In this document: positions 1-64,000 of the stretch, piece after piece
Layout of the letters: each line of letters begins with the position of its first letter
How positions within the stretch are numbered: position 1 is the first letter of the stretch
DNA from: Candidatus Levyibacteriota bacterium
GTDB lineage: Bacteria; Patescibacteriota; Microgenomatia; Levybacterales; UBA12049
DNA length: 64,000 bases
Reading direction: 5' to 3'
Assembly (NCBI GenBank): GCA_963716145.1
Contig: OY970292.1
Span: forward strand, 597,171-661,170
Position numbers and translations under genes: made by a program
Notes under the pieces: generated by a model
Told to the model about the DNA's origin: nothing
The model's input: the letters and a program-made list of their open reading frames with translations, nothing else
Database searches by the model: none

Positions 1-1179
1 GCCGGCGCAAACCCCATGATCTTTGCAACCAATAATACCGAGCGGATGAGAATTGACTCCGCTGGCAATGTAGGAATCGGGACGACAGCACCAACTCATC
101 CATTACATGTCGTAGGTACCGCGATAAAAACAGAGCGTTTTGGAGGTACTCCCCAATTTATAGCAAGCAGATCAAATGGCACTTCCGCATCTCCTACTAT
201 AGTTTCAAACGCTAGTACTCTCTTTGCCTTAACGGGTCAGGGATATGATGGAGCAAACTACCAAAATGCTGCACAAATTTTATTTGAAGTGGATAACACC
301 CCTGGGATAGGTGACATGCCGGGTCGTATAAGCTTCTTCACCACCCCGGATGGCAGTTCTACTCCTCTAGCAAGAATGAGAATAGACTCTAACGGCAATG
401 TGGGAATCGGCACCACAACCCCAACCAGTTTCAAACTTGAAATAGCCGGTAACATCGGCCCTGAGGCAGATAACACACGGGACTTGGGATCAGCAAGCAG
501 AAGATGGGCAAATATTTACGCAACAAATATCACAGGGGCTGTGACACCAACAGGATTTACTCAAGGATCAGTAGCCTTTGCAGGAAGCGGTGGCACCCTG
601 AGCCAGGACAATGCCAACTTCTTCTGGGATGATACGAATAATCATCTAAATATTGGTACTACCAATACTACTGCGGGGGGCAGCTTAATCTTTGGCGCAT
701 CTGTTGCAAATATTTCGATGGATACGGTGAACGGGGCGGATAACAAACGTCTTCAACTTAGTAGTGGTGGCAATGATGGTTCAGTTACTCGCGGAGCTTA
801 TATAAATCTTTTTGGCAATGAAACGGCTTCTCAGCCAGGCTATTTAAGCCTTTTAGCCGGTGAGGGTGGAGATATCACCTTCTATGCTCAGCCGGTTGGA
901 TCGTTACTAGAACGAGTAAGAATTACAAGCGCGGGCAATGTGGGGATTGGGACCACCTCCCCTGCTGCTGTCTTGCATACTGCCTCAGATACCAATGGCA
1001 GCGTCCTTTTTTCACAAGCAAGCAACGATGCCAGCACTGCAAATGTAATCATCCGGAAATCAAGAGGAACTCATGCCGTGCCGCTTGATGTACAAAGCTC
1101 AGACGCTTTGGCAATTTTTGGCGGGCCGGTTACACTGGCGGCTCTTCCTGCAAGCTGCTCAATTGAAGGTGGAGGTTGA
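1..1179 (+). CDS. Giant repeat surface/tail-fibre-like protein, segment 1 (5'-partial; ORF 16..1179)
   Basis: Repeated module '...ERMRIDS(A/N)GNVGIGTT(A/S)P...' and 'FKLEIAGNIGPEADNTRDLGSASRRWANIY'. Open at the window start. The frame changes near 1120-1180 into the next ORF. Confidence 0.7.
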   Translation, partial: AGANPMIFATNNTERMRIDSAGNVGIGTTAPTHPLHVVGTAIKTERFGGTPQFIASRSNGTSASPTIVSNASTLFALTGQGYDGANYQNAAQILFEVDNTPGIGDMPGRISFFTTPDGSSTPLARMRIDSNGNVGIGTTTPTSFKLEIAGNIGPEADNTRDLGSASRRWANIYATNITGAVTPTGFTQGSVAFAGSGGTLSQDNANFFWDDTNNHLNIGTTNTTAGGSLIFGASVANISMDTVNGADNKRLQLSSGGNDGSVTRGAYINLFGNETASQPGYLSLLAGEGGDITFYAQPVGSLLERVRITSAGNVGIGTTSPAAVLHTASDTNGSVLFSQASNDASTANVIIRKSRGTHAVPLDVQSSDALAIFGGPVTLAALPASCSIEGGG

Positions 1180-4100
1180 CGGCGCATTTACTTCCGGAGT
1201 AAGACCACCGGGAAGAATCACATTCACTACCAGTAACAGCGCAGGCACATTAGCCGAGAAAATGAGAATCGACTCTACCGGCAATGTGGGCATTGGGACC
1301 ACTGCGCCAACGGCCCTGCTTCATCTGTTGACAACCGGTCCCACAGAAGCACGGCAAACAATTGAAAGTACGGGAGTCACAGGTCTGTCCACCTTGCACT
1401 TGCGTGCTGGTACAGATGACGTACAAGTCAGCTTAGATAGAGCAGGAAATTTATTCAGCATCACTAATTTAGCTACCGATCCTATTAATTATTTGTTTAA
1501 TGCAACAACAACCGGAACTGCAGGTAATCAGCTATATCTATCAACATCCGGTAATGTGGGAATCGGGACGACTACCCCAACCTCTTTCAAACTTGAAGTC
1601 GCAGGCAATATCGGACCTGAGGCTGATAATACAAGAGACTTAGGATCAGCTTCCCGCAGATGGGCGAATATTTATGGTACCAACTTTGTCGGAGCCATCA
1701 CCCCTACAGGCTTCACCCAAGGTTCAGTAGCCTTTGCAGGAAGCGGTGGCACCCTGACCCAAGACAATCCCAACTTTTTCTGGGATAATACTAATGATAG
1801 ATTGGGCATCGGTACGACCACTCCCGGTTCTCCGTTGAGCATCGCCAAGACCGGTATTTCCAGTTTGACTGCGCTCAACCTTGCTAATAATCAGGGAGGT
1901 TCAGGTGATACTATATCTATAGCAATGTCCAATGGCGGCGGTACCGGCGGACTTATCGGATACGAGCGCCAGGCAGCGGCATCGGGTGACTTTACTTTCT
2001 ATACCTCAGCAACCTTTGGGGGTGCCCTGGCCGAACGTATGCGCATCACCGCTGCAGGCAACGTGGGGATCGGGACGACGAGCCCAGCCACGGCATTACA
2101 TGTTGTAAATAATGTTAGAATTGAACGCTTTGGCAGTACACCAACACTGCAATTTAAACGGGCGAACGGAATAATTTCCTCGCCAACTGCACTAATTCTT
2201 GGAAATACAATTGCATCCTTTACGGCTCAGGGCTATGGTGATACAGGATATGGCGCGAACGTTACCGGTTCATTGATTTTTAAGGCAGCTGAAAACTTCA
2301 CTGATTCAGCACAGGGCACCTACTTTTATCTGGAAACAACCCCAAGTGGCAGCACTACTCCACTCGAAAGATTTCGCATTACCGACTCTGGCAACGTGGG
2401 TATTGGTACCACCACTCCAACCTCTTTCAAACTCGAAATAGCAGGCAATGTAGGGCCTGAGGCAGATAACACCAGAGATCTAGGAAGTGCTTCAAGACGA
2501 TGGGCTAATATATATGGCACCAACTTTGTCGGAGCTATCACTCCCTCAGGTTTTACCCAGGGTAGTGTTGCTTTTGCAGGAAGCGGAGGAACATTGACCC
2601 AAGACAATGCCAACTTCTTCTTCGATGATACGAATAACAGACTGGGGATTGGGACGACAGGGCCTACACGTGATCTCACTTTTGGAGCAACCAATTCGGG
2701 TATTTCGCTTGATACGGTTGACGGAACAGATAATAAGCGGTTGCAGATTATGGGAGGAGGAGATTCTACCTATCTCCGTGGTGCCTATATTAACTTATTT
2801 GGTAATGAATACGCAGGTAGTGGCGGCAACATGAACCTTGTAACTGGTCAGACTGGTTTCTTTTCAGTCTTAACCGGTACAGGACCTCTAGAGCGGATGC
2901 GTATTCAAACAGATGGCAATGTAGGGATTGGGACGACTGCTCCGAATAGTCTCTTATCTGTAGGAGCAACCAATAATTTTCAGGTCGACTCATCCGGACG
3001 GGTAGGTGTCTTTGGCGCACCAACAACTAGTGCGGGGATTACAATTGCCGGAACCCATCCAGGAAACGCAACCACCCTACAAGGGGCATCCTTTGATCCA
3101 ACCTTCCCGGCAACCACCACAAGCTCTGCAAATATTTTGGACATCCGGGGTGTTACAGCAGCTGCTTCTTTTACCGTAGGTAACTGGAGGGGTATTAATA
3201 TCACTTCACCAGTTATAGGAGCTGGCTCAGCAATCACCACCGCAACCGGCATCTCGGTTGGGGCGATTACAACAGGAACCAACAATGCTGGTGTTGTGAT
3301 TGGTGAAGCAACCGGTACGAATCAAAGCAATTTGGTTATTGGGCAAACTACTATCCCCACAGGAACTTACTCTATTTACAACGCTTCAACAGACCAAAAC
3401 TACTTCGCGGGCAACGTGGGGATCGGCACCACTGCTCCAGATGATCTTTTACACTTGAGTAAAAGTGCTGTAAGCGGTGTATCTACACTACAGTTTTCAG
3501 CAGGTAACACTACTACGGTAGGAAATTTCTCATCCGGAAGAATTGCTTCAGGACACACAACTACAAATTATCTTGGAGCATACCTTGACCTGCAATACCC
3601 AACAGCTGAAGACACGTTCACCACGGGCCTGAGACTTATAAACGGTAATGTAGGCATTGGGACGACGGCGCCAAGTGTGAAATTGCAAGTGGTAGATGCC
3701 GCCGCATTCCCACAAATAATGGTTTCCGATTCAATTGCAGACTCTGTAAATAAAAATGGCTGGATCGGCGTCCCTCATTATCTTAACAGTGAAGAAGCTT
3801 TTGGATTCATTTCAGGACGAGTTACCAGCACGACAAATGTAGTGCGCATTGGCGGCTCTTCCTCTGCATTAAACGCCGCTACTGATATACAATTCTATAC
3901 TGCCGCAAATAATACCACTACTACGGGAAACTTGGTAATGCTTATTAACTCTGCAGGCAACGTGGGGATTGGGACGACTACCCCCGGAGACATTCTCCAT
4001 ATCAAAAAGGATCAGGGAGTATCCACAGCGGCAACAATTGAAAATGCCAACGCAGGTGCCGGAGTAGTCGCGGAATTTATCGCGCGCAATGGTACCGGGA

Positions 4101-6139
4101 TTTCCGATGGTTTGAGAATGGGAGCTACCGGTACAGGCTACACTACCTCGGGTGTATTTCTCCAGGACGGCGCATATATCGACGCGGAGACTGCGCTTTC
4201 AGGAGGGCTTGGGATAGCCACCCGCGCCAATGCTCCGATCATGTTCGCGACAAATGGTCAAACCAATGAACGGATGCGTATAGCCGCAGACGGTAACGTA
4301 GGTATCGGCACGACTTCCCCACTCGCTCTTTTTTCTGTCGGTTCAACGTCTCAATTCCAGGTCTCCTCAGCAGGTCTTGTCACTTATGTTGATGGTACTA
4401 CCAATACAGCAACACATGTTTGTAAGAATTCATCAGGACAACTGGCACCGTGTAATACAACCGGTACAGGTGCAGCATTTGTACAGGGTGGTAATTCATT
4501 TGGCGCTCTTGCAACACTAGGAACTAATGATGCATTTGGGCTTGCTTTTGAGACAAGCGGCACAGAAAAGGTACGGATTGACACAAATGGCAACGTTGGC
4601 ATTGGGACGGCGGGACCATTGGCTAAACTTGATGTTCAGGGAGCACCTTATGGAGGCGGTATATGGTCTAGCACATTAAGATTATTTGACACGACTTCGG
4701 CTACGACTGGTACTGGGGCAGGTATTGACTTGGCCGGTTATACAAATGGAACATCGTCAACAGTAGATTTTGGAGCTGGCATAAAAGCAGCAAAGAGCAA
4801 TAGCACGGCAGATAACTACTCATTTGACCTGGCATTTTGGACGAGAACAAATGGGAGTGTTCCCGCCGAAGCAATGAGAATACTTCATAACGGCAACGTG
4901 GGAATCGGGACGACTGCGCCAGGATACAAGCTGGAAGTCAATGGCACAGGTTTTTATAATGGCAAACTCGCAATAAATAACGCAAGCTTGGGCAGCAATT
5001 CATTGGATGTTTTCACGGCGGCCGCTGGAACAATAGCTGCATTCCAAAGCAATGGGACCTTGTCTAATGGGACGCAACTTATGAGTGTTACTCATAGCAA
5101 CGCGGCTACTGGTACGGTAGAGGGTTTTCGAGCTAGTCTAAATTCTACTGTTAATGGTAACATCAGCGTATATCAGTCTGGCGCTGGAACAGCGAACTTC
5201 AATGCATTAGCTTTGAGCACAGGCGACGCACAGTCAACATATGGTCTGAATGGAGGACAATCATGGGCCGTGGGTCTGGATAATTCGGATAGCGACAGCT
5301 TCAAGATAGCGGGATCCACGGCGCTTGGAACAAGCGACTATTTGACCATTCTAACGGGCGGCAATGTGGGGATTGGGACGACCAGTCCTCTTGCCGGATC
5401 CAAACTCGATGTGAATGGAGATGTGAACTTGAGTGGTTCTAACAGGAGTCTATTCTTCCGCCGGGCAGATGGTACAACCCTCTCTGGGACTATTACTACC
5501 GATGGCGCCTCACAATTTGGGATTAATGCTAACAACAGCAGCTTAAATCTTTTATCACGCGATGGGGTGGCTATTACTCAAACAGCAGCAGTTACCGGTA
5601 GTCCACGGGCTCTTATCCTCACAGGTGCATCCCACACAAGCCTTACTGCTTCTGTTGAAGCGCCGGATGTGTTGCTTAACCTTGCGCGGGTGGTACAATT
5701 TTCAACCGGTGCCTTGGCTACTCAAAGAGCAGTCAGAGTCGATGCCCCAGCCTATGCATTTGTCGGTGCCTCCACCATAACTGACGCCACAACCCTTGCA
5801 ATCTCGGGTGCGCCTATATCCAGCACCAATGCAACAATTAGCAATTCTTCTGCTCTGAGAATATCAGCAGGCGCAGTAGGCTCAGGTACAACAAATGCCT
5901 ATGGTCTGTATGTCGATGCACCAACTGGAGCCACCAATAATTATGCAGCAACATTTGCTACCGGCAACGTGGGCATCGGAACCACAGCGCCAGCTGCTAA
6001 ATTGGGTTTTGCGGCTAGTACCGCATCAACAGACGGGATAGATTTTGGAAATGATATCAAGCTTTATAGAGGGCCGGCGGAGCGCTTTATTTCACAGCAG
6101 GAGGTGCGTCTAATACTTTTAGAAGCGCTTCGTCCGTAG
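1073..6139 (+). CDS. Giant repeat protein, segment 2 (1688 aa; frame-shifted continuation of segment 1)
   Basis: More than 20 copies of the GNVGIGTTxP module. The first ~40 aa and last ~25 aa of the ORF look out of frame, so the true junctions are internal (around 1175 and 6065). Confidence 0.7.
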   Translation: MPCRLMYKAQTLWQFLAGRLHWRLFLQAAQLKVEVDGAFTSGVRPPGRITFTTSNSAGTLAEKMRIDSTGNVGIGTTAPTALLHLLTTGPTEARQTIESTGVTGLSTLHLRAGTDDVQVSLDRAGNLFSITNLATDPINYLFNATTTGTAGNQLYLSTSGNVGIGTTTPTSFKLEVAGNIGPEADNTRDLGSASRRWANIYGTNFVGAITPTGFTQGSVAFAGSGGTLTQDNPNFFWDNTNDRLGIGTTTPGSPLSIAKTGISSLTALNLANNQGGSGDTISIAMSNGGGTGGLIGYERQAAASGDFTFYTSATFGGALAERMRITAAGNVGIGTTSPATALHVVNNVRIERFGSTPTLQFKRANGIISSPTALILGNTIASFTAQGYGDTGYGANVTGSLIFKAAENFTDSAQGTYFYLETTPSGSTTPLERFRITDSGNVGIGTTTPTSFKLEIAGNVGPEADNTRDLGSASRRWANIYGTNFVGAITPSGFTQGSVAFAGSGGTLTQDNANFFFDDTNNRLGIGTTGPTRDLTFGATNSGISLDTVDGTDNKRLQIMGGGDSTYLRGAYINLFGNEYAGSGGNMNLVTGQTGFFSVLTGTGPLERMRIQTDGNVGIGTTAPNSLLSVGATNNFQVDSSGRVGVFGAPTTSAGITIAGTHPGNATTLQGASFDPTFPATTTSSANILDIRGVTAAASFTVGNWRGINITSPVIGAGSAITTATGISVGAITTGTNNAGVVIGEATGTNQSNLVIGQTTIPTGTYSIYNASTDQNYFAGNVGIGTTAPDDLLHLSKSAVSGVSTLQFSAGNTTTVGNFSSGRIASGHTTTNYLGAYLDLQYPTAEDTFTTGLRLINGNVGIGTTAPSVKLQVVDAAAFPQIMVSDSIADSVNKNGWIGVPHYLNSEEAFGFISGRVTSTTNVVRIGGSSSALNAATDIQFYTAANNTTTTGNLVMLINSAGNVGIGTTTPGDILHIKKDQGVSTAATIENANAGAGVVAEFIARNGTGISDGLRMGATGTGYTTSGVFLQDGAYIDAETALSGGLGIATRANAPIMFATNGQTNERMRIAADGNVGIGTTSPLALFSVGSTSQFQVSSAGLVTYVDGTTNTATHVCKNSSGQLAPCNTTGTGAAFVQGGNSFGALATLGTNDAFGLAFETSGTEKVRIDTNGNVGIGTAGPLAKLDVQGAPYGGGIWSSTLRLFDTTSATTGTGAGIDLAGYTNGTSSTVDFGAGIKAAKSNSTADNYSFDLAFWTRTNGSVPAEAMRILHNGNVGIGTTAPGYKLEVNGTGFYNGKLAINNASLGSNSLDVFTAAAGTIAAFQSNGTLSNGTQLMSVTHSNAATGTVEGFRASLNSTVNGNISVYQSGAGTANFNALALSTGDAQSTYGLNGGQSWAVGLDNSDSDSFKIAGSTALGTSDYLTILTGGNVGIGTTSPLAGSKLDVNGDVNLSGSNRSLFFRRADGTTLSGTITTDGASQFGINANNSSLNLLSRDGVAITQTAAVTGSPRALILTGASHTSLTASVEAPDVLLNLARVVQFSTGALATQRAVRVDAPAYAFVGASTITDATTLAISGAPISSTNATISNSSALRISAGAVGSGTTNAYGLYVDAPTGATNNYAATFATGNVGIGTTAPAAKLGFAASTASTDGIDFGNDIKLYRGPAERFISQQEVRLILLEALRP

Positions 6140-7101
6140 GTTGGTTCTTTGATGAAAGCAATAGACGGGGTGGAGTGGGGCTAACAGGTGCCTTGGCCGG
6201 TACAGGTGCCAGTAACGCAACCTTCTCAGTCAGTGGAATTTCAAACCGCAATCTAATTGCCATTCAGGGAGTAGCCGGTCAAACTGCAGACCTTTTTGTG
6301 GTACAAAACAACACTCCAACAACACTATTTGATATCACAGCAGCCGGCAACGTGGGGATTGGCACCACAGGACCAGCTGCACTTCTACATGCGCTCATAA
6401 GTAACAGCGCAAATCCAGTGGCTCTTTTTGAAAGAACTACATCAAGCACCGGGTCATTGGGAATTAATTTCGGTTCCGGTATCTCAAGTTTTGCCAGCGT
6501 TAACGCAATCCGTTTCTCTACTGGCTCAACTGCCGGGACAGGCGGCACAGAACAACTGAGAATTGATACAACCGGCAACGTCGGTATCGGGACGACTGCA
6601 CCGCAGGCCAAACTTCATATTGATCAAGGTAATGTGATAATAGGCGCAGCCTCAGGTGGGACTCAAGATCTTATATTTCGTGAAGACACAACCAATTTAA
6701 TGGGATTTCGCTACCAAGGAGGTCAGTCAGGGAATCCATTAGATATCTATAACTTTCAGACTGCTGCAACACTTGTCAGGATCAAGGAGGATGGCAACGT
6801 TGGCATCGGGACGACTGCTCCCACCTACCGCTTGTCAACTCTCAATAGTGTCTCTACTGCAGGTTCAGCAGTCTCTGCTATCACCAACACCAATACCACA
6901 GACAGTGCCAATACAGTCACTTTGAGGTTAAATACCGGTGTCACATCAACTACTACAAACGCCCGATTCGTAACTTTCTATGCAGGATGCACCACAGAAA
7001 ACTGCGCCGGTACAGCTGTGGGGAACATCTCCATAAACAACGGCAATGTTGCCTACAACACAGGAGAGGGCCGACTTTGCCGAAAGAATGTCGGTTGGTG
7101 A
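6070..7101 (+). CDS. Giant repeat protein, segment 3 (ORF 6175..7101; frame open from 6070)
   Basis: Same GNVGIGTT repeats. Frame 1 is open from 6070 and reads as plausible protein ('GGASNTFRSASSVGWFFDESN'). Confidence 0.6.
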   Translation, partial: RAGGALYFTAGGASNTFRSASSVGWFFDESNRRGGVGLTGALAGTGASNATFSVSGISNRNLIAIQGVAGQTADLFVVQNNTPTTLFDITAAGNVGIGTTGPAALLHALISNSANPVALFERTTSSTGSLGINFGSGISSFASVNAIRFSTGSTAGTGGTEQLRIDTTGNVGIGTTAPQAKLHIDQGNVIIGAASGGTQDLIFREDTTNLMGFRYQGGQSGNPLDIYNFQTAATLVRIKEDGNVGIGTTAPTYRLSTLNSVSTAGSAVSAITNTNTTDSANTVTLRLNTGVTSTTTNARFVTFYAGCTTENCAGTAVGNISINNGNVAYNTGEGRLCRKNVGW

Positions 7102-8389
7102 GTCAACGGAAGCAGGAGATGTGATTGGGGCTGGCTCCTCAGGCAATAGAAAATCACAATCCGGTGACCGGATAATTGGAGTAATTTCAGATAGCGCGGG
7201 CTTTATCGGAAACGATAAGGAAGGACTTGATAAAGCAACTCATCCTGTTGTCGGACTCCTGGGACAGATCCGGACCAAAGTCGCCACAGAATCAGGCACT
7301 ATCAAAAAGGGCGACTTCTTAAGCCTCTCAGCAACTGCCGGTGTTGCTAGGAAGGCAACTTCAGGGGGAGAAGTATTGGGAACAGCTCTAGAAGACTTTC
7401 CTTCGGCAGGCTCAGGACAAGTTGGGGGGGTGGGCAAAATAATGGTGTTGGTCCGCCCGGGCTGGTATATGCCTGATGTTGCTATGACGGATCAGGGACA
7501 GGTGAGCTCAACAAATGAATCTCAAATTGCTGATCTGGGCCTGCCTCTTATTGCTTCTCCCGCAAATAATAATCCTGCCTCCCCTGCCCCAAGCGGGTCG
7601 CTTTCCGATCTGGCAAACCGTGTAACAAAACTTGAAGAACGTGTCACTGCGAGCGGTAGCGCGGCAGTCTCTCCAGACCTGCCTGCCGGCGAGGCAGGGA
7701 TTGCTTCGTCGTCTGCAACTTCTCGCAATGACAATGAGATAGCTGACCTTAATTCTAAATTCTTAACTCTTAATTCTAAGATTGCCTCTCTTGAAGCTGA
7801 TCTAGCTCTATTTGCAAGCGGCTCAGCAGTTCTAAGCCAATCCCCCGCTGCTTCATCAGCTGCAGAACTTGGGCTTGATAAGCTTGATGCAAAAGATGTT
7901 GCTATTACCCGCACTCTCTCAGTTGGCGGAAGAACAACCTTGGGAGATGTTGGAATAACAGGAAAGATGAACATAGGTCTACTCTCAATTGAGGGACTGT
8001 CAGAAAATGGGTTTGCCACAATTAACACAACCTCAGGTCCTCTAAAACTTCAATCAGATTCCGTAAATGGAGTTGATATATTGAATGGAAAAGTAGTGAT
8101 ATCAACCAATGGAGATATTAAGACTCAGGGAGAAATTACTGTTAAGAAAGTAAATGTTGATACAGAAGATGTAGCGGGAGCGTCACTGGGAACAGCCACA
8201 ATAGTGGATGGCGAAACGATAGTTTCAGTTCAGACATCTGCCCTGACCGATAAATCTAAGGTCTTTGTGCAGGCAGTTGATAGTCCGGTAGCAACCGCTG
8301 TTAAGAAAACAGGCGCTGACACATTTGATATCAAAATACCGGCAGCAGTAAATAATGATCTAAGACTCAATTGGTGGATAGTTAATTAA
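7046..8389 (+). CDS. Giant repeat protein, C-terminal segment (coiled-coil plus C-terminal beta-rich domain)
   Basis: Heptad-like 'LSDLANRVTKLEERV...IADLNSKFLTLNSKIASLEADLALF' followed by a C-terminal globular domain. Overlaps segment 3 in another frame. Confidence 0.6.
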   Translation: MLPTTQERADFAERMSVGESTEAGDVIGAGSSGNRKSQSGDRIIGVISDSAGFIGNDKEGLDKATHPVVGLLGQIRTKVATESGTIKKGDFLSLSATAGVARKATSGGEVLGTALEDFPSAGSGQVGGVGKIMVLVRPGWYMPDVAMTDQGQVSSTNESQIADLGLPLIASPANNNPASPAPSGSLSDLANRVTKLEERVTASGSAAVSPDLPAGEAGIASSSATSRNDNEIADLNSKFLTLNSKIASLEADLALFASGSAVLSQSPAASSAAELGLDKLDAKDVAITRTLSVGGRTTLGDVGITGKMNIGLLSIEGLSENGFATINTTSGPLKLQSDSVNGVDILNGKVVISTNGDIKTQGEITVKKVNVDTEDVAGASLGTATIVDGETIVSVQTSALTDKSKVFVQAVDSPVATAVKKTGADTFDIKIPAAVNNDLRLNWWIVN

Positions 8390-8428
8390 TTTGCAATTTA
8401 CAATTTATAATTTTCAATAAATAAATCA

Positions 8429-8806
8429 ATGAAACAAAAAACAAACATATATAATCTTGAGGATAGAACAGCCAAACTTGGAGAAGCAACAATCTTATTC
8501 TGTAAGAGCTTAAAATTGGATACGATTCTTGCTCCTCTAGTAAATCAATTAGTGAGATCAGCAACATCGGTTGGAGCGAATTATATGGAAGCTAACGGCG
8601 CAAGTTCTAGAAAGGATTTTCAAAACAAAATATTTATTTGCAAAAAGGAGTCTCAAGAAACCAAACATTGGTTGAGAATGATAGCCGTACATAGTCCTGA
8701 TAGGAAAGAAGAAATTAGAGTCTTGTGGAGCGAGACGCAGGAGCTAACTCTCATATTTCAAAAAATAAACACTTCTTTAAGAGAAAAATCTTTAAAAATT
8801 GAATAA
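8429..8806 (+). CDS. Four-helix-bundle protein (23S rRNA intervening-sequence protein family)
   Basis: 125 aa. 'SATSVGANYMEANGASSRKDFQNKIFICKKESQETKHWLRM' matches the conserved core of that family. Confidence 0.7.
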   Translation: MKQKTNIYNLEDRTAKLGEATILFCKSLKLDTILAPLVNQLVRSATSVGANYMEANGASSRKDFQNKIFICKKESQETKHWLRMIAVHSPDRKEEIRVLWSETQELTLIFQKINTSLREKSLKIE

Positions 8807-8851
8807 TTGTAAATTCAATGAAAACTGAAAATTAAAAATTGGAAATTAAAT
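8807..8851 (+). promoter_or_regulatory. ATP-operon leader module, short copy ('aattcaatgaaaactgaaaattaaaaatt')
   Basis: Shares its 3' ~30 nt with the copies at 10411, 13445 and 14925. Confidence 0.5.
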
Positions 8852-9643
8852 ATGTTTAGTTTTATGAAAAAGCTTTTTAAAATATTTATTTATACAATAA
8901 TAATTGGGGCAATTTTGCCATTTTTTCTACCGCAAAAAGCGTCGGCTCAAATCTCCTCAATTGGAATTGCAACCTATCTCCCAATAAGTGATAAAAGTGT
9001 CGAAGACGGAGACATAATAGTAACAACAGAAAAAGGATACATTCTCAGCACCATTCCTTATGACTCAAGGATGACTGGGGTAGTCACTACCAATCCTGCT
9101 ATCTCCTTAAAAAATGACCAGAAAAAAGGTTTCCCAGTTATAGGATCAGGTACGGCATATGTAAAGGTTACGGGAACAAACGGCTCTCTTGCAAAAGGAG
9201 ACTTTATCACTTCCTCTCAAGTTCGAGGGACCGGAATGAAAGCCGAGGGAAGCGGATTTGTCTTGGGAAGTGCTCTTGAAAATGCCTCTTTTGCAAAAGA
9301 AGATGATATAAAAATCGTTCAGATTTTTATCAACCCGCACTTTGTACAATCCGGGCTTTCATTTAACAATTCTGTTCTTGATATTTTTAAAATAGGCAAG
9401 CTTGCTGCTTCCGAAAAACCAAGTAAGGCATTGCAGTACATAATTGCTGGCTTAATTACTCTTGTTACTTTCGGTGCAGGCTTAACCATCTTTGCAAAAA
9501 CCGTAAGTACAGGAATTGAGGCGATTGGCCGCAATCCTCTTGCCGGGCGAATGATCCAGCTTTCTATAGTGTTTAATATTTTTCTTATTATTGTGATAGT
9601 TACGGCAGGTACTGCACTTGCTTATCTTGTGATACGATTATAG
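8852..9643 (+). CDS. Secreted/membrane protein with a C-terminal ATP synthase c-subunit-like two-helix hairpin
   Basis: N-terminal signal peptide, ~190-aa soluble domain, then 'GLITLVTFGAGLTIFAKTVSTGIEAIGRNPLAGRMIQLSIVFNIFLIIVIVTAGTALAYLVI'. This follows the c-subunit pattern: Gly-rich helix 1, an 'IEGIARQP'-type loop, helix 2. Helix 2 has no Asp/Glu. The gene sits in the atpE position. Confidence 0.45.
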   Translation: MFSFMKKLFKIFIYTIIIGAILPFFLPQKASAQISSIGIATYLPISDKSVEDGDIIVTTEKGYILSTIPYDSRMTGVVTTNPAISLKNDQKKGFPVIGSGTAYVKVTGTNGSLAKGDFITSSQVRGTGMKAEGSGFVLGSALENASFAKEDDIKIVQIFINPHFVQSGLSFNNSVLDIFKIGKLAASEKPSKALQYIIAGLITLVTFGAGLTIFAKTVSTGIEAIGRNPLAGRMIQLSIVFNIFLIIVIVTAGTALAYLVIRL

Positions 9644-9693
9644 TAGGACAATTTTCAATCAAATTACAATTACAAATTTTTTAAATAAAAATT

Positions 9694-10410
9694 ATGATAA
9701 TAGAATCTGGCTTAATACAAAATTTTCTACTTGCAGCTTCCTTCGCTGCTTTATTTGCAGCAATTACATTTATGTTTATGCGCGTATTTAAAAAAGAGGA
9801 TAAGCCCGACAAAACTGATATAAAACCCACTGAAAAACAAAGCCTTTCAACATATAAAAAAGTGCTTAGCACTGCGCATAAACATGCGAAAACTTTGCTT
9901 TTTGATACAACTGTTGAAGCTGTAAATATAATCGCGGGAACTAAACAAACCAACGAACATATGGAGGAACAGCTGGATAAAGTTCTCCAATCAGTGGCTG
10001 TCAAAGAAATTCACACTCTCAAAACCTCAACAGACTCATATGAAAATGATTACCAAAAGCAGCTACAAACTATCCAGGAACAGATGCATCAACAAACTCA
10101 GGAGGCTATAGAAAACACCAAAAAAAGCTATGAGGAAAAACTCGATAAGTTTACCAATGAACTTCTCAGAAACGGACTATCAACTCAGGAGCTGGTAGAC
10201 AAAAAGACATCAGAGTTACTCTCTGTTGCTGAAAAGGAAGTTGCCGAATATAAAAAAAACCAGCTTGCTAAAATAGATGATGAGGTCAAAAAAATGCTCG
10301 AAAAGGTTTATAGGGATGTTTTGAGAATTAGTATTCCTGAGAATATTCATCAGGATCTTATCATTAAAAGCCTTGAGGAAGCCAAACGGGATGGACTGTT
10401 TAAACTTTAA
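9694..10410 (+). CDS. atpF: ATP synthase F0 subunit b-like protein
   Basis: N-terminal transmembrane helix followed by a long charged coiled-coil region. Position is between the c-like gene and delta. Confidence 0.5.
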   Translation: MIIESGLIQNFLLAASFAALFAAITFMFMRVFKKEDKPDKTDIKPTEKQSLSTYKKVLSTAHKHAKTLLFDTTVEAVNIIAGTKQTNEHMEEQLDKVLQSVAVKEIHTLKTSTDSYENDYQKQLQTIQEQMHQQTQEAIENTKKSYEEKLDKFTNELLRNGLSTQELVDKKTSELLSVAEKEVAEYKKNQLAKIDDEVKKMLEKVYRDVLRISIPENIHQDLIIKSLEEAKRDGLFKL

Positions 10411-10521
10411 CAATTTTCAATTTGAAATTTACAATTTTCAATCAAATTACAATGACACAATTTTAAAATTTAAACATTAAAAATTCAATGAAAATTAAAA
10501 ACTGAAAATTAAAAATTATCT
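10411..10521 (+). repeat. ~105-bp intergenic leader module (full copy A)
   Basis: 'caattttcaatttgaaatttacaattttcaatcaaattacaatgacacaatttt...attcaatgaaaattaaaaactgaaaattaaaaatt' immediately upstream of atpH. About 95% identical to 13445..13550. Confidence 0.8.
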
Positions 10522-10980
10522 ATGAACATATCTGCCCTGCATTCATATTTAAGAACCAAAAACGAAGCAACTAAATTAATTCTCTTGCTTGAGAAGCTAA
10601 TTGATGAGCTTTTTAAAGAAATCTTTAGTCTTGATAAGATACTTGCAAGCGAGCTTACTCTGGAACTTAAAATTATTATTGAAAAACTCATAAAAGAATC
10701 AGGGATAAAGACTGAGAACAAAAAAGAAGTACAAGCTTTTTTAGCCAAATTACAAGAAGAGCTGTCCAGACTTCCGGTTGTTCACATAATTTTGTCTATC
10801 TCTCCAAAAGAACAACAGGTTGAGATAATTCACAATTGGTTTTACCAAAATTTCCAAAAAACCGTGCTGCTTGATATTTCAATAGATCCAACAATTATAG
10901 GAGGAGGCGTTATAAGCTTCAACGGACGCGCCAATGATTACTCGCTGAGAAACAAAATAGGCCAGATGCAAGATATCTAA
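10522..10980 (+). CDS. atpH: ATP synthase F1 subunit delta (OSCP)
   Basis: C-terminus 'IIGGGVISFNGRANDYSLRNKIGQM' matches the delta/OSCP signature. Operon position. Confidence 0.65.
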   Translation: MNISALHSYLRTKNEATKLILLLEKLIDELFKEIFSLDKILASELTLELKIIIEKLIKESGIKTENKKEVQAFLAKLQEELSRLPVVHIILSISPKEQQVEIIHNWFYQNFQKTVLLDISIDPTIIGGGVISFNGRANDYSLRNKIGQMQDI

Positions 10981-11128
10981 CTATTGAGTATAAAGAATCA
11001 AGTATAAAGTATTAAGGGCTTCCTTTATACCTAATACTTTCCCCTTTATACCAACCTTATGAGCGATTATAATTACTATCTTAAAAAGTACAACGAATAC
11101 GCAGAAGTAACGGAAATAAAATATCCTA

Positions 11129-12541
11129 TTGTTAAAGCGGTGGGACTACCCGGAAGCCAAAATAAAGGAAATTGTTGTGTTTGAGACCGGAGAAATTGGC
11201 CAAATTCACGACTTAAATTCAGATTTTATCCGCATAATACTTTTTTCACCTTTGGCCGTTAAGGTAGGCGCCAAAATAAGTAGAACCAATAGTCAATTAA
11301 AAATTCCGGTAAAAGATGACTTTTTCGGTCAGATCCTCAATCCGTTCTGTACTTCAGGTACCAATACTCTTAGCAGCGATGACAATTCTTTCCTTCCGAT
11401 TGACATATCTCCTCTAAGTATTAATGAGCGCATAAAGATTACCAAACCCTTAATAACCGGCACTGCTATTGTAGATATAATGCTCCCTCTTGGACTAGGG
11501 CAAAGAGAGCTTATTTTAGGAGACAGAAAAACCGGAAAGAGTACATTTGTTCTCTCGACTATCAAAAATCAAATCGATAACGGCGCCGTAGCAATTTATG
11601 CTGCCATTGGAAATAAAAATTCTGATATAAAAGAGCTCGGAGAATTTATGAACGCGGACCCCCAAAGGAAAAAAAATATGATAGTGGTCGCGACTTCAGC
11701 TTTTGAATCCCCCGGGCTTATTTTTTTAACTCCTTTTACGGCTATGACACTTGCTGAGTATTTCAGGGATCAGGGACGCAATGTTCTTGTAATTATGGAT
11801 GATTTACTTACTCACGCCAAATTTTACCGTGAGTTTTCTCTTCTCGCTGAGAGCTTTCCCGGGAGAGACTCTTATCCGGGAGACATATTTCACATCCATG
11901 CCAAACTGCTCGAGCGAGCCGGGAATTTCAAATATATAGGCAAGGGCCTGCCTGCAGGGAATCAAGGAGAAGTATCAATTAGCTGTTTACCAACTGCTGA
12001 AACACAGGATGCGGATTTAACAGGTTATATTATTTCAAATCTTATGAGTATTACGGACGGGCATCTCTTCTTTGATAATAACGTTTACGCAAAAGGCGTA
12101 CGCCCGGCGATAAACACTCCCTTGTCAGTTACTCGTGTTGGTAAACAAACTCAGGACAAGGTGATGAAAGACGTCAACCGTGAATTGAGTGCTTTATTTT
12201 CTGTTTATGAAAAAATTGAAAATCTTTCTCATTTTGGCTCCGAGCTGTCAGAAAGCGTTAAAAATACACTGGCGCTTGGAGAAAAAATTCAATCCTTTTT
12301 TAATCAGCCTGAAGGAATAACTTTTCCAAAAGAAGTATATCTCGTTCTCTTCTGCTACGTATGGCTGGGTTTTGTTAATACCGAATCAGAAATAGAGCAA
12401 GCACGTATGAAGTTAACAGCAATGATGCAAAATAAAGAAGAAAAACAATTCTTAACTGATCTTATCAGAGCAGACTCTTTCAATGATTTATTAAAACAAG
12501 TTGGTGAAAAAAAAGATATTCTATTGAAACCGATAAACTAA
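11129..12541 (+). CDS. atpA: ATP synthase F1 subunit alpha
   Basis: Walker A 'GDRKTGKST'; conserved alpha-subunit motifs. The first ~30 residues may be encoded in another frame from ATG 11041 (see findings). Confidence 0.9.
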   Translation: MLKRWDYPEAKIKEIVVFETGEIGQIHDLNSDFIRIILFSPLAVKVGAKISRTNSQLKIPVKDDFFGQILNPFCTSGTNTLSSDDNSFLPIDISPLSINERIKITKPLITGTAIVDIMLPLGLGQRELILGDRKTGKSTFVLSTIKNQIDNGAVAIYAAIGNKNSDIKELGEFMNADPQRKKNMIVVATSAFESPGLIFLTPFTAMTLAEYFRDQGRNVLVIMDDLLTHAKFYREFSLLAESFPGRDSYPGDIFHIHAKLLERAGNFKYIGKGLPAGNQGEVSISCLPTAETQDADLTGYIISNLMSITDGHLFFDNNVYAKGVRPAINTPLSVTRVGKQTQDKVMKDVNRELSALFSVYEKIENLSHFGSELSESVKNTLALGEKIQSFFNQPEGITFPKEVYLVLFCYVWLGFVNTESEIEQARMKLTAMMQNKEEKQFLTDLIRADSFNDLLKQVGEKKDILLKPIN

Positions 12542-12550
12542 ACTTAAAAT

Positions 12551-13444
12551 ATGGCACAGCAAAAACAATTACAGGAAGATATAGCAATCAATAAAGATTT
12601 CAAGCTATTAACCCGCTCTTACCAAGAACACGCAATTGAGCAGATTAATTTTGCAAGATACTCTGTCCTGGGATCAAGAGAATTTTCCGGTGATCTTTCA
12701 GATATTTTCGCCAATGTAAAATCTTCATACAAAAACCTGCTTCAAAGAAGAAATATTAAAAGTATTGTCAAAAAAAATGGCCGGGATGCTTGGGTCTTAA
12801 TCACGGCAAATAATAAGCTTTATGGAGATCTTATCCTGAAAATTTGCCAATTGTTTGCGGAAAATGTAAAAAAAAGCAATCCAAACAAGGTCGATTTAAT
12901 AATAATAGGCCGCCAAGGGAGAAACTTTTTTGAGGAACTTAAAACACAGAGACCTTATACATACTTTGAGGTACCGGACTTTAATGTAAGCGCGGATTAT
13001 ATGAAAGAAATTTGCCAAAACTTTATCTTGTATGAAAATATCATCGTGTACTATGGAAGGTTTAATAATATTGTTTCCCAAGCCCCTATCATCGTTTCCC
13101 TCTCGGGAGAGATTACAGAAGGAAAAGACCAGGAAAATGCAAACGTATCAAAAATAATCCCTGACGCAGGACAAAAAAAGGAGAATTTTATTTTCGAACC
13201 GTCGCTTGAAGAAATACTCATCTTTTTTGAAAAACAAGTTTTATCTCTCCTTTTAAATCAGGCTATTCAGGAAGCGCAATTGGCCCGCTATGCGTCCCGT
13301 ATAAACGCTATGGAGATAGCCCAAACTAACATCAAAAAACAACTTTACCGTTTAAAGCGGGAGGAAAAGATGTTCAAAAATATGTCTATGAACAAAAAAC
13401 AGCAGGAGCTATTGGCTGGAAGAGCACTCTGGGCAAAGAAATAA
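12551..13444 (+). CDS. atpG: ATP synthase F1 subunit gamma
   Basis: 297 aa. Lies between alpha and beta with the typical coiled N- and C-terminal helices. Confidence 0.7.
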   Translation: MAQQKQLQEDIAINKDFKLLTRSYQEHAIEQINFARYSVLGSREFSGDLSDIFANVKSSYKNLLQRRNIKSIVKKNGRDAWVLITANNKLYGDLILKICQLFAENVKKSNPNKVDLIIIGRQGRNFFEELKTQRPYTYFEVPDFNVSADYMKEICQNFILYENIIVYYGRFNNIVSQAPIIVSLSGEITEGKDQENANVSKIIPDAGQKKENFIFEPSLEEILIFFEKQVLSLLLNQAIQEAQLARYASRINAMEIAQTNIKKQLYRLKREEKMFKNMSMNKKQQELLAGRALWAKK

Positions 13445-14924
<1,480 letters not shown>

Positions 14925-15066
14925 TTTTCAATTTAAAATTTGAAATAAAATACAAATGTTTAAAACTTTAAATTTAAAATATTGAAAATTCAATGAAAAT
15001 TGTCCATTCGGCAAGCTCAGGATCCTGAGTTAATCGAAGGAAAAACTGAAAATTAAAAATTGCCTT
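14925..15066 (+). repeat. Leader module copy C with an embedded palindromic 'ggcaagctcaggatcctgag' insert
   Basis: Same 5' and 3' ends as copies A and B. The middle is replaced by the palindromic motif. Upstream of atpC. Confidence 0.7.
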
Positions 15067-15318
15067 ATGGATCCAAAACTTCTTACAGTATCAGTTAAGG
15101 GAGCAAATCGTCAGGAATTTCAAGGTCTTGCAACGTCTGTAACCTCACTGAACAATAAAGGTAAATTTGACGTGCTCCCCTATCATGCAAATTTTATAAC
15201 CCTTATTAAGGACTATGTAATTATCCAACAGCAGGATAAAAAACAAATCACTTTTCCTCTCTCAACAGGAATAATAAAAGTCCAAGGAGATAAAGTTCAT
15301 GTGATAATCGGGGTTTAG
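15067..15318 (+). CDS. atpC: ATP synthase F1 subunit epsilon (N-terminal beta-sandwich domain only)
   Basis: 'FDVLPYHANFITLIKDYVII' matches the epsilon 'GILPGHAPL..' region. Last gene of the operon. Confidence 0.6.
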   Translation: MDPKLLTVSVKGANRQEFQGLATSVTSLNNKGKFDVLPYHANFITLIKDYVIIQQQDKKQITFPLSTGIIKVQGDKVHVIIGV

Positions 15319-15656
15319 TTACTTCTTCTCTTACGCAAAACTTACGCCTCTATAAAACTCCTGTGACAAAAAATATGCATGATAATACTTCATGAAAGGA
15401 GGAAATACAAATGGGGAAAGAGATAGGTTACGGTGATTCACTTACCTTTCAAAGCAGCTCTAAAGAACCTCAAAAAGTTTCCCGCAATGGAGATGAATCT
15501 CCGTCTACCGGTCAGTGGGGTGTAACCAGAATGTCTCGCGCACAGGCGGACCAGGATCGAGTCAGTCTGCCATCTACTGCGCCACCGTTGAATTTGAAAG
15601 GATTACCATTACCTGAAAATAAAGAACCTGATCGTCCTCCCGCTGGTTAATACCAA

Positions 15657-16379
15657 CTACTTCGGTTTGGCTATAACAATCAACCTCTTCCAAGTTGTGC
15701 CTGGAGGCCAGCAAGTTTGAAGCACAAGCTGTTGTTCTCCTGTCTGAGGGCGTGCAATGTGGGTTGTATCTTTTGCGTCTGCGATCATTGTTTTGGACAC
15801 TACGTAATCATAGCGCCTATTCTCAAAAAAGACAATTATTTGATCGCCTGCTGACAAGTTCTTAAGCAAATAAAACACAGCATTATAACGTCCGACATTC
15901 CACCAGTTGTCTGTTGAATGAGCGAAAAGATATACATTGCCGGCAAATCCGGGGAAAACGCTCCCCTTGGCGTGAGCAATTCCTTTTTGCAGAACCTGCA
16001 AAAATTCAGATGAGTTTTCCGGATCAACATTGGGATAGACTTTGGCGCTTGCCCCGATTTTGGGTATCGTAATACTAAAAGTCGTATCAGAGGGGATCAA
16101 AATTTGTTCTTTGGATCCAGCCAAAATTTCAGCAAAACCAGGACTTTTGGGAGTAGCTCCTTTTGCATTTTTAAGAACATCGCCAAAGCCCTGCTGCCGC
16201 ACCGCTTCCTCAGCTGATGCAACTTTAAAATGCACACCCCTGAATTGGATTATCTGGAATTGGGCTTCATAATAAAGAGCCGGCCCAAATGTAGCAGCAA
16301 CACCATAAAGACTAAAAAGAACCAAGAAATTTCCCAAGGATCTGGTGAGTACAAATTTGATAGCATCATTCCGCTTCAT
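15657..16379 (-). CDS. Sortase-family transpeptidase
   Basis: N-terminal transmembrane anchor; 'NVYLFAHS' (catalytic His) and 'LVLQTCWPPG..KR' (TLxTC Cys plus Arg). Confidence 0.6.
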   Translation of the reverse strand: MKRNDAIKFVLTRSLGNFLVLFSLYGVAATFGPALYYEAQFQIIQFRGVHFKVASAEEAVRQQGFGDVLKNAKGATPKSPGFAEILAGSKEQILIPSDTTFSITIPKIGASAKVYPNVDPENSSEFLQVLQKGIAHAKGSVFPGFAGNVYLFAHSTDNWWNVGRYNAVFYLLKNLSAGDQIIVFFENRRYDYVVSKTMIADAKDTTHIARPQTGEQQLVLQTCWPPGTTWKRLIVIAKPK

Positions 16380-16429
16380 ACAATTAGTATAAAGTATTTT
16401 TAGAAAGTATCAAAATGGGTTTCAACTTG

Positions 16430-16501
16430 TATCCCTGAAGGGAATCGAACCCCCATCTCGCCCTTAGGACGGGCTTGCTCTATCCATTGAGCTACAGGGA
16501 C
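16430..16501 (-). tRNA. tRNA-Arg (anticodon CCT)
   Basis: Reverse complement 'GTCCCTGTAGCTCAATGGATAGAGCAAGCCCGTCCTAAGGGCGAGATGGGGGTTCGATTCCCTTCAGGGATA'. D-arm GCTC/GAGC; anticodon loop GTCCTAA; T-loop TTCGATT; 7-bp acceptor stem with G·U at 1:72. CCA is not encoded. Confidence 0.7.
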
Positions 16502-16585
16502 ATATATTGTATTCTAGCATAGAAGAAAGTAGAATAAATGTTTTACAATTTCTCCAGCTTCAGCTATACTAACCTTCTGTAATTT

Positions 16586-17314
16586 ATGGAATTGCCAAAA
16601 TTTATCCCCCGATATATTGGAGAATATAAGCCTGTTGATCATGGTGTAAAAGCCGACTGCGTAAGAGTTGGAGAAAGCGGATTGGTATATAAAGCGAGAA
16701 AAAAAGCAGTTAAGACTGCAGAAGAGGCTGAAAGGCTTGCGGGTGAGATGCAAAGAGATTACAGATTATTATCAAAATATTTGGGTCCATACGTTTCTTC
16801 AACCCAGTTTGTGATAGGAGATGGAAGTGACGGACCAACGGTTTTTGCATTTCAAGAAGAAATAAAAGATGGCATGAGTATTAAGCAAGCCCTAAAACTT
16901 GCACGGAAAGAAAATTTGAGCATTGAACATATAGTAGATTTATATAGCAGAGCAGGGGAAATGTACAAAGCAACCGGAAATCCACCTGATTTCAATGGCA
17001 CCGGACGCTTTCTCGGTTGGCCTAGACCAAACTCCACCCGGAATGTACTAGTAACTGTAAAGGAAGTTGATGGACAAAAAATGCTTTGGCCAAACGTAGT
17101 TGATGTCGGGCTTATCCGAGAGGGATATCTAACCCAACGCACTCATAAGGGTGTTCTTGCAAGGAGTATTTTCGACCAACATCTTGAACTAAGCGCTGTC
17201 GGGAGAGGCACATTGCGGGTAACGGATAATTCTGTCGATATAATTCCTATCGACCGAGCGATGCAAAGAGAAATAAAGGAATCCAAGAGACGCCATCCCA
17301 CCGCGCGATTTTGA
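16586..17314 (+). CDS. Hypothetical protein (242 aa; GC-richer than neighbours)
   Basis: Long ORF with no recognisable motif. Lies between the tRNA and the sigma-factor cassette. Confidence 0.4.
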   Translation: MELPKFIPRYIGEYKPVDHGVKADCVRVGESGLVYKARKKAVKTAEEAERLAGEMQRDYRLLSKYLGPYVSSTQFVIGDGSDGPTVFAFQEEIKDGMSIKQALKLARKENLSIEHIVDLYSRAGEMYKATGNPPDFNGTGRFLGWPRPNSTRNVLVTVKEVDGQKMLWPNVVDVGLIREGYLTQRTHKGVLARSIFDQHLELSAVGRGTLRVTDNSVDIIPIDRAMQREIKESKRRHPTARF

Positions 17315-17320
17315 GGTTAA

Positions 17321-17352
17321 TTACTTCAACTCTTCTTCGAGATAAACGTGGA
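17321..17352. repeat. 32-bp direct repeat, left copy (a duplicated copy of the ndk 3' end)
   Basis: 'ttacttcaactcttcttcgagataaacgtgga' versus 18081..18112 'ttacttcaactcttcttcgaggtaaacgtgga' (31/32 identical). The reverse complement encodes '...HVYLEEELK*', which is the Ndk C-terminus. Confidence 0.85.
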
Positions 17353-17417
17353 TGTCATCTTTTATATACTTACTGTTTCCGGCCTACTCAAGAATATGTT
17401 ATAATCCAAAATAAATT

Positions 17418-18065
17418 ATGGGAATTGAGAGGATTGAGGACCTACAAGGAGAAAATTTGGAAGAACTTTTAGCTCGTTGGCATGAAGGCGACCCAGTAGA
17501 TAGAATAAGAAGGGCCAAAACAGGAGACGAAGCTGCGATAGTAGAAGTAGTTACCTTAATGCATCCATACGCGTTGGCAGTTGCGGGAAGTTTAATGCCG
17601 GGATCTGCTGAAGCTGAAGACTTGGCACAACAAACGATGTTAAAAGCTTTAATATACTTAAACAGGTTCAGAAACCAGAATGCTGAGGCATTTCCAAATT
17701 GGATAAGTCGGGTTGTAAAAAATGATGTAGTTCGTGCAAAAAGAAAGATGGAAAGATCTATCCCTACTGACCCTCATATTTTGGATGAAATGAAATCCTC
17801 CGATGAGCCTTTTGAAGATGAGTCTATTAGAGTAATAGATCATCCTAGGCTAGAGCATGCAATGCGTACTTCCATAGGAGCACTGAGCGGAAGTCAAAGA
17901 ACCGTAATGTTGGGACTTACAGGAAAAGGTATATTTCCCGGTGATGATCATCTTTTATATAAACAATTAGCAAGAAGAGATGGTATACCAGTAGGCAGCA
18001 TTGGTCCGACCCGACGAAGAGCTTTTACACATTTAAGACCAGCGCTGAGAGAATTTAGGGGTTAA
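17418..18065 (+). CDS. ECF-type sigma-70 family protein (regions 2 and 4)
   Basis: Region 2-like 'DLAQQTMLKALIYLNRFRNQNAEAFPNWISRVVKNDVVRAKRK' and a C-terminal HTH-like region. Flanked by the 32-bp direct repeats. Confidence 0.5.
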   Translation: MGIERIEDLQGENLEELLARWHEGDPVDRIRRAKTGDEAAIVEVVTLMHPYALAVAGSLMPGSAEAEDLAQQTMLKALIYLNRFRNQNAEAFPNWISRVVKNDVVRAKRKMERSIPTDPHILDEMKSSDEPFEDESIRVIDHPRLEHAMRTSIGALSGSQRTVMLGLTGKGIFPGDDHLLYKQLARRDGIPVGSIGPTRRRAFTHLRPALREFRG

Positions 18066-18080
18066 TATCTAAAACGGAGT

Positions 18081-18112
18081 TTACTTCAACTCTTCTTCGA
18101 GGTAAACGTGGA
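18081..18112. repeat. 32-bp direct repeat, right copy (the native ndk 3' end)
   Basis: See 17321..17352. Confidence 0.85.
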
Positions 18113-18545
18113 CTTCTTCTGATTTATTCCATTCAAATATCTCATCTGCGTCAAACATTATTTTTATCTCTCTTTTTGCGATTTCTGCATCTTCTGATGC
18201 GTGTACCAGATTATATTGCTGGCTCATGGCAAAGTCACCTCTTATTGTCCCCGATTCCGCGTCCCTAGCTTTTGTAATACCAATCATCTTGCGCACAGTT
18301 GCAACACATCCTGCTCCCTCCCAGACCATAGCGACTATCGGATAAGACTTCATATATGACTTCAGTGCCGGGAAAAAAGGCTTATCTTTGTGATGAGCGT
18401 ACCATTCTTCAAGAAGAGTATCTTCAAGCGAGACCATCTTAATTGAGGCCAATTTGAGACCTTTTCTTTCAAAACGGTGAATTATCTCACCAATCAGGCC
18501 TCTTTGTACTCCGTCAGGTTTTACCAAAACTACTGTTTGTTCCAT
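18081..18545 (-). CDS. ndk: Nucleoside diphosphate kinase
   Basis: 'VVLVKPDGVQRGLIGEIIHRFERKGLKL...NLVHASED', with the active-site His in NxxHxS. Confidence 0.9.
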   Translation of the reverse strand: MEQTVVLVKPDGVQRGLIGEIIHRFERKGLKLASIKMVSLEDTLLEEWYAHHKDKPFFPALKSYMKSYPIVAMVWEGAGCVATVRKMIGITKARDAESGTIRGDFAMSQQYNLVHASEDAEIAKREIKIMFDADEIFEWNKSEEVHVYLEEELK

Positions 18546-18622
18546 AATAATTAGCTAATGGCCAATAGCGTATGGCTTATGGTTTCTATTTGCCATATGC
18601 CATTTGCTATACGCAAGGGATA

Positions 18623-19897
18623 TTATAATTTTAACAGCGCTTCTAGTTTTTGTCTATCTTCAAAATTACCAATCAAAGCAAGATTAAGGGTGTTTTCGAT
18701 GAAAAACTCTTTTCCTGCCTGTTCTACCTCTTCTTTTGTGACGTTATCCAAGTGGGCCAAAATCTGGTCAGGATTTTCAATTTCGTTTTCCAAAAGCTCC
18801 TGATGTCCATAAAATCCTGCAACTGAATTGCTGTCTTCAAGCCCAAGAACAAGATGCCCCTTCAGAAATTCTTTTGCCTTTGCAAGCTCTTTATCTGATA
18901 ATTCCATCTTTCCACTCGCCACCTTACTATACTCTGAAAGAATTACTTCTATTGCTTCTACAACTCTTTTTGGGTCAATTCCGGCGTTTGAAACCAAAGT
19001 ACCGGCATCCGTGTACTCATCGGAATTGGATCTGATGTAGTAAGCAAGTCCTCTCTTCTCACGAACTTCGTGAAATAATCTGCTGGACATTCCCCCACCA
19101 AGTATTGCGGCTAAAACAGACAATGGATATTTTTTGGATGATTTAAGTGAAACAGTCCTTACTCCCAAGGCAATATGAATCTGTTCTGTTTTTTTGGTTT
19201 TTATAAAAACTGCAGGTTTTGTCTGGTTTTCGGAAAGCGCCAATGGCTTGCCGGTTGCAAACTGTTTCATTGAAGAGAAATATTTCCCAACCAATCCTTC
19301 GGCAAGCTCAGGATCGATGCCTCCGGCAACGACTACAGTCATGTTGTCAGCGCTATAAAGTCCTCCCATGTAGTCACGGAAATCCTGCTGTGTGATTGTC
19401 TTGATATTTTCCTTAGGTCCCGCGATATCCCATCCCATCGGGGTATCGCCATATAGCAATTCTTCGTACAAGTCCCCAAGTTTTCGCATCGGATTATCCT
19501 CAATCATGTTAATCTCCTCCATTATCACTCCCCGCTCCTTGTCGATTTCTACAGGATCGAGTTTGGAATTCTGGAGCATGTCTGAAAGAAGATCAAGAAG
19601 GGTCTCAAGCTTTGCTTTTGCCGCCTTAATGTAATAACCTGTTATTTCTTTGCCGGTAAAAGCATTGAATTCCCCTCCAATTCCATCGATTAATGAAGAA
19701 ATCTCCATTGCGCTTGGCCTTTTCTCAGTTCCCTTAAATGCCATGTGCTCAAAAAAGTGGGAAATCCCATTATTCTTCTTATTCTCATAGCGGCTACCTG
19801 CCCCAACCATGACTATGACTGTAACGCTTTCAAGGGAGGGCATGGGAACTGTTATTACGCGGAGACCATTGGGAAGGAGTGTGCGCTTAAATTGCAT
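18623..19897 (-). CDS. M16-family (insulinase/pitrilysin) zinc peptidase
   Basis: Inverted zinc motif 'HFFEHMAFKGT' (HxxEH). 424 aa. Confidence 0.8.
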   Translation of the reverse strand: MQFKRTLLPNGLRVITVPMPSLESVTVIVMVGAGSRYENKKNNGISHFFEHMAFKGTEKRPSAMEISSLIDGIGGEFNAFTGKEITGYYIKAAKAKLETLLDLLSDMLQNSKLDPVEIDKERGVIMEEINMIEDNPMRKLGDLYEELLYGDTPMGWDIAGPKENIKTITQQDFRDYMGGLYSADNMTVVVAGGIDPELAEGLVGKYFSSMKQFATGKPLALSENQTKPAVFIKTKKTEQIHIALGVRTVSLKSSKKYPLSVLAAILGGGMSSRLFHEVREKRGLAYYIRSNSDEYTDAGTLVSNAGIDPKRVVEAIEVILSEYSKVASGKMELSDKELAKAKEFLKGHLVLGLEDSNSVAGFYGHQELLENEIENPDQILAHLDNVTKEEVEQAGKEFFIENTLNLALIGNFEDRQKLEALLKL

Positions 19898-19960
19898 TCG
19901 AGCCTTATTATAGCAAATTCGTGTGTTATTTAAAAGGTTTATTATGTAGGGACTCAGCTA

Positions 19961-21145
19961 CTATGCTGCTTTCAAAGCTTCTGTTACTCTTTTACTTGGT
20001 AAGGTACACTTAATTGAAATGGCATCCGATATCCTGTCTGACACGCTGTGTAATATATCAGTCTTTTTGGGTTCACGTACTTTCATTATTGCCATCTCCG
20101 AAACCACCTGCTTAAGCCTTTCACGAGCTTTTAGGATATCAAGCGAAGGATCAATTTCCTTTTTATACCGGTCAATTACAGCGAACAAACTCGACACATA
20201 TTGTCTTATTGCCTCAGCACACGCTTCCTCGCTTTCCAATAAATTATTGATCCCGTATTTGTGCATTTCGCCTGCAACGATAAGAGCGGGAACGCCCAAC
20301 TCCGGTAGATCTCCATCTTCTACCAATATATCCATTGCGTCTTTTGTTTTTAATACATAAAGGCCATTGCGGGCATTGATCCATTCTAGACCGGAAATAT
20401 TATTTGTAGCTATATCCATTAGTTTTTTATTGCGTTCATCAATGGCACTGGTATATGCCGGTACTTGTTTCTTTGGATATTCTGAACTAAATAAGTGGAA
20501 CTGCTTTGATGCTGCAGAAAGCCCAAATAACCCAACTGCTGCAAGCCTTAACGCATCTCTCCTACTAAAACTAGGCTCATCAACTTCTGCTAGTGCCAAG
20601 CTTAGCGCTGTAACTGCCGCAGTTAAAGCAATATCTTCTATTCTTGCTGATTGGCTAACAGGAGGATTAATAGCAGGCACCATTCTTTCGGCCGTATCCT
20701 TTCCCTTGCTTAATCCTTTTAGCTGATTGGAAACAATTCTATCTTTTAATCTTTGGTCTAAAGAATCTTCTGGGGAAAAAGCGAAATTATTTGCAGTTAT
20801 AGTATCTGCTGCAACAAGCCAAATCCCATCACGTCCGATATCACTTGGTCTGGCAGGCAAATGCAACCAGGTATTCATTTTCATACCATGAGTGTCGCGA
20901 TGAGTAGAAACGTTAACGCTGCTTAAACTATCAATAGTCAAAATCTGCGGACGGCATCTTTTTACACTATCCCTAACTTCTTTAAACCATACAGATGCAT
21001 TTAAATCACCGTTTTCAAGCTGTGTATACAGCCCCTTTACTCCGCTAGGTTCTACATGTAGTCCCAATCTGGCAGAAATATTATAATATGGATTTACTAA
21101 TTGCTCCCTTCTGGGTAAATGTCGAACCTCTGCCAAGCTTGTCAT
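19961..21145 (-). CDS. Hypothetical protein (394 aa)
   Basis: Long ORF with no recognisable catalytic motif. Contains an internal 'SRRDALRLAAVGLFG' twin-arginine-like stretch. GC-richer than its surroundings. Confidence 0.4.
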   Translation of the reverse strand: MTSLAEVRHLPRREQLVNPYYNISARLGLHVEPSGVKGLYTQLENGDLNASVWFKEVRDSVKRCRPQILTIDSLSSVNVSTHRDTHGMKMNTWLHLPARPSDIGRDGIWLVAADTITANNFAFSPEDSLDQRLKDRIVSNQLKGLSKGKDTAERMVPAINPPVSQSARIEDIALTAAVTALSLALAEVDEPSFSRRDALRLAAVGLFGLSAASKQFHLFSSEYPKKQVPAYTSAIDERNKKLMDIATNNISGLEWINARNGLYVLKTKDAMDILVEDGDLPELGVPALIVAGEMHKYGINNLLESEEACAEAIRQYVSSLFAVIDRYKKEIDPSLDILKARERLKQVVSEMAIMKVREPKKTDILHSVSDRISDAISIKCTLPSKRVTEALKAA

Positions 21146-21167
21146 TTGGCGAGATTATATCATAGCC

Positions 21168-22640
21168 TTACACTCCTTGTCTGTTTGTCAGCTCTCTGAG
21201 GAAAAGATTGTAATCAAACTGGTTTACTGCTCCGTCATCATCCAAATCGGATAGCAAATTATTTGCTGCGGTGCAAGAGACGGCAGGTAGGAAATCAGAA
21301 TAGCATCCCATCAAAATATTGTAATCAAGGATATTAATTACATTGTCTCCATTAATCTCACCATTTATTAACACTGTTTGAGGCATTTGATTAGTTGTTC
21401 CTGCGGTTATTGTCTGAATGCCCGGAACTAAGGATTTTAAGAACTGGTTTGTCTTTACTTTTACCGTATATGCACCGGTTACAAAAGCGCTACCCATATC
21501 AATATTCCCCGTGAATTTGCCGGAAGTTGAATTATAGTTAACAGCTCCGTCTTTTGTTGCTACCAATTGGTTCTGAGCATTGAGCACTTCAACTCGTACA
21601 TTTCTTTGTGGGTGCAATGGGTCGGGATTTCCCCCTGATGCCGGATTCGCGCTATCCCCACCCTGACCTATTCCATGAAGAAGAAGAGTTAGGGACAAAG
21701 TTGTATTACCTGGAGCCGGAGTTGATGTTGGAGTGATTGTAGGACTTGGAGTAGTTCCTCCTTCAGCTCTAGTGTGATCGTAAGAGTTTGGGTTGCTGGC
21801 ACTTCCATCTGTGTGGCATATAGGATCTCCACCGTCAATTAAACCATTGTTGTTATTGTCTCTTGAGTCAGCGCAGGTTGCTCCGTTTCCGCCCTGTTCC
21901 CCAGGTCTTGTAGGGTCGTAACTGTTGGGATTATTTGGATTATTGTCTGTGTGACAGGTTGAATCCAAATTGTCTTTGAAACCATTGTTATCGTTATCAA
22001 TGTTGTCTGAGCATCTTGAAGGAGGAGTGGTTACCGTGGGATTGACAGTCCCTTCATTTCGCGTAGGGTCATATGGATTATTTAGATTTCCACCTGTGTG
22101 ACAAGCAGGATCCCCCGCATCAATCAACTCATTCTGGTTATTGTCAATTCCATCAGCACAAGTTGCAGGAGGTGAAGTGGGTGAAGGGGTGGGGCTCGGA
22201 ACTGTAGTAGGACTTGGTGTTGGAGTTGGACTTGGGATTGGAGTTGGGGTGATCCGCATACTTCCACACGCTGCTGATGAGCTGAGATTATTACCTGTGC
22301 CGTTATTGTTGCCGGTAAGCCCCTGATGAATTGTATTGTTGTTACCGGTAAGATTACCTATCATGCCAGCACACACTTCATTACCATGCCCTGTTAAGTT
22401 CCCTATATATCTTCCTGTAATCAGATTCCCGTTCCCATACATATTCCCTTGGAAATCCCCATTTACTGTACAATTGTTAACATGCAGATCGCTTGCTCTG
22501 TTGGGACAGGTAGTTTCCGCAGCATTTGATCTTGTTTCCTGTCTTTGCTGACTGACCAAAACACCGCCGAAAAGCCCAAAAACAAGCACTATCCCTACCA
22601 ATACGGGTAATTGTTTTCTGGAGAATAATTTTTTTAGCAT
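21168..22640 (-). CDS. Secreted Cys/Asp/Asn-rich repeat protein with C-terminal dockerin-like domain (paralog 1)
   Basis: N-terminal signal anchor. Three 'C(A/S)D.IDN..N..ID.GDP.CHTD.N.NNP.SYDPTR' repeats. Pro/Thr linkers. C-terminus 'INGDNVINILDYNILM...DLDDDGAVNQFDYNLF' looks like duplicated dockerin type-I Ca-binding segments. Confidence 0.6.
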   Translation of the reverse strand: MLKKLFSRKQLPVLVGIVLVFGLFGGVLVSQQRQETRSNAAETTCPNRASDLHVNNCTVNGDFQGNMYGNGNLITGRYIGNLTGHGNEVCAGMIGNLTGNNNTIHQGLTGNNNGTGNNLSSSAACGSMRITPTPIPSPTPTPSPTTVPSPTPSPTSPPATCADGIDNNQNELIDAGDPACHTGGNLNNPYDPTRNEGTVNPTVTTPPSRCSDNIDNDNNGFKDNLDSTCHTDNNPNNPNSYDPTRPGEQGGNGATCADSRDNNNNGLIDGGDPICHTDGSASNPNSYDHTRAEGGTTPSPTITPTSTPAPGNTTLSLTLLLHGIGQGGDSANPASGGNPDPLHPQRNVRVEVLNAQNQLVATKDGAVNYNSTSGKFTGNIDMGSAFVTGAYTVKVKTNQFLKSLVPGIQTITAGTTNQMPQTVLINGEINGDNVINILDYNILMGCYSDFLPAVSCTAANNLLSDLDDDGAVNQFDYNLFLRELTNRQGV

Positions 22641-22685
22641 GGATAATTTATGTATAATTGCTACCTAATTATAAGTAGAACAGAA

Positions 22686-23586
22686 CGGGTAAGCTTTGTC
22701 AAGAATAATGCTTATACTCCCTGCCTATTTGTCAGCTCTCTGAGGAAAAGATTGTAATCAAACTGGTTTACATGACCATCGTCATCCAAATCGGCTAACA
22801 AATTATTTGCTGCAGTACAGGAAACGGCAGGCGTAAGATCGGAATAGCATCCTATCAAAATATTGTAATCAAGGATGTTAATGGTGTTGTCTCCGTTAAT
22901 CTCACCATTTATCAATGTTGTTTGAGGCATTTGATTAACTCCTCCCGCAATTATATTTTGAATACCGGGAGTTAATGCTTTTAAGAACTGATTTGTCTTT
23001 ACTTTTATGGTATAAACTCCGCTTACGAGAGTAGTCCCCGCATCAACAGTTCCTGTGAAATTACCGCCAGTTGTACTGAAATTAACTACTCCGTCTTTTG
23101 TTAAGATCAGCTGGTTCTGAGCATTGAGCACTTCAACTCGTACATTTCTTTGTGGGTGCAGTGGATGTTGATTTCCCCCTGATCCAGGATTGGCGCTATC
23201 CCCCGCACTACCAATACCGTGAAGTAGAAGATTGAAAACCAGACTCGTGTTTCCGGGAACAGGTGTTGAGGTAGGAGTTCTAGTTGGTGTAGGCGTGAGA
23301 GTTGGCGGTGTGGTTGGTGAAGTCTCATTTCTACTAGGATCGTAAGAGTTTGGATTATTTGGATTTCCGTCTGTGTGGCAGATTGGATCTCCACCGTCAA
23401 TCACACCGTTATTGTTGTTATCTCTTGAATCAGCACAGGTATTCCCTCCCCCTTGCTCTCCCGGTCTTGTAGGATCGTAGCTATTGGGATTATTTGGATT
23501 ATTGTCTGTGTGACATGTTGAATCAAAACTGTCTTTGAAACCATTGTTATCGTTATCAATGTTGTCTGAGCATCTGGAGACGGGAG
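22686..23586. repeat. ~900-bp identical direct repeat (3' halves of paralogs 2 and 3, copy 1)
   Basis: DNA identical to 24298..25198. The two copies diverge at ~23587 and ~25199. Confidence 0.85.
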
Positions 23587-24253
23587 TGGTCACTGGAGGA
23601 GTTACTGTAATAGTAAGTCTAGGAGTTACTGTAGGAATAGAGCCTTCATTTCTGGTAGGGTCATAGGTATTTGGATTGTTCTGATTGCCATCTGTGTGAC
23701 AAGCCGGATCTCCACCATCAATCAACTCATTCTGGTTATTGTCAATTCCATCAGCGCAAGTTGCTGGAGGTAGGGTGGGACTGATAGTTGCGGATGGACG
23801 TACTCCGCATGGCGTGGAAGCATTTGTGATATTTCCTGTTCCGTTTATCGGGCCGCCAACTCCTCCATGAATTATGTTGTTGTTGCCGTTTATACCACCA
23901 TTTAGTCCGCCGCAGATGTCATTGCCATTGCCGCGAATAGTCCCGTTCATTCCTCCCATTATTATATTGTTGTCACCGGTAATGTTCGCCGGGAAGCCTC
24001 CCAATCCTCCACGAATTGTATTTCTACTTCCAAAAATACTGCCATTAAAGCCGCCATCAATAGTGCAGTCATCAGCGGTCAGATCCTGACCCGGTCCAAC
24101 AGTAGTGCAGTTTCCGGTTCCTCCGCGGCCTGCAGCGCTACTTCTTTGGTCCTGCTGCTGCTGACTAACCATCACCGCGCCGAACAGGCCAAAAACCATA
24201 ACAACACCTACTAGTATCGGAAGACTAGATTTTGAAAAAAGTTTTTTTAGCAT
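22712..24253 (-). CDS. Dockerin-domain Cys/Asp-rich repeat protein (paralog 2)
   Basis: Same architecture as paralog 1. The C-terminal ~295 aa are identical to paralog 3. Confidence 0.6.
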   Translation of the reverse strand: MLKKLFSKSSLPILVGVVMVFGLFGAVMVSQQQQDQRSSAAGRGGTGNCTTVGPGQDLTADDCTIDGGFNGSIFGSRNTIRGGLGGFPANITGDNNIIMGGMNGTIRGNGNDICGGLNGGINGNNNIIHGGVGGPINGTGNITNASTPCGVRPSATISPTLPPATCADGIDNNQNELIDGGDPACHTDGNQNNPNTYDPTRNEGSIPTVTPRLTITVTPPVTTPVSRCSDNIDNDNNGFKDSFDSTCHTDNNPNNPNSYDPTRPGEQGGGNTCADSRDNNNNGVIDGGDPICHTDGNPNNPNSYDPSRNETSPTTPPTLTPTPTRTPTSTPVPGNTSLVFNLLLHGIGSAGDSANPGSGGNQHPLHPQRNVRVEVLNAQNQLILTKDGVVNFSTTGGNFTGTVDAGTTLVSGVYTIKVKTNQFLKALTPGIQNIIAGGVNQMPQTTLINGEINGDNTINILDYNILIGCYSDLTPAVSCTAANNLLADLDDDGHVNQFDYNLFLRELTNRQGV

Positions 24254-24297
24254 AAATTAACTATATTAAAATTGGCCTAACTATAGTAGAACAGATA

Positions 24298-25198
24298 AAA
24301 TTATACTTTGTCAAGAATAATGCTTATACTCCCTGCCTATTTGTCAGCTCTCTGAGGAAAAGATTGTAATCAAACTGGTTTACATGACCATCGTCATCCA
24401 AATCGGCTAACAAATTATTTGCTGCAGTACAGGAAACGGCAGGCGTAAGATCGGAATAGCATCCTATCAAAATATTGTAATCAAGGATGTTAATGGTGTT
24501 GTCTCCGTTAATCTCACCATTTATCAATGTTGTTTGAGGCATTTGATTAACTCCTCCCGCAATTATATTTTGAATACCGGGAGTTAATGCTTTTAAGAAC
24601 TGATTTGTCTTTACTTTTATGGTATAAACTCCGCTTACGAGAGTAGTCCCCGCATCAACAGTTCCTGTGAAATTACCGCCAGTTGTACTGAAATTAACTA
24701 CTCCGTCTTTTGTTAAGATCAGCTGGTTCTGAGCATTGAGCACTTCAACTCGTACATTTCTTTGTGGGTGCAGTGGATGTTGATTTCCCCCTGATCCAGG
24801 ATTGGCGCTATCCCCCGCACTACCAATACCGTGAAGTAGAAGATTGAAAACCAGACTCGTGTTTCCGGGAACAGGTGTTGAGGTAGGAGTTCTAGTTGGT
24901 GTAGGCGTGAGAGTTGGCGGTGTGGTTGGTGAAGTCTCATTTCTACTAGGATCGTAAGAGTTTGGATTATTTGGATTTCCGTCTGTGTGGCAGATTGGAT
25001 CTCCACCGTCAATCACACCGTTATTGTTGTTATCTCTTGAATCAGCACAGGTATTCCCTCCCCCTTGCTCTCCCGGTCTTGTAGGATCGTAGCTATTGGG
25101 ATTATTTGGATTATTGTCTGTGTGACATGTTGAATCAAAACTGTCTTTGAAACCATTGTTATCGTTATCAATGTTGTCTGAGCATCTGGAGACGGGAG
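24298..25198. repeat. ~900-bp identical direct repeat (copy 2)
   Basis: See 22686..23586. Confidence 0.85.
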
Positions 25199-25865
25199 TT
25201 GGTGTTGGTGTTATAGTTGGCCTCAATGTTGGAGTAGGTGTGCTGGTTGGAATCCTAGTTGGGGTTGGAGTAGGTACGCGGCTAGGAGTTGGTGTTGGAA
25301 GATTAACCTCAGATCTGTGAGAGTCATATGAGTTGGGATTGTCCTGGTTACCGTCAGTATGGCAGGCAGGATCACCTCTATCAATCAGTTCATTTTGGTT
25401 ATTGTCAATTCCATCAGCGCAAGTTGTGGGTGGTGGCGTTGGCGAAGAGGTTGGAGTTATATATGGATTGGGCGAGCATCCGCCAATGTTGGCCACTTGC
25501 CTTGCAGTATTACCGCTTCCACGCATACTTCCTAAAACATTATTTCCAACATGATTGTTATCCCCTGTCACACAACCCGCGACATTATTCCCAATTCTAT
25601 TACCATTACCGAATACATTTCCTACATTATTTGTTATATTGTTATTATTTCCAATCAAATACCCAGAAACATTAACTGCAGTACAGTTATCGGCGATTAG
25701 ATCCCCATTCGTATTTGCGCTGCAATTGCCGGCAGCATTTGATCTTGTTTCCTGTCTTTGCTGACTGACCAAAACACCGCCAAAAAGCCCAAAAACCAAA
25801 AGAACGCCGGCAACAATTGAAAATTTTGTTCCAAATGAAAGATTTTTGAGGCTGTAAAAACTCAT
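24324..25865 (-). CDS. Dockerin-domain Cys/Asp-rich repeat protein (paralog 3)
   Basis: Same architecture. Divergent N-terminal ~215 aa. Confidence 0.6.
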   Translation of the reverse strand: MSFYSLKNLSFGTKFSIVAGVLLVFGLFGGVLVSQQRQETRSNAAGNCSANTNGDLIADNCTAVNVSGYLIGNNNNITNNVGNVFGNGNRIGNNVAGCVTGDNNHVGNNVLGSMRGSGNTARQVANIGGCSPNPYITPTSSPTPPPTTCADGIDNNQNELIDRGDPACHTDGNQDNPNSYDSHRSEVNLPTPTPSRVPTPTPTRIPTSTPTPTLRPTITPTPTPVSRCSDNIDNDNNGFKDSFDSTCHTDNNPNNPNSYDPTRPGEQGGGNTCADSRDNNNNGVIDGGDPICHTDGNPNNPNSYDPSRNETSPTTPPTLTPTPTRTPTSTPVPGNTSLVFNLLLHGIGSAGDSANPGSGGNQHPLHPQRNVRVEVLNAQNQLILTKDGVVNFSTTGGNFTGTVDAGTTLVSGVYTIKVKTNQFLKALTPGIQNIIAGGVNQMPQTTLINGEINGDNTINILDYNILIGCYSDLTPAVSCTAANNLLADLDDDGHVNQFDYNLFLRELTNRQGV

Positions 25866-25927
25866 ATATTATTTTAGCTATTTATAGTAGAGCAGATATA
25901 TGAACGGCTTGTCAAGAATAACTTTTA

Positions 25928-27658
25928 TTACATTTTTGAAGGAGCTTCTATTCCTAGAAGATTCAGGCCTTTTTTAATCACTTCTCCTGTTTTGGATGTT
26001 AGAGCCAAACGAAAATCTTTACTCCCCTCCTCGGCCTTTAAAATTTGATGTTTTTGATAAAAAAGATTAAAACCTTGAGCAAGCTCAAAAAGATATGTCG
26101 CTACAGCACTCGGGCTCAACCTCTCCGCAGCCTCAATGATTACATCGTCAAATTTTGCCAGCAAACGAAGTAGCTCTCTCTCCTCAGGTTCAAATTCTCC
26201 TTTGAAATTGGAAATTGGAAATTGGAAATTGGAAATTCCTGCTTTTAGCAGCACACTCTGTGTGCGAGCATAAACATACTGTATATATGGTCCTGAATTT
26301 CCATCAAAGCTAATTGACTCTTCCAAATCAAATGCAATCTCCTGCTGTGTCGAAACTTTAAGAAATGAATATTTTACTGCAGCGACTGCAACCTTCTCGG
26401 CAATAATTTTTTGTTCCTCTTTTGTATAGTCTGATGCATTTTTATCTAGAATATCAATTATTTCTTTTTTTGCTTCATCAATGAGCCAATCTCCCAATAT
26501 CACGTTTCCGGATCTTGAGTTCATTTTACCGTGTTTTAGCTTGACCCACCCATAAGCCAAATGTTTCTCCTTACCACGCGTCTCCGGAAAAAGCTGAGCG
26601 AGCGCTTCAAAAACAACCTGAAAGTATCCCGACTGTTCAGGACCCACAACGTGGATAATCAAATCAGGATTATTTTCTTCAAATTGCAATGGCCCGAGCC
26701 CCATATCCTTGCCTTCGTAGGTTGGATTTCCCTCACTCGTAATAAATACTCTGTCATGAAGACCAAATTTTTTGCCGGGGAAAATAATCGCCCCATCGCT
26801 TTTTTCAAAAACTCCTTTTGTAAGCCCCTTCAAAACATTTTCTTTACCGGTCTCATATACCTCACTCTCAAAATAATAGCGGTCAAAATGAGCGTAAACT
26901 CTTTTGTAAATTTGTTCAAAGTAATCAAGGCTCCACTGCCTAGTGGTTTGGTAAAGCTCCCAAATAGACTTGTCTTTTGCATAGATTTTTTTGTTGATTT
27001 CACCAATTTCTTTTTTCGCATCCGGATTTTCTTCATAAGCTTTACTGCCTGCTGCATACGCTTTACCCAATAAATTAATTTTCTGTTCTAAGTTTAATTC
27101 TGAATTCTGAATTCTGAATTCTGAATTCTGCAAAATGCCGTACAGGCATTTTGCAATATGCATTCCAACATCTCCCTGATAATTTCCGCGGACTACTTTT
27201 GCACCCACAGCCTCAAGTAAACGCACAATTGACTCGCCGGTCGCAATATTGCGCAGATGACCGATGTGAAACGCTTTGTGGGTATTTGGGTGAGCAAATT
27301 CAACCAATATTTTCTTACCGGTAAGAGAAGTTTTATTTTTTTTACTATCTAAGTCTGTCAAACTATCAATTAGTGTATCATTTGAGATCCAAAAATTGAT
27401 AAACCCCGGCTTTACGACTTCCATTTTTTCAAAAATCCTTAATTCTTTATTCTTACTTCTTAATTCTTCTGAGATTTCCTCCCCCAACTCCATAGGATTT
27501 TTACCAAGTTTTTTACCTGCAACCAATGCTATGTTACTGGAATAATCCCCATGTTTTGGATCAGCCGGATAGTCGACTTTGACCTCAATATCACCCAATC
27601 CTATTTTTTCCAGAATTTCACCTAATTCTTCTTTTATTGTTTGTTTAATCATAATCAC
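25928..27658 (-). CDS. argS: Arginine--tRNA ligase
   Basis: 576 aa. 'HIGHLRN' class-I motif. The C-terminal anticodon-binding domain ends in '...APSKM'. Contains two in-frame heptamer microsatellites. Confidence 0.85.
   Translation of the reverse strand: MIMIKQTIKEELGEILEKIGLGDIEVKVDYPADPKHGDYSSNIALVAGKKLGKNPMELGEEISEELRSKNKELRIFEKMEVVKPGFINFWISNDTLIDSLTDLDSKKNKTSLTGKKILVEFAHPNTHKAFHIGHLRNIATGESIVRLLEAVGAKVVRGNYQGDVGMHIAKCLYGILQNSEFRIQNSELNLEQKINLLGKAYAAGSKAYEENPDAKKEIGEINKKIYAKDKSIWELYQTTRQWSLDYFEQIYKRVYAHFDRYYFESEVYETGKENVLKGLTKGVFEKSDGAIIFPGKKFGLHDRVFITSEGNPTYEGKDMGLGPLQFEENNPDLIIHVVGPEQSGYFQVVFEALAQLFPETRGKEKHLAYGWVKLKHGKMNSRSGNVILGDWLIDEAKKEIIDILDKNASDYTKEEQKIIAEKVAVAAVKYSFLKVSTQQEIAFDLEESISFDGNSGPYIQYVYARTQSVLLKAGISNFQFPISNFKGEFEPEERELLRLLAKFDDVIIEAAERLSPSAVATYLFELAQGFNLFYQKHQILKAEEGSKDFRLALTSKTGEVIKKGLNLLGIEAPSKM
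26204..26238. repeat. Tandem heptamer (gaaattg)x5 inside argS, encoding 'GISNFQFPISNF'
   Basis: Perfect 7-bp tandem repeat that keeps the reading frame. Confidence 0.9.
27096..27130. repeat. Tandem heptamer (aattctg)x5 inside argS, encoding 'QNSEFRIQNSEL'
   Basis: Perfect 7-bp tandem repeat that keeps the reading frame. Confidence 0.9.
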
Positions 27659-27708
27659 AGTATATCATGACCTGAGTCTTGCGTTGACTCCAGGAAATTA
27701 AATATCTG

Positions 27709-28272
27709 TTGCAAATGCCGAAATTTTTTGCTACTCTCCAAATATATATGACTTACAATTCAGAAACAACACCTGCCGAAGGTAAGCGCGCAAGATTTTT
27801 ACTTGTTGTTATAATTCTTCTTTTTGTGATCAGAATGCCATTTTTCCCACTTGGACAAAATAATCACTCATTCATGATTCTGGCCGAGTTGATTTCTGTT
27901 GCGGGATATCTCTTGTTCTTTCCAGTCATGGCTTCTCTACCTGGACCATCATGGACCAAGGCCGCGGGATATATGTGGATAATACTTGACTCAACGGCGA
28001 GTACACTTCCTCTCTACGGCGTGTCTGCGGAAATCTCAACAGCTTTACGCTTCGGCGGAGCGCATCTTGCATTGGCAGTCTGGATGGTATCAACTTCTTA
28101 TTATAGCCGGAGAAAAGCTTTGATGTTCACAAGTTTTCCCGTGGCTTTTTTTCTGATTGTTTACTCTTTTATAAATACTTGGGTGCCTCAGACAGCATTC
28201 ATTGCCTTCTATCCTATTTTATTAATTTGGTTTTTCCTGTTGCGAGGCTTACTGACAGGAAAAAATAAATAA
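27709..28272 (+). CDS. Hypothetical integral membrane protein (187 aa, ~5 transmembrane helices)
   Basis: Hydrophobic helices throughout. Confidence 0.45.
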   Translation: MQMPKFFATLQIYMTYNSETTPAEGKRARFLLVVIILLFVIRMPFFPLGQNNHSFMILAELISVAGYLLFFPVMASLPGPSWTKAAGYMWIILDSTASTLPLYGVSAEISTALRFGGAHLALAVWMVSTSYYSRRKALMFTSFPVAFFLIVYSFINTWVPQTAFIAFYPILLIWFFLLRGLLTGKNK

Positions 28273-28287
28273 ATATCCTGTACAAAT

Positions 28288-28959
28288 TCAGCGAGTTAAG
28301 AAACTTCTTACCTCCCCCTTTTCAAACTTCTTCCAATCATATGATCCGAATGGTTCGGAGCAGACGATAGTTAGTTCAGGGCTCTCAAAATAATACACAG
28401 AGTAATATTTTTCATCTGTCGCGTATTGATTGAGCACGTATACATCTTTTCCTACAACCAAACCGATATTCATCCCCTCTATCTTTTGAGAATTTCTGAT
28501 AATAAGTTTATCAACTATTTCCAAAGCGTTTTTGGGATCCTTGTCTTTCATTTGAAGCTTAAGTAGGGAAAATATTTTTTGAGAACCAATTTTCCCCTCA
28601 AGCGGAGTCGTTAATTTGACTTTATAAATAGTACCGTTAAAAACATAACACAAATCCCCATCAATAAACGGCTGGTTAAACTCAATTTCCCCTGTGTCTT
28701 TCATAAACCCAGACCCCCGGGCATGAGCAACAAGCATATCTGTTGCGGGAATTTGACTAAACATAGATTTCTCTTCCCACATTGGTGACAGGGATTTTTT
28801 GACCTCCCACTTACCGTTTTCCCGGAAAGCAATCCCATATCCATCCCATTGCCTATCACCATTTGGAGCAACGCTTTTCTCACTCAAGTCAGACAATGGT
28901 GTTAAAAAATCATCAGGATTTATTTTTTCTTTTGATTTGACGATTAGAAATCTGCACAT
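28288..28959 (-). CDS. Class-II glutamine amidotransferase-like Ntn hydrolase (N-terminal Cys2)
   Basis: Starts 'MCRFLIV...'. 223 aa, single GATase-2/EgtC-like domain with no synthase domain. It is the last gene of the LysW arginine operon. Confidence 0.5.
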   Translation of the reverse strand: MCRFLIVKSKEKINPDDFLTPLSDLSEKSVAPNGDRQWDGYGIAFRENGKWEVKKSLSPMWEEKSMFSQIPATDMLVAHARGSGFMKDTGEIEFNQPFIDGDLCYVFNGTIYKVKLTTPLEGKIGSQKIFSLLKLQMKDKDPKNALEIVDKLIIRNSQKIEGMNIGLVVGKDVYVLNQYATDEKYYSVYYFESPELTIVCSEPFGSYDWKKFEKGEVRSFLTR

Positions 28960-28962
28960 ATT

Positions 28963-30153
28963 TTACTGAGCAAATACTTCTTGAATAATTACCAGTGCTT
29001 CATCGATTTCCTTTTTAGAGACGTTGATTGGAGGCAAAAATCTAATTGTATCCGTACTTGATAAGGCGGCAATGAGTCCTACGTCCTGCATTTTTTTAAC
29101 GTAAGGTGTAGTTTTTTCCGAAAGCTCGATGCCAAGCATCAGTCCTTTGCCTTTTATTTTTACAATTACTGGGTTTTCCAATTTTTTAAGTTCCTCAAGG
29201 AAATATTTACCCATTTCTTTCGCGTTCTCAAGTAACTTTTCTTTCTTAATCTGCCTTATTACCTCAGTTGCCGCAGCACAAGCTAATGGAGATCCGCTAA
29301 ATGTACCTCCATGACCGCCTTTTGTCATCAAATCACCTACTTCTCTGGTGCTCATAACAAATCCAAAAGGTATTCCGTATGAAAAACTTTTTGAGAAGCA
29401 GGCAATATCCGGCACAACTCCGTACTGATCGGACGCGAGCCAACTTCCGGTCCTGATCGCGCTTTGTACCTCATCAAAAATAAGAAGAATACTCTTTGAT
29501 AGACAGAATTCTTTTAGTTCGCTTAAATAATTTTCATTGGGCAAAATCACTCCTGCCTCTCCCTGAATCGGCTCAACAATAACCGCCGCCGTGTTGCCAT
29601 TTATATTTTGTTTTACTGCTTCAATATCATTGAATCGAACATGAACAACATCTTTATTTATAAATGCCATGTAGTTTTTTTTGTACAATTCCGAGGCTGT
29701 AACAGACAGGCTGCCTAGTGATTTTCCATGATACGCGTTAGTTACTGCGACAAATCCGCTCTTGCCCGTTGCTGTCATTGCGAGTTTTAACGCGGCATCA
29801 ATTGATTCGGCTCCGGAGTTGGTAAAAATTATCTGCGTAAGATTTGCTGGAAGGATAGCGCTTAGTTCATTAATAAACTCCGCCCGCTTATCAGAATAAA
29901 ATGTCTGATGAGTTGAGGGAAGTGTCGTAAGTTGTTGACTAATCGCTGATGTAACTGAAGGATTTGTATATCCGAGAATATTGACCCCGATATTGGTCAT
30001 AAAATCCAGATACTTTTTACCGTCCGTATCATAAACATATGTTCCTTGTCCACGCTCCAAAGCGATCCCCCGCTTTGGGTAAAGCTTTACTTCGGATGTA
30101 TTTTCCAGATCGCTGATTTGTTTAAGATTCATAAATATGAGTTCCTCCCCCAT
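28963..30153 (-). CDS. argD: Acetylornithine/[LysW]-ornithine aminotransferase (class III PLP)
   Basis: 'LIFDEVQSAIRTGSW' and the 'CFSKS' lysine region. 396 aa. Confidence 0.8.
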   Translation of the reverse strand: MGEELIFMNLKQISDLENTSEVKLYPKRGIALERGQGTYVYDTDGKKYLDFMTNIGVNILGYTNPSVTSAISQQLTTLPSTHQTFYSDKRAEFINELSAILPANLTQIIFTNSGAESIDAALKLAMTATGKSGFVAVTNAYHGKSLGSLSVTASELYKKNYMAFINKDVVHVRFNDIEAVKQNINGNTAAVIVEPIQGEAGVILPNENYLSELKEFCLSKSILLIFDEVQSAIRTGSWLASDQYGVVPDIACFSKSFSYGIPFGFVMSTREVGDLMTKGGHGGTFSGSPLACAAATEVIRQIKKEKLLENAKEMGKYFLEELKKLENPVIVKIKGKGLMLGIELSEKTTPYVKKMQDVGLIAALSSTDTIRFLPPINVSKKEIDEALVIIQEVFAQ

Positions 30154-30940
30154 TTAATGCTGCGCTAATAGGGTTTTCAACCCTGCCATCCGTAATTATT
30201 ATTTTCCCAATCCCTAGATCTAAAAGCTTACTACATTCCAAAAGTTTTCTCTTCATCCGCCCGCTAACAATGTTGACTAACTCATCTAAATTTCCTTTAT
30301 TAACCTCTTTAATCAGAGAACTCTCGTCATTGAGATCTTTCAAAATACCCGGTGCTTCTATCAGGAACAGGAGAACTTCGGATTTAAAATCAGTAGCAAT
30401 TTTTGAAGCAATCTTATCCCCGTCCACATTTATAACCTCTCCCTCCTGAGTAATCACAGGCGGAGTAATTACAGGAATTATTCCTTTGTCCAAAAATAAA
30501 TTGAGCAGGTCCAAATTAATACTTTCAACATTTCCCGTCAGATCATCTTTCACAACTTTTTTCTTATCTCCCTCAACAGTAATTAAAGCCTCATGTTTTT
30601 TGCCAACTATTAATCGCCCGTCAACTCCAGATAAGCCAATCGCGTTAACACCGGATTTTAATAACGACTCAACTATTTTTTTATTCGCAAGCCCCGCGTA
30701 AGTCATGTACATCAACTCAATCGTTTCGCGTGTTGTATAGCGGCTGGTCATTCCTGAGGGTAAAGTGAGCATCTTTTTTTCAATACCAAGCTTCTGGCTA
30801 TAGAAATCCAAATAATAATTTCCGCCGTGAATAATAATAAATTTTTTATCCTGAGCTTGCCGAATGGACTGAATAGCAATATCGGAACTTATTGACTGGA
30901 GGTTAAGTGATTTGCCACCGCCGATTTTAATAACTATCAT
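30122..30940 (-). CDS. argB: Acetylglutamate/[LysW]-glutamate kinase (amino-acid kinase family)
   Basis: 'VIKIGG', 'IIHGG', 'NVDGD' motifs. Confidence 0.75.
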   Translation of the reverse strand: MIVIKIGGGKSLNLQSISSDIAIQSIRQAQDKKFIIIHGGNYYLDFYSQKLGIEKKMLTLPSGMTSRYTTRETIELMYMTYAGLANKKIVESLLKSGVNAIGLSGVDGRLIVGKKHEALITVEGDKKKVVKDDLTGNVESINLDLLNLFLDKGIIPVITPPVITQEGEVINVDGDKIASKIATDFKSEVLLFLIEAPGILKDLNDESSLIKEVNKGNLDELVNIVSGRMKRKLLECSKLLDLGIGKIIITDGRVENPISAALNGGGTHIYES

Positions 30941-30952
30941 AATTTTTAAGTT

Positions 30953-31999
30953 CTAAACCGGGTAAAGTCCGATCGTCTCAAGACCCAGATTTTCATCAAA
31001 CCCTTGAGCGATATTGAAACATTGCACAGCCTGTCCGGCGGCACCTTTTATCAGATTATCAATTGCCGACATCACAACCAGGCGGTTTGAATGCGGATCT
31101 TTTTCAAATCCAATCTCGCAAACATTTGTCCCGATCAGCAACTTTGGCTCAGGATATTTGAAGTTCCCTTTCTTCTCCTTAACTATACGGATGAAAGGCT
31201 TATCTTTGGCAAACTCGCGGTAAATGCCCCAGATATCAATTTCCGAGACATTCTCTTTGAGAAAAACATGAGATGTCGCAAGTATTCCTCTTACCGCCTC
31301 AACCGCGGTTGCTGAGAAATTAATTTGCGGCTTTTTCCCATCAATTGTCAGCTCCTGAATTATTTCAGCCGAATGTCTGTGCCCAGTCGGAGCAAATGAG
31401 CGCATTACGCCTGATCGCTCAGCATGCATTGAAGCCTTGGATAACTTATTCCCTGACGCGGAAGAGCCTGTTTTGGCCTCGATTATGATCGGCGCGTCAT
31501 CTACAACTCCCGCTTTGAGGAGTGGGTACAAACTTAAAATCGAAGCCGTAGACATACATCCGGGACAGGCGATAAGATGAGCGCTTTTAATTTGCTCTTT
31601 ATAAAGTTCAGGCAAGCCTAGCACTTTGCTCTTGAGCAAATCAGGATTTGGATGATCCAATTTATACCAGGTTGGATAATCTCCCGGATTATCCAGTCTG
31701 AAGTCCCCACTCAAATCAATAACTGTTTTGGCAATTGGCAGAAGATCATTTATCTGGTTCATGCCGATGCCATGCGGCAGGCAAAGAAACAACACATCGC
31801 ATTTTTCCAGATCTTTTATCGAAACAAATTTATTGCTGAACTGCCTTAAGTTTGGGTGGATTGTTTTTATGAACTGACCTTGATTTGTCTCAGACGTTGC
31901 TTGATGCAGATTCACATTCGGATGCTTGAGTAAGAGTCTCAAGAGCTCCCCTCCTACATAACCCGATGCGCCGATTACTGATACATTAATTTTTTCCAT
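30953..31999 (-). CDS. argC: N-acetyl-gamma-glutamyl-phosphate / [LysW]-glutamyl-phosphate reductase
   Basis: 'VSVIGASGYVGGELLRLL' NAD(P)-binding fold. Catalytic Cys region 'ACPGC'. Confidence 0.8.
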   Translation of the reverse strand: MEKINVSVIGASGYVGGELLRLLLKHPNVNLHQATSETNQGQFIKTIHPNLRQFSNKFVSIKDLEKCDVLFLCLPHGIGMNQINDLLPIAKTVIDLSGDFRLDNPGDYPTWYKLDHPNPDLLKSKVLGLPELYKEQIKSAHLIACPGCMSTASILSLYPLLKAGVVDDAPIIIEAKTGSSASGNKLSKASMHAERSGVMRSFAPTGHRHSAEIIQELTIDGKKPQINFSATAVEAVRGILATSHVFLKENVSEIDIWGIYREFAKDKPFIRIVKEKKGNFKYPEPKLLIGTNVCEIGFEKDPHSNRLVVMSAIDNLIKGAAGQAVQCFNIAQGFDENLGLETIGLYPV

Positions 32000-32852
32000 A
32001 TTTTAAAACATACTCAACCATCAACTTAGCGATATTTACATCTGATACATCATTTAACCCATGGAATTCAGGCGTAGTATTTACCTCAAAAACAAGATAT
32101 TTATTATCATGCTCCACCAGATCGACTCCGGCAATTTCAACTCCCAAAACATCAACTATATTCTTGCACAGATCTATTATGTCTTTATTCAAATCCAGTT
32201 TCTGAGGAATCCCGCCTTTTGCGGTGTTGGTCAGCCAATGGGTAGATGCTCTATACATCGCGGCGACCGGTTCGCCTCCGATCACAAATACCCGTAGGTC
32301 ACGATCCGGCTTTTTGATATACTGCTGGATATAAAATATCGAATGCTGCGGTCCGCCGAGTCCTTCCTTATGATCCATAATAGCCTCCAAATCCGACTCT
32401 GAACTAATTTTTGAGACAAGTCTTCCCCATGAGCCCCAGACCGGTTTTATAACAATCGGATAGCCGATTTCTGAGGCGGCTTGAAGAGCCATTGATTGTG
32501 AAAACGCGATTTTGGTAATGGGAACCGGTATACCTTTTTGTTCAAGGAGTTGTGTTGAAAGAATCTTGTTATTGCAAAGTGTTGTGGCAGCGCCTGAATT
32601 AATCGTCCTGACACCCATCGCTTCCAGATAATCAACAATCAGCTCGGCCCTTGTCTGCCCTATTTCGCGGTTGAGAACCAGATCAACTCCTTCAAAATCC
32701 AAAGTAGCAGAACTTAAGATAATTTTCCGAGGATCAATCTGCACTACCTCAATATTCTTTTTGGCGAATTCCTGAAACAACAATTTCTCCTCAATTCTGA
32801 TTTTCGAACACAAAATACCTACCTTCATGACACTTCGCTTTTCATCTTTCAT
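31986..32852 (-). CDS. lysX: RimK/LysX-family ATP-grasp ligase (glutamate--LysW ligase ArgX/LysX)
   Basis: ATP-grasp fold, ~288 aa, immediately downstream of lysW. Confidence 0.7.
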   Translation of the reverse strand: MKDEKRSVMKVGILCSKIRIEEKLLFQEFAKKNIEVVQIDPRKIILSSATLDFEGVDLVLNREIGQTRAELIVDYLEAMGVRTINSGAATTLCNNKILSTQLLEQKGIPVPITKIAFSQSMALQAASEIGYPIVIKPVWGSWGRLVSKISSESDLEAIMDHKEGLGGPQHSIFYIQQYIKKPDRDLRVFVIGGEPVAAMYRASTHWLTNTAKGGIPQKLDLNKDIIDLCKNIVDVLGVEIAGVDLVEHDNKYLVFEVNTTPEFHGLNDVSDVNIAKLMVEYVLKYGKN

Positions 32853-32930
32853 GTTAATTTTAAACCTTTCCTAATTCTCATAACGCAATTAAGCTTCACG
32901 TCATGATCCTGAGCTTGCCGAATGGACATA

Positions 32931-33122
32931 TTATTGTCCCCAATCTTCCTGCGCGACAGGCGCCAGGGTGAGCTTAATTGGATTCACTTCAACAACCTCC
33001 AAATCAGTACTGCACTCAGGACAAGTTATAACTTCTCCTACCTGAGTATCTTTCTCAACAGTAATTTCTCCATGACAATCCAGGCATTTTGTTTTTGTGT
33101 TATCTAAAATTTGATCATTCAT
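32931..33122 (-). CDS. lysW: LysW/ArgW amino-group carrier protein
   Basis: 63 aa. Two CxxC pairs ('CLDCHG', 'CPEC') and a C-terminal 'EDWGQ' (LysW 'EDWGE' tail). Confidence 0.8.
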   Translation of the reverse strand: MNDQILDNTKTKCLDCHGEITVEKDTQVGEVITCPECSTDLEVVEVNPIKLTLAPVAQEDWGQ

Positions 33123-34111
33123 AATAGCTCACCCCCCTTAAGTAACCATACAATTAATGCTTTTTGAACGTGCATTCTATTCTCGGCCTGCTGAAAAACA
33201 ACTGATTGCTCTCCGTCAATTACCTCTTCAGCCACTTCGTTTCCCCGGTATGCAGGCAAATCGTGCATAAATATCGCGTCTTTCAACGCATGCTCCATCA
33301 TATCATTATTTACTTGATAAGACTTAAATATACTCAATCTTGTATCCTTATCTTCTTCAGACCCCATACTTACCCAGGTATCCGTGTAGACAACATCCGC
33401 GTCTTTAATAGCTTCTTTGGGGTCATCTGTTTCCAAAACGTTTCCGAATTTTTTGGCCGCCGAAACAATTCCGGGGTCCATAAAATATCCTTTTGGAGCG
33501 GCGCATTTGAAATTTGCGCCAAGCATTGTTGTTGCCAAACATAATGAATGCGCAACATTATTATTCCCGTCCCCAATGTAGGAGATATCTAAACCTTTAA
33601 TCTCGCCCTTTAATTCCCAGATTGTAAAAAGATCTACTAGGGCTTGGCAGGGATGCTCCAGATCTGAAAGCGCGTTGATTACAGGAACTGTCGAATACTT
33701 TGCCATCTCTTCCAAGCTTTTATGCGAGTTAACCCTCGCGACAATCAAGTCGCTCATGCTGGATGTAACTTTGGCAATATCCGAGACCGACTCCCTCTTC
33801 CCTAGTCCGATTTCGGCAGGACCAAAATACAATGCATGTCCGCCAAGCTGATCAAAACCCATATCAAAACTAAGTTTGGTCCGTAAAGACGGCTTTTCAA
33901 ATAGCATTGCCATCTGTTTGCCTTCCAGAACATGCTGGTTCTTCCCCGTCTTTTTAAACTCAGTTTTCAGTTTTTTGGCAAGTTTGAGAACTTCCCAAAT
34001 CTGCTGTGCGGATAAATCAGTCACCGATAAAAAGTCTATTTTTTGCTTAATATTGTTCATTTTATTAGTTTTTGTGTAATTTTGACAAAATATTACTATT
34101 TTTTGCCGCAA
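33119..34111 (-). CDS. argF: Ornithine carbamoyltransferase
   Basis: 'KPSLRTKLSF' (STRTR motif), 'HPCQALVDL', 'DTWVSMG', 'HDLPAYRGNEV'. Confidence 0.85.
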   Translation of the reverse strand: MRQKIVIFCQNYTKTNKMNNIKQKIDFLSVTDLSAQQIWEVLKLAKKLKTEFKKTGKNQHVLEGKQMAMLFEKPSLRTKLSFDMGFDQLGGHALYFGPAEIGLGKRESVSDIAKVTSSMSDLIVARVNSHKSLEEMAKYSTVPVINALSDLEHPCQALVDLFTIWELKGEIKGLDISYIGDGNNNVAHSLCLATTMLGANFKCAAPKGYFMDPGIVSAAKKFGNVLETDDPKEAIKDADVVYTDTWVSMGSEEDKDTRLSIFKSYQVNNDMMEHALKDAIFMHDLPAYRGNEVAEEVIDGEQSVVFQQAENRMHVQKALIVWLLKGGELL

Positions 34112-34140
34112 AATAGCTCATTTTTCTCTAATTACTGTCT

Positions 34141-34169
34141 ATTCTATAAAAAATCGAAGCTTTTGTCAA
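34141..34169 (-). promoter_or_regulatory. Sigma-70-type promoter for the argF-lysW operon
   Basis: On the minus strand: TTGACA, 17-nt spacer, TAGAAT. About 25 nt upstream of the argF ATG. Confidence 0.45.
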
Positions 34170-34253
34170 GGATTCTAGTAAATTTTAATTTCATACATTA
34201 ATTTATATATTTATTGCAAATGTCGGTAAATGAGTTTATAATATAGGCCTTAT

Positions 34254-35276
34254 ATGCCAAGTATAATAGATAGATATAGAGACATTCATGCAGGTAGCAA
34301 ACCAAGAGTTCTTGAGTCTATCGGTACGAAAGGTGATCGTATTACGATAAAACCGCGTCTCGGTGGAGACTTTAAAGTTAAAAGAATAGGCACAGGAGGA
34401 TCTAGCGAACTCCCTTTTAAGGATTTTGAGGAAGGAATCGTCTTACTCCCTGCATTTCGCGAGGCATTGCCAGCACTCGCCGAACTTTATCCTGCGTCAC
34501 CTAAATGGTCTAGGGTAGTAGAAACAGATCTTATTCTCCCCGGTAAAAAAAGGACAGATGATTTCAGGAGAAAATGGCTCCAGCCAATTGGGGCAAACAC
34601 TGCACCCGTTTCCTATCTTAAAAGTGATGAATTTAAGAGAAAACAGATAGCTGAACAAACTGCCGCAGGAAATTTGCTAATAGCACAGGGAGATCAGTCT
34701 GCGGAGTATCCGGTTCACGACCGGATGTTTCACTTATTTGGCTTATTAGCGGAACCCCAGGTTACATTGCAAGCATTACAATATGTTGCCCAGAATATAC
34801 CTGACTTAGCAAAAAGACACCCGGAAGCTGCAGATGTAGTCAGAAAATCAATTGCCGAATCCTTTGAGCTATCAAGTAATAGCTCAGAAATTAATAATAG
34901 AGATTTATATATCCCATCTCTGGATATTTTAAACGCGCTAGTTATATGGACTGATGTTAATTCAATGGATCAAGCCGGGAAAACCGCTAATAACTTTGTG
35001 AAGAGCTTACTTGATGAACGCGGTTTTGAAGTTGTCAGAAGCACAAATCTATTATCTACCACAAGGGAAACTCTCCCCAGCGGCAGGTTTATGCATTTTG
35101 TTAGCCACATTTTACAAGGAGAGGTGTCAGGCTTGGTCGTACCCAGAGAGCAGGAACTATTAGTTGATTATATTCCAAAACTTGTACGACATCTTCAGCT
35201 TGTACCCGATCCTGCTTCAGAACCTGAAATATCGCGACATGAATACTCTCGCCTCTCTAGAAGAAGAGCCGCTTAA
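34254..35276 (+). CDS. Hypothetical protein (340 aa)
   Basis: Long ORF with no recognisable motifs. Preceded by TTGCAA-17-TATAAT about 11 nt before the ATG. Confidence 0.4.
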   Translation: MPSIIDRYRDIHAGSKPRVLESIGTKGDRITIKPRLGGDFKVKRIGTGGSSELPFKDFEEGIVLLPAFREALPALAELYPASPKWSRVVETDLILPGKKRTDDFRRKWLQPIGANTAPVSYLKSDEFKRKQIAEQTAAGNLLIAQGDQSAEYPVHDRMFHLFGLLAEPQVTLQALQYVAQNIPDLAKRHPEAADVVRKSIAESFELSSNSSEINNRDLYIPSLDILNALVIWTDVNSMDQAGKTANNFVKSLLDERGFEVVRSTNLLSTTRETLPSGRFMHFVSHILQGEVSGLVVPREQELLVDYIPKLVRHLQLVPDPASEPEISRHEYSRLSRRRAA

Positions 35277-35280
35277 ATTG

Positions 35281-38200
35281 TTACTTTAGATACTCACTCC
35301 ACGCTTTTATTTTCAGATCGGTGAATTTATTATTCGTAAGCGCGTCTATAAAAAGACTTGTGGTTTTGATCTTGGTGAACAACGCTATATTGTTTTCAAT
35401 AGCTGCTCTCCCAATCTGATAGTCATCCTGAACTTCTTTTCTTATATTTTTATCCACTATATTTATAACTAAATCTATTTTTTTATTTCTGAAATAATCA
35501 AGAATATTCGGGGATTTATTTTCGTGAATCTTATAAAGTGTTTTTGCTTTTATGCCACTGAGCTTAAGGAAAGCGGCGGTTTTTTCGGTGGCGTACAATG
35601 GAAAACCCAATCCAGTAATTTTTTTAGCAACAGCTAGAAAATCCACTTTCTTCTGCTCCCCCCCAACGCTTATAAAAATTCCTTTCTCCGGCAGTTTATC
35701 CCCGGTCGCGATAATTCCTTTGAGATACGCTTCCTCCAAATTTTCCCCAAAACAGGCGACCTCACCGGTTGAGGCCATTTCGACTCCAAGACTTGGTGAG
35801 GCACCCACCAATCTTGCAAATGAAAATTGCGCTACTTTAAGAGCAGTAAAATTTTGCTGAGGCACGGAAACATCAGCAATATTTTTCTTGAACAACGAGT
35901 CGATAAATAAAGAGATCAAGTTAATTCCCGTCACTTTCGCGATAAACGGAAATGTTCTTGAAGCTCTTAAATTGACTTCTATGATGTAAACTTCTTGATC
36001 CAGAACAAGAAACTGAATATTGTAAGGACCAGTAATCTGTAACTCTTCAGCAATTTTTTTGCCGGTTTCTTTTATTTTGTTTTGAATTTCCGGAGATATT
36101 GTTTGGGCGGGAAGAGCAATTGTCGCGTCCCCCGAGTGAACACCTGCGTACTCGATGTGTTCTGAGACAACTGCCGCTTTTGTGACTCCATTTTGGGCTA
36201 CTGAATCAAGCTCTACCTCTTTGGACTTTTGAAAAAACTTGGAAACTGTCACAGGATATTCTTTTGAGACCAAAGCTGCCTCTTCAAGATATTTTTCAAG
36301 ATCTGACGCGTCATTGCAGATGTTCATCGCAGCTCCTGATAAAACATACGATGGCCGGATAAGAACCGGATAGCCAACTTTATCGGCAAATTTTTCAGCT
36401 TGTTCAAGCGTTGAAAAAGCATTCCAGGCAGGCTGCTTGATCTCCAATTTATCAAGGAGTGCGGAAAACTTGCTTCGGTCTTCAGCCCTATCAATGTTTT
36501 CAGGACTTGTTCCAAGAATATTGACACCGTATTTATAGAGCGCTTTGGCTCGGTTATTTGGAGTTTGCCCGCCTACTGAAACTATCAAACCCTGCGGATT
36601 TTCAAATTCATAGATATCGGCAATCCGTTCAAAAGTCAGCTCTTCAAAATACAATTTGTCTGAAATATCATAATCGGTTGAAACTGTTTCCGGATTGCAA
36701 TTTATGATTATTGATTGCCTGTCATACTTTTTAAGATTTATTACAGTGTTGACCGAACACCAATCAAACTCAACTGACGAGCCGATGTGGTAAGGACCGG
36801 AGCCAAGAACTATAACTGCATCTTTACCTGCTGCTTTGACATCATCGTGACTTGCGTTATAAGTCATATATAGATAATTTGTTTTCGCGGGAAACTCTGC
36901 GGCAAGAGTATCAATCTGTAGCACACTAGGTAATATTTTTAATTTTTTGCGGATTTCGCGGATTTCAAGTCCTGTTTTTCCAATCAGCTCCCCTATTCTT
37001 TTATCTGAAAAGCCGAGTTGCTTTAGTTCCAATAAATAAGATTGGTTATTTGAAATTTGAAATTTGAAATTTGAAATTTTTTTTAGCTCTTCCTCGTGGT
37101 CTGTTATATTTTTAATTCTTGAGAGAAACCAAGGATCAATTCCCGACAATTTATAAATTTGATCAATCTCCATTTTGTTTTTGAGAGCGCGACTGACAGC
37201 AAACATCCGCTTGGGGGTTGGGTTTTTAAGAGTATCAATAACTAAATCTTTTGCTTTAAACTCGTTATCATTGACCGCCCCCTCATACTCCATATCCAGC
37301 ATCCTGATTGCCTTTTGATACCCCTCTTCAAATGTTCTGCCGATTCCCATAACCTCACCAACGGACTTCATACTGCTTCCCAATTTATCACTCGCTCCTT
37401 TGAATTTATCCATATCAAATCTGGGGATTTTTACCACTATATAATCAAGCGCAGGCTCAAAACAGGCCTGAGTTACTCCGGTTACTTTATTTTCGAGACT
37501 AGTCAGACCGTATCCAAGACCTAATTTAGCGGCGATATAAGCTAGAGGGTAGCCGGTTGCTTTACTCGCAAGAGCGGAACTTCTTGAAAGCCTCGCGTTT
37601 ACTTCAATTACATAATAGTCGGGTACGGTACCGCTCGAGCGTGGATTTAAGGCAAACTGCACATTGCACTCTCCTATTATTCCAAGACTCCTGACAATCT
37701 CAATTGATGCTCTTCTTAATTCATGATATTCTTCGTTATTAAGAGTTTGGCTTGGGGCCACAACTATTGAATCACCCGTGTGGATTCCCAGAGGATCCAT
37801 ATTTTCCATGTTGCAGACAGTCACACAATTATCAAATTTGTCCCTTACGACTTCATACTCAATTTCTTTATAATGATGAAGGTACTGCTCAATCAGCACT
37901 TGGGGCGCAAAAGCCAGTGCGTGTTCAACAATTTTTTTAAGCTCTGTCATGTTTTGAGCGACTCCTGATCCCTGACCGCCGAGTGCAAAACCAGCTCTTA
38001 TCATTGCCGGAAATCCGATCTCTTTTGCTATTTTTACAGCTTCCTCAATAGTTGTTGCTGCGCGCGATTTGGGAGTTGGGATATTTAATTTATTCAAATG
38101 CTGCGAAAATTTCTTGCGATCCTCAGTTAAAATAATTGCCGAGATTGGAGTACCCAAAATTTCGACATTGTGCTTTTTCAACACTCCGTTTTTGTGAAGC

Positions 38201-38505
38201 GCAATCCCGCAATTGAGGGCTGTCTGGCCTCCAAATGAAAGCAGAATACCATCAGGTTTTTCCTTTTCAATTACTTTCTCAACAAATTCGGGTGTTACGG
38301 GCAGGAAATAAACTTCATCAGCCAATTCTCTTGAGGTCTGAATTGTCGCGATATTTGGATTGACTAGAACTGTTTTTATTCCCTCCTCTTTAAGAGCTTT
38401 TATGGCTTGGGAGCCTGAATAGTCAAACTCCCCCGCCTCACCGATTTTCAGAGCACCCGACCCGAGGATCAGGACCTTTTTGATTTTTTTATTTAAAATA
38501 TCCAT
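35281..38505 (-). CDS. carB: Carbamoyl-phosphate synthase large subunit
   Basis: 1074 aa. Two ATP-grasp halves plus an MGS-like C-terminus. Contains an in-frame (tgaaatt)x4 repeat at 37051..37078. Confidence 0.9.
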   Translation of the reverse strand: MDILNKKIKKVLILGSGALKIGEAGEFDYSGSQAIKALKEEGIKTVLVNPNIATIQTSRELADEVYFLPVTPEFVEKVIEKEKPDGILLSFGGQTALNCGIALHKNGVLKKHNVEILGTPISAIILTEDRKKFSQHLNKLNIPTPKSRAATTIEEAVKIAKEIGFPAMIRAGFALGGQGSGVAQNMTELKKIVEHALAFAPQVLIEQYLHHYKEIEYEVVRDKFDNCVTVCNMENMDPLGIHTGDSIVVAPSQTLNNEEYHELRRASIEIVRSLGIIGECNVQFALNPRSSGTVPDYYVIEVNARLSRSSALASKATGYPLAYIAAKLGLGYGLTSLENKVTGVTQACFEPALDYIVVKIPRFDMDKFKGASDKLGSSMKSVGEVMGIGRTFEEGYQKAIRMLDMEYEGAVNDNEFKAKDLVIDTLKNPTPKRMFAVSRALKNKMEIDQIYKLSGIDPWFLSRIKNITDHEEELKKISNFKFQISNNQSYLLELKQLGFSDKRIGELIGKTGLEIREIRKKLKILPSVLQIDTLAAEFPAKTNYLYMTYNASHDDVKAAGKDAVIVLGSGPYHIGSSVEFDWCSVNTVINLKKYDRQSIIINCNPETVSTDYDISDKLYFEELTFERIADIYEFENPQGLIVSVGGQTPNNRAKALYKYGVNILGTSPENIDRAEDRSKFSALLDKLEIKQPAWNAFSTLEQAEKFADKVGYPVLIRPSYVLSGAAMNICNDASDLEKYLEEAALVSKEYPVTVSKFFQKSKEVELDSVAQNGVTKAAVVSEHIEYAGVHSGDATIALPAQTISPEIQNKIKETGKKIAEELQITGPYNIQFLVLDQEVYIIEVNLRASRTFPFIAKVTGINLISLFIDSLFKKNIADVSVPQQNFTALKVAQFSFARLVGASPSLGVEMASTGEVACFGENLEEAYLKGIIATGDKLPEKGIFISVGGEQKKVDFLAVAKKITGLGFPLYATEKTAAFLKLSGIKAKTLYKIHENKSPNILDYFRNKKIDLVINIVDKNIRKEVQDDYQIGRAAIENNIALFTKIKTTSLFIDALTNNKFTDLKIKAWSEYLK
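37051..37078. repeat. Tandem heptamer (tgaaatt)x4 inside carB, encoding 'ISNFKFQISN'
   Basis: Perfect 7-bp tandem repeat. Confidence 0.9.
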
Positions 38506-38510
38506 AATTC

Positions 38511-39593
38511 TTAATTCTTAATTCTCTCCATAAAAAAGTCGAATATCCACTCTGTGTCTTTTGGTCCCGGTGTTGCTTCAGGATGAAATTGAACTGACAT
38601 GAAAGGAAGCTTACTATGAATTATGCCTTCGATGCTTTTGTCATTGGCGTTGGTGAACCAGGGATTAAATCCTGTCGGAACATCCGAAATCGCGAAGCCA
38701 TGATTTTGGGTCGTGATATAGCATCTGTTACTTTTTTTCAACAAACATGGTTGATTTTGGCTTCTGTGACCGTACTTCAATTTATAAGTATCCCCTCCAG
38801 CGGCAAGTGCGAGTAGCTGATTACCAAGACAAATTCCAAGAGTGGGAATTTTATTTTCAAGCGATTTTTTAATAGTCGCTATAGCTTTGTCAGCTTTTTT
38901 TGGGTCTCCTGGGCCATTGGAAATAAATAAAGCGTCAAATTTGAAATCAACATTTTTTGCAAAAGGATCAAAATCCCATGGAACTGTAATTACTTCAATT
39001 TCTCTTCTGAGAAAGCAGCGCGTGATATTCCTCTTCGCCCCACAGTCGATAATTACAACTGTTTTACCCTGCTTGCCCCGCGAAGCTTTAGCGAAGTGAG
39101 GAGCCAAGTCGAAGGGCTTCTCCTTTATTATTCTTTTTGTAGAAACCTGTCCGACTATATTTACCTCATTCGGGTCAAAAAATGCTGTGTCAGACTTGTT
39201 AATTATTTTTCCAAGCATTGTTCCGTTTTCCCGCAAATGCTGGGTTATAAATCTCGTATCTTTTATCTCAAGCGCGGGAACTTTTTCCTTTTTCAGCCAC
39301 TGAGAAAGTGTCATTTTGCTTTGGAAATGAGACGGGGTGTCAATGTAGTCGGAAACAATCAGGCCCGAGATTTGTAGTTTTCCTGACTCCCAAAACATCT
39401 TGTCTGGCACTCCATAATTGCCAATCAATGGGTAAGTCAGGACCAGTATTTGCCCGGCAAATGAGGGATCAGTCAACGCCTCAGGATATCCGGTCATTCC
39501 TGTAGCGAAAACAACTTCACCGGCGACAGAACCATCATATCCAAACGATTTTCCCTCAAACTCTTTGCCGTTTTTAAGTACTAACTTCGCCAT
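38511..39593 (-). CDS. carA: Carbamoyl-phosphate synthase small (glutaminase) subunit
   Basis: 'GICLGNQLLALA' and a C-terminal 'FHPE' triad region. Confidence 0.85.
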   Translation of the reverse strand: MAKLVLKNGKEFEGKSFGYDGSVAGEVVFATGMTGYPEALTDPSFAGQILVLTYPLIGNYGVPDKMFWESGKLQISGLIVSDYIDTPSHFQSKMTLSQWLKKEKVPALEIKDTRFITQHLRENGTMLGKIINKSDTAFFDPNEVNIVGQVSTKRIIKEKPFDLAPHFAKASRGKQGKTVVIIDCGAKRNITRCFLRREIEVITVPWDFDPFAKNVDFKFDALFISNGPGDPKKADKAIATIKKSLENKIPTLGICLGNQLLALAAGGDTYKLKYGHRSQNQPCLLKKSNRCYITTQNHGFAISDVPTGFNPWFTNANDKSIEGIIHSKLPFMSVQFHPEATPGPKDTEWIFDFFMERIKN

Positions 39594-39757
39594 TCTTTGG
39601 TTATTTTTGTTGATTTAATAAAAATTTTATGAAAACTTGAACAAAATTGATTAATTTTATCTCATTTTCAGCAAATTCTCCCCAAAATCTTCAAAAATGA
39701 TATATTATTGGGACAAAAAAGTCAAGATTTACAACGGGAACTAGGAGGCAAGAATTT

Positions 39758-40279
39758 TTAATTGCAATTGTAGTAGCAAAATTCAATTTTCCCTATTATA
39801 CTTTCTTTTTTAATAAATCCAAATTCTCTTGAATCAGCACTGAATGGCCTATTGTCTCCCAAAATAAAGTACTGATTTTCAGGAACAGTAACACTTTGCT
39901 CTTCTTTGAGAAAGGTTCCACCATATGTTTTTTCGCCACTTTTGAGATATGAGTTTTCATCAAGCTTATTATTGTTCAGATAAACATCGCCGCTCTTTAT
40001 ACTAAGAGTGTCACCGGGAAGCCCGATGACTCTCTTTATAATATCTTTGTTAGGATCCAATGGGGCATGGAGAACTATAGCATCTCCTCTTTGCGGTGCA
40101 TTGTAGGCTATTTTTCGGGCTAGAATGTATTGGCCCTTCGTATATTTTGGAGCCATTGAATCTCCAGCGACTTGAAAAGGACGAAAGAAGAAAAAATATG
40201 TAATTAAGAAAAATGCCGAAAGCGCGCTAATTAAAATCACAAAAAGAGTGAAGCCAAATAAAATAGACCGTATCTTCAT
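39758..40279 (-). CDS. lepB: Signal peptidase I
   Basis: 'GDSMAPK' Ser box and 'GDNRPFSADSREFG' box E. Confidence 0.85.
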   Translation of the reverse strand: MKIRSILFGFTLFVILISALSAFFLITYFFFFRPFQVAGDSMAPKYTKGQYILARKIAYNAPQRGDAIVLHAPLDPNKDIIKRVIGLPGDTLSIKSGDVYLNNNKLDENSYLKSGEKTYGGTFLKEEQSVTVPENQYFILGDNRPFSADSREFGFIKKESIIGKIEFCYYNCN

Positions 40280-40364
40280 TATTCTTTTTTTAGTAAATCA
40301 ATTGCGCTTTCGTATTTGGTTTTCTTCTCACCCCACCATTTTTTCTCTTCATTAATCGCAGTTA

Positions 40365-41627
40365 CTATTTTTTCCAGACCCAGATTTCCGGGCCGCCTTG
40401 GTGATTTGAGGACTTCAAAACTTCCACCACATCAAACTGTGGTATTTTGTCCAGCGACATCCCAATCTCTTTATATGCATCGCGGAATGGCATTCCTTTT
40501 TTCACCAAAAGATACGCAGCGTGCGCCGCGAACATATCCGGCGTGCAGGATTTTAACAATACGTCTTCGTTGGGGGTAAGATTTTCAAGAACCAATTTCA
40601 CGATCCCGATTGAGTCGCGTGTGATATCAACGCAATCAATAAAAAGCTCTTTTGTCTCGCCAAAATCTACGTTATAGCCCGATGGCAAACCGGCAACAAT
40701 TGAAGCAGCCGTCTGCTCATGTCCCACAACCATGTGGGATCTGGCCCGCAAAACTTCCATAATATCCAAATTTTTCTTCTGAGGCATGATGCTTGAGCCT
40801 GAAAGAAGTGAATCATCAACCGTAAAGAAATTGTATTCACTGGTCGTAAAAAGCAGCAAATCCTGAGCAAATCTGGATAATGTCAGCATTGTCTGGGTAA
40901 GAACGTGCATAACCGCGAGCTGAAATTTGACTCTGCCCGCTTGAGTATAAAGAGTATTGTTCTGGACTTTGGCAAAGCCAAGCATATCCGACACAAGAGT
41001 TCTGTTGATAGGAAGTGAAACTCCGTACGCAGCCCCAGCGCCAAGCGGTGACTGATCGGTGATGATAAAAGCACTCTTCAGAAGTATCAGATCATCAATT
41101 ATTGATTCGGCAAAGCTCCCCATCCACATTCCCACACTTGAGGGCATTGCCTTTTGCATGTGAGTGTAGCCGGGCATTGGGACAAATTCATAGCGCACAG
41201 CCATTTTCTGAAATGCCAGAACCAGATCCGAGGCCGCTTCAAAAATCCCGAAAAGTTCTTCTTTGGCAAAAAGCCGCAAATCTAAAATAACTTGGTCATT
41301 TCTTGACCTTGCAGTGTGGATCTTTTTGGCAGGCTCGCCCACTTTTTCAGTCAGAAAATTTTCGATTTTGGTGTGAACATCCTCGTCATGTGAGTCTATT
41401 GTGAACTCACCTTTCTCATCTAACCGTATGATTTCAAGCAGCTCTTTTTTTAATGACTCAAACTCTTCAGGAGTCAAAATACCGATAGTTGAGAGCATTT
41501 TGGCATGAGCAATCGAGCCCAAGGCATCGGCTTTTACAAGCCGAGTGTCCAGCACGGCGCTGCGCGCAAAGCAATACATCTCAGCCAATTCATTTTGAGT
41601 ATAATTTTTATGCCAAAGTTTTTTCAT
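40365..41627 (-). CDS. argH: Argininosuccinate lyase
   Basis: 'GSSIMPQKKNLD' fumarate-lyase signature. N-terminal 'DALGSIAHAKML'. Confidence 0.8.
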   Translation of the reverse strand: MKKLWHKNYTQNELAEMYCFARSAVLDTRLVKADALGSIAHAKMLSTIGILTPEEFESLKKELLEIIRLDEKGEFTIDSHDEDVHTKIENFLTEKVGEPAKKIHTARSRNDQVILDLRLFAKEELFGIFEAASDLVLAFQKMAVRYEFVPMPGYTHMQKAMPSSVGMWMGSFAESIIDDLILLKSAFIITDQSPLGAGAAYGVSLPINRTLVSDMLGFAKVQNNTLYTQAGRVKFQLAVMHVLTQTMLTLSRFAQDLLLFTTSEYNFFTVDDSLLSGSSIMPQKKNLDIMEVLRARSHMVVGHEQTAASIVAGLPSGYNVDFGETKELFIDCVDITRDSIGIVKLVLENLTPNEDVLLKSCTPDMFAAHAAYLLVKKGMPFRDAYKEIGMSLDKIPQFDVVEVLKSSNHQGGPEIWVWKK

Positions 41628-41640
41628 ATTTACTTATCTT

Positions 41641-41690
41641 ATCACAATAAAAAAACCGTCTCTGTAAATATCTGATATTTAGATACTTAC
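41641..41690 (-). terminator. Rho-independent terminator / T-box terminator hairpin
   Basis: Minus strand: 'gaccgtccttgtaag...cagagacggttttttt'. The stem is ccgtc/gacgg plus an inner palindrome, followed by a T7 run. It sits just 5' of argH. Confidence 0.55.
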
Positions 41691-41905
41691 AAGGACGGTC
41701 ATTCTTTTACCGTGGTACCACCTTGTTTCTCCGCCAGCTGGCGGACTCATTTATCTTTTACAGTTTTGTCTCTGTAGAGCATTTTTTGCTCTCTGCGTTC
41801 TCCTTCTGAAACCTTGGTGAAAGAGGATCCCGGATCGCGACTTCGGTTTTCATCCCTCATAGCTTTAGCGACGTGGGACAAACGCATTTAATCTTTAATT
41901 GTTAA
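41691..41905 (-). promoter_or_regulatory. T-box-like leader upstream of argH
   Basis: Minus strand contains 'AACAAGGUGGUACCACGGUAAAAG' (T-box core AGGGUGGNACCGCG) immediately 5' of the terminator. There is an 'AGAGAG' element upstream. A possible specifier region 'GAAGGAGAA' contains the Arg codon AGG. Confidence 0.5.
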
Positions 41906-41906
41906 A

Positions 41907-41935
41907 ATTATACCAGTCTGACCACAAAATGTCAA
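41907..41935 (-). promoter_or_regulatory. Consensus sigma-70 promoter driving the argH leader
   Basis: Minus strand TTGACA (41930-41935), 17-nt spacer, TATAAT (41907-41912). Confidence 0.6.
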
Positions 41936-41944
41936 TAAAATTTC

Positions 41945-44900
41945 TTACTCTCCCTTTTTCCGGAGCATGAGGTAGTACATTATCGGAACGAAGAAAAGTT
42001 TTATCGCCCCTGAGAAAATAAGACCAGCAATGATCGCACCTCCCAATCCCCTCCAAAGCGGATCGGTCAATGTAATAGGAATCAAACCAACTATAGTCGC
42101 GAGCGAAGTCAATAATACAGGCTCCAGACGATTGGCAGCCGCGTCAACAATCGCCGCTTTAAGAGGAATTCCGTGACTCCTATTCTCATTAATCTTCTCA
42201 ATCACAACAATCGCGTGAGTCACAACTATTCCAAATAAAGCCAAGAGTCCGATAAGCGCAGGGAACGATAACGGTGTTCCTGTCAATCCGAAAACGTAAA
42301 ACACTCCCGCAATTGAGAGAGGGATAATCATCATCGCGATAAGCGCCTGGCGGAAAGATCCAAACTCCAGAACCATTGTAATAAGAATCAACAGAAAAGA
42401 AATTATCATCGCCTGAAGAATTGACTGCACGGATTTGTTGTTTTCTTCATTAACTCCCCCTGTCTGCCATGAATAACCGCTTGGAAGACTCAAAGTATCC
42501 GCGAACTTCTCAAGCTTGCTATTGGTATCTGAGATTGAATATCCTTTAGCAACTGCCGCTGAAACCGAGATAGTTCTCTTACCTTTTTCCCGGGTAATTA
42601 CAGTCGGATTAGTCTCCAACTTCAAACTGCCGAGTGACAACAGCGGAACTGATGTTTTATTCTTTCCGGGGATTGAGATTGTTCCCAAGTTGCCCGGCGC
42701 CTGCTGAGAATAAGAATTTTGGCGAAGAATTATATCCTGATCATCAGTCTCATTGCCGAGCTTAATAGTATCCAGTGTAAAACCTTGTGTGTATGAACGT
42801 AGCTGCAGGCCGATTGTATCAACCGAGATTTCCTCCTCGCTCAACTTCACCTTATCAGGCTGAAAAACTAGCTTACTAATTCCGGGCTTTATTGATTTCT
42901 GGACGTTGCTGACGCCGGTTTGTTTGCTCAAAAATGCGACAATAGAATCCGCCTCTTTATCCAAAATAGATAGATCTTCTCCGAGCAATTTTATCTGAAC
43001 ATCAGCACCGGCGGGCGGACCGCCTGAAAGCTCCTGGACAAAGAAAGTACCTTTTGTATAATCCTTGTAGGTTTTACGCAATCTCTCGGCTATCTCACTT
43101 GATGAAGTTGAACGCGTCTTATGAGGCGGCAGATGAAGTGTCAGCAATATAGAGCTTTGGTCATTGCTCCGGTCCCCGCTATCTGCCTGAAAAGTTGCCC
43201 CGATTTCGGCAACAACATAATCAACTATCTCAGTCTTGCGGACTTTGTCCATCAGATTTAGGGCTTCCGCGTTTGTCGTCTCAAGATTGGTTCCGGCCGG
43301 CAATTTGACATTGACATAAACTACATCGGCGTCCCCCTTAGGAAAAAATTCATTGCCTATAAAACCAAACCCAAGCAGCATATACGCAACAACCGCGAAA
43401 ACAATAATTGCCAAAAGAGTTTTACGCCTTGCGGATTTAGAATGAATTATATTATCAATTGCACCTCTGTATACATTGCTTAATCTTTCAATATCAATAA
43501 GCCCATGTTCACTAACACGTCCAGCGTGTTTGTGCATATATTTGAAAAATCTTGATTTGGCAGTGCGTCTATCGTATTCTTTTCTAAGTGATGCACGCAC
43601 TCTATAACCTACCAAAAGCAAGACAACAAACAAAACAATCAGAAGCGGTGTAATTTGGCTCTTGGGAACAATTGCGATAAAGAGCCCAAAGATAGCGACT
43701 ATTCCAAGTACCCGGAACATGATTACAACTCTTCTTGGAAAGTTTGGCTTCAGAAACACGATCATCAATGGAATTGTGATAAATACCGCTATTGAAGTAG
43801 ACGAAAGAAGTGTCGCTGTCACAACGATCGGAATTGATTTTATGAATTCCCCTATGATTCCTGTTGACAAAAGAAGCGGCAGAAAAGCCCAGATAGTCGC
43901 GATTGTTGTTGACCAGAGCGGAACTATAAAATCCCTCCAAACCATAAGTCCTGTTTCCATAGGCGTAAAGTGTCCGGTTTTGTAATAACGGGTCATTGCG
44001 GCAACTGTCACGATCGTGTCATCAATCAAAAGTCCAAGCGAAATCAGGAAGGCAAAAGTCGTTAGAAAGTTAAGCGTCAGCCCCATCGCGTTGATAATCG
44101 CAAGCGCAGAAAGCATTGTTAGAGGCACAGTAACAGCAGCAATTACTGCTTGTCTCAGACCCAAAAAGATAAAAAGCAGGACAAAAACAAGAACAACTGT
44201 TGAGACAAACTCCCAAAATAGATCACTGAATTGAGTACTTATTTCATCCGCCGTATTTGTAACAGTCTGAACCTTAAATTGTCCGCTGTACTTTCTAAGA
44301 GTTGAGTCAACCACTGTTCTGGCGTCTTTTTCCGCCGCGTCTATATTTGCATTACTGGTTTTATAGACAAAAAACTGAACTCCCTGTCTTGAGGGTGTTG
44401 TCGTAGATGCAATATATGTATGGGCTTGATTTGCATTGGGGCGAAGCGCTACAGTTGCTATATCGCCCAAGCGCACACTCTGCTCCTCAACAGCAATTCT
44501 TAAGTTTCTTATGTCCTCGATGGATGTAATATCTTTATTAATAGTCAGAACAAATGAAGACCTGCTGGTATTCACACTGCCTGCAGGATATGAACCGGCC
44601 GCTTTTTGCACACTTGAGGCAAGAGAAAAGGGATCAAGCTTATACTCCTGCATCTTTTCCGGATTTATAATTACTTCAATATCCTCTGCATCCTGGCCTG
44701 ATGTTGTCACACGGTCAACCTTTGTAACTCCTTCAATATCTTTTTTTAGCACCTTTGCAAAACGCATTAGGGAAGCATTGTCCGATTTTGAAGTTATGAT
44801 AAAGGTCCAGACCGGCTGATCTTCAAAATCAAGCTTTAACACATTTGGATCTTGGGCATTGTCAGGAAGCTTATTTACCGAATCAACCAGCGATTGAGTG

Positions 44901-45277
44901 TCGGACCGCGCTTTTTCACCATCAACGGTTGAAAGAAATTGCAAAGTAATAGTTGATGAAGATTCATTTGAAACAGAATTTAGGGTATCGAGTCCCTTGA
45001 CACTTTTTAGCTTGTCTTCAAGCGGAATGGTGATCAGTGACTCAACATCCTCCGGAGAGGCACCCGGCAGAATCGTGTTGACTATAACTATCGGTATTTT
45101 AATTTCAGGATTTACTCTTTTGGGAATTGTTAAAAAAGCCGATGCTCCCATAAAAATGATTGATAAAACCAGCAAAATAACCAAGCGGATATTTGAAAGA
45201 TATTTCGCCTGAAGTGAATTTTTAAGTTTGGGATCAAACTTGAGCTTGCTGATGAAGGATACTCTTTTGCTTTCCAT
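41945..45277 (-). CDS. RND-family efflux transporter permease (AcrB-like)
   Basis: 1110 aa, 12 transmembrane helices. N-terminal 'LP..NPEIKIPIVIVNTILPGASPEDVESLITIPLEDKLKSVKGLD' matches the RND signature. Confidence 0.8.
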   Translation of the reverse strand: MESKRVSFISKLKFDPKLKNSLQAKYLSNIRLVILLVLSIIFMGASAFLTIPKRVNPEIKIPIVIVNTILPGASPEDVESLITIPLEDKLKSVKGLDTLNSVSNESSSTITLQFLSTVDGEKARSDTQSLVDSVNKLPDNAQDPNVLKLDFEDQPVWTFIITSKSDNASLMRFAKVLKKDIEGVTKVDRVTTSGQDAEDIEVIINPEKMQEYKLDPFSLASSVQKAAGSYPAGSVNTSRSSFVLTINKDITSIEDIRNLRIAVEEQSVRLGDIATVALRPNANQAHTYIASTTTPSRQGVQFFVYKTSNANIDAAEKDARTVVDSTLRKYSGQFKVQTVTNTADEISTQFSDLFWEFVSTVVLVFVLLFIFLGLRQAVIAAVTVPLTMLSALAIINAMGLTLNFLTTFAFLISLGLLIDDTIVTVAAMTRYYKTGHFTPMETGLMVWRDFIVPLWSTTIATIWAFLPLLLSTGIIGEFIKSIPIVVTATLLSSTSIAVFITIPLMIVFLKPNFPRRVVIMFRVLGIVAIFGLFIAIVPKSQITPLLIVLFVVLLLVGYRVRASLRKEYDRRTAKSRFFKYMHKHAGRVSEHGLIDIERLSNVYRGAIDNIIHSKSARRKTLLAIIVFAVVAYMLLGFGFIGNEFFPKGDADVVYVNVKLPAGTNLETTNAEALNLMDKVRKTEIVDYVVAEIGATFQADSGDRSNDQSSILLTLHLPPHKTRSTSSSEIAERLRKTYKDYTKGTFFVQELSGGPPAGADVQIKLLGEDLSILDKEADSIVAFLSKQTGVSNVQKSIKPGISKLVFQPDKVKLSEEEISVDTIGLQLRSYTQGFTLDTIKLGNETDDQDIILRQNSYSQQAPGNLGTISIPGKNKTSVPLLSLGSLKLETNPTVITREKGKRTISVSAAVAKGYSISDTNSKLEKFADTLSLPSGYSWQTGGVNEENNKSVQSILQAMIISFLLILITMVLEFGSFRQALIAMMIIPLSIAGVFYVFGLTGTPLSFPALIGLLALFGIVVTHAIVVIEKINENRSHGIPLKAAIVDAAANRLEPVLLTSLATIVGLIPITLTDPLWRGLGGAIIAGLIFSGAIKLFFVPIMYYLMLRKKGE

Positions 45278-46725
45278 TAATTTGTTTCAACCTTGTCTCC
45301 TGAAATAACAGTCCTGCTCTCAATTACCTGATCACCGCGTGCTAGACCTGATTTTACCTCAACAAATGAACCATAAACTTGACCCAAGGTAACTTTCCTG
45401 CCCACGGCTTTTCCATTCTTGACAACAAAAACATAGTCCTGCTCGCGGGTTTGATAAACAACGTCAATCGGCAGGAATGGCGCAGCAGAAGCTGTGTCAT
45501 AGTATCCAATCGGCAAATCTATTTGGATATATCCTTTTTCCGAAACTTTGCTATTAAGCTCATCCGGAAGAAGAAAATAAACTCCATAAAGAGTCCCCTG
45601 AATCGCTTCTTGACTGACAAATGTCGGAAAAGCCGAATAAGTTTCTGATCCAATGTGAAGAGTACTTTGCTCAAGCTGGGAAATTTTCTGAGCGATTTCG
45701 CGGGAGACATACGCAACTGCAGTAACAGGATCAGCCGAGGAGTCCCCTGCTATGACCATAAGCGGTGTGCCGGGACTTACTGATTGGCCTTCTTTTACAA
45801 AAACCCGCTGGACAACGCCTGCGAAAGGAGCATCCGGGAACATAAGCGCTTCATTGACTTGTGCAATTTGAAGCTGGATTCTGGAAGCTTCTTTACTAAG
45901 TGCAAGTGTTTTTTCTTGGAGATCCAACTGGCGCAGCATCACATCTTTTTGAATATCTGACAATTGAGCTGGTGGCTTGTCTCCTGATGCCTGGAATTCC
46001 GCATTTCTAAGAGCAGCTTTTGCTCCATTGTTGGCTGAGATAAATTGGGATCTTAATTGTTTTGCGGAAAGAATCATCGCGTCATTTGACGGAGTGGGTG
46101 GATTAGCTTCAAGACTTGCAATATTGGAATCAAGAGTTGAAAGGATATTGTCATTTGCAGAAATAGCATTTTTTGTTTCATCAATTGATTTTGCAGTTAT
46201 ATCGCGTAGCTGATCGGCATTTTCATCCCCCTTATTTGCCAGATCACGCTGCTTCTGAATAAGATCCTTCTGCGCTTGAAAAGTATCAGACGCATTTTGG
46301 TACTCGAACCCTGCCAGCTGACGCTGAAGACTAAAACTATTTCCGCCCTGATAGTTGCTTGACAGACCGATTAATGTTTCGCCTCTTCCGGCTTCTTCTC
46401 CCTCATGCTTATAGATAGTCTGAACAACTCCGCCTGTTAAAGCTGTGATCTGAATAACTTGCGATTTTTCAACTTGTGCCGATACCGCGACCTTAGGCGC
46501 TGTACCGATCTGATAGACTTCAACCTTTTTTGGAGGCAATGTTGCTTTTTTGACTTCAGGCGGTCTTCTGAGGAAGCTACTAATTATTATTAGCAAAACC
46601 AAAATCCCAAGTATTACAAAAAATGCCCGCAGAGGATTTTTATCAACCCAGATAAGTGTTTTCTTTTTTGTGTTACCAAATCTTTTTTTAAGATTTTTAA
46701 AAACCTTATGGGCCCTATCTTTCAT
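45277..46725 (-). CDS. Efflux periplasmic adaptor (membrane-fusion protein, HlyD family)
   Basis: N-terminal transmembrane anchor, long coiled-coil, C-terminal beta-barrel. Start overlaps the stop of the RND gene. Confidence 0.65.
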   Translation of the reverse strand: MKDRAHKVFKNLKKRFGNTKKKTLIWVDKNPLRAFFVILGILVLLIIISSFLRRPPEVKKATLPPKKVEVYQIGTAPKVAVSAQVEKSQVIQITALTGGVVQTIYKHEGEEAGRGETLIGLSSNYQGGNSFSLQRQLAGFEYQNASDTFQAQKDLIQKQRDLANKGDENADQLRDITAKSIDETKNAISANDNILSTLDSNIASLEANPPTPSNDAMILSAKQLRSQFISANNGAKAALRNAEFQASGDKPPAQLSDIQKDVMLRQLDLQEKTLALSKEASRIQLQIAQVNEALMFPDAPFAGVVQRVFVKEGQSVSPGTPLMVIAGDSSADPVTAVAYVSREIAQKISQLEQSTLHIGSETYSAFPTFVSQEAIQGTLYGVYFLLPDELNSKVSEKGYIQIDLPIGYYDTASAAPFLPIDVVYQTREQDYVFVVKNGKAVGRKVTLGQVYGSFVEVKSGLARGDQVIESRTVISGDKVETN

Positions 46726-46869
46726 TGGCAGAGTATATCATATCAACCTAATATAGACAATAATTAAAATTAGAGGCTTAAATAAATATACACAAACCTA
46801 TATATAATATATTTTCCTTGAATAAGCCTATTGCAATTAAATATAAATGCTGTTAGTTTTAATTAAGAT

Positions 46870-47241
46870 ATGAAAATACTTATAATTGATGACGATGAGA
46901 TGCTGATCAACATTTGGTCACTTGTTATTACCAAAGAGGGATATTCAGTAATTACAGCAAGAAGTGGGCGAGACGGAATAGATATGGCGAAAAAAAACCA
47001 GCCTGACTTTATTTTACTGGATCAGATTATGTCCGATATGAAAGGCAATGATGTGCTCGACGCCCTTAAGCAGGACCCCGCAACAAGCAAAATTCCCGTT
47101 GCTATTGCTTCAAATTACAGTGAAAATGAGCTTATTCAGACAGCTATACAAAAAGGCGCTGTTGACTATATCTTAAAATACCAAATTGATCCGCAAGATC
47201 TTATAAGTAAGATAAAAAACCTAATTCAGGAAGTAAAATGA
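46870..47241 (+). CDS. Stand-alone response-regulator receiver domain (CheY-like)
   Basis: 'ILIIDDDE...LLDQIM..MKGNDV...' with the phospho-acceptor Asp. 123 aa, no output domain. Confidence 0.75.
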   Translation: MKILIIDDDEMLINIWSLVITKEGYSVITARSGRDGIDMAKKNQPDFILLDQIMSDMKGNDVLDALKQDPATSKIPVAIASNYSENELIQTAIQKGAVDYILKYQIDPQDLISKIKNLIQEVK

Positions 47242-48971
47242 CTCTTCTCGCTCTTATAACTTCCGGCTTTGTACTGTCAATTGGAATTTTGGCGTTCATC
47301 CTTTCCGAGCAAATAAAAAAAACTTTCAAGTATAAATCCCAAAGCCTAGCAAAAGAAAAAAACAATCTGTATCTCGTAAACACGCTTAAAGAAATCCAAA
47401 GCAATACTGAATACGAAAAAGATTTGGAAAACGTAATAAATGCAATCAGCAAAAATATTGAGAGTAATTATCCTTACTCAGCACTCTCTTCAATTTTTAT
47501 AAATGACAACAAGTTAATTTTTAAATCTAAAGTCCAGGAAGCCTTAAGCCGCGGCTTTATTGATCACGTGAGAGACACCATGATCCAATCCCTCAATATT
47601 GGTGGTGAAAACAAACCCCACACAACAACCGAAGAAAGTATAACCGGTGTGCCACTTGATGATCAAATTAATTCCAACCTGATGTCTACTTTTAATATTC
47701 CAATTAACATTGGAAGCGAAACGCGAGCTATAATTAACCTCTCTTCCACTATAAATGGTATTTATAAAAATGAGGAAGATATGAAAGCTCTGTCAACTGC
47801 AGCTGATCTCGCCTCTGGCTTCTTAACGCGCATTCACATACGCGTATCTCATGAAAAAGGCAAATCACTTTCCATGATTAATAGTTTTTCTGAGGGTATA
47901 TTTGTGATTGATAGACAAAATGAACTAACTGCTATTAACAGCAGTGCGCAAAATTTCCTGAATATTCATAAAGAAAAACCGACAATTAGTGACATACTGG
48001 TTTCCCTCCCCAATACCTATAATTTCAAAGATAAAATTGACCAGGCAATTGCGCAAAATAAGCAAATAATTGAGACTGATCTCCCTCTTGGGGCAAAAAG
48101 TTTTAAAATCATCATTACTCCTGTTCTGGAAATGGGCAGTCTGGAAAAAGCAAAAAGCCTGCCTCGCCAAAGCGAAGCCTCGGCGGGTGTAATTGGTGTC
48201 TCGGTTCTTCTTCATGAAACTACAATTGAAAAGTCCCTCTCTCAAGTGAAAGAAGACTTTACCAACATTATGGTTCATGAACTACGCTCTCCCTTAACAG
48301 CTATCAAAGCAAGCAGTGAATTTCTGCTGTCTCAAGCCGAACTAACAGATATAGAAAAAAAAGAATTGACCCATATGATAAGCGAATCATCCAAAAAAAT
48401 GCTTGATGAAATTTCACTCATTCTGGATTCCGCCAAGATGGATGCGGGCCTCTTTAGCATCAGAAAAACTAAATCTGATCTGAAAAAATTGATTGCGGAC
48501 AGAATTGCTGTGTTTGAGCCTCTTGCTGCGGAAAAAACAATTAAATTATCTGTTGATATTGATCCGGCTCTTAGTACCTTCTCATTTGATCCTATCCGGA
48601 TTGATGAGGTCGTCAATAATCTTCTATCCAACAGCTTGAAATTCACACCAACAAACGGAACAATAAGTGTTAAGGCTCATACCGACGCGGGTAAAGTAAG
48701 CGTCAGCATTTCTGATACAGGAGAAGGCGTTGCCAAAGATAAGCAGCATCTGCTTTTTGCCAAATTCCAGCAAGCTCCAACAGATGGTGAGCATGTCGGA
48801 ACAGGTCTGGGGCTTTATGTTGTAAAAGGAGTTATTGAAGCCCACAGCGGTACGGTTGATCTTAAATCTGAGCCTGGTCATGGAACGACAATCACGTTCA
48901 CCCTACCGCTTTCGGATACTCAGCATGGATATACCCCGCTTATCAAACCCGCTAATCCCATGGCAAACTAA
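47238..48971 (+). CDS. Sensor histidine kinase
   Basis: N-terminal transmembrane helix, H-box 'HELRSPLTAI', G-boxes 'ISDTGEGV' and 'GTGLGLYVVKGVIEAHSGT'. Confidence 0.8.
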   Translation: MTLLALITSGFVLSIGILAFILSEQIKKTFKYKSQSLAKEKNNLYLVNTLKEIQSNTEYEKDLENVINAISKNIESNYPYSALSSIFINDNKLIFKSKVQEALSRGFIDHVRDTMIQSLNIGGENKPHTTTEESITGVPLDDQINSNLMSTFNIPINIGSETRAIINLSSTINGIYKNEEDMKALSTAADLASGFLTRIHIRVSHEKGKSLSMINSFSEGIFVIDRQNELTAINSSAQNFLNIHKEKPTISDILVSLPNTYNFKDKIDQAIAQNKQIIETDLPLGAKSFKIIITPVLEMGSLEKAKSLPRQSEASAGVIGVSVLLHETTIEKSLSQVKEDFTNIMVHELRSPLTAIKASSEFLLSQAELTDIEKKELTHMISESSKKMLDEISLILDSAKMDAGLFSIRKTKSDLKKLIADRIAVFEPLAAEKTIKLSVDIDPALSTFSFDPIRIDEVVNNLLSNSLKFTPTNGTISVKAHTDAGKVSVSISDTGEGVAKDKQHLLFAKFQQAPTDGEHVGTGLGLYVVKGVIEAHSGTVDLKSEPGHGTTITFTLPLSDTQHGYTPLIKPANPMAN

Positions 48972-48988
48972 CTGTCCCTCCAGAGACT

Positions 48989-49016
48989 TGACAAACCCCC
49001 TATAGTGTGATATAGT
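48989..49016 (+). promoter_or_regulatory. Consensus promoter (TTGACA-17-TATAGT) abutting an ATG, possibly leaderless
   Basis: 'TTGACAaaccccctatagtgtgaTATAGTatg'. The same 'TGaTATAGTATG' arrangement recurs at 58392..58411. Confidence 0.4.
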
Positions 49017-49262
49017 ATGCGTCTTATGCTAGACAGACTAATAGCACGCAGGAATCCTGAAGCACTGCATTTCAAAAGACTTGATCAGGCTCGTTTAATG
49101 GAACAGCTTTCTGAAACACCGCCTAGGGAAAGACTTGCTGTAGCTGCAAGGAGACAATTAAAGGCAACGTGGAATAATATAGTTGCTGGAGCGAAGTATC
49201 ATTTACCAAGTTCTGCGCCCGAATATAAACTAAATCAAGAAGATGCGCGACGCCGTGCTTGA
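49017..49262 (+). CDS. Small hypothetical protein (81 aa; GC-rich)
   Basis: ORF only. A leaderless start at 49026 is possible. Confidence 0.25.
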   Translation: MRLMLDRLIARRNPEALHFKRLDQARLMEQLSETPPRERLAVAARRQLKATWNNIVAGAKYHLPSSAPEYKLNQEDARRRA

Positions 49263-49556
49263 ATTATTTTTAAAACTTCAACCCCCTTTTCTACGACCTT
49301 AAAGCTTCTTTATTGCATTACTTAAAAACATCTCACTAACTTCTGACAAAAGTTTATAAGACGCACCAACTACTCCACTCCTTAACTTATTAATGTAAAT
49401 CCTATGTCGTCATCGAGTCCGCTTCGACCGCGAAGCGAGGCGAGCCTGATAAAAAGGGCAAAAGAATCATAATCCGCAAACGGCAAGAAAATGATTGGTA
49501 AAACTCCCTACTCTCCGCTAAAACGACATAAATAGTATTTCTGATATACTCCTATT

Positions 49557-50139
49557 ATGCTGGATTTTAAACCCATTTTAGCTATTTTCACAGTAATATT
49601 AACTTTTGTTGGCTATGTTCCTTACATCCGGGATATACTTAAAGGCAAAACCAAACCTCATGTATACAGTTGGTTCGTTTGGACCTTGACCTCAGCCATT
49701 ACTTACGGTTTGCAGATTGAGGGGGGGGCAGGAGTAGGCTGCCTGGGTTACATTGGCAATTGTAATTGGTTTATCTTTTATATTTTTGCTGAGTTTGCGA
49801 AGCGGCAAAAAAGATATAACACTGCCGGACACGATATTTTTAATCCTTGCATTTGCTGCTATCTACTTATGGCTGGTAGCCAAGCAGCCTGTCTTGTCAA
49901 TAATTCTTGTTACGACAATTGACATGCTGGCTTTTGCTCCGACCATCAGAAAGTCCTGGAATAAACCCCACTCCGAAACACTCTTTCTATATAAATTAAG
50001 CACTTTCCGCCATGCGTTAAGCATCTTTGCCCTACAGCAATATAGCATCGTTACATGGCTTTACCCCGCCAGCTGGGCTGTAGCAAACCTAATATTTAGT
50101 ATTTTGCTGATAATAAGACGGAGGAATATACTAAAATAA
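49557..50139 (+). pseudogene. Membrane protein in two overlapping frames (ORFs 49557..49922 and 49753..50139) with a G8 tract at 49721..49728
   Basis: The first ORF has two transmembrane helices, then turns Cys-rich and low-complexity after the G8 run. The second frame from TTG 49753 encodes ~3 further transmembrane helices. This suggests an indel or a pair of indels. Confidence 0.4.
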
Positions 50140-50177
50140 TATTGAATTGGCGATCAAAGCCTCAATGTATATTGAAT

Positions 50178-50582
50178 CTAAATTTGGTTATCGTCCATTT
50201 CCGTTCGGGGGAGCTTTGGGGGGAACTCATATGCTACAAACTCTGTTTGATCTGGATCTCCTTGACTTCCAGCGTGAGGACTCCTGGTAAATTTTCCTAC
50301 ATACCCTCTCGTAGTACGTCCTTCCTCCAAGGACTCATAAACATACTTTTGCGCTGTTCCCCGAACAAAAACTGTAGTCGCCACTACTCCATTAGGTCTT
50401 ATTTCGCGTACTGCACCACTCATACTAAGACCTTGGCGCCTCACTGCATCAAACAGTCCTCCTGTTTGCTGACTTGGGTTAAGAGTCTCGACCGGTGGAG
50501 TATCAATCTTACTATCGCCGATTACGGCTTTAGGACTTTCCCATCCATCCGTATGTCTTTCATAATCGATTAATAGTGACAT
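50178..50582 (-). CDS. Hypothetical protein (134 aa; GC-richer)
   Basis: ORF only. Confidence 0.3.
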   Translation of the reverse strand: MSLLIDYERHTDGWESPKAVIGDSKIDTPPVETLNPSQQTGGLFDAVRRQGLSMSGAVREIRPNGVVATTVFVRGTAQKYVYESLEEGRTTRGYVGKFTRSPHAGSQGDPDQTEFVAYEFPPKLPRTEMDDNQI

Positions 50583-50630
50583 ATTAATTTCTGACTGTAA
50601 TTAAGATATACACCTGTTTGTGAAAAGTTG

Positions 50631-51884
50631 TCAAGAGGGATTTTTGCTTTTTGCTTCGGTTTTTGATTTTTTAGCACGTATGAAAACTATTAACCCTGCC
50701 AAAAGCAAATAGTACCCTATCCAAACAGCAGCTGATACAGCAGGAATTGTCAGAGTCCAGCCAAAATTGGCAAAATACGCGACTATTTTTTCGAAAAAGA
50801 AAAGGATGGGCTCACAGAGAAATAAGAAAACTTTTCCGAGTGGTTCAAAAACTATTCCCAAAATAACTCCAAGTGAGCCCAAAATCATAAGCACAGGCAC
50901 GGTCCAGAGAATAAGCGCGTTAACCAAAATTGACAGCAATCCATATTGCCCAAAAATTGAAAGAAGAATGGGAAGTGTGGCTATTTGCGCTGCTACAGTA
51001 GTCCAAACATCATCCAACAGGGAAAAGTTTTTGGGCGTTGGAAAGAGAGGCTTAATCACAAGAATTCCTAAAGTAGCGAGAAAAGACAGTTGAAACCCAA
51101 TATCTGTGACTAGAAATGGCGACAGCAGAAGCATGATATAACCGGTAAGAAAGACAGAAGCGAGGGCAAAGTTTTGCCTTCCCAGTAGGCTTGCTGAGAA
51201 AGCAAGGATACTCATGATTGCAGCTCTGACTATAGAAGGCTCAAAACCGGCCAGGAAAGCATAAAAAACAATTCCAAAAATCGCTATAGTAAGTGCTATT
51301 TGCCTTTTGAAAATTACCCCAAGAATAGCTATCAATGCGCTCGCTACAAACGTCACATTCATGCCGGATGCCGCAATTACGTGAATTACCCCAACACTTC
51401 GCAGTTGGAGCAAAAAGTTTTGCGGCATGTTTTGATTACCTCCGAATATAATTCCGTTCAATAGACCTGCTGAGGCTGTAGGAAGATTATCTTGGAATAA
51501 TTTTGTAGCTTTTCTTCTTACGTAGGTTGCTGCGGATGTAATAAAATTTTGCTCAGTATGATCTATTTGGAGAGCTGGAGACTTAATTTTGTTAAAAATG
51601 TGACCTTTGTAATTATTTTGTGAAATAACTCCCTCAATTTTAATTCTGTCTCCGTATTGATAAATCGGAGATAGTCCTGTAATTATTGTGATTCTTTCTC
51701 CATTACCATTTTTTACCCGGAATTGCTGATGACCGTAGATGATTTGGGGCTCCTCTGTCAAGCGGGTATTAAATTTTATTTTCTGCCCCTCCGCATAGGA
51801 TTCTTGATTGATATTAAAAAGTATCAATCTTAAAATCAGAAAAATCAATAGAATTAATAGGACTATTATATAATTTCTTCTCAT
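50631..51884 (-). CDS. comEC: ComEC/Rec2-family DNA-uptake channel (competence domain; no beta-lactamase domain)
   Basis: 'GVIHVIAASGMNVTFVASAL' and 'EPSIVRAAIMS' competence-domain motifs. 417 aa. Confidence 0.75.
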   Translation of the reverse strand: MRRNYIIVLLILLIFLILRLILFNINQESYAEGQKIKFNTRLTEEPQIIYGHQQFRVKNGNGERITIITGLSPIYQYGDRIKIEGVISQNNYKGHIFNKIKSPALQIDHTEQNFITSAATYVRRKATKLFQDNLPTASAGLLNGIIFGGNQNMPQNFLLQLRSVGVIHVIAASGMNVTFVASALIAILGVIFKRQIALTIAIFGIVFYAFLAGFEPSIVRAAIMSILAFSASLLGRQNFALASVFLTGYIMLLLSPFLVTDIGFQLSFLATLGILVIKPLFPTPKNFSLLDDVWTTVAAQIATLPILLSIFGQYGLLSILVNALILWTVPVLMILGSLGVILGIVFEPLGKVFLFLCEPILFFFEKIVAYFANFGWTLTIPAVSAAVWIGYYLLLAGLIVFIRAKKSKTEAKSKNPS

Positions 51885-51948
51885 GCTAAAATGATGATAT
51901 CATTTATTTATCTTTTTGCGATAGGCTTTTTGCAGAAAGGACAAGCTG

Positions 51949-52695
51949 ATGACGAAAAAGAAAAAAGGCGGCTTTATCAATCTATTAAGTCAGATTTTTA
52001 CAAAACCATCTGAGTCATCTAATGCGCATGGAGCTATAGTCAGATCTGTCTGGCTTCTGCGAATTTTTACCTTCCTATTTGGTATTTATCAGATTTTTTT
52101 TGGGGAAATGCTTATTGGGATAATGATTGTCCTGTGCGTGATCTTTCTGGTCGCTCCCTCTATTTTCACTAGAGGCCGCATAACCGATATTCCTTTGGAG
52201 ATTGAGTTTTTTCTCTTTATTATGGTTGTTTTTCAATACGTGATTGGGGAGACGCAGGGTTTTTATAGGAATATAGTTCATTATGATGATGTTATCCATT
52301 TTTTCTTTCCTTTTCTGATCAGCGTGATTGGTTTTACGATTGCTTATACGCTCTATTTCTCACGCAAGTTAAAGCTTTCCATTGGTACAATGATATTTCT
52401 TGTTATAGTTGTTACGCTTGGAATTGGGGCGTTTTGGGAGATAATTGAGTATGGCAATGATATACTCCTCGTCCCCCACCTTAAAAATTGGCACAGATTT
52501 CAGGGATCCAGCGCCGCGGTAGCCAATTCTGACACGATGAGTGATCTGGTTGCGGATCTACTAGGCGGGATTTGCGGTGCGGTCATCGCTTCAAGATACA
52601 TAATTGAGGCAAAATATAACAAGCGCTTAAATGAGCTTTTCAGAGAGATCATGCGGGACTTCTTTAAAAAAAGAAGAAGAGTCAAAAAACACTAA
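51949..52695 (+). CDS. Hypothetical integral membrane protein (248 aa)
   Basis: Multiple transmembrane helices. C-terminal basic tail. Confidence 0.45.
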   Translation: MTKKKKGGFINLLSQIFTKPSESSNAHGAIVRSVWLLRIFTFLFGIYQIFFGEMLIGIMIVLCVIFLVAPSIFTRGRITDIPLEIEFFLFIMVVFQYVIGETQGFYRNIVHYDDVIHFFFPFLISVIGFTIAYTLYFSRKLKLSIGTMIFLVIVVTLGIGAFWEIIEYGNDILLVPHLKNWHRFQGSSAAVANSDTMSDLVADLLGGICGAVIASRYIIEAKYNKRLNELFREIMRDFFKKRRRVKKH

Positions 52696-52699
52696 CTAT

Positions 52700-53148
52700 A
52701 TTTCTACACTTTTGTGAAAATGGGACCCAAATCATACTCTTATCTGTTCTTTTGTGCCGACAAAAGAACCAAAAGCTCGTGAGCAGCAAAGTCGCCCTAT
52801 TTTTCTTCAGTAGCTCACGGGGGATTGTCCTCCCCCTTCGGCCACTCAGCTTTCAGCTTCGAGCCGGATTCCCCCTGTTTCGCTACTTTGAAAAACTTAA
52901 CGCGCTTGTTTGAATGCTCACACACGAAAAAATAATTAATGACTAAAGATTTTGCCGTTCGCTGCGTAATGCATGAAAAAGTTTGCGAATGCATCAGGGG
53001 GATTCCTCAGTCATGCGAAGCATGGATTGAGGAGGGGGTGAAATCACCCGATAAGTGAGCAAATCTTTTGAGAGCATGTAGCGAGACTAGGCAATAGTTT
53101 TGCGCACTTTTGCTACCAAAAGTGCAAGAATAAAGCTAAAATTGAAAA
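52700..53148. ncRNA. Unassigned GC-rich structured non-coding region; possibly RNase P RNA-like, unverified
   Basis: About 450 bp with no ORF in an AT-rich genome. Many strong hairpins: cttttgtgccgacaaaaga; cgtgagc..gctcacg; gggggattgtcctccccc; gcacttttgctaccaaaagtgc. 'GGGGGUGAAAUCACCCGAUAAGUGAGC' resembles the RNase P CR-II 'AGGGUGAAA..GGUAAGAGCGC'. 'GCAAAGUCGCCC' is weakly CR-I-like. Confidence 0.3.
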
Positions 53149-53820
53149 TTAGTAAACCGATATCTTGTCTTTTATCTTCTCAAATACACTCTGTCCGACC
53201 GCTTTTTTACTGACTAAGTCCTCAATTTTTTCATACGGCCTGTTGTTTATTATCTTCCCTGAGGTTACCGGGCCAACTCCCGGCAAACTGTCAAGCTGGA
53301 CAGCGCTTGCAGAATTGATGTTGATGGTCCCGCTGTTTGAATCCCCCACCGCGCTTGAGTCGCCGGTTAATCCCTGCGCGATATTTGTTGATCCGCCAAG
53401 AGGAGAAGCCGTATCGCCAATAAATGGAATATAAATTTTTCCTCCATCCACCACTTTTGAAGCTAAATTTAACCCTTTGGAAACTTTTTCCCGATCTGCT
53501 TTATCCGATAACCCACCTGCCGCGATCAAAGCATCCTGAATCCTGGCATCTTTCTGCAGTTTATAAACTCCGGGACTTATCACAGCTCCCTCAACATCAA
53601 GTGTGATTTCAGAAGCTTTAGTTTTTGCTGCCGCGACATCAGCAACTTCCGCAGTGTCTGCTGCTCCTTCTGCCAAAATATCCTGATTTTGCTTATTGTG
53701 ATTTACGGATGTTATCAGACCATATAGCAAGAATGCCAATCCGAATACTCCTAGTAGAATGGGAATCCAATATTTTCTAAGAATTGGGGCATATTTTTCC
53801 TGAAGTTCTGAGAAATCCAT
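53149..53820 (-). CDS. comEA: ComEA-like DNA receptor (transmembrane anchor, SLBB domain, C-terminal helix-hairpin-helix)
   Basis: C-terminus 'INSASAVQLDSLPGVGPVTSGKIINNRPYEKIEDLVSKKAVGQSVFEKIKDKI' contains HhH motifs. Confidence 0.75.
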   Translation of the reverse strand: MDFSELQEKYAPILRKYWIPILLGVFGLAFLLYGLITSVNHNKQNQDILAEGAADTAEVADVAAAKTKASEITLDVEGAVISPGVYKLQKDARIQDALIAAGGLSDKADREKVSKGLNLASKVVDGGKIYIPFIGDTASPLGGSTNIAQGLTGDSSAVGDSNSGTININSASAVQLDSLPGVGPVTSGKIINNRPYEKIEDLVSKKAVGQSVFEKIKDKISVY

Positions 53821-53861
53821 TAGTTACAGAATAAATGTTTGGAAAGAGGATGTAAAGAGGG

Positions 53862-54383
53862 TTATTGTCTTACTACTCTGACTGCTTCCGCCCGGCCTTT
53901 AAGTGTTAATAGTTTTTTTCCAACTTCTATTTTTGCCTTACCCGTCCAATAGTCACCACCATCGCTAGCTATTAAGGGGTTTGTAGCCTTTTCTCCGGGA
54001 ACTAAGTTTTGTCCTAACAAATTAAATTCATTTTCTACTGAACGGTAGTTTTTAGATGATCGTCTCTTTGCTACCACTCCTGTGAGTTCATGCTCTCTCC
54101 GGATAGAATTGAGATGCGGAATTACTTTGGGTAATGACAAAGCAGAATGATCAGTAGCTTCTATAATCCCCCTATCTTCCAATAATTGCGCTTGGTGACC
54201 TATAACTTCCAGTTTTAAATCTCTGGAAGCCGGATCTGCTTCAACCCAATCCCAAATTGCTCTCCACCTTCCAGTTTGAGCCGCTTGTCTTTCCTCTTTA
54301 CTTAAGCCCCCCCCCAGGGCTGGTCTGGTATCTGCTGACATAGCTGGAATTATAAACTTATGGTCTTTACATGTCAATAACAA
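53862..54383 (-). CDS. Hypothetical protein (173 aa; GC-richer; start probably the internal Met at ~54338)
   Basis: ORF only. Overlaps the leuS stop by 17 nt. Confidence 0.35.
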   Translation of the reverse strand: MLLTCKDHKFIIPAMSADTRPALGGGLSKEERQAAQTGRWRAIWDWVEADPASRDLKLEVIGHQAQLLEDRGIIEATDHSALSLPKVIPHLNSIRREHELTGVVAKRRSSKNYRSVENEFNLLGQNLVPGEKATNPLIASDGGDYWTGKAKIEVGKKLLTLKGRAEAVRVVRQ

Positions 54384-57228
54384 AATTTAGAACTTTTCCC
54401 TCAATATAAATTGCTTGTTTAATATTTTTTCCTTCTAGGAATATAGCCACCTTCTGATCTTTTCTGGCCATTTCTTCTATTTTGGCTTTATCTTTACTTT
54501 CTGAAGACGGAACCTCAAGCATTCCTCTTAATTTTCCATTGACCTGAACCGGAATCTTGACTGTATCCGCAACCAGATACTTTTTATCATGCTTTGGCCA
54601 GGGACTTGTATGGATAGACTCAAATCTTTGATCTTTGATCTTTGATCTTTGATCTTTGAAGATTTGTTGAAACAAATCTTCTGCCATGTGCGGTGCGAAA
54701 GGCGCGAGAAGCTTGAGGTAAACTTCCGCTTCCTCCTGACTAACAGAATTCTGCTTACTCAGAAAGTTGTAATAAGTCATAAGATGGGCAATCGCGGTAT
54801 TAAACCGCAGGTTTTCCATCTCCTCAGTCACCAATTTTATGGTCTGATGCATCATCCGCAAACCATTATTGGAAATTGGAAATTGGAAATTGGAAATTGG
54901 AGCTTCCGAAAAAAGCTTCCAGATCTTTTTGAGGAAGCGATGCATACCCTGAACGCCTTCATCGCGAAAATCCCCTTCTTGGCTAAATCGTGCCATAAAA
55001 TGGAGATACATCCTGAGAGAATCTGCACCGAACTTCTTGATATAAAGATCAGGACCTACCACATTACCTTTGCTTTTACTCATCTTTGCTCCGTCCTTAA
55101 TTATTAAACCGTGGGCAAAAAATCGGGCAAATGGTTCTTCAAAGCCTATCTTACCCAAATCTTTTAGGAACATGGTGATAAACCGCGCATACAAGAGATG
55201 AAGAACCGAATGCTCGGCCCCTCCTATATACATATGTACCGGCAACCAAGCCAGCCGCTGGCTGGAATTGCCAATTCCTGCCTTGCCGGCAGGCAGGTCT
55301 AATTTCAAATTTCCAATTTGTTTTGAATTTTTGTCATTTGTATTTTGTATTTGTTTCGGATTTAGTGCTTCGGATTTCGGATTCAGCATTGGAAACGGTA
55401 TATCATCTTGATCCGTTGCCAAATATCTCAAGAAGTACCAAGCAGAATCAAGAAATGTATCTGATACATCAGTCTCTCTTCTGGCTGGATGACCACAGTG
55501 AGGACATTTGACCTCAAAAAACTCAGGATGATTGGCAAGGGGAGAATTGACTGCCTCACCTTTGGAATTCTGCTTTGCAGAACCAAGTGGTTTGAAATCT
55601 TCAATATACGGAAGCTTAACGGGAAGATTCTCCTCTGGAAACCAGCCACTCATTTCGGAAAACTCGGAAGACTCAGATGATCGGTTTGTCTGATTTTCAG
55701 ACTTATCAGATTGTCTGACTTTCTGGCCTGCTGAGTTTTCTGAGTGTTCTGAAGTAAACCAGGATAAACCTTTAGTTGCGCACTTCTCACAATAAATCAT
55801 CGGGATCGGCGGTCCCCAGTATCTTTGCCTCGAAATCAGCCAATCACGAAGATGATAAGTGGTTGTTTTGTCCCCAAATTCTTTCTCCTTGATAAACTCA
55901 AGCATTTTTGCCTTGGCCGCAGCATTTGTTAATCCATTAAATTCGCCAGAATCAAATAATTCGCTCTTGTCGGCAAATTTTGTTTTAATTTCCGGGTAAT
56001 CCCAGAAGCCGTCTTTCTCGACTTTTGCTCCCTGAACACCTTCTTTTGGCTTAACAACCGGTTTTATCGGCAAACCAAACTTCTTAGCAAATTCATGATC
56101 ACGAGCATCATGGCCTGGAACACCCATAACAGCACCTGTTCCATAACCCATCAAAACATAATCCGCTACCCATAGAGGAACTTTTTCACCATTAAAAGGA
56201 TTAATCATATAGGCTCCGCTGAATACTCCTGTCTTTTCTTTACCTTCACCGGCTCTTTCTATATCTGACTTATTTTTAGCTTGACTTATATAGTCATTGA
56301 CAGACTTGATGACCTTTTCATCCTGAACTTGTTTCAGGATCTGCTGTACCAATGGGTTTTCCGGAGAAATAACCATAAATGTTACACCGTAAATCGTATC
56401 AATTGCCGTAGTAAAAACTTCAACTTTGAACTTTGAACTTTGAACTTTGAACTCGATCCGAGCCCCTTCGGATCGTCCTATCCAGTTTCTTTGGGCAATT
56501 TTGACCTTTTCAGTCCAGTTTAGACTATCTATATTACCTAATAAACGATCCGCGTATTTGGTGATCCGGAAAAACCACTGCTCTAAATTCTTCTTTTCAA
56601 CAACAGAACTACATCTTTCACACTTCCCGTCAATTACCTGTTCATCTGCCAGAACCGTTTTGCAGGAAGGGCAGAAATTTACCGGAGATTTTTTTCTGTA
56701 TGCCAGGCCTTCTTTAAAGAGTTGAACAAAAAGCCACTGAGTCCATTTATAATAGTCGGGTTTGTAAGTCTCTACCGTTCTTCCCCAATCAACCCCTATG
56801 CCGGCTTCTTTGATCTGTCGGTAAAAATTTTTCTCAGTAACCTGAGCAAGTGTCATTGGGTTCTTACCAATTTTAAGGGCATAGTTTTCGGCATGAATTC
56901 CAAAGCCATCCAGACCAAATGGTTGGAAGACGTTGTTCCCCTGCATTCTCTTAAACCGTCCATAGATATCAACTCCGGCGAATGTTCTCACTCCTCCGAT
57001 ATGCAATCCTTCGGCTGATGGGTAGGGAAACATCATTAGATTGTAAAAAGGCCTGAGTGGTGAGCCAGTCGAACCATCTTGTCCTGAGCTTGTCGAAGGA
57101 TTAGCAGACTCGAGGTCCGGGTGATAAATTTCTTCTTTTTGCCAAATAGATTGCCATTTCAGCTCAATCGTTGCAGGATCGTACTTGTTTATGGCTAAAT
57201 TTTGCTGTTTTTTGTCTGTTTTTTTCAT
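54367..57228 (-). CDS. leuS: Leucine--tRNA ligase
   Basis: 953 aa. 'FPYPSAEGLHIGG' (HIGH region) and 'KMSKSKGN'. Carries four in-frame simple-sequence insertions. Confidence 0.9.
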   Translation of the reverse strand: MKKTDKKQQNLAINKYDPATIELKWQSIWQKEEIYHPDLESANPSTSSGQDGSTGSPLRPFYNLMMFPYPSAEGLHIGGVRTFAGVDIYGRFKRMQGNNVFQPFGLDGFGIHAENYALKIGKNPMTLAQVTEKNFYRQIKEAGIGVDWGRTVETYKPDYYKWTQWLFVQLFKEGLAYRKKSPVNFCPSCKTVLADEQVIDGKCERCSSVVEKKNLEQWFFRITKYADRLLGNIDSLNWTEKVKIAQRNWIGRSEGARIEFKVQSSKFKVEVFTTAIDTIYGVTFMVISPENPLVQQILKQVQDEKVIKSVNDYISQAKNKSDIERAGEGKEKTGVFSGAYMINPFNGEKVPLWVADYVLMGYGTGAVMGVPGHDARDHEFAKKFGLPIKPVVKPKEGVQGAKVEKDGFWDYPEIKTKFADKSELFDSGEFNGLTNAAAKAKMLEFIKEKEFGDKTTTYHLRDWLISRQRYWGPPIPMIYCEKCATKGLSWFTSEHSENSAGQKVRQSDKSENQTNRSSESSEFSEMSGWFPEENLPVKLPYIEDFKPLGSAKQNSKGEAVNSPLANHPEFFEVKCPHCGHPARRETDVSDTFLDSAWYFLRYLATDQDDIPFPMLNPKSEALNPKQIQNTNDKNSKQIGNLKLDLPAGKAGIGNSSQRLAWLPVHMYIGGAEHSVLHLLYARFITMFLKDLGKIGFEEPFARFFAHGLIIKDGAKMSKSKGNVVGPDLYIKKFGADSLRMYLHFMARFSQEGDFRDEGVQGMHRFLKKIWKLFSEAPISNFQFPISNNGLRMMHQTIKLVTEEMENLRFNTAIAHLMTYYNFLSKQNSVSQEEAEVYLKLLAPFAPHMAEDLFQQIFKDQRSKIKDQRFESIHTSPWPKHDKKYLVADTVKIPVQVNGKLRGMLEVPSSESKDKAKIEEMARKDQKVAIFLEGKNIKQAIYIEGKVLNFVIDM
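54624..54658. repeat. Tandem heptamer (atctttg)x5 inside leuS, encoding 'FKDQRSKIKDQR'
   Basis: Perfect tandem repeat. Confidence 0.9.
54871..54900. repeat. Tandem heptamer (ggaaatt)x4 inside leuS, encoding 'PISNFQFPISN'
   Basis: Same unit and same peptide as the argS repeat at 26204. Confidence 0.9.
56422..56453. repeat. Tandem heptamer (aactttg)x4 inside leuS, encoding 'FKVQSSKFKVEV'
   Basis: Perfect tandem repeat. Confidence 0.9.
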
Positions 57229-57619
57229 TTTTTGCTTATTTAATCATTTTTTGCCGAAATTCTTTGTATTATCTAAAGTATACCACACAAAAAAAATATA
57301 AAAAAGTAGCTTAAATTTCCCGAATTAAGCAAGTTTTGCTAGCCCTGTAGTTAAATTAGCGAATTAGCTTCATATCTTATGTTGTATCATTTGATCTCTT
57401 TAGAGTAGGTTATTTTGAACCTAAAAAAAATAATTGGTAAATTAATAAGTAATTATTTGATAAATAACGGTAAAATATAGTCCTGTAGGTTTTTTAGCTC
57501 TCTTTAACTATTTGCTAATTGTTATTTGCAAATTGTCGTAGACGGTTTGTCTTTTCGGACTAAATAAACTAACATTAAAATGCCGATTGCCAATTTTAAT
57601 TTGAAATTTAAAATTCGAA

Positions 57620-58375
57620 ATGAAGCATAAATTTAAAATGTTTAAAAATTTAGTAATTGAAAATTCACTGAAAATTGAAAATTGTAAATTGAAAATTCTT
57701 ATTATTTGCTTATTTGCTTATTTGCTTATTTGCTTATTCTCACCAAAAGCCTTTGCGTCGACTTCCTCAAACAACAATTACAATATCGATTTGCAAGACA
57801 TAGATATTAATCCGGAAAGGTCTGGAGTGGCCCCCCAACCCTACCAGATGGTTGCTACTGAGCCGCTAGATAAGACACCCGACATTACCTTCGGTAACTC
57901 GGCAATAACTTTTTCAACAGACAATAATCTTATTGATTTTGGGATACTGTCTCCGGCTAATCCTGTTGCCAGAACCGTCAATTTATCTATAATAAATGCT
58001 CAAACGCAGTATCAGCTTTTGGCATTTGAGGATCACCCGCTGTCAACAGGAAGCACCATAATTCCCGATACGACTTGCGAGGATGGGCAGTGCTCGGAGA
58101 TAAAAGAAAGCCAATGGATCAACAATTTAACTTACGGATTCGGATTCCGCTGTGACGATATCACAGACTCAGCGTGTATTGGATTTTCAACTGATAATAA
58201 CTACAAGCAATTTGCAGACAGTGCCAAGCAGGAAAAACAGCAGGCAATAATCACAAGCTTGCTAAATTATGGAGATAATAAGGCTAAGCTTACCTTTAAA
58301 TTAAATGCTGCAGGAACCCAAAAACCCGGGGTTTACACTAATACAATCACCTTTATAGCCGTACCGAATTATTAA
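57620..58375 (+). CDS. Secreted hypothetical surface protein (251 aa)
   Basis: Signal peptide encoded partly by a (gcttattt)x4 repeat at 57702..57738. Cys-containing mature domain. The true start is probably downstream of 57620. Confidence 0.45.
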   Translation: MKHKFKMFKNLVIENSLKIENCKLKILIICLFAYLLICLFSPKAFASTSSNNNYNIDLQDIDINPERSGVAPQPYQMVATEPLDKTPDITFGNSAITFSTDNNLIDFGILSPANPVARTVNLSIINAQTQYQLLAFEDHPLSTGSTIIPDTTCEDGQCSEIKESQWINNLTYGFGFRCDDITDSACIGFSTDNNYKQFADSAKQEKQQAIITSLLNYGDNKAKLTFKLNAAGTQKPGVYTNTITFIAVPNY

Positions 58376-58408
58376 TGTGTATATAGTATTTATTGTCGTT
58401 GATATAGT

Positions 58409-59419
58409 ATGAAAAGCGCAAACTTCAAGCTTCAAATTTGGGTTATTTGTTTATTGGGTTATTTGTTTATTGGGTTATTCTCGCAAGCTAAGGCTCAAGC
58501 GGTTAGCTTGCGGGTTTACCCTTCTCTAATAAAAATCAATGCCGAGTCTCCAAGCGATCTTAACACAAATATAAATATAGAAAACTTGTCAGACAAAGCG
58601 GTCGAGATTGAGACCCAAATTAAATTATTTAAAACACAAGAAAAAGAAAACGGTCAGGTTGAATATTTAAAAAGTAGTGAAAATCCAAATGAAATTTTAA
58701 ATAGAATACAAATTCTTAGTAAGGATAATGTGATTACAGGACTGAGTCTTGGCCCAAAACAAAAGACGTCTTTAAAACTCAAAATTTCACTAAATGAAAA
58801 TGATCTTGGTAATGACTATTACTTCTCAGTCATATTTATAACCAAATCAAAAGCTTCTCAAGTACAAAATGGTTCCGCCGCATCAATTCAAAGTAGTTTC
58901 TCCAAAATCAATATGGGCGTTGCGGCAAACGTGTTATTGTCAGCAGGGTCTGCCCATTCGACAAGCTCAGGACAGACTTCAGCCGCAATTGAAGAGTTTT
59001 CCTCTCCCCAATATGTTGAAAAAGGACCGCTGCCTTTTACTATCAAGATTCACAATAACGGATCAACCTATATTAGCCCCAAAGGGAGGATAGAAATTAC
59101 CAACATGTTCGGGCAAAGGATTGGCAAGGTTGATCTGCCCGCTCAAAATATTCTGGCTAATAGCAGCAGGTATCTTGCTACGCAAGATCAACTTATAACT
59201 TATAACTCATCACTTATAACTCCGAAGGCTGTTTGGCCTGAAAAATTTTTACTTGGATTTTATAAATCTACCTTAGTAGTTGAATTATCTGATAAAGGAC
59301 CAACGCTTGACAAAACAATTCAATTCTTTGCCTTTCCATCTAAATTCATATTGGTACTAATTATTGCTATAGTAATATTTTTGCTAATCAGAAGAAGAGT
59401 AAAGCAAAAAATGCTATAA
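58409..59419 (+). CDS. Cell-surface protein with signal peptide and C-terminal transmembrane anchor (336 aa)
   Basis: Signal peptide encoded by a (gggttatttgtttatt)x2 repeat at 58440..58480. C-terminus 'FILVLIIAIVIFLLIRRRVKQK'. Confidence 0.5.
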   Translation: MKSANFKLQIWVICLLGYLFIGLFSQAKAQAVSLRVYPSLIKINAESPSDLNTNINIENLSDKAVEIETQIKLFKTQEKENGQVEYLKSSENPNEILNRIQILSKDNVITGLSLGPKQKTSLKLKISLNENDLGNDYYFSVIFITKSKASQVQNGSAASIQSSFSKINMGVAANVLLSAGSAHSTSSGQTSAAIEEFSSPQYVEKGPLPFTIKIHNNGSTYISPKGRIEITNMFGQRIGKVDLPAQNILANSSRYLATQDQLITYNSSLITPKAVWPEKFLLGFYKSTLVVELSDKGPTLDKTIQFFAFPSKFILVLIIAIVIFLLIRRRVKQKML

Positions 59420-59690
59420 GGTTAATTTGCTATCTGACAAGCCTTACTCTTCAACCATTGTATTTTCTTCTTACAGTTAGAATTTTCATAAGTAAATTTT
59501 GCATTTTTTCCAGGCGTGAATAAATTATTGTTAAGTTTAGTTTTGAGTATTCCCCCGTGAAAATAAATGAAAACCAAATGTGTACATACTTTTGATTTTG
59601 TGCATTGACAAGTTTATTAATATATGTCGTAATGGAGCTAGACAAACTATGACAGGTTATGTCATTTAGGCTCTGAGACCTATTCTGCCC

Positions 59691-60269
59691 ATGACAAACA
59701 ATTTATTAACGATTCAAAAAGCCGCGGAATTATTGGGTATTTCTACCAGAACTCTAAAGCGCTATGAGGAGAGAGGTCTCATAACACCCCAGCGCACTCC
59801 CGGAGACCAGCGTAGATATACACTAGAGGACATTGAAATATTGTCCAAGCGCACAAATGGAAATATAGCTCCTTCTTCAGTAATCGCTCCAGTGGCACAA
59901 TCAGTAGAATCACCACATTTAGCTTCCCAAACCAGGTCAGCAAAGCGTGTCTTCTGGTATCTGCTCATTCTCTTGCTGCTGATAGGAGGAAGCTATTGGA
60001 TTTTAAAAACTAACACAGATGCTCTGCGTGAGCAGCAGGCACAAAACCAGTTGGAGCAGCAGGCACTTGAGGATAAGGTGGATAAGTTAAGAGGTAATTC
60101 CTATACTTCCAACCTAACAGCCAAAGATCTCAGAGTAGCCCAGAATATAAGTACGCAGGATCTGCTTGTTGAGAACAACCTGACTGTTGGGGGAAGCTCC
60201 AACTTACAATATCTGAATGTGTCTGGAGGCACTACCCTGGCAAATCTGACTGTTACAAATGGCCCCTAA
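59691..60269 (+). CDS. MerR-type HTH, transmembrane helix and coiled-coil segment; probable N-terminus of the downstream giant protein
   Basis: 'LLTIQKAAELLGISTRTLKRYEERGLITPQR...RRYTLEDIEIL' (MerR/HTH_17-like), then 'VFWYLLILLLLIGGSYWIL', then 'NLTVGGSSNLQYLNVSGGTTLANLTVTNGP*'. The frame two positions over continues without a stop into ORF 60359. Confidence 0.5.
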   Translation: MTNNLLTIQKAAELLGISTRTLKRYEERGLITPQRTPGDQRRYTLEDIEILSKRTNGNIAPSSVIAPVAQSVESPHLASQTRSAKRVFWYLLILLLLIGGSYWILKTNTDALREQQAQNQLEQQALEDKVDKLRGNSYTSNLTAKDLRVAQNISTQDLLVENNLTVGGSSNLQYLNVSGGTTLANLTVTNGP

Positions 60270-61645
60270 ACCTTCCCAACGGCTCAATTGATAACTCGGA
60301 ATTAGTCAATTCAACCCTAACCTACAATGCGGGAAGCGGTTTAACAGGTGGAGGAATCTTGGCACTTGGCGGAACAGCGACTTTTGACATTGGAGCGGGA
60401 AATGGCATACAGGTTGAGGATGACAAAATAAGCGTTATATACGGCGAAAGCGCCAATACTTCGGTTGTGGGTAATCAAACCATTGAGATTGCAGCCGGAA
60501 GCAATCTAGCTGGTGGCGGAGTACTCACTCTTGGTGCGGGAGGAACACTGACTCTTGAGACTATATCAAACCCTATATTTTCCACATCAGTTACCTCTCC
60601 CCTTCTATATCTGACTAACTCGGGCTTTACTACAGTTCTTCAAACTACGACTTTGACTGCTGATCAAACCATTACACTTCCTGATGATACCGGAGAGGTC
60701 TGTATCTCAACCGGTAATTGCGCGGGACTTGGCGGTACTATAGCAGGTGCAGGTACGCCAAATCGAGTTGCAAAATTCAATACTTCGAGTACTATAAGCG
60801 ATTCCAGCATCAATGATCTATATTCTGCAGTTGCTATGACAATTGATGCATCCGGGAACGTGGGAATCGGCAATACAGCTCCTTCTTATCAACTTGAGGT
60901 AGGAAGCGGAGCTTTCGGAGCTGGCAGGCTTAACCTGAATGGGTCTCAGCCATTCCTGAGAATCCAGGATACCGACGCCGGCTTTGCCACAAACTGGCTT
61001 TTTCAGGCTTTCAATAACCGCCTGCGGCTTCTCAATAATGACGGTGCTACAGAGCCTCTCTCAATATTGACCAATGGCAACGTGGGCATCGGAACGACAG
61101 CACCCTTGAGTAATTTTCATGTATCAAGCGCTACTGGCACAACAGGAAATATCCTTCTGGATACTTATGGAGGAAACGGACAGGTAAGCATTAGGAGGGC
61201 TAACGGCACACCATCAAGTCCTACCGCAGTTCTAAGCGGTGAAGGCATTGGGGCTTTCGGGGCACGAGGTTATGGTGCTACAGGATTTAGCGGTGGCAAT
61301 AGAGCGCGTATTCTTTTCTCAGCTGCTGAGAACTGGACTGACACAGCTCAGGGAACATTCTTGGATCTACAGACCACACCTACCGGGAGCACTACTATTA
61401 CCAGCCGATTGCGGATTACTGCAGATGGCAACGTGGGTATTGGCACTAATACCCCATCCTCCTTCAAACTCGAAATAGCAGGCAACATCGGGCCTGAGGC
61501 GGATAATACTCGCAACCTGGGATCGGCTATCAGACGCTGGGCGAATATTTATGCGACCAACATAACTGGCGCAGTTACTCCCACAGGATTTACTCCAGGA
61601 AGTGTCGTCTTCGCGGGTACGGGTGGTCCACTTAACACAAAATAA
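60262..61645 (+). CDS. Giant repeat protein (second locus), segment 1 (frame open from ~60262; ORF 60359..61645)
   Basis: GNVGIGTT modules and 'FKLEIAGNIGPEADNTRNLGSAIRRWANIYATNITGAVTPTGF', paralogous to 421..600. Confidence 0.65.
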
Positions 61646-62999
61646 CGCGAATTTCTTCTGGGATGATTCAAATGCCAGATTGGGGATAGGGACAACTGCG
61701 CCTAGTACGCAGTTAAATATTGTAGCTAATGGATCATCTGCTCAAGCTCATATTGATACTTATGGAAATAGTAATGCTACTGTACTTTCTTTAAGGCGTG
61801 CCAAAGGGTCTTTCACTACGCCTACTGCTGTTATTTCCGCAGATTTGCTTGGAAGATTAAGTTTCCGCGGTTATGATGGCAGCGCATTCTCCAATAACAG
61901 AGTAAGCATAGATGGTTCAGCTGCCGAAGCATGGACAACGGGCGCCAATGGTACTTACTTGAGCTTTCTTACTACCTCACTGGGAACAACCACAACTTCT
62001 GAAAGAATGCGCATCGATGCCACCGGCAATGTGGGGATCGGGACGACAGCGCCTGGATACAGCCTGGAAGTATTACGGGATGGGAGCACTGCGAATTTAG
62101 GTTTGACCAATTATGGTTCGGTGACTCCCGCCATAAACGGGCGCCGCGCAAGAGGAAGTGTCGCTTCTCCTTTGGCTCTGGCAGTAGATAATGGCATACT
62201 CAGCCTGAATGGTGGCGGATATGATGGAACAAGCTTCACTGATATTGGTGCTCGCATTTTATTTTCTGCTGCAGAAGCATGGACCGTAAGTACCCATGGA
62301 ACATATATGCGGTTTGATACAACACCAATTGGGAGCACAACCGTAGCTGAGCGTATGCGGATAGACGCAGCCGGCAACGTGGGAATCGGCACCGTGACCC
62401 CAACGTCCTTCAAACTTGAAGTTGCTGGCAATGTAGGACCTGAGGCGGATAATACCCGGGACTTGGGAAGCGCATCGCGACGATGGGCCAACATATATGC
62501 TACCAATTTTGTCGGAGCCATTACCCCAACAGGATTTACCCCAGGTTCAGTAGTCTTTGCCGGCCCGGGAAGAAGCCTTTCTCAGGATAATCCCAACTTC
62601 TTCTGGGATGATACAAATAACAGGTTGGGTATAGGGACCACTGCGCCTGCGGGAATTTTGGATCTCACGGGTTCAGCGGGAGTGACCCAAAATCTGACCA
62701 GAAGCTCCGCAGATACTAGTGCGGCAAATATCCGATTCAGAAAAGACCGTGTCGCCGCCATTGTGCAAAACGGTGATGAATTGGGATACCTCGATTTTAG
62801 TGGATATGACGGCGGGACATATAGGAGAGGTGCTTATATTGCGTCATTTGTAGATGGTGTTCCCGGCGCATCTGATATGCCGGGGAACTTGGCTTTTGCC
62901 ACCACTCCAGATGGTGCTGTAGCTTCGATAGAGCGTATGAGAATAACCAATGCCGGCAACGTAGGGATCGGGCACCACCGCGCCTGCGGCACTTCTTGA
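61602..62999 (+). CDS. Giant repeat protein (second locus), segment 2
   Basis: The junction with segment 1 needs a 1-nt correction near 61628 ('cttaAcac'). Same repeat family. Confidence 0.65.
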   Translation: MSSSRVRVVHLTQNNANFFWDDSNARLGIGTTAPSTQLNIVANGSSAQAHIDTYGNSNATVLSLRRAKGSFTTPTAVISADLLGRLSFRGYDGSAFSNNRVSIDGSAAEAWTTGANGTYLSFLTTSLGTTTTSERMRIDATGNVGIGTTAPGYSLEVLRDGSTANLGLTNYGSVTPAINGRRARGSVASPLALAVDNGILSLNGGGYDGTSFTDIGARILFSAAEAWTVSTHGTYMRFDTTPIGSTTVAERMRIDAAGNVGIGTVTPTSFKLEVAGNVGPEADNTRDLGSASRRWANIYATNFVGAITPTGFTPGSVVFAGPGRSLSQDNPNFFWDDTNNRLGIGTTAPAGILDLTGSAGVTQNLTRSSADTSAANIRFRKDRVAAIVQNGDELGYLDFSGYDGGTYRRGAYIASFVDGVPGASDMPGNLAFATTPDGAVASIERMRITNAGNVGIGHHRACGTS

Positions 63000-64000
63000 A
63001 GTTGCTTCAAGTACAAATCCCAGCCTTACCGGTACAGCCTGGACACAGCTCCTCAATGATACGCGCAGCGCTACTATCGGGGTAGGTGGAAGTTTGCTCT
63101 TCAAGGGGTATAAAACAGCACAGACAAATTCGGCTGTATTTGCCGGTATATGGGGACAAAAAGAAAATTCTACATCAGGTAACGAAGCTGGAACACTCCT
63201 CTTTTACACCAATCCTAATACAGGCGTTTTGACTGAAAGAATGAGAATTGATTCAAACGGTAACGTGGGCATCGGTACCGCCACCCCATCCTCCTTCAAA
63301 CTCGAAATAGCAGGCAACATCGGGCCTGATGGAGATTTGACTCGTGATCTTGGATCAGCTTCAAAGAGATGGAACAATTTGTATGTTGGCACAGTTGTCG
63401 GAGGAGCAACATCATCTGGAAATATCAATCCGTCAGCTGATAACACATATGACCTGGGTACTACATCTCTCCGCTGGAGAAAAGTTGAGGTAGGACCTGG
63501 CTCACTTGAACTTACTTCCACAACCGGAACCAGTGGTGCAGGAGCAAATTACACTCTGGGTAAGCTTGAGTTTGCCACCAACAACCTCAAGCTTTCAACC
63601 AGTGCGGTCGGATCTGGTAACACCGGTACACTCCAGCTGACAACAGGCGCAAATGTAGGGCTGAACATTGATACATCAGGCAACGTGGGCATTGGGACGA
63701 CTTCTCCCAATCTTGGAGGAATTGCGGGCACGGCATTGACCATCTTGGGAAGCAGTACAAATCGTGGAACGTTAGAGTTAGGCAGCACCACTGCTACAAC
63801 AGGGCCTGTAGGTGATATTACCGGATTTAGTGGTTCTACGGCTACACAAAAAATTCAATTCGCAGGAGATGGAGTAAATACCGATGCCGGGTATATTAAG
63901 TTTTTCACCAAAGCAACAAGTACGGCCATAGCTGAAAGAATGAGAATAGACACAAATGGCAACGTGGGTATTGGGACTACAAATCCTACTTATCAACTTC
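62983..64000 (+). CDS. Giant repeat protein (second locus), segment 3 (3'-partial; reading frame 1, no Met start, so not in the ORF track)
   Basis: Frame 1 reads 'GTTAPAALLEVASS...ERMRIDSNGNVGIGTATPSSFKLEIAGNIGPD...ERMRIDTNGNVGIGTTNPTYQL' without stops to the window end. An extra 'c' at ~62979 separates it from segment 2. Confidence 0.6.

Follow-up and report, generated by a model that had tools for sequence, protein, structure and literature searches.

Rickettsia palindromic elements are dispersed palindromic sequences of about 100-150 bp that lie in-frame in protein-coding genes and add a peptide segment to the product. The poly-psi repeat of NeuO consists of a 7-nt unit inside an open reading frame (ORF), where reading in three frames yields a 7-residue peptide repeat and only some copy numbers keep the protein in-frame. 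NeuO, which is phage-borne and accessory, is a surface-modifying enzyme whose repeat lies at the 5' end in strain-variable copy number, and in known heptanucleotide switches of this type copy number varies widely. NeuO of E. coli K1 is a phase-variable enzyme (PMC13001214). Heptanucleotide repeats are also over-represented in other bacteria, as GGGAATC in Xanthomonas, GGGGA(C/T)T in Nostoc, the cyanobacterial STRR and the TAACTGA repeats of Beggiatoaceae and cyanobacteria (PMC4692102, PMC4679880); a regulatory role was proposed for the TAACTGA heptamers of Beggiatoaceae (PMC4679880). Finally, the perfect tandem repeats of Borgs have in-ORF unit lengths that are all divisible by three, span at least 50 nt, and sit on an extrachromosomal element, for the most part in its extracellular or membrane proteins (PMC9879509). 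Here we describe heptanucleotide arrays inside argS, carB and leuS and compare them with these systems.

Results

Arrays were called with Tandem Repeats Finder and with an exact-periodicity scan of the window, the whole 64-kb stretch of DNA that was analysed. Both scans found six perfect 7-bp arrays of 4.6-5.1 copies (32-36 bp) in argS, carB and leuS, all on the coding (minus) strand of host ORFs that are intact. The genes and their arrays are:

25928-27658, minus strand, argS ORF, intact
26204-26237, minus strand, perfect (GAAATTG)4.9, coding-strand unit CCAATTT, argS residues 474-485, encodes GISNFQFPISNF
27096-27130, minus strand, perfect (AATTCTG)5.0, coding-strand unit CAGAATT, argS residues 177-188, encodes QNSEFRIQNSEL
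27434-27468, minus strand, imperfect array of about five AAGAATT units (82% matches), argS residues 64-75, inside a helix of the AlphaFold model
35281-38505, minus strand, carB ORF, intact
37048-37079, minus strand, perfect (ATTTGAA)4.6, coding-strand unit AAATTTC, carB residues 476-486, encodes KISNFKFQISN
38505-38525, minus strand, perfect AGAATTA array of 3.0 copies, spanning the carA end and the carB start codon
54367-57228, minus strand, leuS ORF, intact
54624-54659, minus strand, perfect (ATCTTTG)5.1, coding-strand unit TCAAAGA, leuS site C, residues 857-869, encodes FKDQRSKIKDQRF
54868-54901, minus strand, perfect (ATTGGAA)4.9, coding-strand unit CCAATTT, leuS residues 776-787, encodes APISNFQFPISN
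55243-55413, minus strand, mosaic of decayed heptamer arrays (AATCCGA, CAAAATA, AAATTGG), leuS residues 606-662
56422-56453, minus strand, perfect (AACTTTG)4.6, coding-strand unit GTTCAAA, leuS residues 259-269, encodes EFKVQSSKFKV

Ten first-order Markov simulations of the window contained no period-7 array of three or more copies, and in the real sequence the exact-periodicity scan found no array of that size at periods 5, 6 or 9-12. An earlier note on this DNA had pointed out the perfect arrays in the three genes, which both scans confirm and shuffled sequences do not produce. It was also right that argS and leuS have a unit in common, namely CCAATTT (residues 474-485 and 776-787, respectively), and the imperfect array it placed at 55321-55385 is real, covering 55301-55385. 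The 8- and 16-bp arrays that it had located in signal peptides are present, and its heptamer-rich intergenic leaders are seen in the spacers of the ATP-synthase operon. The arrays outside the three genes are:

8388-8418, 8821-8850, 9660-9678, 10411-10518, 13443-13550 and 14930-14990, plus strand, ATP-synthase spacer arrays
18546-18622, minus strand, intergenic composite (GCAAATG/GCATATG)n - spacer - (CCATAAG/CCATACG)n
57669-57738, plus strand, (TGAAAAT)4.1 followed by a perfect 8-bp array, (TTATTTGC)4.6, at 57702-57738, in the N-terminal region of ORF 57620-58375
58438-58479, plus strand, perfect 16-bp array of 2.6 copies in the N-terminal hydrophobic segment of ORF 58409-59419, encodes IWVICLLGYLFIGLF

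The 8-bp array encodes the hydrophobic core ILIICLFAYLLICLF, and secreted proteins of three relatives (L083, L012 and L029) also have heptamer arrays in their N-terminal hydrophobic segments. Imperfect AT-rich heptamer arrays of the form CAATTTN/NAAAATT fill the intergenic spacers of the ATP-synthase operon (8388-14990, plus strand), where the folds of 10405-10525 and 13440-13552 were no more stable than those of shuffled sequences. The composite at 18546-18622 is homologous to an in-frame insert at about residues 474-485 of ArgRS in the sister genome L089; its fold energy is -19.9 kcal/mol (z -1.9) in the window and -27.9 kcal/mol (z -4.6) in the L089 copy. A further class of elements in these genomes is GC-rich, about 20-36 nt long and found as in-frame inserts in carA, argB, OTC, argS and leuS.

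In AlphaFold models, the two perfect arrays of argS fall in inter-helix loops, that at residues 474-485 between helices 455-472 and 491-501, and orthologues have equal length at both sites. The array at argS residues 64-75 cannot be perfect within the ORF, because AAGAATT read circularly contains TAA. In leuS, residues 776-787 form a loop between two helices, and T. thermophilus LeuRS has a longer loop there. Residues 259-269 can be aligned, with no gaps, to a conserved beta-hairpin that in T. thermophilus LeuRS precedes the editing domain; in the AlphaFold model, strands span 253-262 and 268-273. The array at residues 857-869 follows the last helix of the anticodon-binding region and precedes the C-terminal domain; it is 7 aa longer than the same site in both L084 and T. 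thermophilus LeuRS, which fits a gain of three units. Residues 606-662 are an insertion of about 40 aa relative to most orthologues, and their mosaic is interrupted by the GC-rich palindrome CTGCCTGCCGGCAAGGCAGG ('LPAGKAG'). At its array, CarB of the window has 6 aa more than that of L089, and its loop is 4 aa longer than that of human CPS1. L089 lacks the carB array altogether (CarB 91% identical in amino acids, 83% in nucleotides), and the flanking residues differ.

Comparison with relatives revealed turnover of arrays. At the ArgRS 474-485 site L089 carries the unrelated arrays (GGCAAAT)4.4 and about four copies of CCATAAG. At residues 177-188 the window has (CAGAATT)5 and L089 (CAAAATT)n, a G/A difference found in every unit, which we read as concerted evolution of the array. 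The leuS 776-787 site holds GTTCAAA in L084 and decayed CCAATTT in L083, and two further orthologues (P0123 and P0131) have peptides with a 7-aa period there. At residues 259-269 no nucleotide of the array differs in L084, a relative with 65% protein identity in LeuRS, and CCAATTT arrays take the same position in L097, L103 and L135; different units share one register at residue 259 across relatives. The leuS 857-869 array is nucleotide-identical in L082 and differs by one base in L081. Identical residues had identical codons in 68 of 81 cases (84%) inside arrays versus 1033 of 2172 (48%) outside (Fisher p = 4e-11).

Any one-unit change truncates the product, and one natural case of it was seen, the only copy-number polymorphism among about 30 clusters of near-identical proteins. 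The site homologous to leuS 857-869 is polymorphic by one unit in L085-L088. Over 6.9 kb, L088 differs from L085 and L086 solely by one missing 7-nt unit in leuS, a unit that L087 also lacks; in both L087 and L088 the loss causes a frameshift and a truncated protein is encoded.

Period-7 arrays are a clade-wide trait of CPR/Patescibacteria and not one-off insertions. Across 1.39 Mb of relatives' loci plus the window, 36 perfect arrays of at least three copies have period 7, compared to 3, 3, 3, 1, 0, 0 and 0 at periods 5, 6, 8, 9, 10, 11 and 12, and the bias recurs in an independent 545-kb set. The gene argS, 10.5% of the DNA, holds 21 of 55 arrays (p = 7e-8), clustered at residues 45-70, 178-183, 474-481 and 545-548; residues 45-70 and 474-485 are hot spots in other lineages too. 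A metagenome scan for (CCAATTT)3 returned at least 120 stretches, and an unbiased census of it gave 82 arrays among the matches listed, of which 78 lay within ORFs, spread over many housekeeping families. Array lengths at offset 7 are bimodal, with peaks at 17-20 nt and 30-36 nt; in the census, among the matches listed, the mode is 30-33 nt (20, 11, 10 and 9 arrays at 30, 31, 32 and 33 nt) and just 5 of the 82 extend to 36 nt. For one unit that is stop-free on both strands, the two orientations in ORFs numbered 44 and 34 among the matches listed. About 222 AT-rich stop-free unit classes are available and many different ones are used, in diverse host genes, many of them housekeeping.

These data alter part of what the earlier note proposed. 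The survey of related genomes that it suggested recovers heptamer arrays, clustered at the same ArgRS and LeuRS sites across Patescibacteria, so that they are not, within this clade, very unusual for aminoacyl-tRNA synthetase genes as it had stated. Its view that each array adds a peptide of 10-12 aa fails at four of six sites, where the orthologous element is equally long or, in T. thermophilus LeuRS, longer. By orthologue alignment, lineage-specific insertion holds for carB (+6 aa) and leuS 857-869 (+7 aa) and not for the other four sites. Of the idea of a tolerated footprint of insertion or expansion, what holds is DNA-level repeats tolerated at permissive places such as the ArgRS inter-helix loops at 177-188 and 474-485; the arrays are mostly not lineage-specific insertions.

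Discussion

We favor, with a probability of roughly 0.58, the reading that heptanucleotide simple-sequence repeats are a genome-wide trait of CPR/Patescibacteria and that the arrays are such repeats, made and homogenised by slippage and filtered by selection. Runs of identical units would be made, and kept identical, by a process that acts on DNA and strongly prefers a 7-nt register, and slipped-strand mispairing in replication or repair is the most likely means of both. Only a filtered subset would survive inside genes. First, the unit would have to be stop-free in all three frames, because 7 shares no factor with 3 and each circular triplet becomes a codon; this need would fix the orientation of most units and explain the recurrent T-C-A junction. 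Second, the total length would have to keep the frame, and the typical 30-36 nt would fit a one-unit seed plus three units. Third, the 10-12 encoded residues would have to land in a tolerant element, be it an inter-helix loop, a hairpin or a domain tether. As the protein fold would determine where such places lie, deeply diverged lineages would fill the same sites repeatedly, in many cases leaving loop length unchanged. In successive copies each base of the unit takes every one of the three codon positions, so homogenisation would expose all seven positions to protein-level selection, and arrays would therefore look conserved even at 'synonymous' sites. They would also stay mutable, as one unit more or fewer puts the gene out of frame. 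We infer that the arrays originated from a seed plus 21 nt and that they have no dedicated function. Heptamer arrays make essential genes frameshift-prone.

Some observations stand against slippage. In its simple form it leaves the preference for 7 nt unexplained, as well as the origin and homogenisation of a perfect array in an essential gene, where each single-unit step is a frameshift, and the replacement of units at one site with no change in length. The 17-20-nt class in intact ORFs misfits in-frame quantisation, imperfect arrays show no excess of period-21 identity, and a single copy-number polymorphism was found among the near-identical clusters. Identical arrays in orthologues of 65% identity could instead reflect direct nucleotide-level selection or horizontal exchange. 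Finally, the composite common to a coding site of L089 and an intergenic site of the window looks like a dispersed element.

That composite, which folds in L089 as a periodic hairpin, leads to the alternative that the arrays, alone or as paired inverted arrays capable of forming hairpins, are copies of dispersed or mobile short elements placed in-frame in permissive loops, like Rickettsia palindromic elements. We find this unlikely. The same units do occur at unrelated sites (CCAATTT in argS and leuS of the window and in the metagenome stretches, GTTCAAA at two leuS sites of L084), one site can hold unrelated arrays in sister genomes, and the GC-rich elements clearly insert in-frame. However, inspection of the flanks of the six window arrays found no conserved ends, target duplications or inverted partners. 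Their structure is perfectly tandem, their lengths vary by single bases from 30 to 36 nt, and most sites show no gain in length. Sister genomes differ by one base change in every unit, the natural variant by exactly one unit, and many unit classes are in use.

The earlier note had suggested that the genes would be switchable by slippage. As contingency loci, argS, leuS, carB and secreted-protein genes would be toggled by one-unit changes at high frequency as reversible bet-hedging. Part of this stands: heptamer loss does occur, the deletion allele of leuS being the assembly consensus in two samples, and every one-unit change truncates the product. Read from the sequence, the array of that allele has A_AAT_TTA at its end, a place at which shifting by -1 would bring back the frame. 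In secreted proteins, arrays in N-terminal hydrophobic segments are reminiscent of classical phase-variable surface genes. A programmed switch is hard to reconcile with hosts that are essential housekeeping genes of many families, and no second argS or leuS was found within the 64-kb window. The arrays lie mid-gene at fold-determined sites, away from 5' ends, with a copy number narrowly around 4.3-5 units among the matches listed in the census, which contrasts with the widely varying switches of the NeuO type. With one polymorphic case in about 30 clusters and no off-state allele in the window, we consider such switching improbable.

Selection for a functional nucleic acid (periodic sites for a multimeric DNA- or RNA-binding protein, translation-pausing signals or structural DNA) seems just as doubtful. 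It would account for perfect arrays, conserved synonymous sites, the narrow size mode and the related arrays that fill intergenic spacers just upstream of start codons, and the regulatory role proposed for TAACTGA offers a precedent (PMC4679880). Some units are palindromic (GAATTC, GATC, AAATTT) and fold better than shuffles (z -2.4 to -3.4), but argS 26190-26250 and the intergenic arrays do not. Moreover, the unit varies between arrays and, at one site, between lineages; both orientations relative to transcription are about equal where the code allows; and arrays are placed according to protein loops and not to gene features. Reading of a homogenised array in three frames is already enough to explain why synonymous sites are conserved.

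An assembly or sequencing artefact, for which nothing speaks beyond the general fact that repeats can be mis-assembled, is very unlikely, because the arrays (30-36 nt) are shorter than the reads and the k-mers used (k141 contigs), long ORFs stay open across them, over 100 independent assemblies contain equivalent arrays, and arrays recur at homologous sites across many independent assemblies of separate projects.

Comparison with known systems

The arrays resemble several known systems in part. Like Rickettsia palindromic elements, they are short repeated DNA lying in-frame where essential proteins, translation enzymes among them, are exposed at the surface and tolerant; unlike them, the window arrays are tandem, about 30 nt long and usually add no length. 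The GC-rich elements and the composite hairpin of L089 are closer analogues. With NeuO they share an in-ORF 7-nt repeat that is read in three frames and leaves the protein in-frame only at certain copy numbers, although the hosts here are essential enzymes, the arrays lie mid-gene and their copy number is nearly fixed.

Borg repeats are likewise perfect, with an A-rich coding strand; they evolve fast, and close relatives lack them. They too are flanked by partial repeats, make new peptide segments and vary in unit number within a population (PMC9879509). The arrays described here differ in their 7-nt unit, their length of about 30 nt and their location in chromosomal housekeeping genes.

The Xanthomonas, Nostoc and TAACTGA repeats have in common with them a 7-nt unit, short arrays and many copies per genome (PMC4692102, PMC4679880). 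A preferred size is also found in those families, four units in Xanthomonas and Nostoc and two to six for TAACTGA, and here, too, related AT-rich arrays lie just upstream of start codons. The four-unit preference has been attributed to G-quadruplex formation, whereas the present arrays have no G-tracts. Known families keep to a single fixed unit or a few of them in any one genome, are mainly intergenic and are under-represented in ORFs; the arrays of this clade employ dozens of different AT-rich units and, among the matches listed, lie mostly in ORFs (78/82).

Heptamer arrays in the window

The nearest named relatives of the window are Levybacteria, Gottesmanbacteria and other Microgenomates/Patescibacteria. 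It carries an ATP-synthase operon, an arginine-biosynthesis cluster with carAB, argS, leuS, ComEC, an AcrB-type pump and genes for secreted proteins; a search for Rfam families returned one tRNA and nothing else. The six perfect heptamer arrays reported in the earlier note were confirmed at 4.6-5.1 copies and 32-36 bp. All six are coding: they sit in intact argS, carB and leuS, on the coding strand, and encode the peptides quoted for them. They use five distinct units:

argS, residues 177-188: CAGAATT
argS, residues 474-485: CCAATTT
carB, residues 476-486: AAATTTC
leuS, residues 259-269: GTTCAAA
leuS, residues 776-787: CCAATTT
leuS, residues 857-869: TCAAAGA

Also confirmed were the imperfect array region around 55.3 kb and, in the N-terminal hydrophobic segments of two ORFs, the 8- and 16-bp arrays; a seventh period-7 array, of 3.0 copies, was found at the carA/carB junction. 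With head-to-tail units in the 1-9-nt range and a frequency far above chance, the arrays resemble microsatellites. Ten Markov simulations of the window yielded no period-7 array of at least three copies, and the real sequence holds no array of that size with periods 5, 6 or 9-12.

Period-7 arrays across Patescibacteria

The survey of relatives suggested with the original observation showed the phenomenon to be clade-wide and specific to period 7. In a gene-centred set of 80 Patescibacteria loci around argS plus the window (1.39 Mb), 36 perfect arrays of at least three copies have period 7, compared with 3, 3, 3, 1, 0, 0 and 0 for periods 5, 6, 8, 9, 10, 11 and 12. Many different units occur among the relatives' arrays, and 34 of 38 arrays in these loci are coding. 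Although it makes up 10.5% of the DNA, argS holds 21 of the 55 period-7 arrays (p = 7e-8), at four places (residues 45-70, 178-183, 474-481 and 545-548) among which are the three argS sites occupied in the window. At offset 7 the run lengths fall into two classes, of 17-20 nt and 30-36 nt, with few between, and no comparable bimodality was seen at other offsets. An independent set broadly reproduced it, though with some intermediate arrays.

Five of the six arrays in the window fall in two aminoacyl-tRNA synthetase (aaRS) genes (p = 1e-5), and the hosts in the gene-centred loci are mostly aaRS, in a sample biased by the choice of loci. A phenomenon specific to aaRS was nevertheless rejected by an unbiased census of metagenome contigs, in which (CCAATTT)3 matched at least 120 stretches. 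Among the matches listed, 82 arrays from 80 loci, 78 lie inside ORFs, 44 in the ISNFQFP and 34 in the IGNWKLE orientation. Their hosts include class I aaRS, TsaD, TrmD, glycosyltransferases, NUDIX proteins, UvrD, UvrC, RecG, SecDF, a formyltransferase and prepilin peptidase, a range that shows the arrays not to be confined to aaRS. tRNA-related enzymes are frequent, with 15 family hits in 71 ORFs among the matches listed, a count uncorrected for shared ancestry and overlapping families. Perfect lengths in the listed matches peak sharply (20, 11, 10 and 9 arrays at 30, 31, 32 and 33 nt), and only 5 of the 82 reach 36 nt or more. In three distant LeuRS, (CCAATTT) is found exactly at residue 259, the position of (GTTCAAA) in the window.

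No added length at most sites

It had been claimed that each array adds 10-12 aa. A gain in length stood only for carB, with 6 aa more than the sister genome L089 (CarB 91% identical), and for leuS 857-869, with 7 aa more than both T. thermophilus LeuRS and the relative L084; the other four sites add none. The proposed check by orthologue alignment thus speaks against lineage-specific insertion for most arrays. In a 22-sequence alignment of ArgRS, the loops at 177-188 and 474-485 have orthologues of equal length, and closer orthologues carry other 7-residue-periodic peptides there (e.g., ISNFKFQ, SEKSKVQSEK, KSQKSNLKSQNL). Around 177-188 the loop measures 25-28 aa where an array is present; most array-free orthologues have 23-30 aa, and a few have much larger insertions there. 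LeuRS 259-269 (EFKVQSSKFKV) aligns without gaps to the T. thermophilus hairpin GAEILFPVEGKEVRIPVFTT, and at 776-787 the T. thermophilus loop is longer than that of the window.

Both perfect arrays of ArgRS are inter-helix loops in the predicted structure. LeuRS 259-269 is a beta-hairpin in the AlphaFold model, which was used for local secondary structure only because it is poor (mean pLDDT 54).

Among CPR LeuRS, many that measure 1000-1170 aa contain an alpha/beta-hydrolase (PF12697/PF00561/PF06821) or NUDIX domain, as in P0136, P0142, P0158, P0180 and others, and in P0156, P0176 and P0203; in P0180 the hydrolase domain lies mid-enzyme.

Coding filter and evolution of the arrays

Because 7 and 3 have no common factor, an array reads each of the seven circular triplets of its unit as a codon. 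On any one strand just 42% of AT-rich unit classes are free of stop codons, and 78 of 530 classes, CCAATTT included, are stop-free on both. For the remaining four units of the perfect arrays in the window, the orientation observed is the only stop-free one, and AAGAATT, the unit of an imperfect argS array, contains TAA, so that no perfect version is possible in an ORF. This stop-codon filter accounts for the fixed orientation and the recurrent T-C-A junction and, together with homogenization, leaves no array position that behaves as synonymous.

Some arrays are conserved. (GTTCAAA)4.6 is nucleotide-identical in the window and L084, whose LeuRS proteins are 65% identical, and (TCAAAGA)5 is identical in the relative L082 and differs by one base in L081. 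Where residues are identical, the codon is also the same for 68 of 81 of them within arrays, compared with 1033 of 2172 elsewhere (p = 4e-11). The (CAGAATT)5 array at ArgRS 177-188 of the window corresponds to (CAAAATT) units in the sister genome, so that every unit carries a G/A difference, which, judged from the sequences, may be read as concerted change. The sister array is interrupted by a 24-nt GC-rich element. Turnover is also evident: at ArgRS 474-485 the sister genome has the unrelated arrays (GGCAAAT)4.4 and (CCATAAG)~4, and the carB array is absent from it. Imperfect arrays, in which higher-order structure of period 21 would point to three-unit slippage, showed no excess of it: identity was 0.87 at offset 7, 0.83 at offset 14 and 0.80 at offset 21.

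Variation in unit number

The search turned up no other genome of the species that the window comes from, and unit numbers were compared in relatives only. Whole-unit variation between close strains was seen for one array, in leuS. P0180 (1057 aa) and P0266/P0267 (991 aa) form one 90% identity cluster of LeuRS. At the site homologous to leuS 857-869, loci L085 and L086 have (CGAAATC)4.9, and L087 and L088 have exactly one 7-nt unit fewer, which causes a frameshift and a truncated LeuRS. The missing unit is the sole difference of L088 from L085/L086 over 6.9 kb; L087 has ten further substitutions. As read from the sequence, a -1 shift at A_AAT_TTA, the end of the array in the deleted allele, would bring back the frame. 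About 30 clusters of near-identical LeuRS, ArgRS and CarB proteins contained no further unit-number variants, their other length differences being start-site calls, other indels and frameshifts at A-runs, and none of 88 loci had a frameshifted argS.

Frameshifts at A-runs split or truncate some essential genes in the assemblies, namely the ArgRS cluster of P0100 (P0281-P0284) and CarB P0443, with changes such as GKKYV to GKNMC and QKD to QKI; one split ArgRS lies on a 996-kb contig. They are unrelated to the heptamers and may be sequencing errors.

Other repeats and genes nearby

At least seven copies of TCCATTCGGCAAGCTCAGGA, a dispersed GC-rich element about 20 nt long, lie in the window:

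7395-7417, plus strand, TCCATTCGGCAAGCTCAGGA element
15000-15022, plus strand, TCCATTCGGCAAGCTCAGGA element
19291-19313, plus strand, TCCATTCGGCAAGCTCAGGA element
58950-58972, plus strand, TCCATTCGGCAAGCTCAGGA element
57082-57104, minus strand, TCCATTCGGCAAGCTCAGGA element
32907-32929, minus strand, TCCATTCGGCAAGCTCAGGA element
30849-30871, minus strand, TCCATTCGGCAAGCTCAGGA element

Some copies are intergenic; others are read in frame within ORFs, among them leuS (N-terminal 'STSSGQDG') and argB ('IQSIRQAQD'). Most in-frame indels between the window and L089 are due to related GC-rich elements, such as carA 'LAPHFAKASRGK' near 39072-39086 and 'THSAGSGQ' in OTC and argS of L089. In two cases a GC-rich palindromic element lies inside a heptamer array: 'LPAGKAG' within the IGNLKL..IGNS array of window leuS (55282-55293) and 'THSAGSGQ' within the (CAAAATT) array of L089 argS (locus about 21600). 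Common targets for both classes of repeat are possible, or tolerant loops may be all that they have in common.

An AT-rich dispersed element of about 100 bp, TTTTCAATTTGAAATTT.CAATTTTCAATCAAATTACAATGACACAATTTT...ATTCAATGAAAA.TGAAAATTAAAAATT, occurs three times in the ATP-synthase operon:

10411-10521, AT-rich element, opposed CAATTTN and NAAAATT arrays
13445-13550, AT-rich element, opposed CAATTTN and NAAAATT arrays
14925-15060, AT-rich element, opposed CAATTTN and NAAAATT arrays

Two copies were folded (10405-10525 and 13440-13552), and their stability was not above that of shuffles.

G+C is 0.47-0.50 at 1-8000 and 60000-64000, compared with 0.35-0.44 elsewhere in the window. The high-G+C region holds a 1688-aa ORF (1073-6139) with no Pfam match, and ORF 7046-8389 has a weak Peptidase_G2 match; similar giant ORFs lie upstream of leuS in L081 and L083. 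Tandem paralogous ORFs occupy 22712-24253 and 24324-25865 (minus strand), plus 21168-22640. Two are exactly 513 aa, their upstream regions are alike and end in TTGTCAAGAATAA, and there is one weak dockerin and one weak FlgD-Ig match. Upstream of the ATP-synthase operon, at 8429-8806, is a gene for a 23S-rRNA-intervening-sequence protein (PF05635); the sister genome has a copy inserted between carA and carB (L089 9545-9949).

Origin of the arrays

We favor the view that the arrays are heptanucleotide simple-sequence repeats made by slipped-strand mispairing and filtered by selection, with a probability of roughly 0.6. Slippage would create and homogenize the arrays, and frame, stop codons and protein tolerance would act as filters. 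The length mode of 30-34 nt would fit one unit, a microhomology of at least 2 nt and three units. Slippage leaves without account the preference for 7 nt, the presence of the 17-20-nt class inside ORFs, the swap of one unit for another at constant length, and the route to perfection in essential genes, where each single-unit step shifts the frame.

A hairpin-forming array pair is common to the ArgRS gene of the sister genome and intergenic positions 18546-18622 of the window. Because this composite is shared by a coding and an intergenic site, some arrays may have originated from dispersed elements. Adaptive switching may occur, with the one leuS polymorphism as its sole support. A sequence-specific nucleic-acid function of the arrays is unlikely because their units differ and either orientation is used.

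A bolder proposal, which we consider improbable, is a CPR process with a 7-nt register that rewrites tracts of about 30 nt in essential genes, with slippage as a reversible switch of translation enzymes leading to dormancy. If it were true, the process would sit in the replisome or a repair pathway and place identical heptamers at tolerant sites. The switched state could be a LeuRS without its C-terminal domain, perhaps partly rescued by -1 frameshifting at the array end, giving a heritable yet reversible state of slow growth or dormancy in organisms with almost no conventional regulation.

Accumulation of DNA-uptake sequences was rejected, although ComEC is present, because many different units occur within one genome; intergenic arrays as hairpins or terminators were rejected as well, two folded ATP-operon spacers being no better than shuffles.

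Significance

Essential genes across a whole superphylum are a new setting for heptamer repeats. Because the repeats lie in such genes, protein alignments provide a built-in ruler for array birth, homogenization, replacement and loss, and with it the long-open question of why seven nucleotides, and why four to five units, becomes directly testable. The CPR arrays argue against an answer specific to G-quadruplexes. Annotation is affected too: a peptide like ISNFQFPISN or IGNWKLEIGN in a CPR protein is a repeat footprint, not a functional motif, and one-unit variants will look like split or truncated essential genes in metagenome-assembled genomes. The arrays may also burden these tiny genomes with a mutational load, and hypermutability of essential genes would be a new facet of CPR biology if frameshifted alleles, that of leuS among them, are viable or reversible.

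Comparison with known repeat systems

In-frame heptamer arrays in CPR housekeeping genes were not described in the literature searched, most subscription journals being outside its coverage. Phase-variable contingency loci offer a parallel: there a unit change in an ORF or promoter switches expression, and here a one-unit change truncates every host protein. However, they are typically accessory genes (surface structures, restriction-modification) with the repeat near the 5' end, whereas the hosts here are aaRS, CarB, TsaD, TrmD, UvrC/D, RecG, SecDF and others, with arrays in mid-gene; only those in N-terminal hydrophobic segments resemble contingency loci in host and position. A coding heptanucleotide switch is known in NeuO. 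It shares with the present arrays a 7-nt unit within an ORF, translated in three frames, but the wide strain-to-strain range of copy number is not seen here, where the mode is 30-33 nt among the census matches listed. NeuO is a phase-variable enzyme (PMC13001214).

Rickettsia palindromic elements (RPE) are dispersed copies with inverted repeats, and the six window arrays have neither an inverted partner nor common ends; such a structure is found only in the L089 ArgRS composite and at window 18546-18622. RPE add a peptide segment to the host protein; here length is gained in carB (+6 aa) and at leuS 857-869 (+7 aa) and at none of the other four sites. Tandem repeats in Borg ORFs always have a unit length divisible by three and regions of at least 50 nt (PMC9879509). 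They share perfection, A-richness and fast turnover with the CPR arrays, which differ in their 7-nt unit and, here, a length of 30-36 nt.

Heptamer repeats are over-represented in bacteria, a fact without detailed literature, as stated in PMC4692102. Those of Xanthomonas and Nostoc, with a preferred size of about four units, and the TAACTGA repeats, with two to six, are unit-specific and mainly intergenic (PMC4692102, PMC4679880). Unlike such genome-specific families (STRR, GGGAATC, TAACTGA), which have one or a few fixed units per genome and are scarce in ORFs, the present arrays use many units and are mostly coding; the preferred size of about four units is nevertheless common to both (PMC4692102).

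Follow-up and report, generated by a model that had tools for sequence, protein, structure and literature searches.

Organization of the locus

The operon lies on the minus strand of the window, the whole 64-kb stretch of DNA analysed here, and ORF listing together with Pfam/NCBIfam scans confirmed the gene order given by the initial annotation, argF-lysW-argX-argC-argB-argD followed by a 223-aa ORF beginning MCRFL. The first gene, argF (33119..34111), encodes ornithine carbamoyltransferase (NF001986, 405 bits for a cut-off of 306), with the N-acetylornithine-type model falling below its own cut-off in the NCBIfam scan; translation probably begins at the ATG near 34060. It is followed by lysW/argW (32931..33122), encoding the 63-aa zinc-ribbon amino-group carrier protein (PF21344, E 6.5e-16), and by lysX/argX (31986..32852), encoding an ATP-grasp ligase (TIGR02144, 288.5 bits for a cut-off of 275.6) predicted from its sequence to attach glutamate to LysW at the gamma-carboxyl of the last residue. 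The next genes are argC/lysY (30953..31999), for [LysW]-glutamyl-phosphate reductase (TIGR01850, 390 bits for 233.6), argB/lysZ (30122..30940), for [LysW]-glutamate/aminoadipate kinase (303 bits for 223 with NF010659, which is the [LysW]-aminoadipate kinase model), and argD/lysJ (28963..30153), for the class-III aminotransferase acting on LysW-glutamate semialdehyde (PF00202, E 2.4e-100; LysJ models, E 1e-102). In the gene call of an identical public contig (L001), argD/lysJ has a shorter start at 30132, giving a product of 389 aa. The last ORF (28288..28959) starts MCRFLIVKS, and its EgtC and GATase_6 matches, structure model and synteny predict a Cys2 Ntn amidohydrolase.

The operon is tightly packed, with overlaps of 4 nt between argF and lysW and 14 nt between lysX and argC, and 3 nt between the argD stop codon and the ATG of the 223-aa ORF. 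LysW, LysX, LysZ, LysY and LysJ are all encoded; LysK alone is missing, and the gene that comes next is the translationally coupled 223-aa ORF. The best match to a promoter upstream of argF is a candidate sigma-70-like element on the same strand (34141..34169; TTGACA-17-TAGAAT, 11/12 positions), of a kind whose total number across the region is not above that in shuffled sequence.

Further arginine genes surround the operon on the minus strand, as the initial annotation had noted, and all lie within about 7.5 kb of it: argS, for arginyl-tRNA synthetase, downstream (25928..27658, from the ORF listing), the carbamoyl-phosphate synthase genes carB (35281..38505) and carA (38511..39593), identified by ORF listing and Pfam scan, and argH, for argininosuccinate lyase (40365..41627; TIGR00838, 327 bits for 279.5). 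The gene argG is absent from the 64-kb window, a point that the initial annotation did not include.

The ArgX of the window carries the specificity signature F-M-T-GL, with the ArgX-like pair of glycine and a hydrophobic residue at 258/259, whereas LysX in lysine-type loci has x-I-T-N[SVI] (motif as defined in PMC12998189). The lysine-type clusters have lysS downstream, in the place where argS follows the arginine operon of the window. The pathway product here would be ornithine, which ArgF, supplied with carbamoyl phosphate by CarAB, and ArgH would carry on to arginine; ArgG must be encoded outside the window.

The 223-aa protein is an EgtC-like Ntn domain with an altered glutamine pocket

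Profile scans identify the 223-aa protein as a single domain. Its matches to class-II amidotransferase models are weak: GATase_6 gives E 0.003, short of the gathering score, and the EgtC model TIGR03442 gives E 1e-9 but 38 bits for a cut-off of 218. Its AF2 model has a pLDDT of 95.3, and among solved structures Foldseek places EgtC nearest (E 5e-13, TM 0.77-0.81), which bears out the initial assignment to a single class-II amidotransferase/EgtC-like Ntn domain.

Across 63 homologues at 35-80% identity, 22 positions are invariant, including the nucleophile; among them are C2, R3, H79, R81, N108, G109, G125, Q127 and K128. The protein thus keeps the nucleophile Cys2, Arg81 (equivalent to GlmS R73) and Asn108-Gly109 (equivalent to GlmS N98-G99). 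In profile alignments, the invariant Gly125, in I-G-S-Q, stands where the canonical T-D-S-E motif has its aspartate (GlmS D123), and the motif GxxG[AS][QE]K is kept in about 150 cluster representatives of the family. The canonical aspartate binds the free alpha-amine of glutamine. The alignments suggest that this family has lost it in favour of an invariant glycine, as expected if the glutamyl residue terminates a protein, because the LysW-bound glutamate has no free alpha-amine.

The weak EgtC and GATase_6 matches and the EgtC-like fold could also be read as those of a small-molecule amidase of the EgtC/YafJ kind, acting on free glutamine or a gamma-glutamyl metabolite, perhaps to supply glutamate to the pathway, and placed beside lysW for regulatory reasons only. 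We consider this improbable: the replacement of the alpha-amine-binding aspartate by an invariant glycine argues against it, as does the fact that the nearest relative retaining TDSE (P0204) is not linked to lysW, and none of egtB, egtD and egtE is found among the operon genes or the larger window ORFs scanned.

The gene is linked to lysW clusters of both types

A homologue sits within a lysW/lysX/lysY/lysZ/lysJ cluster in 32 of the 33 species-representative genomes that have one, a result in favour of the co-occurrence with lysW on which the initial annotation had staked its proposal. The exception (L034) is a C-terminally short homologue of 36% identity with no lysW genes within 6-10 kb. Distant members of the family (profile E about 1e-26 to 1e-36) are also lysW-linked, and searches starting from LysW likewise recover loci containing the Ntn gene. 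The linked clusters include both the arginine type and the lysine (alpha-aminoadipate) type; these have only LysW chemistry in common, a further point against a small-molecule substrate.

In most of the 33 genomes the Ntn gene directly follows lysJ. The order in the window and most relatives is lysW-lysX-lysY-lysZ-lysJ-Ntn, and that in Pyrococcus furiosus is lysW-lysX-lysY-lysZ-lysJ-Peptidase_M20, so that the Ntn gene holds the slot of LysK in Pyrococcus. That it is a hitch-hiking or decaying gene with no role in the pathway, as the single orphan, shortened copy might hint, is very unlikely given the 22 invariant positions and the retention of the gene in the operon across three gene orders and GC contents of 0.28-0.70.

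No LysK/ArgE is found in the window or in linked loci

The initial annotation reported no M20 gene, and within 64 kb this holds: Pfam scans found no M20 peptidase among the larger ORFs of the window, and phmmer searches with E. coli ArgE and P. furiosus LysK found no homologue in its six-frame ORFs. Nor was an ArgE/LysK homologue present in 723 kb comprising the window and linked loci, or in a further 713 kb of loci (about 1.4 Mb in total); identical tools detected the LysK directly 3' of lysJ in Pyrococcus furiosus, our positive control. These searches covered 64 kb of a 1.14-Mb genome and the linked loci of other genomes. In Thermus, lysK is located outside the main cluster, so the lack of LysK from a cluster is not proof of its absence.

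The C-terminal residue of LysW switches between Glu and Gln

The LysW of the window ends in QEDWGQ rather than the canonical EDWGE (codons GAA GAT TGG GGA CAA TAA), a new finding that adds to the initial description of the operon. A Gln terminus occurs in 10 of 29 Ntn-linked LysWs, the other 19 ending in Glu, and in 19 of 120 CPR-type LysWs, where the remainder end in Glu and no third residue is seen. The Ntn-linked LysWs of L047, L048, L036 and L170 are Glu-terminated too. A control set from the LysK lineage, seeded with LysW from Thermus, Thermococcus and Sulfurisphaera, comprised 115 Glu termini, four aberrant ends and a single Gln; the operon of that one Gln-ending LysW, looked up blind, carries the Ntn gene. 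On the Ntn tree there are at least seven independent switches between Glu and Gln. Among 120 metagenomic LysW-Gln loci, 35 have both lysZ and lysJ, and all 35 contain the Ntn gene and none an M20 gene; at another LysW-Gln locus (L151), neither lysJ nor the Ntn gene is present on the 10-kb stretch recovered. Switching of the LysW terminus appears confined to loci with the Ntn enzyme, an association that is partly confounded by lineage. The chemistry of an Ntn amidase would explain how Gln can stand in place of the normally obligatory Glu, a pattern that an amidase for small molecules would leave without explanation.

The Gln terminus and the ancestral activity of class-II amidotransferase domains as glutamine side-chain amidases would suit an enzyme that only matures the carrier, as would the extent of the LysK search, which covered the window and linked loci. 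Such an enzyme would deamidate LysW-Gln, while the release of ornithine or lysine would fall to a LysK/ArgE of the M20 family encoded elsewhere in the genome or to a different hydrolase. We judge this unlikely, since about two thirds of the Ntn-linked LysWs (19/29) already carry the terminal Glu that deamidation would produce, their operons nevertheless retain the Ntn gene with its catalytic residues intact, and about 1.4 Mb of linked loci contain no M20 gene.

A proposed release enzyme for LysW pathways

The final step of LysW-dependent arginine or lysine synthesis, in this small-genome bacterium and in many other uncultured microbes, appears to fall not to the usual LysK but to an amidase with an N-terminal cysteine that has gone unannotated. 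The initial annotation had suggested such a replacement, and the linkage to lysW, the lack of a nearby LysK/ArgE, the loss of the aspartate and the Glu/Gln switching of LysW support it, the last two being independent lines beyond the evidence that it had used. We put at about 75% the probability that the 223-aa protein is a metal-independent Cys-Ntn amidohydrolase that replaces LysK/ArgE as the release enzyme and also activates LysW-Gln. The enzyme, whose substrate and two reactions we infer, probably both frees the product, ornithine or lysine, from its carrier and deamidates LysW-Gln.

Removal of the initiator Met would expose Cys2 as the N-terminal nucleophile, which would attack the gamma-glutamyl amide through which the last residue of LysW is bound to the alpha-amine of ornithine, or of lysine in the lysine-type sister operons. 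Departure of the amino acid would leave a LysW-gamma-glutamyl thioester, with Asn108-Gly109 stabilizing the oxyanion and Arg81 holding the free alpha-carboxylate at the LysW terminus, and water would then regenerate LysW-Glu, ready for reloading by ArgX. In its second role, with ammonia as the leaving group, the enzyme would convert the encoded C-terminal Gln to Glu; the EDWGQ LysW of the window would be a pro-carrier that the Ntn enzyme activates first.

The same thioester might be resolved by an amine in place of water. In an ArgJ-like recycling without ATP, fresh glutamate or alpha-aminoadipate would take over LysW directly, either from the finished product or, in the first round, from the Gln amide. 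ArgJ and the gamma-glutamyl transpeptidases use acyl-enzyme chemistry of this kind, and a Gln terminus could serve as acyl donor just as it stands. However, the LysX/ArgX ATP-grasp ligase is present in every locus examined, the thioester of class-II amidotransferase domains is normally hydrolysed, and a second-substrate site is not inferable from the data; we therefore doubt such a transferase and favour hydrolysis.

Comparison with known systems

The proposed reaction, hydrolysis of the gamma-glutamyl isopeptide of the LysW product, is that of LysK/ArgE, the M20 metallopeptidase of Thermus, Sulfolobales and Thermococcales, which acts at the same pathway step and shares the slot after lysJ with the Ntn gene of the window and most relatives. 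The two are unrelated in fold and mechanism, LysK/ArgE being a di-metal peptidase and the Ntn protein a predicted Cys-Ntn thioester enzyme, and phmmer finds no sequence similarity between them. Unlike LysK, the Ntn enzyme is predicted to accept ammonia as a leaving group too, which would make a Gln-terminated LysW usable.

EgtC (PDB 4ZFJ/4ZFK/4ZFL), like the 223-aa protein, is made up of a single class-II amidotransferase-type domain, free-standing and with Cys at its N-terminus. This Ntn amidohydrolase of the ergothioneine pathway splits a gamma-glutamyl amide formed with the alpha-amine of an amino acid, which is the group that leaves. Its identity to the 223-aa protein is only 18-20%, and the latter has Gly for the alpha-amine-binding Asp and, as its inferred substrate, a protein C-terminus rather than a free dipeptide. 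The stand-alone proteins of the YafJ/SPO2029/PA1307 type (PDB 3MDN, 1TE5) have the same fold and domain architecture but, unlike the 223-aa family, keep the canonical T-D-S-E.

The proposed use of one enzyme for both deamidation and isopeptide hydrolysis parallels the Dop/Pup system. Dop deamidates the C-terminal Gln of the small acidic modifier Pup (Pup-GGQ) to Glu, from which an ATP-dependent ligase makes the isopeptide, and it also hydrolyses that gamma-glutamyl isopeptide as a depupylase. Pup is Gln- or Glu-terminated depending on the species, and LysW varies likewise here. The fold of Dop is glutamine-synthetase-like and ATP-binding, whereas that of the 223-aa protein is Ntn; and Pup marks proteins for degradation through their lysine side chains, while the role of LysW is to shield the alpha-amine of a biosynthetic intermediate.

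Gene content of the operon

The ORF listing and curated models bear out the gene order that the initial annotation had read from the sequence, namely argF-lysW-argX-argC-argB-argD followed by a 223-aa ORF beginning MCRFL. These seven closely packed genes occupy the minus strand from window position 34111 to 28288, and the first six are identified by curated models as encoding ornithine carbamoyltransferase, a zinc-ribbon LysW, a LysX-family ATP-grasp ligase, ArgC/LysY, a [LysW]-aminoadipate/glutamate kinase and a class-III aminotransferase. The LysX-type ligase (TIGR02144), LysZ kinase (NF010659) and LysY reductase (TIGR01850) all score above cut-offs and LysJ gives strong matches to the Aminotran_3 and LysJ models; LysX, LysZ, LysY and LysJ of a LysW pathway are thus encoded together. 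There is a 4-nt overlap between argF and lysW, and 3 nt separate the end of argD from the ATG of the last gene (28288..28959, minus strand), whose product we call the Ntn enzyme. The nearby carAB, argH and argS genes reported previously indeed flank the operon, with carB, carA and argH on one side and argS (25928-27658, minus strand) on the other. No argG was found in the 64-kb window around this 'arginine supercluster'; a related locus, L008, has consecutive argH-argG-argF-lysW. Promoter and terminator scans gave match counts no higher than in shuffled sequence, and of the promoter matches only the best one close to argF is retained, as a candidate.

The operon was also said to lack an M20 peptidase gene, and this holds across the 64-kb window in Pfam scans of the larger ORFs and in phmmer searches. 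When P. furiosus LysK and E. coli ArgE were used as queries (phmmer --max), no M20 homologue was found in 723 kb of window and other loci beyond the Pyrococcus furiosus control, where lysJ is followed by a Peptidase_M20 gene, LysK, that both queries detect. LysK is an ArgE homologue that catalyses the last step of the pathway (PMC12998189). The Ntn enzyme has no M20 (PF01546) homology and could be a functional analogue of LysK/ArgE only. A role for ArgF as a LysW-ornithine carbamoyltransferase, with release after carbamoylation, was considered and rejected: the protein scores as a canonical OTC, and the acetylornithine-type model remains below cut-off.

Several other features of the window were recorded. 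On the opposite strand the operon is flanked by two ORFs that match no known family, one of 340 aa (34254-35276, plus strand) and one of 187 aa (27709-28272, plus strand); the former, between argF and carB, looks like an insertion, as L004, a relative from the Levybacteria, has these two genes side by side. Tandem 513-aa paralogues (22712-24253 and 24324-25865, both minus strand) are 70% identical at the DNA level, and each has a weak C-terminal dockerin-type match. GC content is 0.47-0.50 at positions 1-8000 and 60000-64000, versus about 0.36-0.44 elsewhere, and the left end carries a 1688-aa ORF together with ORFs weakly matching endosialidase tail-spike and Peptidase_G2 families. These high-GC ends may represent foreign or phage-derived DNA, or encode large surface proteins.

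A divergent class-II amidotransferase fold

The class-II amidotransferase/EgtC-like fold proposed for the last gene product is supported by structure prediction, the matches to sequence models being weak and confined to class-II amidotransferases. The AlphaFold2 model, built on an alignment of 63 homologues (pLDDT 95.3, pTM 0.92), has the four-layer alpha-beta-beta-alpha Ntn fold, and its best Foldseek matches are all EgtC chains (E 5e-13, TM 0.77-0.81), followed by the stand-alone amidotransferase-like structures 3MDN and 1TE5 and then the glutaminase domains of GlmS and PurF, down to E 1e-6. A PDB sequence search with the family profile returned 3MDN alone (E 2e-4), the kinship with EgtC emerging only from the structure model. 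No Pfam GATase_4, GATase_6 or GATase_7 match exceeds its curated threshold (GATase_6 reaches 17.9 bits, versus a gathering score of 27), and the protein fails the EgtC equivalog model TIGR03442 (38.1 bits, versus a cut-off of 218.65). By these profile scores it is a divergent outlier of the class-II amidotransferase superfamily.

Cys2, directly after the initiator Met, is invariant in the 63 homologues, and nearly all of some 150 best representatives start M/V/L-C-R. By hhalign, H79-A-R81 aligns with GlmS H71-T-R73 and F107-N108-G109 with GlmS H97-N98-G99, and all of these residues are invariant. Going by these alignments, the predicted catalytic inventory of the superfamily, Cys2, Arg81 (GlmS R73) and Asn108-Gly109 (GlmS N98-G99), is kept and invariant. 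One defining residue is absent. Canonical members bind glutamine by its free alpha-amino group through the Asp of the T-D-S/T-E motif (GlmS D123). In profile alignments with E. coli YafJ and P0204, a TDSE-bearing relative, the position of this Asp is taken by the invariant Gly125 of I124-G125-S126-Q127; the mapping was made through these two proteins, the hhalign match to GlmS covering only the segment from R73 to N98-G99. A protein C-terminal glutamate has a free alpha-carboxylate and no free alpha-amine. Since the terminal Glu of LysW would offer no alpha-amine to bind, the pocket appears to be altered as expected for a LysW-bound substrate.

The family profile, run against 1.84 billion representatives, retrieved 124 clusters at E<1e-30 and 340 at E<1e-10. 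Most of the top 150 representatives have the motif GxxG[AS][QE]K, the rest being mostly fragments or motif variants, and P0204 is the only one with TDSE. In a few distant members (P0194, P0205) the start is MSRF, so that Ser stands where the nucleophile Cys would be, and GxxG[AS][QE]K is lacking; to judge from these substitutions, they may be inactive or Ser-nucleophile variants. The isoelectric point, taken as an indicator of a basic surface for docking LysW, was uninformative (family median 8.7, window protein 6.0). The closest labelled relatives come from a Levyibacteriota MAG (83% identity, partial match) and a 'Saccharimonadales'-labelled MAG (76%), and a public contig of 1.14 Mb encodes an identical protein. 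No curated Pfam or NCBIfam model names the family, whose members are called only 'hypothetical protein' or 'predicted glutamine amidotransferase' in databases; it needs a model of its own. Gene callers also sometimes drop the catalytic Cys: in two lysW loci (L047:18445 and L048:11281) the public calls start at the second Met (MVRSK... and MVKGK...), with an in-frame MCRFL 15 nt upstream, and the Cys is thereby deleted from the annotation.

Linkage to lysW clusters of two pathways

Conservation of the gene in genomes without lysW had been named as an observation that would speak against a LysW role. In a synteny scan of one genome per species (GTDB), 33 genomes had an Ntn homologue, and 32 of these have it within a lysX-lysY-lysZ-lysJ cluster, most often in last position; the sole exception, L034, is 36% identical and C-terminally short. 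Ergothioneine genes (egtA, B, D, E) were not found as context of the homologues, LysW-pathway genes being the neighbours in those 32 genomes. The hosts are mostly labelled as CPR Microgenomates (Gottesman-, Roizman- and Levybacteria), with others from the Parcubacteria group (Parcubacteria, Komeilibacteria, Paceibacterota), Woesearchaeota, 'Borrarchaeota' and Dehalococcoidia. Distant family members also lie in lysW clusters, on a 326-kb contig with flagellin and a 352-kb contig with Tct transporters, genes which indicate that these hosts are not CPR. Loci reached from LysW, and not from the Ntn enzyme, hold the gene as well. Conservation rules out that the gene is a hitch-hiker without a role in the pathway.

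The clusters are of two types. In the arginine-type clusters of the window clade, argF lies upstream, in some members together with argG, argH and carAB, and argS downstream, and the ligase has an F-M-T-GL signature, ArgX-like at positions 258/259. Lysine-type clusters hold homocitrate synthase, several of them also homoaconitase and homoisocitrate dehydrogenase, several have lysS downstream, and the ligase signature is the LysX-type x-I-T-N[SVI] (motif definitions from PMC12998189). LysW chemistry is the sole biochemistry that the two types have in common. A role as a small-molecule glutaminase or EgtC-like hydrolase, to which the fold might point, conflicts with this linkage to two different pathways and with the loss of the alpha-amine Asp; moreover P0204, the closest relative that bears TDSE, is not linked to lysW.

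Most clusters have beside them the aminoacyl-tRNA synthetase for the amino acid that the pathway makes. The argS gene follows arginine-type clusters (in two copies in L008), and lysine-type clusters neighbour a lysS of class II fused to an HD domain (with B3_4 in addition in L042) or of class I with B3_4 (synthetases at L020:10693-12798, L042:2938-5691 and L047:19074-20174); in L007 argS follows a cluster with a LysX-like ligase signature. A conserved gene of ~217 aa is divergent from lysW in 20 loci, largely lysine-type (L020:1440-2090, L025:3923-4591, L012:1892-2554 and L042:9074-9730, all minus strand, as well as L046-L048 and others), and does not occur in the window or in arginine-type loci. 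The C-terminal half of its product weakly resembles the aspartate kinase ACT region (E 1e-4), with a weak DUF7523 match, and on this resemblance it may be a lysine-sensing regulator. Two Woesearchaeota-type loci (L028:2886-4561 and L042:11289-12958) each carry two LysX paralogues, with signatures F-I-T-NS and F-V-V-KF (ArgX-like) in L028, and a single Ntn gene, located between lysY and lysZ; this suggests that the lysine and ornithine branches share one release enzyme.

The carrier ends in Glu or Gln

In characterised systems the substrate is carried on the gamma-carboxyl of the C-terminal Glu of LysW, e.g. E53 in T. kodakarensis (PMC12998189). The window LysW (32931-33122, minus strand) has the zinc ribbon (PF21344) and EDWG, and ends in ...QEDWGQ (codons GGA CAA TAA), versus the canonical EDWGE, a feature absent from the initial annotation. 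It fits the carrier family only if this Gln is deamidated after translation.

This terminus is not peculiar to the window. Ten of the 29 LysWs linked to an Ntn gene end in Gln and 19 in Glu, and 120 CPR-type LysWs comprise 19 with Gln, 101 with Glu and none with any other residue. The Gln state needs at least seven independent changes on the Ntn enzyme tree, and the LysWs of two loci (L010 and L015) are near-identical and differ only at the terminal residue. As a control we took the 120 best matches to PDB sequences of Thermus, Thermococcus and Sulfurisphaera LysW, of which 115 end in Glu, four are aberrant (C-terminal extensions, a substitution, a truncation) and one ends in Gln. The locus of this lone Gln LysW, looked up blind, reads lysW-HCS-lysX-lysX-lysY-[219 aa]-lysZ-lysJ, and the 219-aa gene encodes a member of the Ntn family (MCRIL start, GRIGAEKIF motif, hhalign E 4.5e-41).

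A scan of metagenome contigs for the pattern AP..(E/Q)EDWGQ-stop gave at least 120 loci. Among the matches listed, the Ntn family HMM matches 41 LysW-Gln loci, spanning GC 0.28-0.70, and all 35 loci with both lysZ and lysJ have the Ntn gene and no M20 gene. The one long listed locus without an Ntn gene, L151, likewise has no lysJ on the 10-kb stretch recovered; either the cluster is split here or the locus represents another solution. Between its lysY and lysZ lie two unrelated ORFs (L151:6304-7991, plus strand), one of 136 aa with a weak CarboxypepD_reg-type match and one of 412 aa with a CarboxypepD_reg domain and weak alpha/beta-hydrolase matches. As far as these sequences go, the E/Q interchange appears confined to Ntn-linked LysWs, an association that is partly lineage-confounded.

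Most simply, the Glu-to-Gln change would be neutral wherever an amidase works on gamma-glutamyl amides of LysW, a relationship known for Dop with Pup-GGQ and Pup-GGE. The ATP-grasp ligase needs a carboxylate, and a Gln terminus must therefore be deamidated. If the Ntn enzyme did nothing but deamidate LysW-Gln, this need would be served, but retention of the gene where LysW already ends in Glu would be left unexplained.

Proposed function and relation to known systems

We propose that the Ntn enzyme is the hydrolase that releases the finished amino acid from LysW, with a probability of roughly three in four; its position in the operon and the Gln/Glu pattern of LysW support this role indirectly. 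Removal of the initiator Met would expose Cys2, which would attack the gamma-glutamyl amide of LysW-gamma-ornithine, or of LysW-gamma-lysine in lysine-type operons; the amino acid would depart and water would resolve the thioester to give LysW-Glu. With LysW-Gln as substrate, the leaving group would be ammonia. Ancestrally, the class-II amidotransferase superfamily deamidates glutamine side chains, and we lean slightly towards a dual-function LysW amidase that both deamidates a Gln-terminated pro-LysW and releases the product. Sequence, fold, conservation, synteny and C-terminal statistics are observed; these substrates and both reactions we infer. In the boldest version, the LysW thioester would also be passed to a fresh glutamate or alpha-aminoadipate, so that the carrier cycle would need no ATP, as in the acetyl transfer of ArgJ. 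This version, like an ArgJ-like transferase in place of a hydrolase, seems improbable; LysX is always retained.

The LysW pathway itself is known; what would be new is its pairing with a release enzyme unrelated to LysK and with a pro-carrier that ends in Gln, and full-text searches of the searchable literature found no paper describing an Ntn-LysW enzyme. A LysW pathway that lacks LysK is counted as incomplete in metabolic reconstructions, and an unannotated replacement would lead to under-calling of lysine and arginine prototrophy in CPR (Levy-, Gottesman- and Roizmanbacteria, Parcubacteria), DPANN-like archaea and other uncultured lineages. These lineages are usually portrayed as auxotrophic symbionts; the linked loci span GC 0.28-0.70.

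If the proposal is correct, the Ntn enzyme would have the same role as LysK without being an M20 member, a clean non-orthologous displacement of a di-metal peptidase by a metal-free Cys-Ntn amidase. The nearest solved fold is that of EgtC, the ergothioneine gamma-glutamyl amidohydrolase, from which the Ntn enzyme differs in equivalog score and in gene context. It is a class-II amidotransferase (Ntn) superfamily member without the alpha-amine Asp, and would be the first domain of this type proposed to act on a protein C-terminus. Gln-terminated LysW would likewise be the first 'pro-carrier' in the LysW system, in striking parallel to the Pup-GGQ and Pup-GGE forms handled by Dop. Dop has a different fold, and the deamidase and de-conjugase activities that we ascribe to the Ntn enzyme would resemble its own; on balance, a Dop/Pup-like arrangement may well have been reached independently in amino-acid biosynthesis.

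Follow-up and report, generated by a model that had tools for sequence, protein, structure and literature searches.

The argH locus and its leader

The window, meaning the entire 64,000-nt stretch of DNA that was analysed, contains the argininosuccinate lyase gene argH followed by lepB, and all features of the argH leader, from the promoter to the terminator, lie on the minus strand (Table 1). The encoded ArgH is 88% identical to that of a Ca. Levyibacteriota MAG, and the genome, that of an uncultivated, ultrasmall bacterium, belongs to the CPR/Microgenomates, in which L001, L002 and L003 (71-88% ArgH identity) served as the closest relatives; a metagenome search for closer ones found no ArgH with more than 63% identity. 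The genome uses a LysW-type pathway to make arginine.

Table 1. Features of the argH leader and associated genes in the window.
Feature	Position	Strand	Details
argH (argininosuccinate lyase), regulated gene	40365..41627	minus	TIGR00838, 327 bits (cut-off 279.5)
lepB	39758..40279	minus	85 nt after argH
sigma-70-type promoter	41907..41935	minus	TTGACA-17-TATAAT, extended -10 TG; 12/12 consensus match
Base helix, 5' strand	41881..41886	minus	UGCGUU, closing the Stem I region; R1 5' end aligns here
Hairpin 1, inserted	41852..41879	minus	GUCCC[ACGUCGCUAAAGCUAUGA]GGGAU; predicted -9.4 kcal/mol
Specifier hairpin	41830..41846	minus	CCGAA-GUCGCGA-UCCGG, one A.C mismatch
Heptaloop	41841..41835	minus	GUCGCGA; candidate specifier codon CGC at 41839..41837
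Hairpin 3, inserted	41800..41825	minus	CUCUUUC[ACCAAGGUUUCA]GAAGGAG; predicted -5.3 kcal/mol
Base helix, 3' strand	41794..41799	minus	AACGCA
Stem II	41774..41793	minus	GAGAGC-AAAAAAU-GCUCU(A)C; short helix, A-rich loop, bulged A; Rfam and R1 alignments
Stem IIA	41761..41774	minus	CAG-AGACAAAA-CUG, then F-box-like GUAAAAG
Stem III	41729..41746	minus	GUCCGCC-AGCU-GGCGGAG; -11 kcal/mol
T-box core	41727..41710	minus	AACAAGGUGGUACCACGG
Antiterminator	41689..41726	minus	helix A1 ACAAGG/CCUUGU, 7-nt bulge UGGUACC (41720..41714), helix A2 ACGG/CCGU; Rfam alignment
Intrinsic terminator	41649..41699	minus	hairpin and U7 (41655..41649); predicted -21.2 kcal/mol
tRNA-Arg(CCT) gene	16429..16501		about 25 kb from the leader

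The argH promoter is the sole perfect match to the consensus in the 7.4 kb scanned and is predicted to start transcription at about position 41900, and promoter-like hexamers occupy the equivalent relative position in L001, L002, L003 and L033. A previous reading of the same DNA, made from the sequence alone, had described this promoter, a T-box core placed directly 5' of a strong hairpin with seven U residues, and a distant tRNA-Arg(CCT) gene, all of which were found where it had placed them.

Antiterminator and terminator

The T-box sequence of the window, AAGGUGGUACCACG, agrees at 12 of 14 positions with the consensus AGGGUGGNACCGCG, as quoted in PMC11297988. The antiterminator built around it has the canonical layout, in which 6 bp are followed by a UGGNACC bulge and a further 4 bp, and the A1 and A2 pairs are kept or covary in 17 aligned leaders as well as across about 50 leaders. 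The antiterminator 3' strand (CCGUCCUUGU) also constitutes the 5' arm of the terminator, and the two folds are thus mutually exclusive. Nearly all related leaders have a hairpin with a U-run, and the combination of discriminator and terminator is common to at least about 50 distinct Microgenomates leaders, located before argH or an argH-containing operon. In about 50 leaders the variable nucleotide of the bulge is always U or C, pointing to A or G at position 73 of the tRNA; in the window and in L089, the only two genomes with a visible tRNA-Arg (CCU in both), this nucleotide is A and the T-box reads UGGU.

The output of the switch in the window appears to be transcriptional, with no sequestration of a Shine-Dalgarno sequence: the GC-rich hairpin and its U7 end 20 nt upstream of the argH ATG, and these 20 nt contain no evident Shine-Dalgarno sequence. 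Some relatives carry GGAG or GAGG within the terminator 3' arm and a U-run that abuts the ATG, and dual action is therefore possible in those leaders.

Model scores and comparative support

The Rfam T-box model (RF00230) matches the leader over its full length with 45.9 bits (E = 6.6e-7 for the whole window and all families; E = 4.7e-9 for 451 nt), and this is the only non-tRNA Rfam match in the whole window. The score amounts to about half of the Rfam gathering score of 93, such that the match is visible only with E-value thresholds; at the gathering threshold, only tRNA was reported over the window, and a T-box of this kind is thus overlooked by standard annotation. The Rfam scan that the sequence-only reading had recommended gave a significant match at a score that falls below the threshold, a result which that reading had named as a refutation, and the T-box call survives this shortfall because of the comparative evidence. 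The leaders of the relatives score equally low (33-45 bits), which assigns the low score to the clade as a whole and speaks against decay as its cause.

Across the 17 aligned leaders, 95.8% of the cells are paired and compensatory changes occur at 15 of the 23 pairs, values that were reached by none of 500 shuffles, while slid controls were 26-47% paired. The 266-nt leader has a folding z-score of -6. A covariance model of the 5' domain (R1), built from the relatives with the window left out, finds its sole match in the 64 kb at this leader (44.4 bits, E ~1e-8). The Rfam alignment would place the 5' end and the K-turn on AAAGCUAUGA, inside hairpin 1; this placement was rejected, as the relatives and R1 put the 5' end at AAAUGCGUUUG, position 41888. 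No further T-box was found in the window, where TGGNACC occurs at chance level and argS lacks a leader.

The argH leader is a real T-box, in the form of a stripped-down structural variant from the Microgenomates/CPR. The earlier proposal of a T-box-type, tRNA-dependent transcription attenuator before argH stands, and the promoter, T-box, antiterminator and terminator are conserved before argH in dozens of Microgenomates genomes.

Architecture of the 5' domain

The base-helix strand UGCGUU belongs to a conserved 5' motif, AAAUGCGUUUG, which is the counterpart of the K-turn 5' strand, and the GC/GC pairs of the helix are unchanged in 15 of 15 relatives. A textbook K-turn (GC-GUU-GA...GA-GC) is found in L003, and near-K-turn variants occur in other relatives. 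In the window, the motif is interrupted by hairpins 1 and 3, one inserted into each strand, and with these two additional hairpins the Stem I region becomes a four-way junction. Hairpin 1 is an insertion specific to the window, but it includes a recurrent module (UCGC-UAAA-GCUA) that is also present in L005, L038 and L082. Both hairpins are absent from L001-L003, and unrelated hairpins occupy the site of hairpin 3 in L130 and L132.

Stem I itself is reduced to a 5-bp hairpin with the putative specifier in its apical loop, and the distal platform, the AG bulge and the distal loop are all absent. Of the Stem I, specifier and antiterminator architecture that the sequence-only reading had proposed to look for, the antiterminator was recovered in full, yet Stem I is non-canonical.

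Downstream of the base helix, Stem II shows compensatory changes at five of its six pairs and an invariant AAAU in its loop; an S-turn (GAA...AGUA) could not be recognised in Stem II of this subgroup. The pairs of Stem IIA covary between AU and GC, and the loop-to-linker pseudoknot pairing (IIB) covaries, as judged by eye, in L125, L129, L136, L149 and L049, being indistinct in the window.

The candidate specifier

The heptaloop [G/C]UCGC[G/A]N is kept in at least 20 leaders while its stem varies, with compensatory changes at all five pairs of the specifier hairpin, and the window agrees with this consensus at seven of seven positions. CGC forms the middle triplet of the 7-nt loop, with U on its 5' side and G-A on its 3' side, much as in an anticodon loop. 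The argH leaders with other styles of Stem I carry CGA, AGA, AGG or CGC at the specifier position defined by rule, all of which are arginine codons. Judging from these sequence patterns, the conserved apical-loop CGC is most likely the specifier and matches the function of argH; it would be read by tRNA-Arg(ICG/ACG or GCG). Neither a tRNA-Arg(ACG) nor a tRNA-Arg(GCG) gene lies in the window, and a tRNA scan of 60 loci for these two isoacceptors returned one tRNA-Arg(CCU) only.

The Microgenomates argH leaders as a whole form a series of Stem I designs, ranging from long canonical forms through intermediate ones with an internal-loop specifier to pentaloop, heptaloop and tetraloop forms. Two other specifier assignments within this series were considered and discarded: a reading of the group-C specifiers as N-GAG (Glu), since L058, L128, L137 and the 7-nt loops fit arginine only, and the group-B Stem II motif UAGGAGAAA, which varies to UAGAAGAAA and UAAGAGAAA.

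Alternative readings of the leader

The specifier hairpin of the window is weak when folded alone (-0.6 kcal/mol), and the minimum free energy fold pairs GCGAU of its loop with the complementary GUCGC of hairpin 1 (-26.0 kcal/mol, compared to -23.3 kcal/mol for the four-way-junction model). Such complementarity raises the possibility, which we regard as unlikely, that the CGU/CGC of the hairpin 1 loop (ACGUCGCU) is used instead of, or together with, the heptaloop, or that hairpin 1 masks the heptaloop or dimerises via the palindromic UCGCGA and thereby tunes the access of the tRNA. In favour of such a role, the hairpin 1 module is inserted at a different point in each of the four leaders that contain it, and where L068, L070 and L125 have insertions at the 5' site of hairpin 1, these likewise expose UCGC or UCGA loops. 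The module is nevertheless missing from most leaders and folds stably upon itself with CGU and GC paired, and the contact between hairpin 1 and the heptaloop is accompanied by no covariation.

The sequence-only reading had located the specifier elsewhere, in the segment GAAGGAGAA (41806..41798, minus strand), where an AGG codon, or AGA, would be recognised in the same T-box by tRNA-Arg(CCU), or UCU. This segment does include both AGG and AGA, and the AGA-A abuts the base-helix CGCA in the manner of the "codon + purine + helix" rule. The window does encode a tRNA-Arg(CCU), with A73, and the corresponding gene of L089 lies 120 nt upstream of the leader; moreover, the canonical argH leaders with a long Stem I use GAAG-AGA-G or GAAG-AGG-G. 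Most of GAAGGAGAA is, however, part of the inserted hairpin 3, where it is predicted to be paired with CUCUUUC, and in L082, the only relative that has this hairpin as well, the homologous GAAGGGG forms the 3' strand of an 8-bp stem. The AGG segment is missing from L001, L002, L003 and most other group-A leaders, in which the whole switch is retained, and L130 and L132 have unrelated hairpins in its place, while the window keeps the conserved heptaloop at all seven positions. As the AGG site sits in a lineage-specific insertion that the closest relatives lack, the proposed link to tRNA-Arg(CCU) loses its basis, and CGC replaces AGG as the conserved candidate codon. We consider a specifier role for the AGG segment decidedly improbable.

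A heptaloop read in another register would give GCG followed by A as the specifier, and the leader would then sense tRNA-Ala instead of tRNA-Arg. The A that follows GCG in GUCGCGA is the canonical purine, and the variants of L041 (GCA+A) and L103 (GCC) are alanine codons as well; this reading is nonetheless very improbable. The regulated gene is argH, the central triplet of the 7-nt loop is CGC and not GCG, and the purine expected after an alanine codon is replaced by U in L040 and L136 (GCG+U) and by C in L055 and L076 (GCG+C). The specifiers located in internal loops or pentaloops are compatible with arginine only, namely UCGAA (L058), GAACGAG (L038, L064) and GAAACGCA (L137). Furthermore, many group-A leaders read UGGC, which corresponds to G73, whereas tRNA-Ala carries A73.

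There is equally little likelihood that the leader is the remnant of a T-box, in decay or without function, so that argH would in effect be expressed constitutively or be terminated at all times. The two large Stem I insertions, the A.C mismatch in the specifier stem and the sub-threshold Rfam score could be taken as signs of decay, and derivatives lacking the discriminator do exist (L134). Yet the heptaloop, the Stem II loop, IIA, the T-box bulge, A1/A2, the terminator and U7 are all intact in the window, and the relatives receive comparably low Rfam scores.

Ribosome-mediated attenuation by an arginine-rich leader peptide is scarcely credible and was rejected: the AUG in AAAUGCG (41885) does start a 46-codon open reading frame with seven arginine codons that ends just upstream of Stem III, and L001 and L002 have an open frame from the equivalent AUG, but this AUG is not conserved (AAAGCG or AGAGCG in relatives), the frame of L003 meets a stop after two codons, the reading frame lacks a Shine-Dalgarno sequence, and the conservation of the leader tracks RNA pairing with compensatory changes rather than codons.

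Proposed mechanism

The reading that we favour, and hold to be likely, is that the argH leader is a T-box riboswitch which senses the charging of tRNA-Arg by means of a CGC-reading heptaloop and controls transcriptional read-through. This control probably extends into lepB, and the 85-nt gap between argH and lepB contains no terminator-like site. Transcription would begin at the consensus promoter, and the 5' half of the leader would fold into a reduced decoding module, composed of the short Stem I hairpin with its loop G-U-CGC-G-A, a short Stem II with an A-rich loop, and Stem IIA/B. The anticodon of tRNA-Arg (ICG/ACG or GCG) would pair with CGC, and the 3' end of an uncharged tRNA bearing A73, ACCA, would pair with UGGU of the T-box bulge, thereby stabilising the A1/A2 helices of the antiterminator and allowing RNA polymerase to read through. 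With a charged tRNA, the more stable terminator hairpin and its U7 would be expected to form, and transcription would stop before the ATG is reached.

Implications

Among the papers searched, none ties T-boxes to CPR/Patescibacteria. It is conceivable, and we offer this as a tentative proposal somewhat short of an even chance, that the Microgenomates hold a large, undescribed radiation of arginine-specific T-boxes missed by standard models, many of which terminate transcription using only a heptaloop "kiss" with the anticodon and an A-rich Stem II loop, with neither an elbow platform nor an S-turn. Should this be true, platform-less terminating T-boxes would contradict the view that elbow contact is needed for fast co-transcriptional tRNA capture. 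With a minimal decoding module joined to an intrinsic terminator, these leaders allow a direct test of whether transcriptional T-boxes require an elbow platform, as has been supposed. In the window, a second CGC-bearing hairpin is able to pair with the palindromic loop of the specifier hairpin and could thereby mask it internally as a further step.

The regulatory RNAs of CPR/Patescibacteria are almost uncharted, and the argH leader provides a clear example, conserved across many genomes, for which both the ligand (tRNA-Arg) and the output (arginine synthesis) can be predicted. It also illustrates how curated score thresholds can conceal an entire branch of the T-box family. In addition, the compact 5-bp specifier hairpin could serve the engineering of small tRNA sensors.

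Comparison with known T-boxes

The sequence-only reading had regarded a T-box on an arginine-biosynthesis gene in this lineage as noteworthy. For a T-box, an amino-acid biosynthesis gene is an ordinary target, and it is the lineage and the architecture that are unusual. Arginine-specific T-boxes of the Firmicutes, with a canonical long Stem I, reportedly control arginine-related genes (2008 work of Vitreschak and colleagues). In their choice of codon the Microgenomates leaders resemble the Firmicutes ones, as their CGC and CGA fit the preference of arginine specifiers for 3'-C and 3'-A recorded in TBDB (PMC7778990).

With the class I transcriptional T-boxes of the Firmicutes, such as B. subtilis tyrS and glyQS (RF00230), the argH leader shares the T-box sequence, the UGGNACC bulge between A1 and A2, and the competing terminator with its U-run, as well as Stem III, the IIA/F-box-like element, a codon-like specifier and a site directly upstream of an amino-acid gene. 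Compared to these, the leader of the window has no long Stem I, no S-turn specifier internal loop and no AG bulge/distal loop (the IDTM platform that contacts the tRNA elbow); its Stem II consists of six base pairs capped by an A-rich loop instead of an S-turn helix, and the nucleotide 3' of the codon is G instead of A.

A structural parallel to the 5' domain is provided by the translational ileS T-boxes of actinobacteria (M. smegmatis, M. tuberculosis), which have an "ultrashort" Stem I (Sherwood et al. 2015 and Battaglia et al. 2019, as relayed in PMC7583486 and PMC11297988). This type (TBDB "class II") likewise combines a short Stem I lacking the elbow platform with a specifier in the apical loop; it has a K-turn directly below, as does the relative L003, and its decoding module, like the one proposed here, consists of Stem I, Stem II and IIA/B. 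The actinobacterial leaders act by Shine-Dalgarno sequestration, are specific for isoleucine and retain in Stem II an S-turn, which acts as a latch on the codon-anticodon duplex, whereas the leader of the window has an intrinsic terminator, a probable specificity for arginine, a CPR lineage, no recognisable S-turn, and two additional hairpins that create a four-way junction. Placing the specifier in the apical loop of a short Stem I is an established T-box design (PMC7583486). According to the review literature, transcriptional T-boxes generally need a tRNA-elbow platform (PMC7583486). The long Stem I with this platform is also absent from the accepted actinobacterial T-boxes (PMC7583486), and it is therefore a hallmark of the class I subtype rather than of the T-box family.

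Identity and genomic setting of the argH leader

The stop codon of an RND efflux pump gene precedes the start of the argH promoter by 10 nt, and the promoter's 12/12 consensus match is unique to this site in the 7.4 kb scanned. The sequence-only reading had described this perfect promoter, a T-box-like core and a hairpin with a U7 run before argH, as well as a tRNA-Arg(CCT) about 25 kb from the leader, and all were found as described (Table). Downstream, argH is followed by lepB, carA, carB and argF; farther along come arginine genes of the LysW type and argS, which adjoins them and carries no T-box leader. The LysW-carrier-type genes (28963..33122 and 25928..27658, both minus strand) comprise a LysX/ArgX-like ATP-grasp ligase, argC, a LysZ-like kinase and a LysJ/argD-like transaminase, and a 63-aa zinc-ribbon ORF (32931..33122) ends in EDWGQ, as in LysW. 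Elsewhere in the window, the G+C content is ~48-49% at both ends (1..8000 and 60001..64000) versus 36-43% in the middle, and an ORF of 1688 aa (1073..6139) dominates the left end. Four large ORFs in series (19961..25865, minus strand; 394, 490, 513 and 513 aa) have no match among NCBIfam models at E <= 1e-10 (4/4 ORFs), and the two of 513 aa may be paralogues.

Table. Features of the argH leader and its surroundings
Feature	Position	Strand	Basis or remark
Promoter TTGACA-17-TATAAT, extended -10 TG	41935..41907	minus	sequence
Hairpin 1 (inserted), GUCCC[ACGUCGCUAAAGCUAUGA]GGGAU	41879..41852	minus	
Conserved (specifier) hairpin, CCGAA-GUCGCGA-UCCGG	41846..41830	minus	
Hairpin 3 (inserted), CUCUUUC[ACCAAGGUUUCA]GAAGGAG	41825..41800	minus	
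T-box-like string AACAAGGUGGUACCACGG	41727..41710	minus	sequence
Long hairpin, then U7	41699..41649	minus	sequence and folding
argH ATG	41627	minus	TIGR00838 match, 327 bits
tRNA-Arg(CCU)	16429..16501		only tRNA found in window

An Rfam search of the window at the gathering threshold returned only the tRNA and no T-box. With E-value thresholds, the T-box family RF00230 aligned over its full length at 41869..41688. The E-value was 4.7e-9 for a 451-nt stretch and 6.6e-7 when the entire window was searched with all 4227 families; the score of 45.9 bits falls short of the gathering score of 93. The 3' half of the leader is a textbook T-box, with an antiterminator of helix A1 (ACAAGG/CCUUGU), a 7-nt bulge UGGUACC and helix A2 (ACGG/CCGU). 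In folding, the terminator hairpin reaches -21.2 kcal/mol ahead of U7, and its 5' arm reuses the antiterminator 3' strand, such that the two folds are mutually exclusive. Every criterion for the discriminator domain, and the comparative evidence, identify the argH leader as a real T-box, and the general reading of a T-box attenuator on argH was right. The leader does not have the features of a class I Stem I.

Conservation among relatives

The nearest ArgH proteins are encoded by MAGs of the CPR/Microgenomates, the first from Ca. Levyibacteriota (88%) and the next ones at 84%, 71% and 67%, and metagenome contigs yielded no ArgH closer than 63%. The canonical antiterminator (defined as a 6-bp A1, UGGNACC and an A2 of at least 3 bp) occurs in about 50 distinct leaders of the 160 argH loci retrieved, and in nearly all of these a stable hairpin and U-run follow; further leaders carry bulge variants ending ACA, AAA or AUC. 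The relatives' T-box leaders sit upstream of argH or of an argH-containing operon. Their Rfam scores (33-45 bits) are all under the threshold, so that scoring low is a trait of the clade. The variable base of UGGN is always U or C, so that tRNA position 73 would be A or G, which fits tRNA-Arg.

A compact 5' domain recurs in L001-L003, the closest relatives, and in about 20 further leaders. It starts with AAAUGC-GUUUG, where L003 has a textbook K-turn (GC|GUU|GA...GA|GC), and continues with a 5-bp hairpin bearing a 7-nt loop [G/C]UCGC[G/A]N, GA-GC, a Stem II of 6 bp that carries one bulged A and an invariant A-rich loop, Stem IIA and GUAAAAG. In a 17-sequence leader alignment, 95.8% of cells are paired, versus 26-47% in slid controls, and 15/23 pairs show compensatory changes, including 5/5 in the Stem I hairpin and 5/6 in Stem II; none of 500 shuffles reached these values. 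A covariance model of the domain, built with the window left out, gave a single match in the window (41888..41754, 44.4 bits, E about 1e-8), reading the 82-nt stretch that separates the two GC strands as an insertion.

Many leaders also conserve, between Stem IIA/B and Stem III, a hairpin UG-UCG-GNAA-CGG-AG (for example L033 2860-2890, L130 ~860-890, L029 and L089), in which a GNAA tetraloop sits on a conserved internal loop and the stem covaries. It is absent from the window and seems to replace Stem III in L125, L130, L132 and L144. One leader (L134, 1335..1503) keeps the decoding module (heptaloop GUCGCGA, Stem II, IIA and the GNAA hairpin) without a T-box sequence or antiterminator, and its Stem III-like hairpin with U6 directly abuts the ATG. 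In L029, L038, L050, L064 and L128 the terminator 3' arm holds GGAG/GAGG and the U-run abuts the argH ATG (last ~25 nt); this hairpin could serve both termination and hiding of the ribosome-binding site.

Stem I of the window and the specifier

Two hairpins that L001 lacks are inserted in the window on either side of the conserved one, whose loop matches the consensus and whose stem has one A.C mismatch. Together with an extended base helix (UGCGUU/AACGCA), the three hairpins would form a four-way junction, modelled at -23.3 kcal/mol versus -26.0 kcal/mol for the unconstrained MFE, where GCGAU of the specifier hairpin pairs with GUCGC of hairpin 1. Local hairpins should form first in transcription, yet the alternative pairing makes for genuine uncertainty. 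The specifier loop (41835..41841, minus strand) holds a perfect 6-nt palindrome, UCGCGA, which could in principle allow loop-loop dimers of two leaders or pairing with GUCGC of hairpin 1. A module UCGC-(A)UAAA-GCUA, a small hairpin with a C.U mismatch and an A-rich loop, is conserved in four argH leaders (window 41852..41879, minus strand; L005 56-73; L038 2805-2822; L082 ~1205-1235) at four different insertion points (Stem I 5' side, Stem I 3' side, Stem I tip and Stem II tip), and behaves like a portable RNA module.

The heptaloop G-U-CGC-G-A, with U at the U-turn position and a purine after the central triplet, looks like an anticodon loop that would present CGC. In the other Stem I styles the candidate specifiers agree on arginine: CCU-CGA-G or CU-AGA-G in short Stems I with an internal loop; U-CGA-G and U-CGA-A in pentaloops; GAA-CGA-G, GAAA-CGC-A, GAAG-AGA-G and GAAG-AGG-G in long canonical Stems I; and CGCA in a covarying 6-bp stem with a tetraloop. 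An N-GAG (Glu) register in the internal-loop type fails on several sequences, as does GCG+A (Ala) in the heptaloop, which also conflicts with UGGC (G73). The AGG proposed from sequence in GAAGGAGAA (41806..41798) is very unlikely to be the specifier because it falls inside hairpin 3, which is absent from most relatives (L130 and L132 have unrelated hairpins at its site), and because its counterpart in L082, where alone a homologous insertion occurs (GA-[CUCCUUCG...CGAAGGGG]-AAC-GC), forms the 3' side of an 8-bp stem; the proposed partnership with tRNA-Arg(CCU) therefore falls too. Arginine is the only predicted meaning consistent across all leader styles. No gene for a tRNA cognate to CGC (anticodon ICG/ACG or GCG) lies within the window; A73 is present in both of the tRNA-Arg(CCU) genes available (window and L089), in agreement with UGGU. 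In L089 the argH T-box leader follows this gene (322..396, encoded CCA end, A73) at a distance of about 120 nt, whereas in the window the two are 25 kb apart.

Proposed mechanism

The best explanation for the leader is tRNA-Arg-dependent antitermination. Its conserved structures and alternative folds are seen directly in the data, and the ligand, specifier and sense of regulation are inferred from the way T-boxes are known to work (PMC7583486, PMC11297988). Uncharged tRNA-Arg would pair through its anticodon with CGC and through its ACCA end with UGGU, and the two contacts would stabilise the antiterminator and allow transcription into argH, and probably also into lepB, since the 85-nt argH-lepB gap contains no terminator-like site. 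Charged tRNA would be unable to make the ACCA-UGGU contact, and the terminator would form.

Comparison with known T-boxes

For a T-box to precede a biosynthesis gene is nothing unusual; what deserves specialist attention is the lineage, together with the coupling of a minimal decoding module to termination and the variety of Stem I designs. A literature search found no paper joining T-boxes to CPR/Patescibacteria, though key T-box papers were outside its reach and an earlier description is possible. The leader has the discriminator and terminator of class I transcriptional T-boxes, which generally need a long Stem I with an elbow-binding platform, while a short Stem I is associated with translational control (PMC7583486). 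A putative loop-loop contact of two 7-nt U-turn loops may offset the missing platform, and the invariant Stem II loop adenines may offset the missing S-turn. In its decoding module, a short Stem I with the specifier in the apical loop, the leader resembles the actinobacterial ileS T-boxes, yet these act on translation (PMC7583486) whereas the argH leader has an intrinsic terminator, and it differs from them further in its phylum-level lineage, its amino acid and its lack of a recognisable S-turn.
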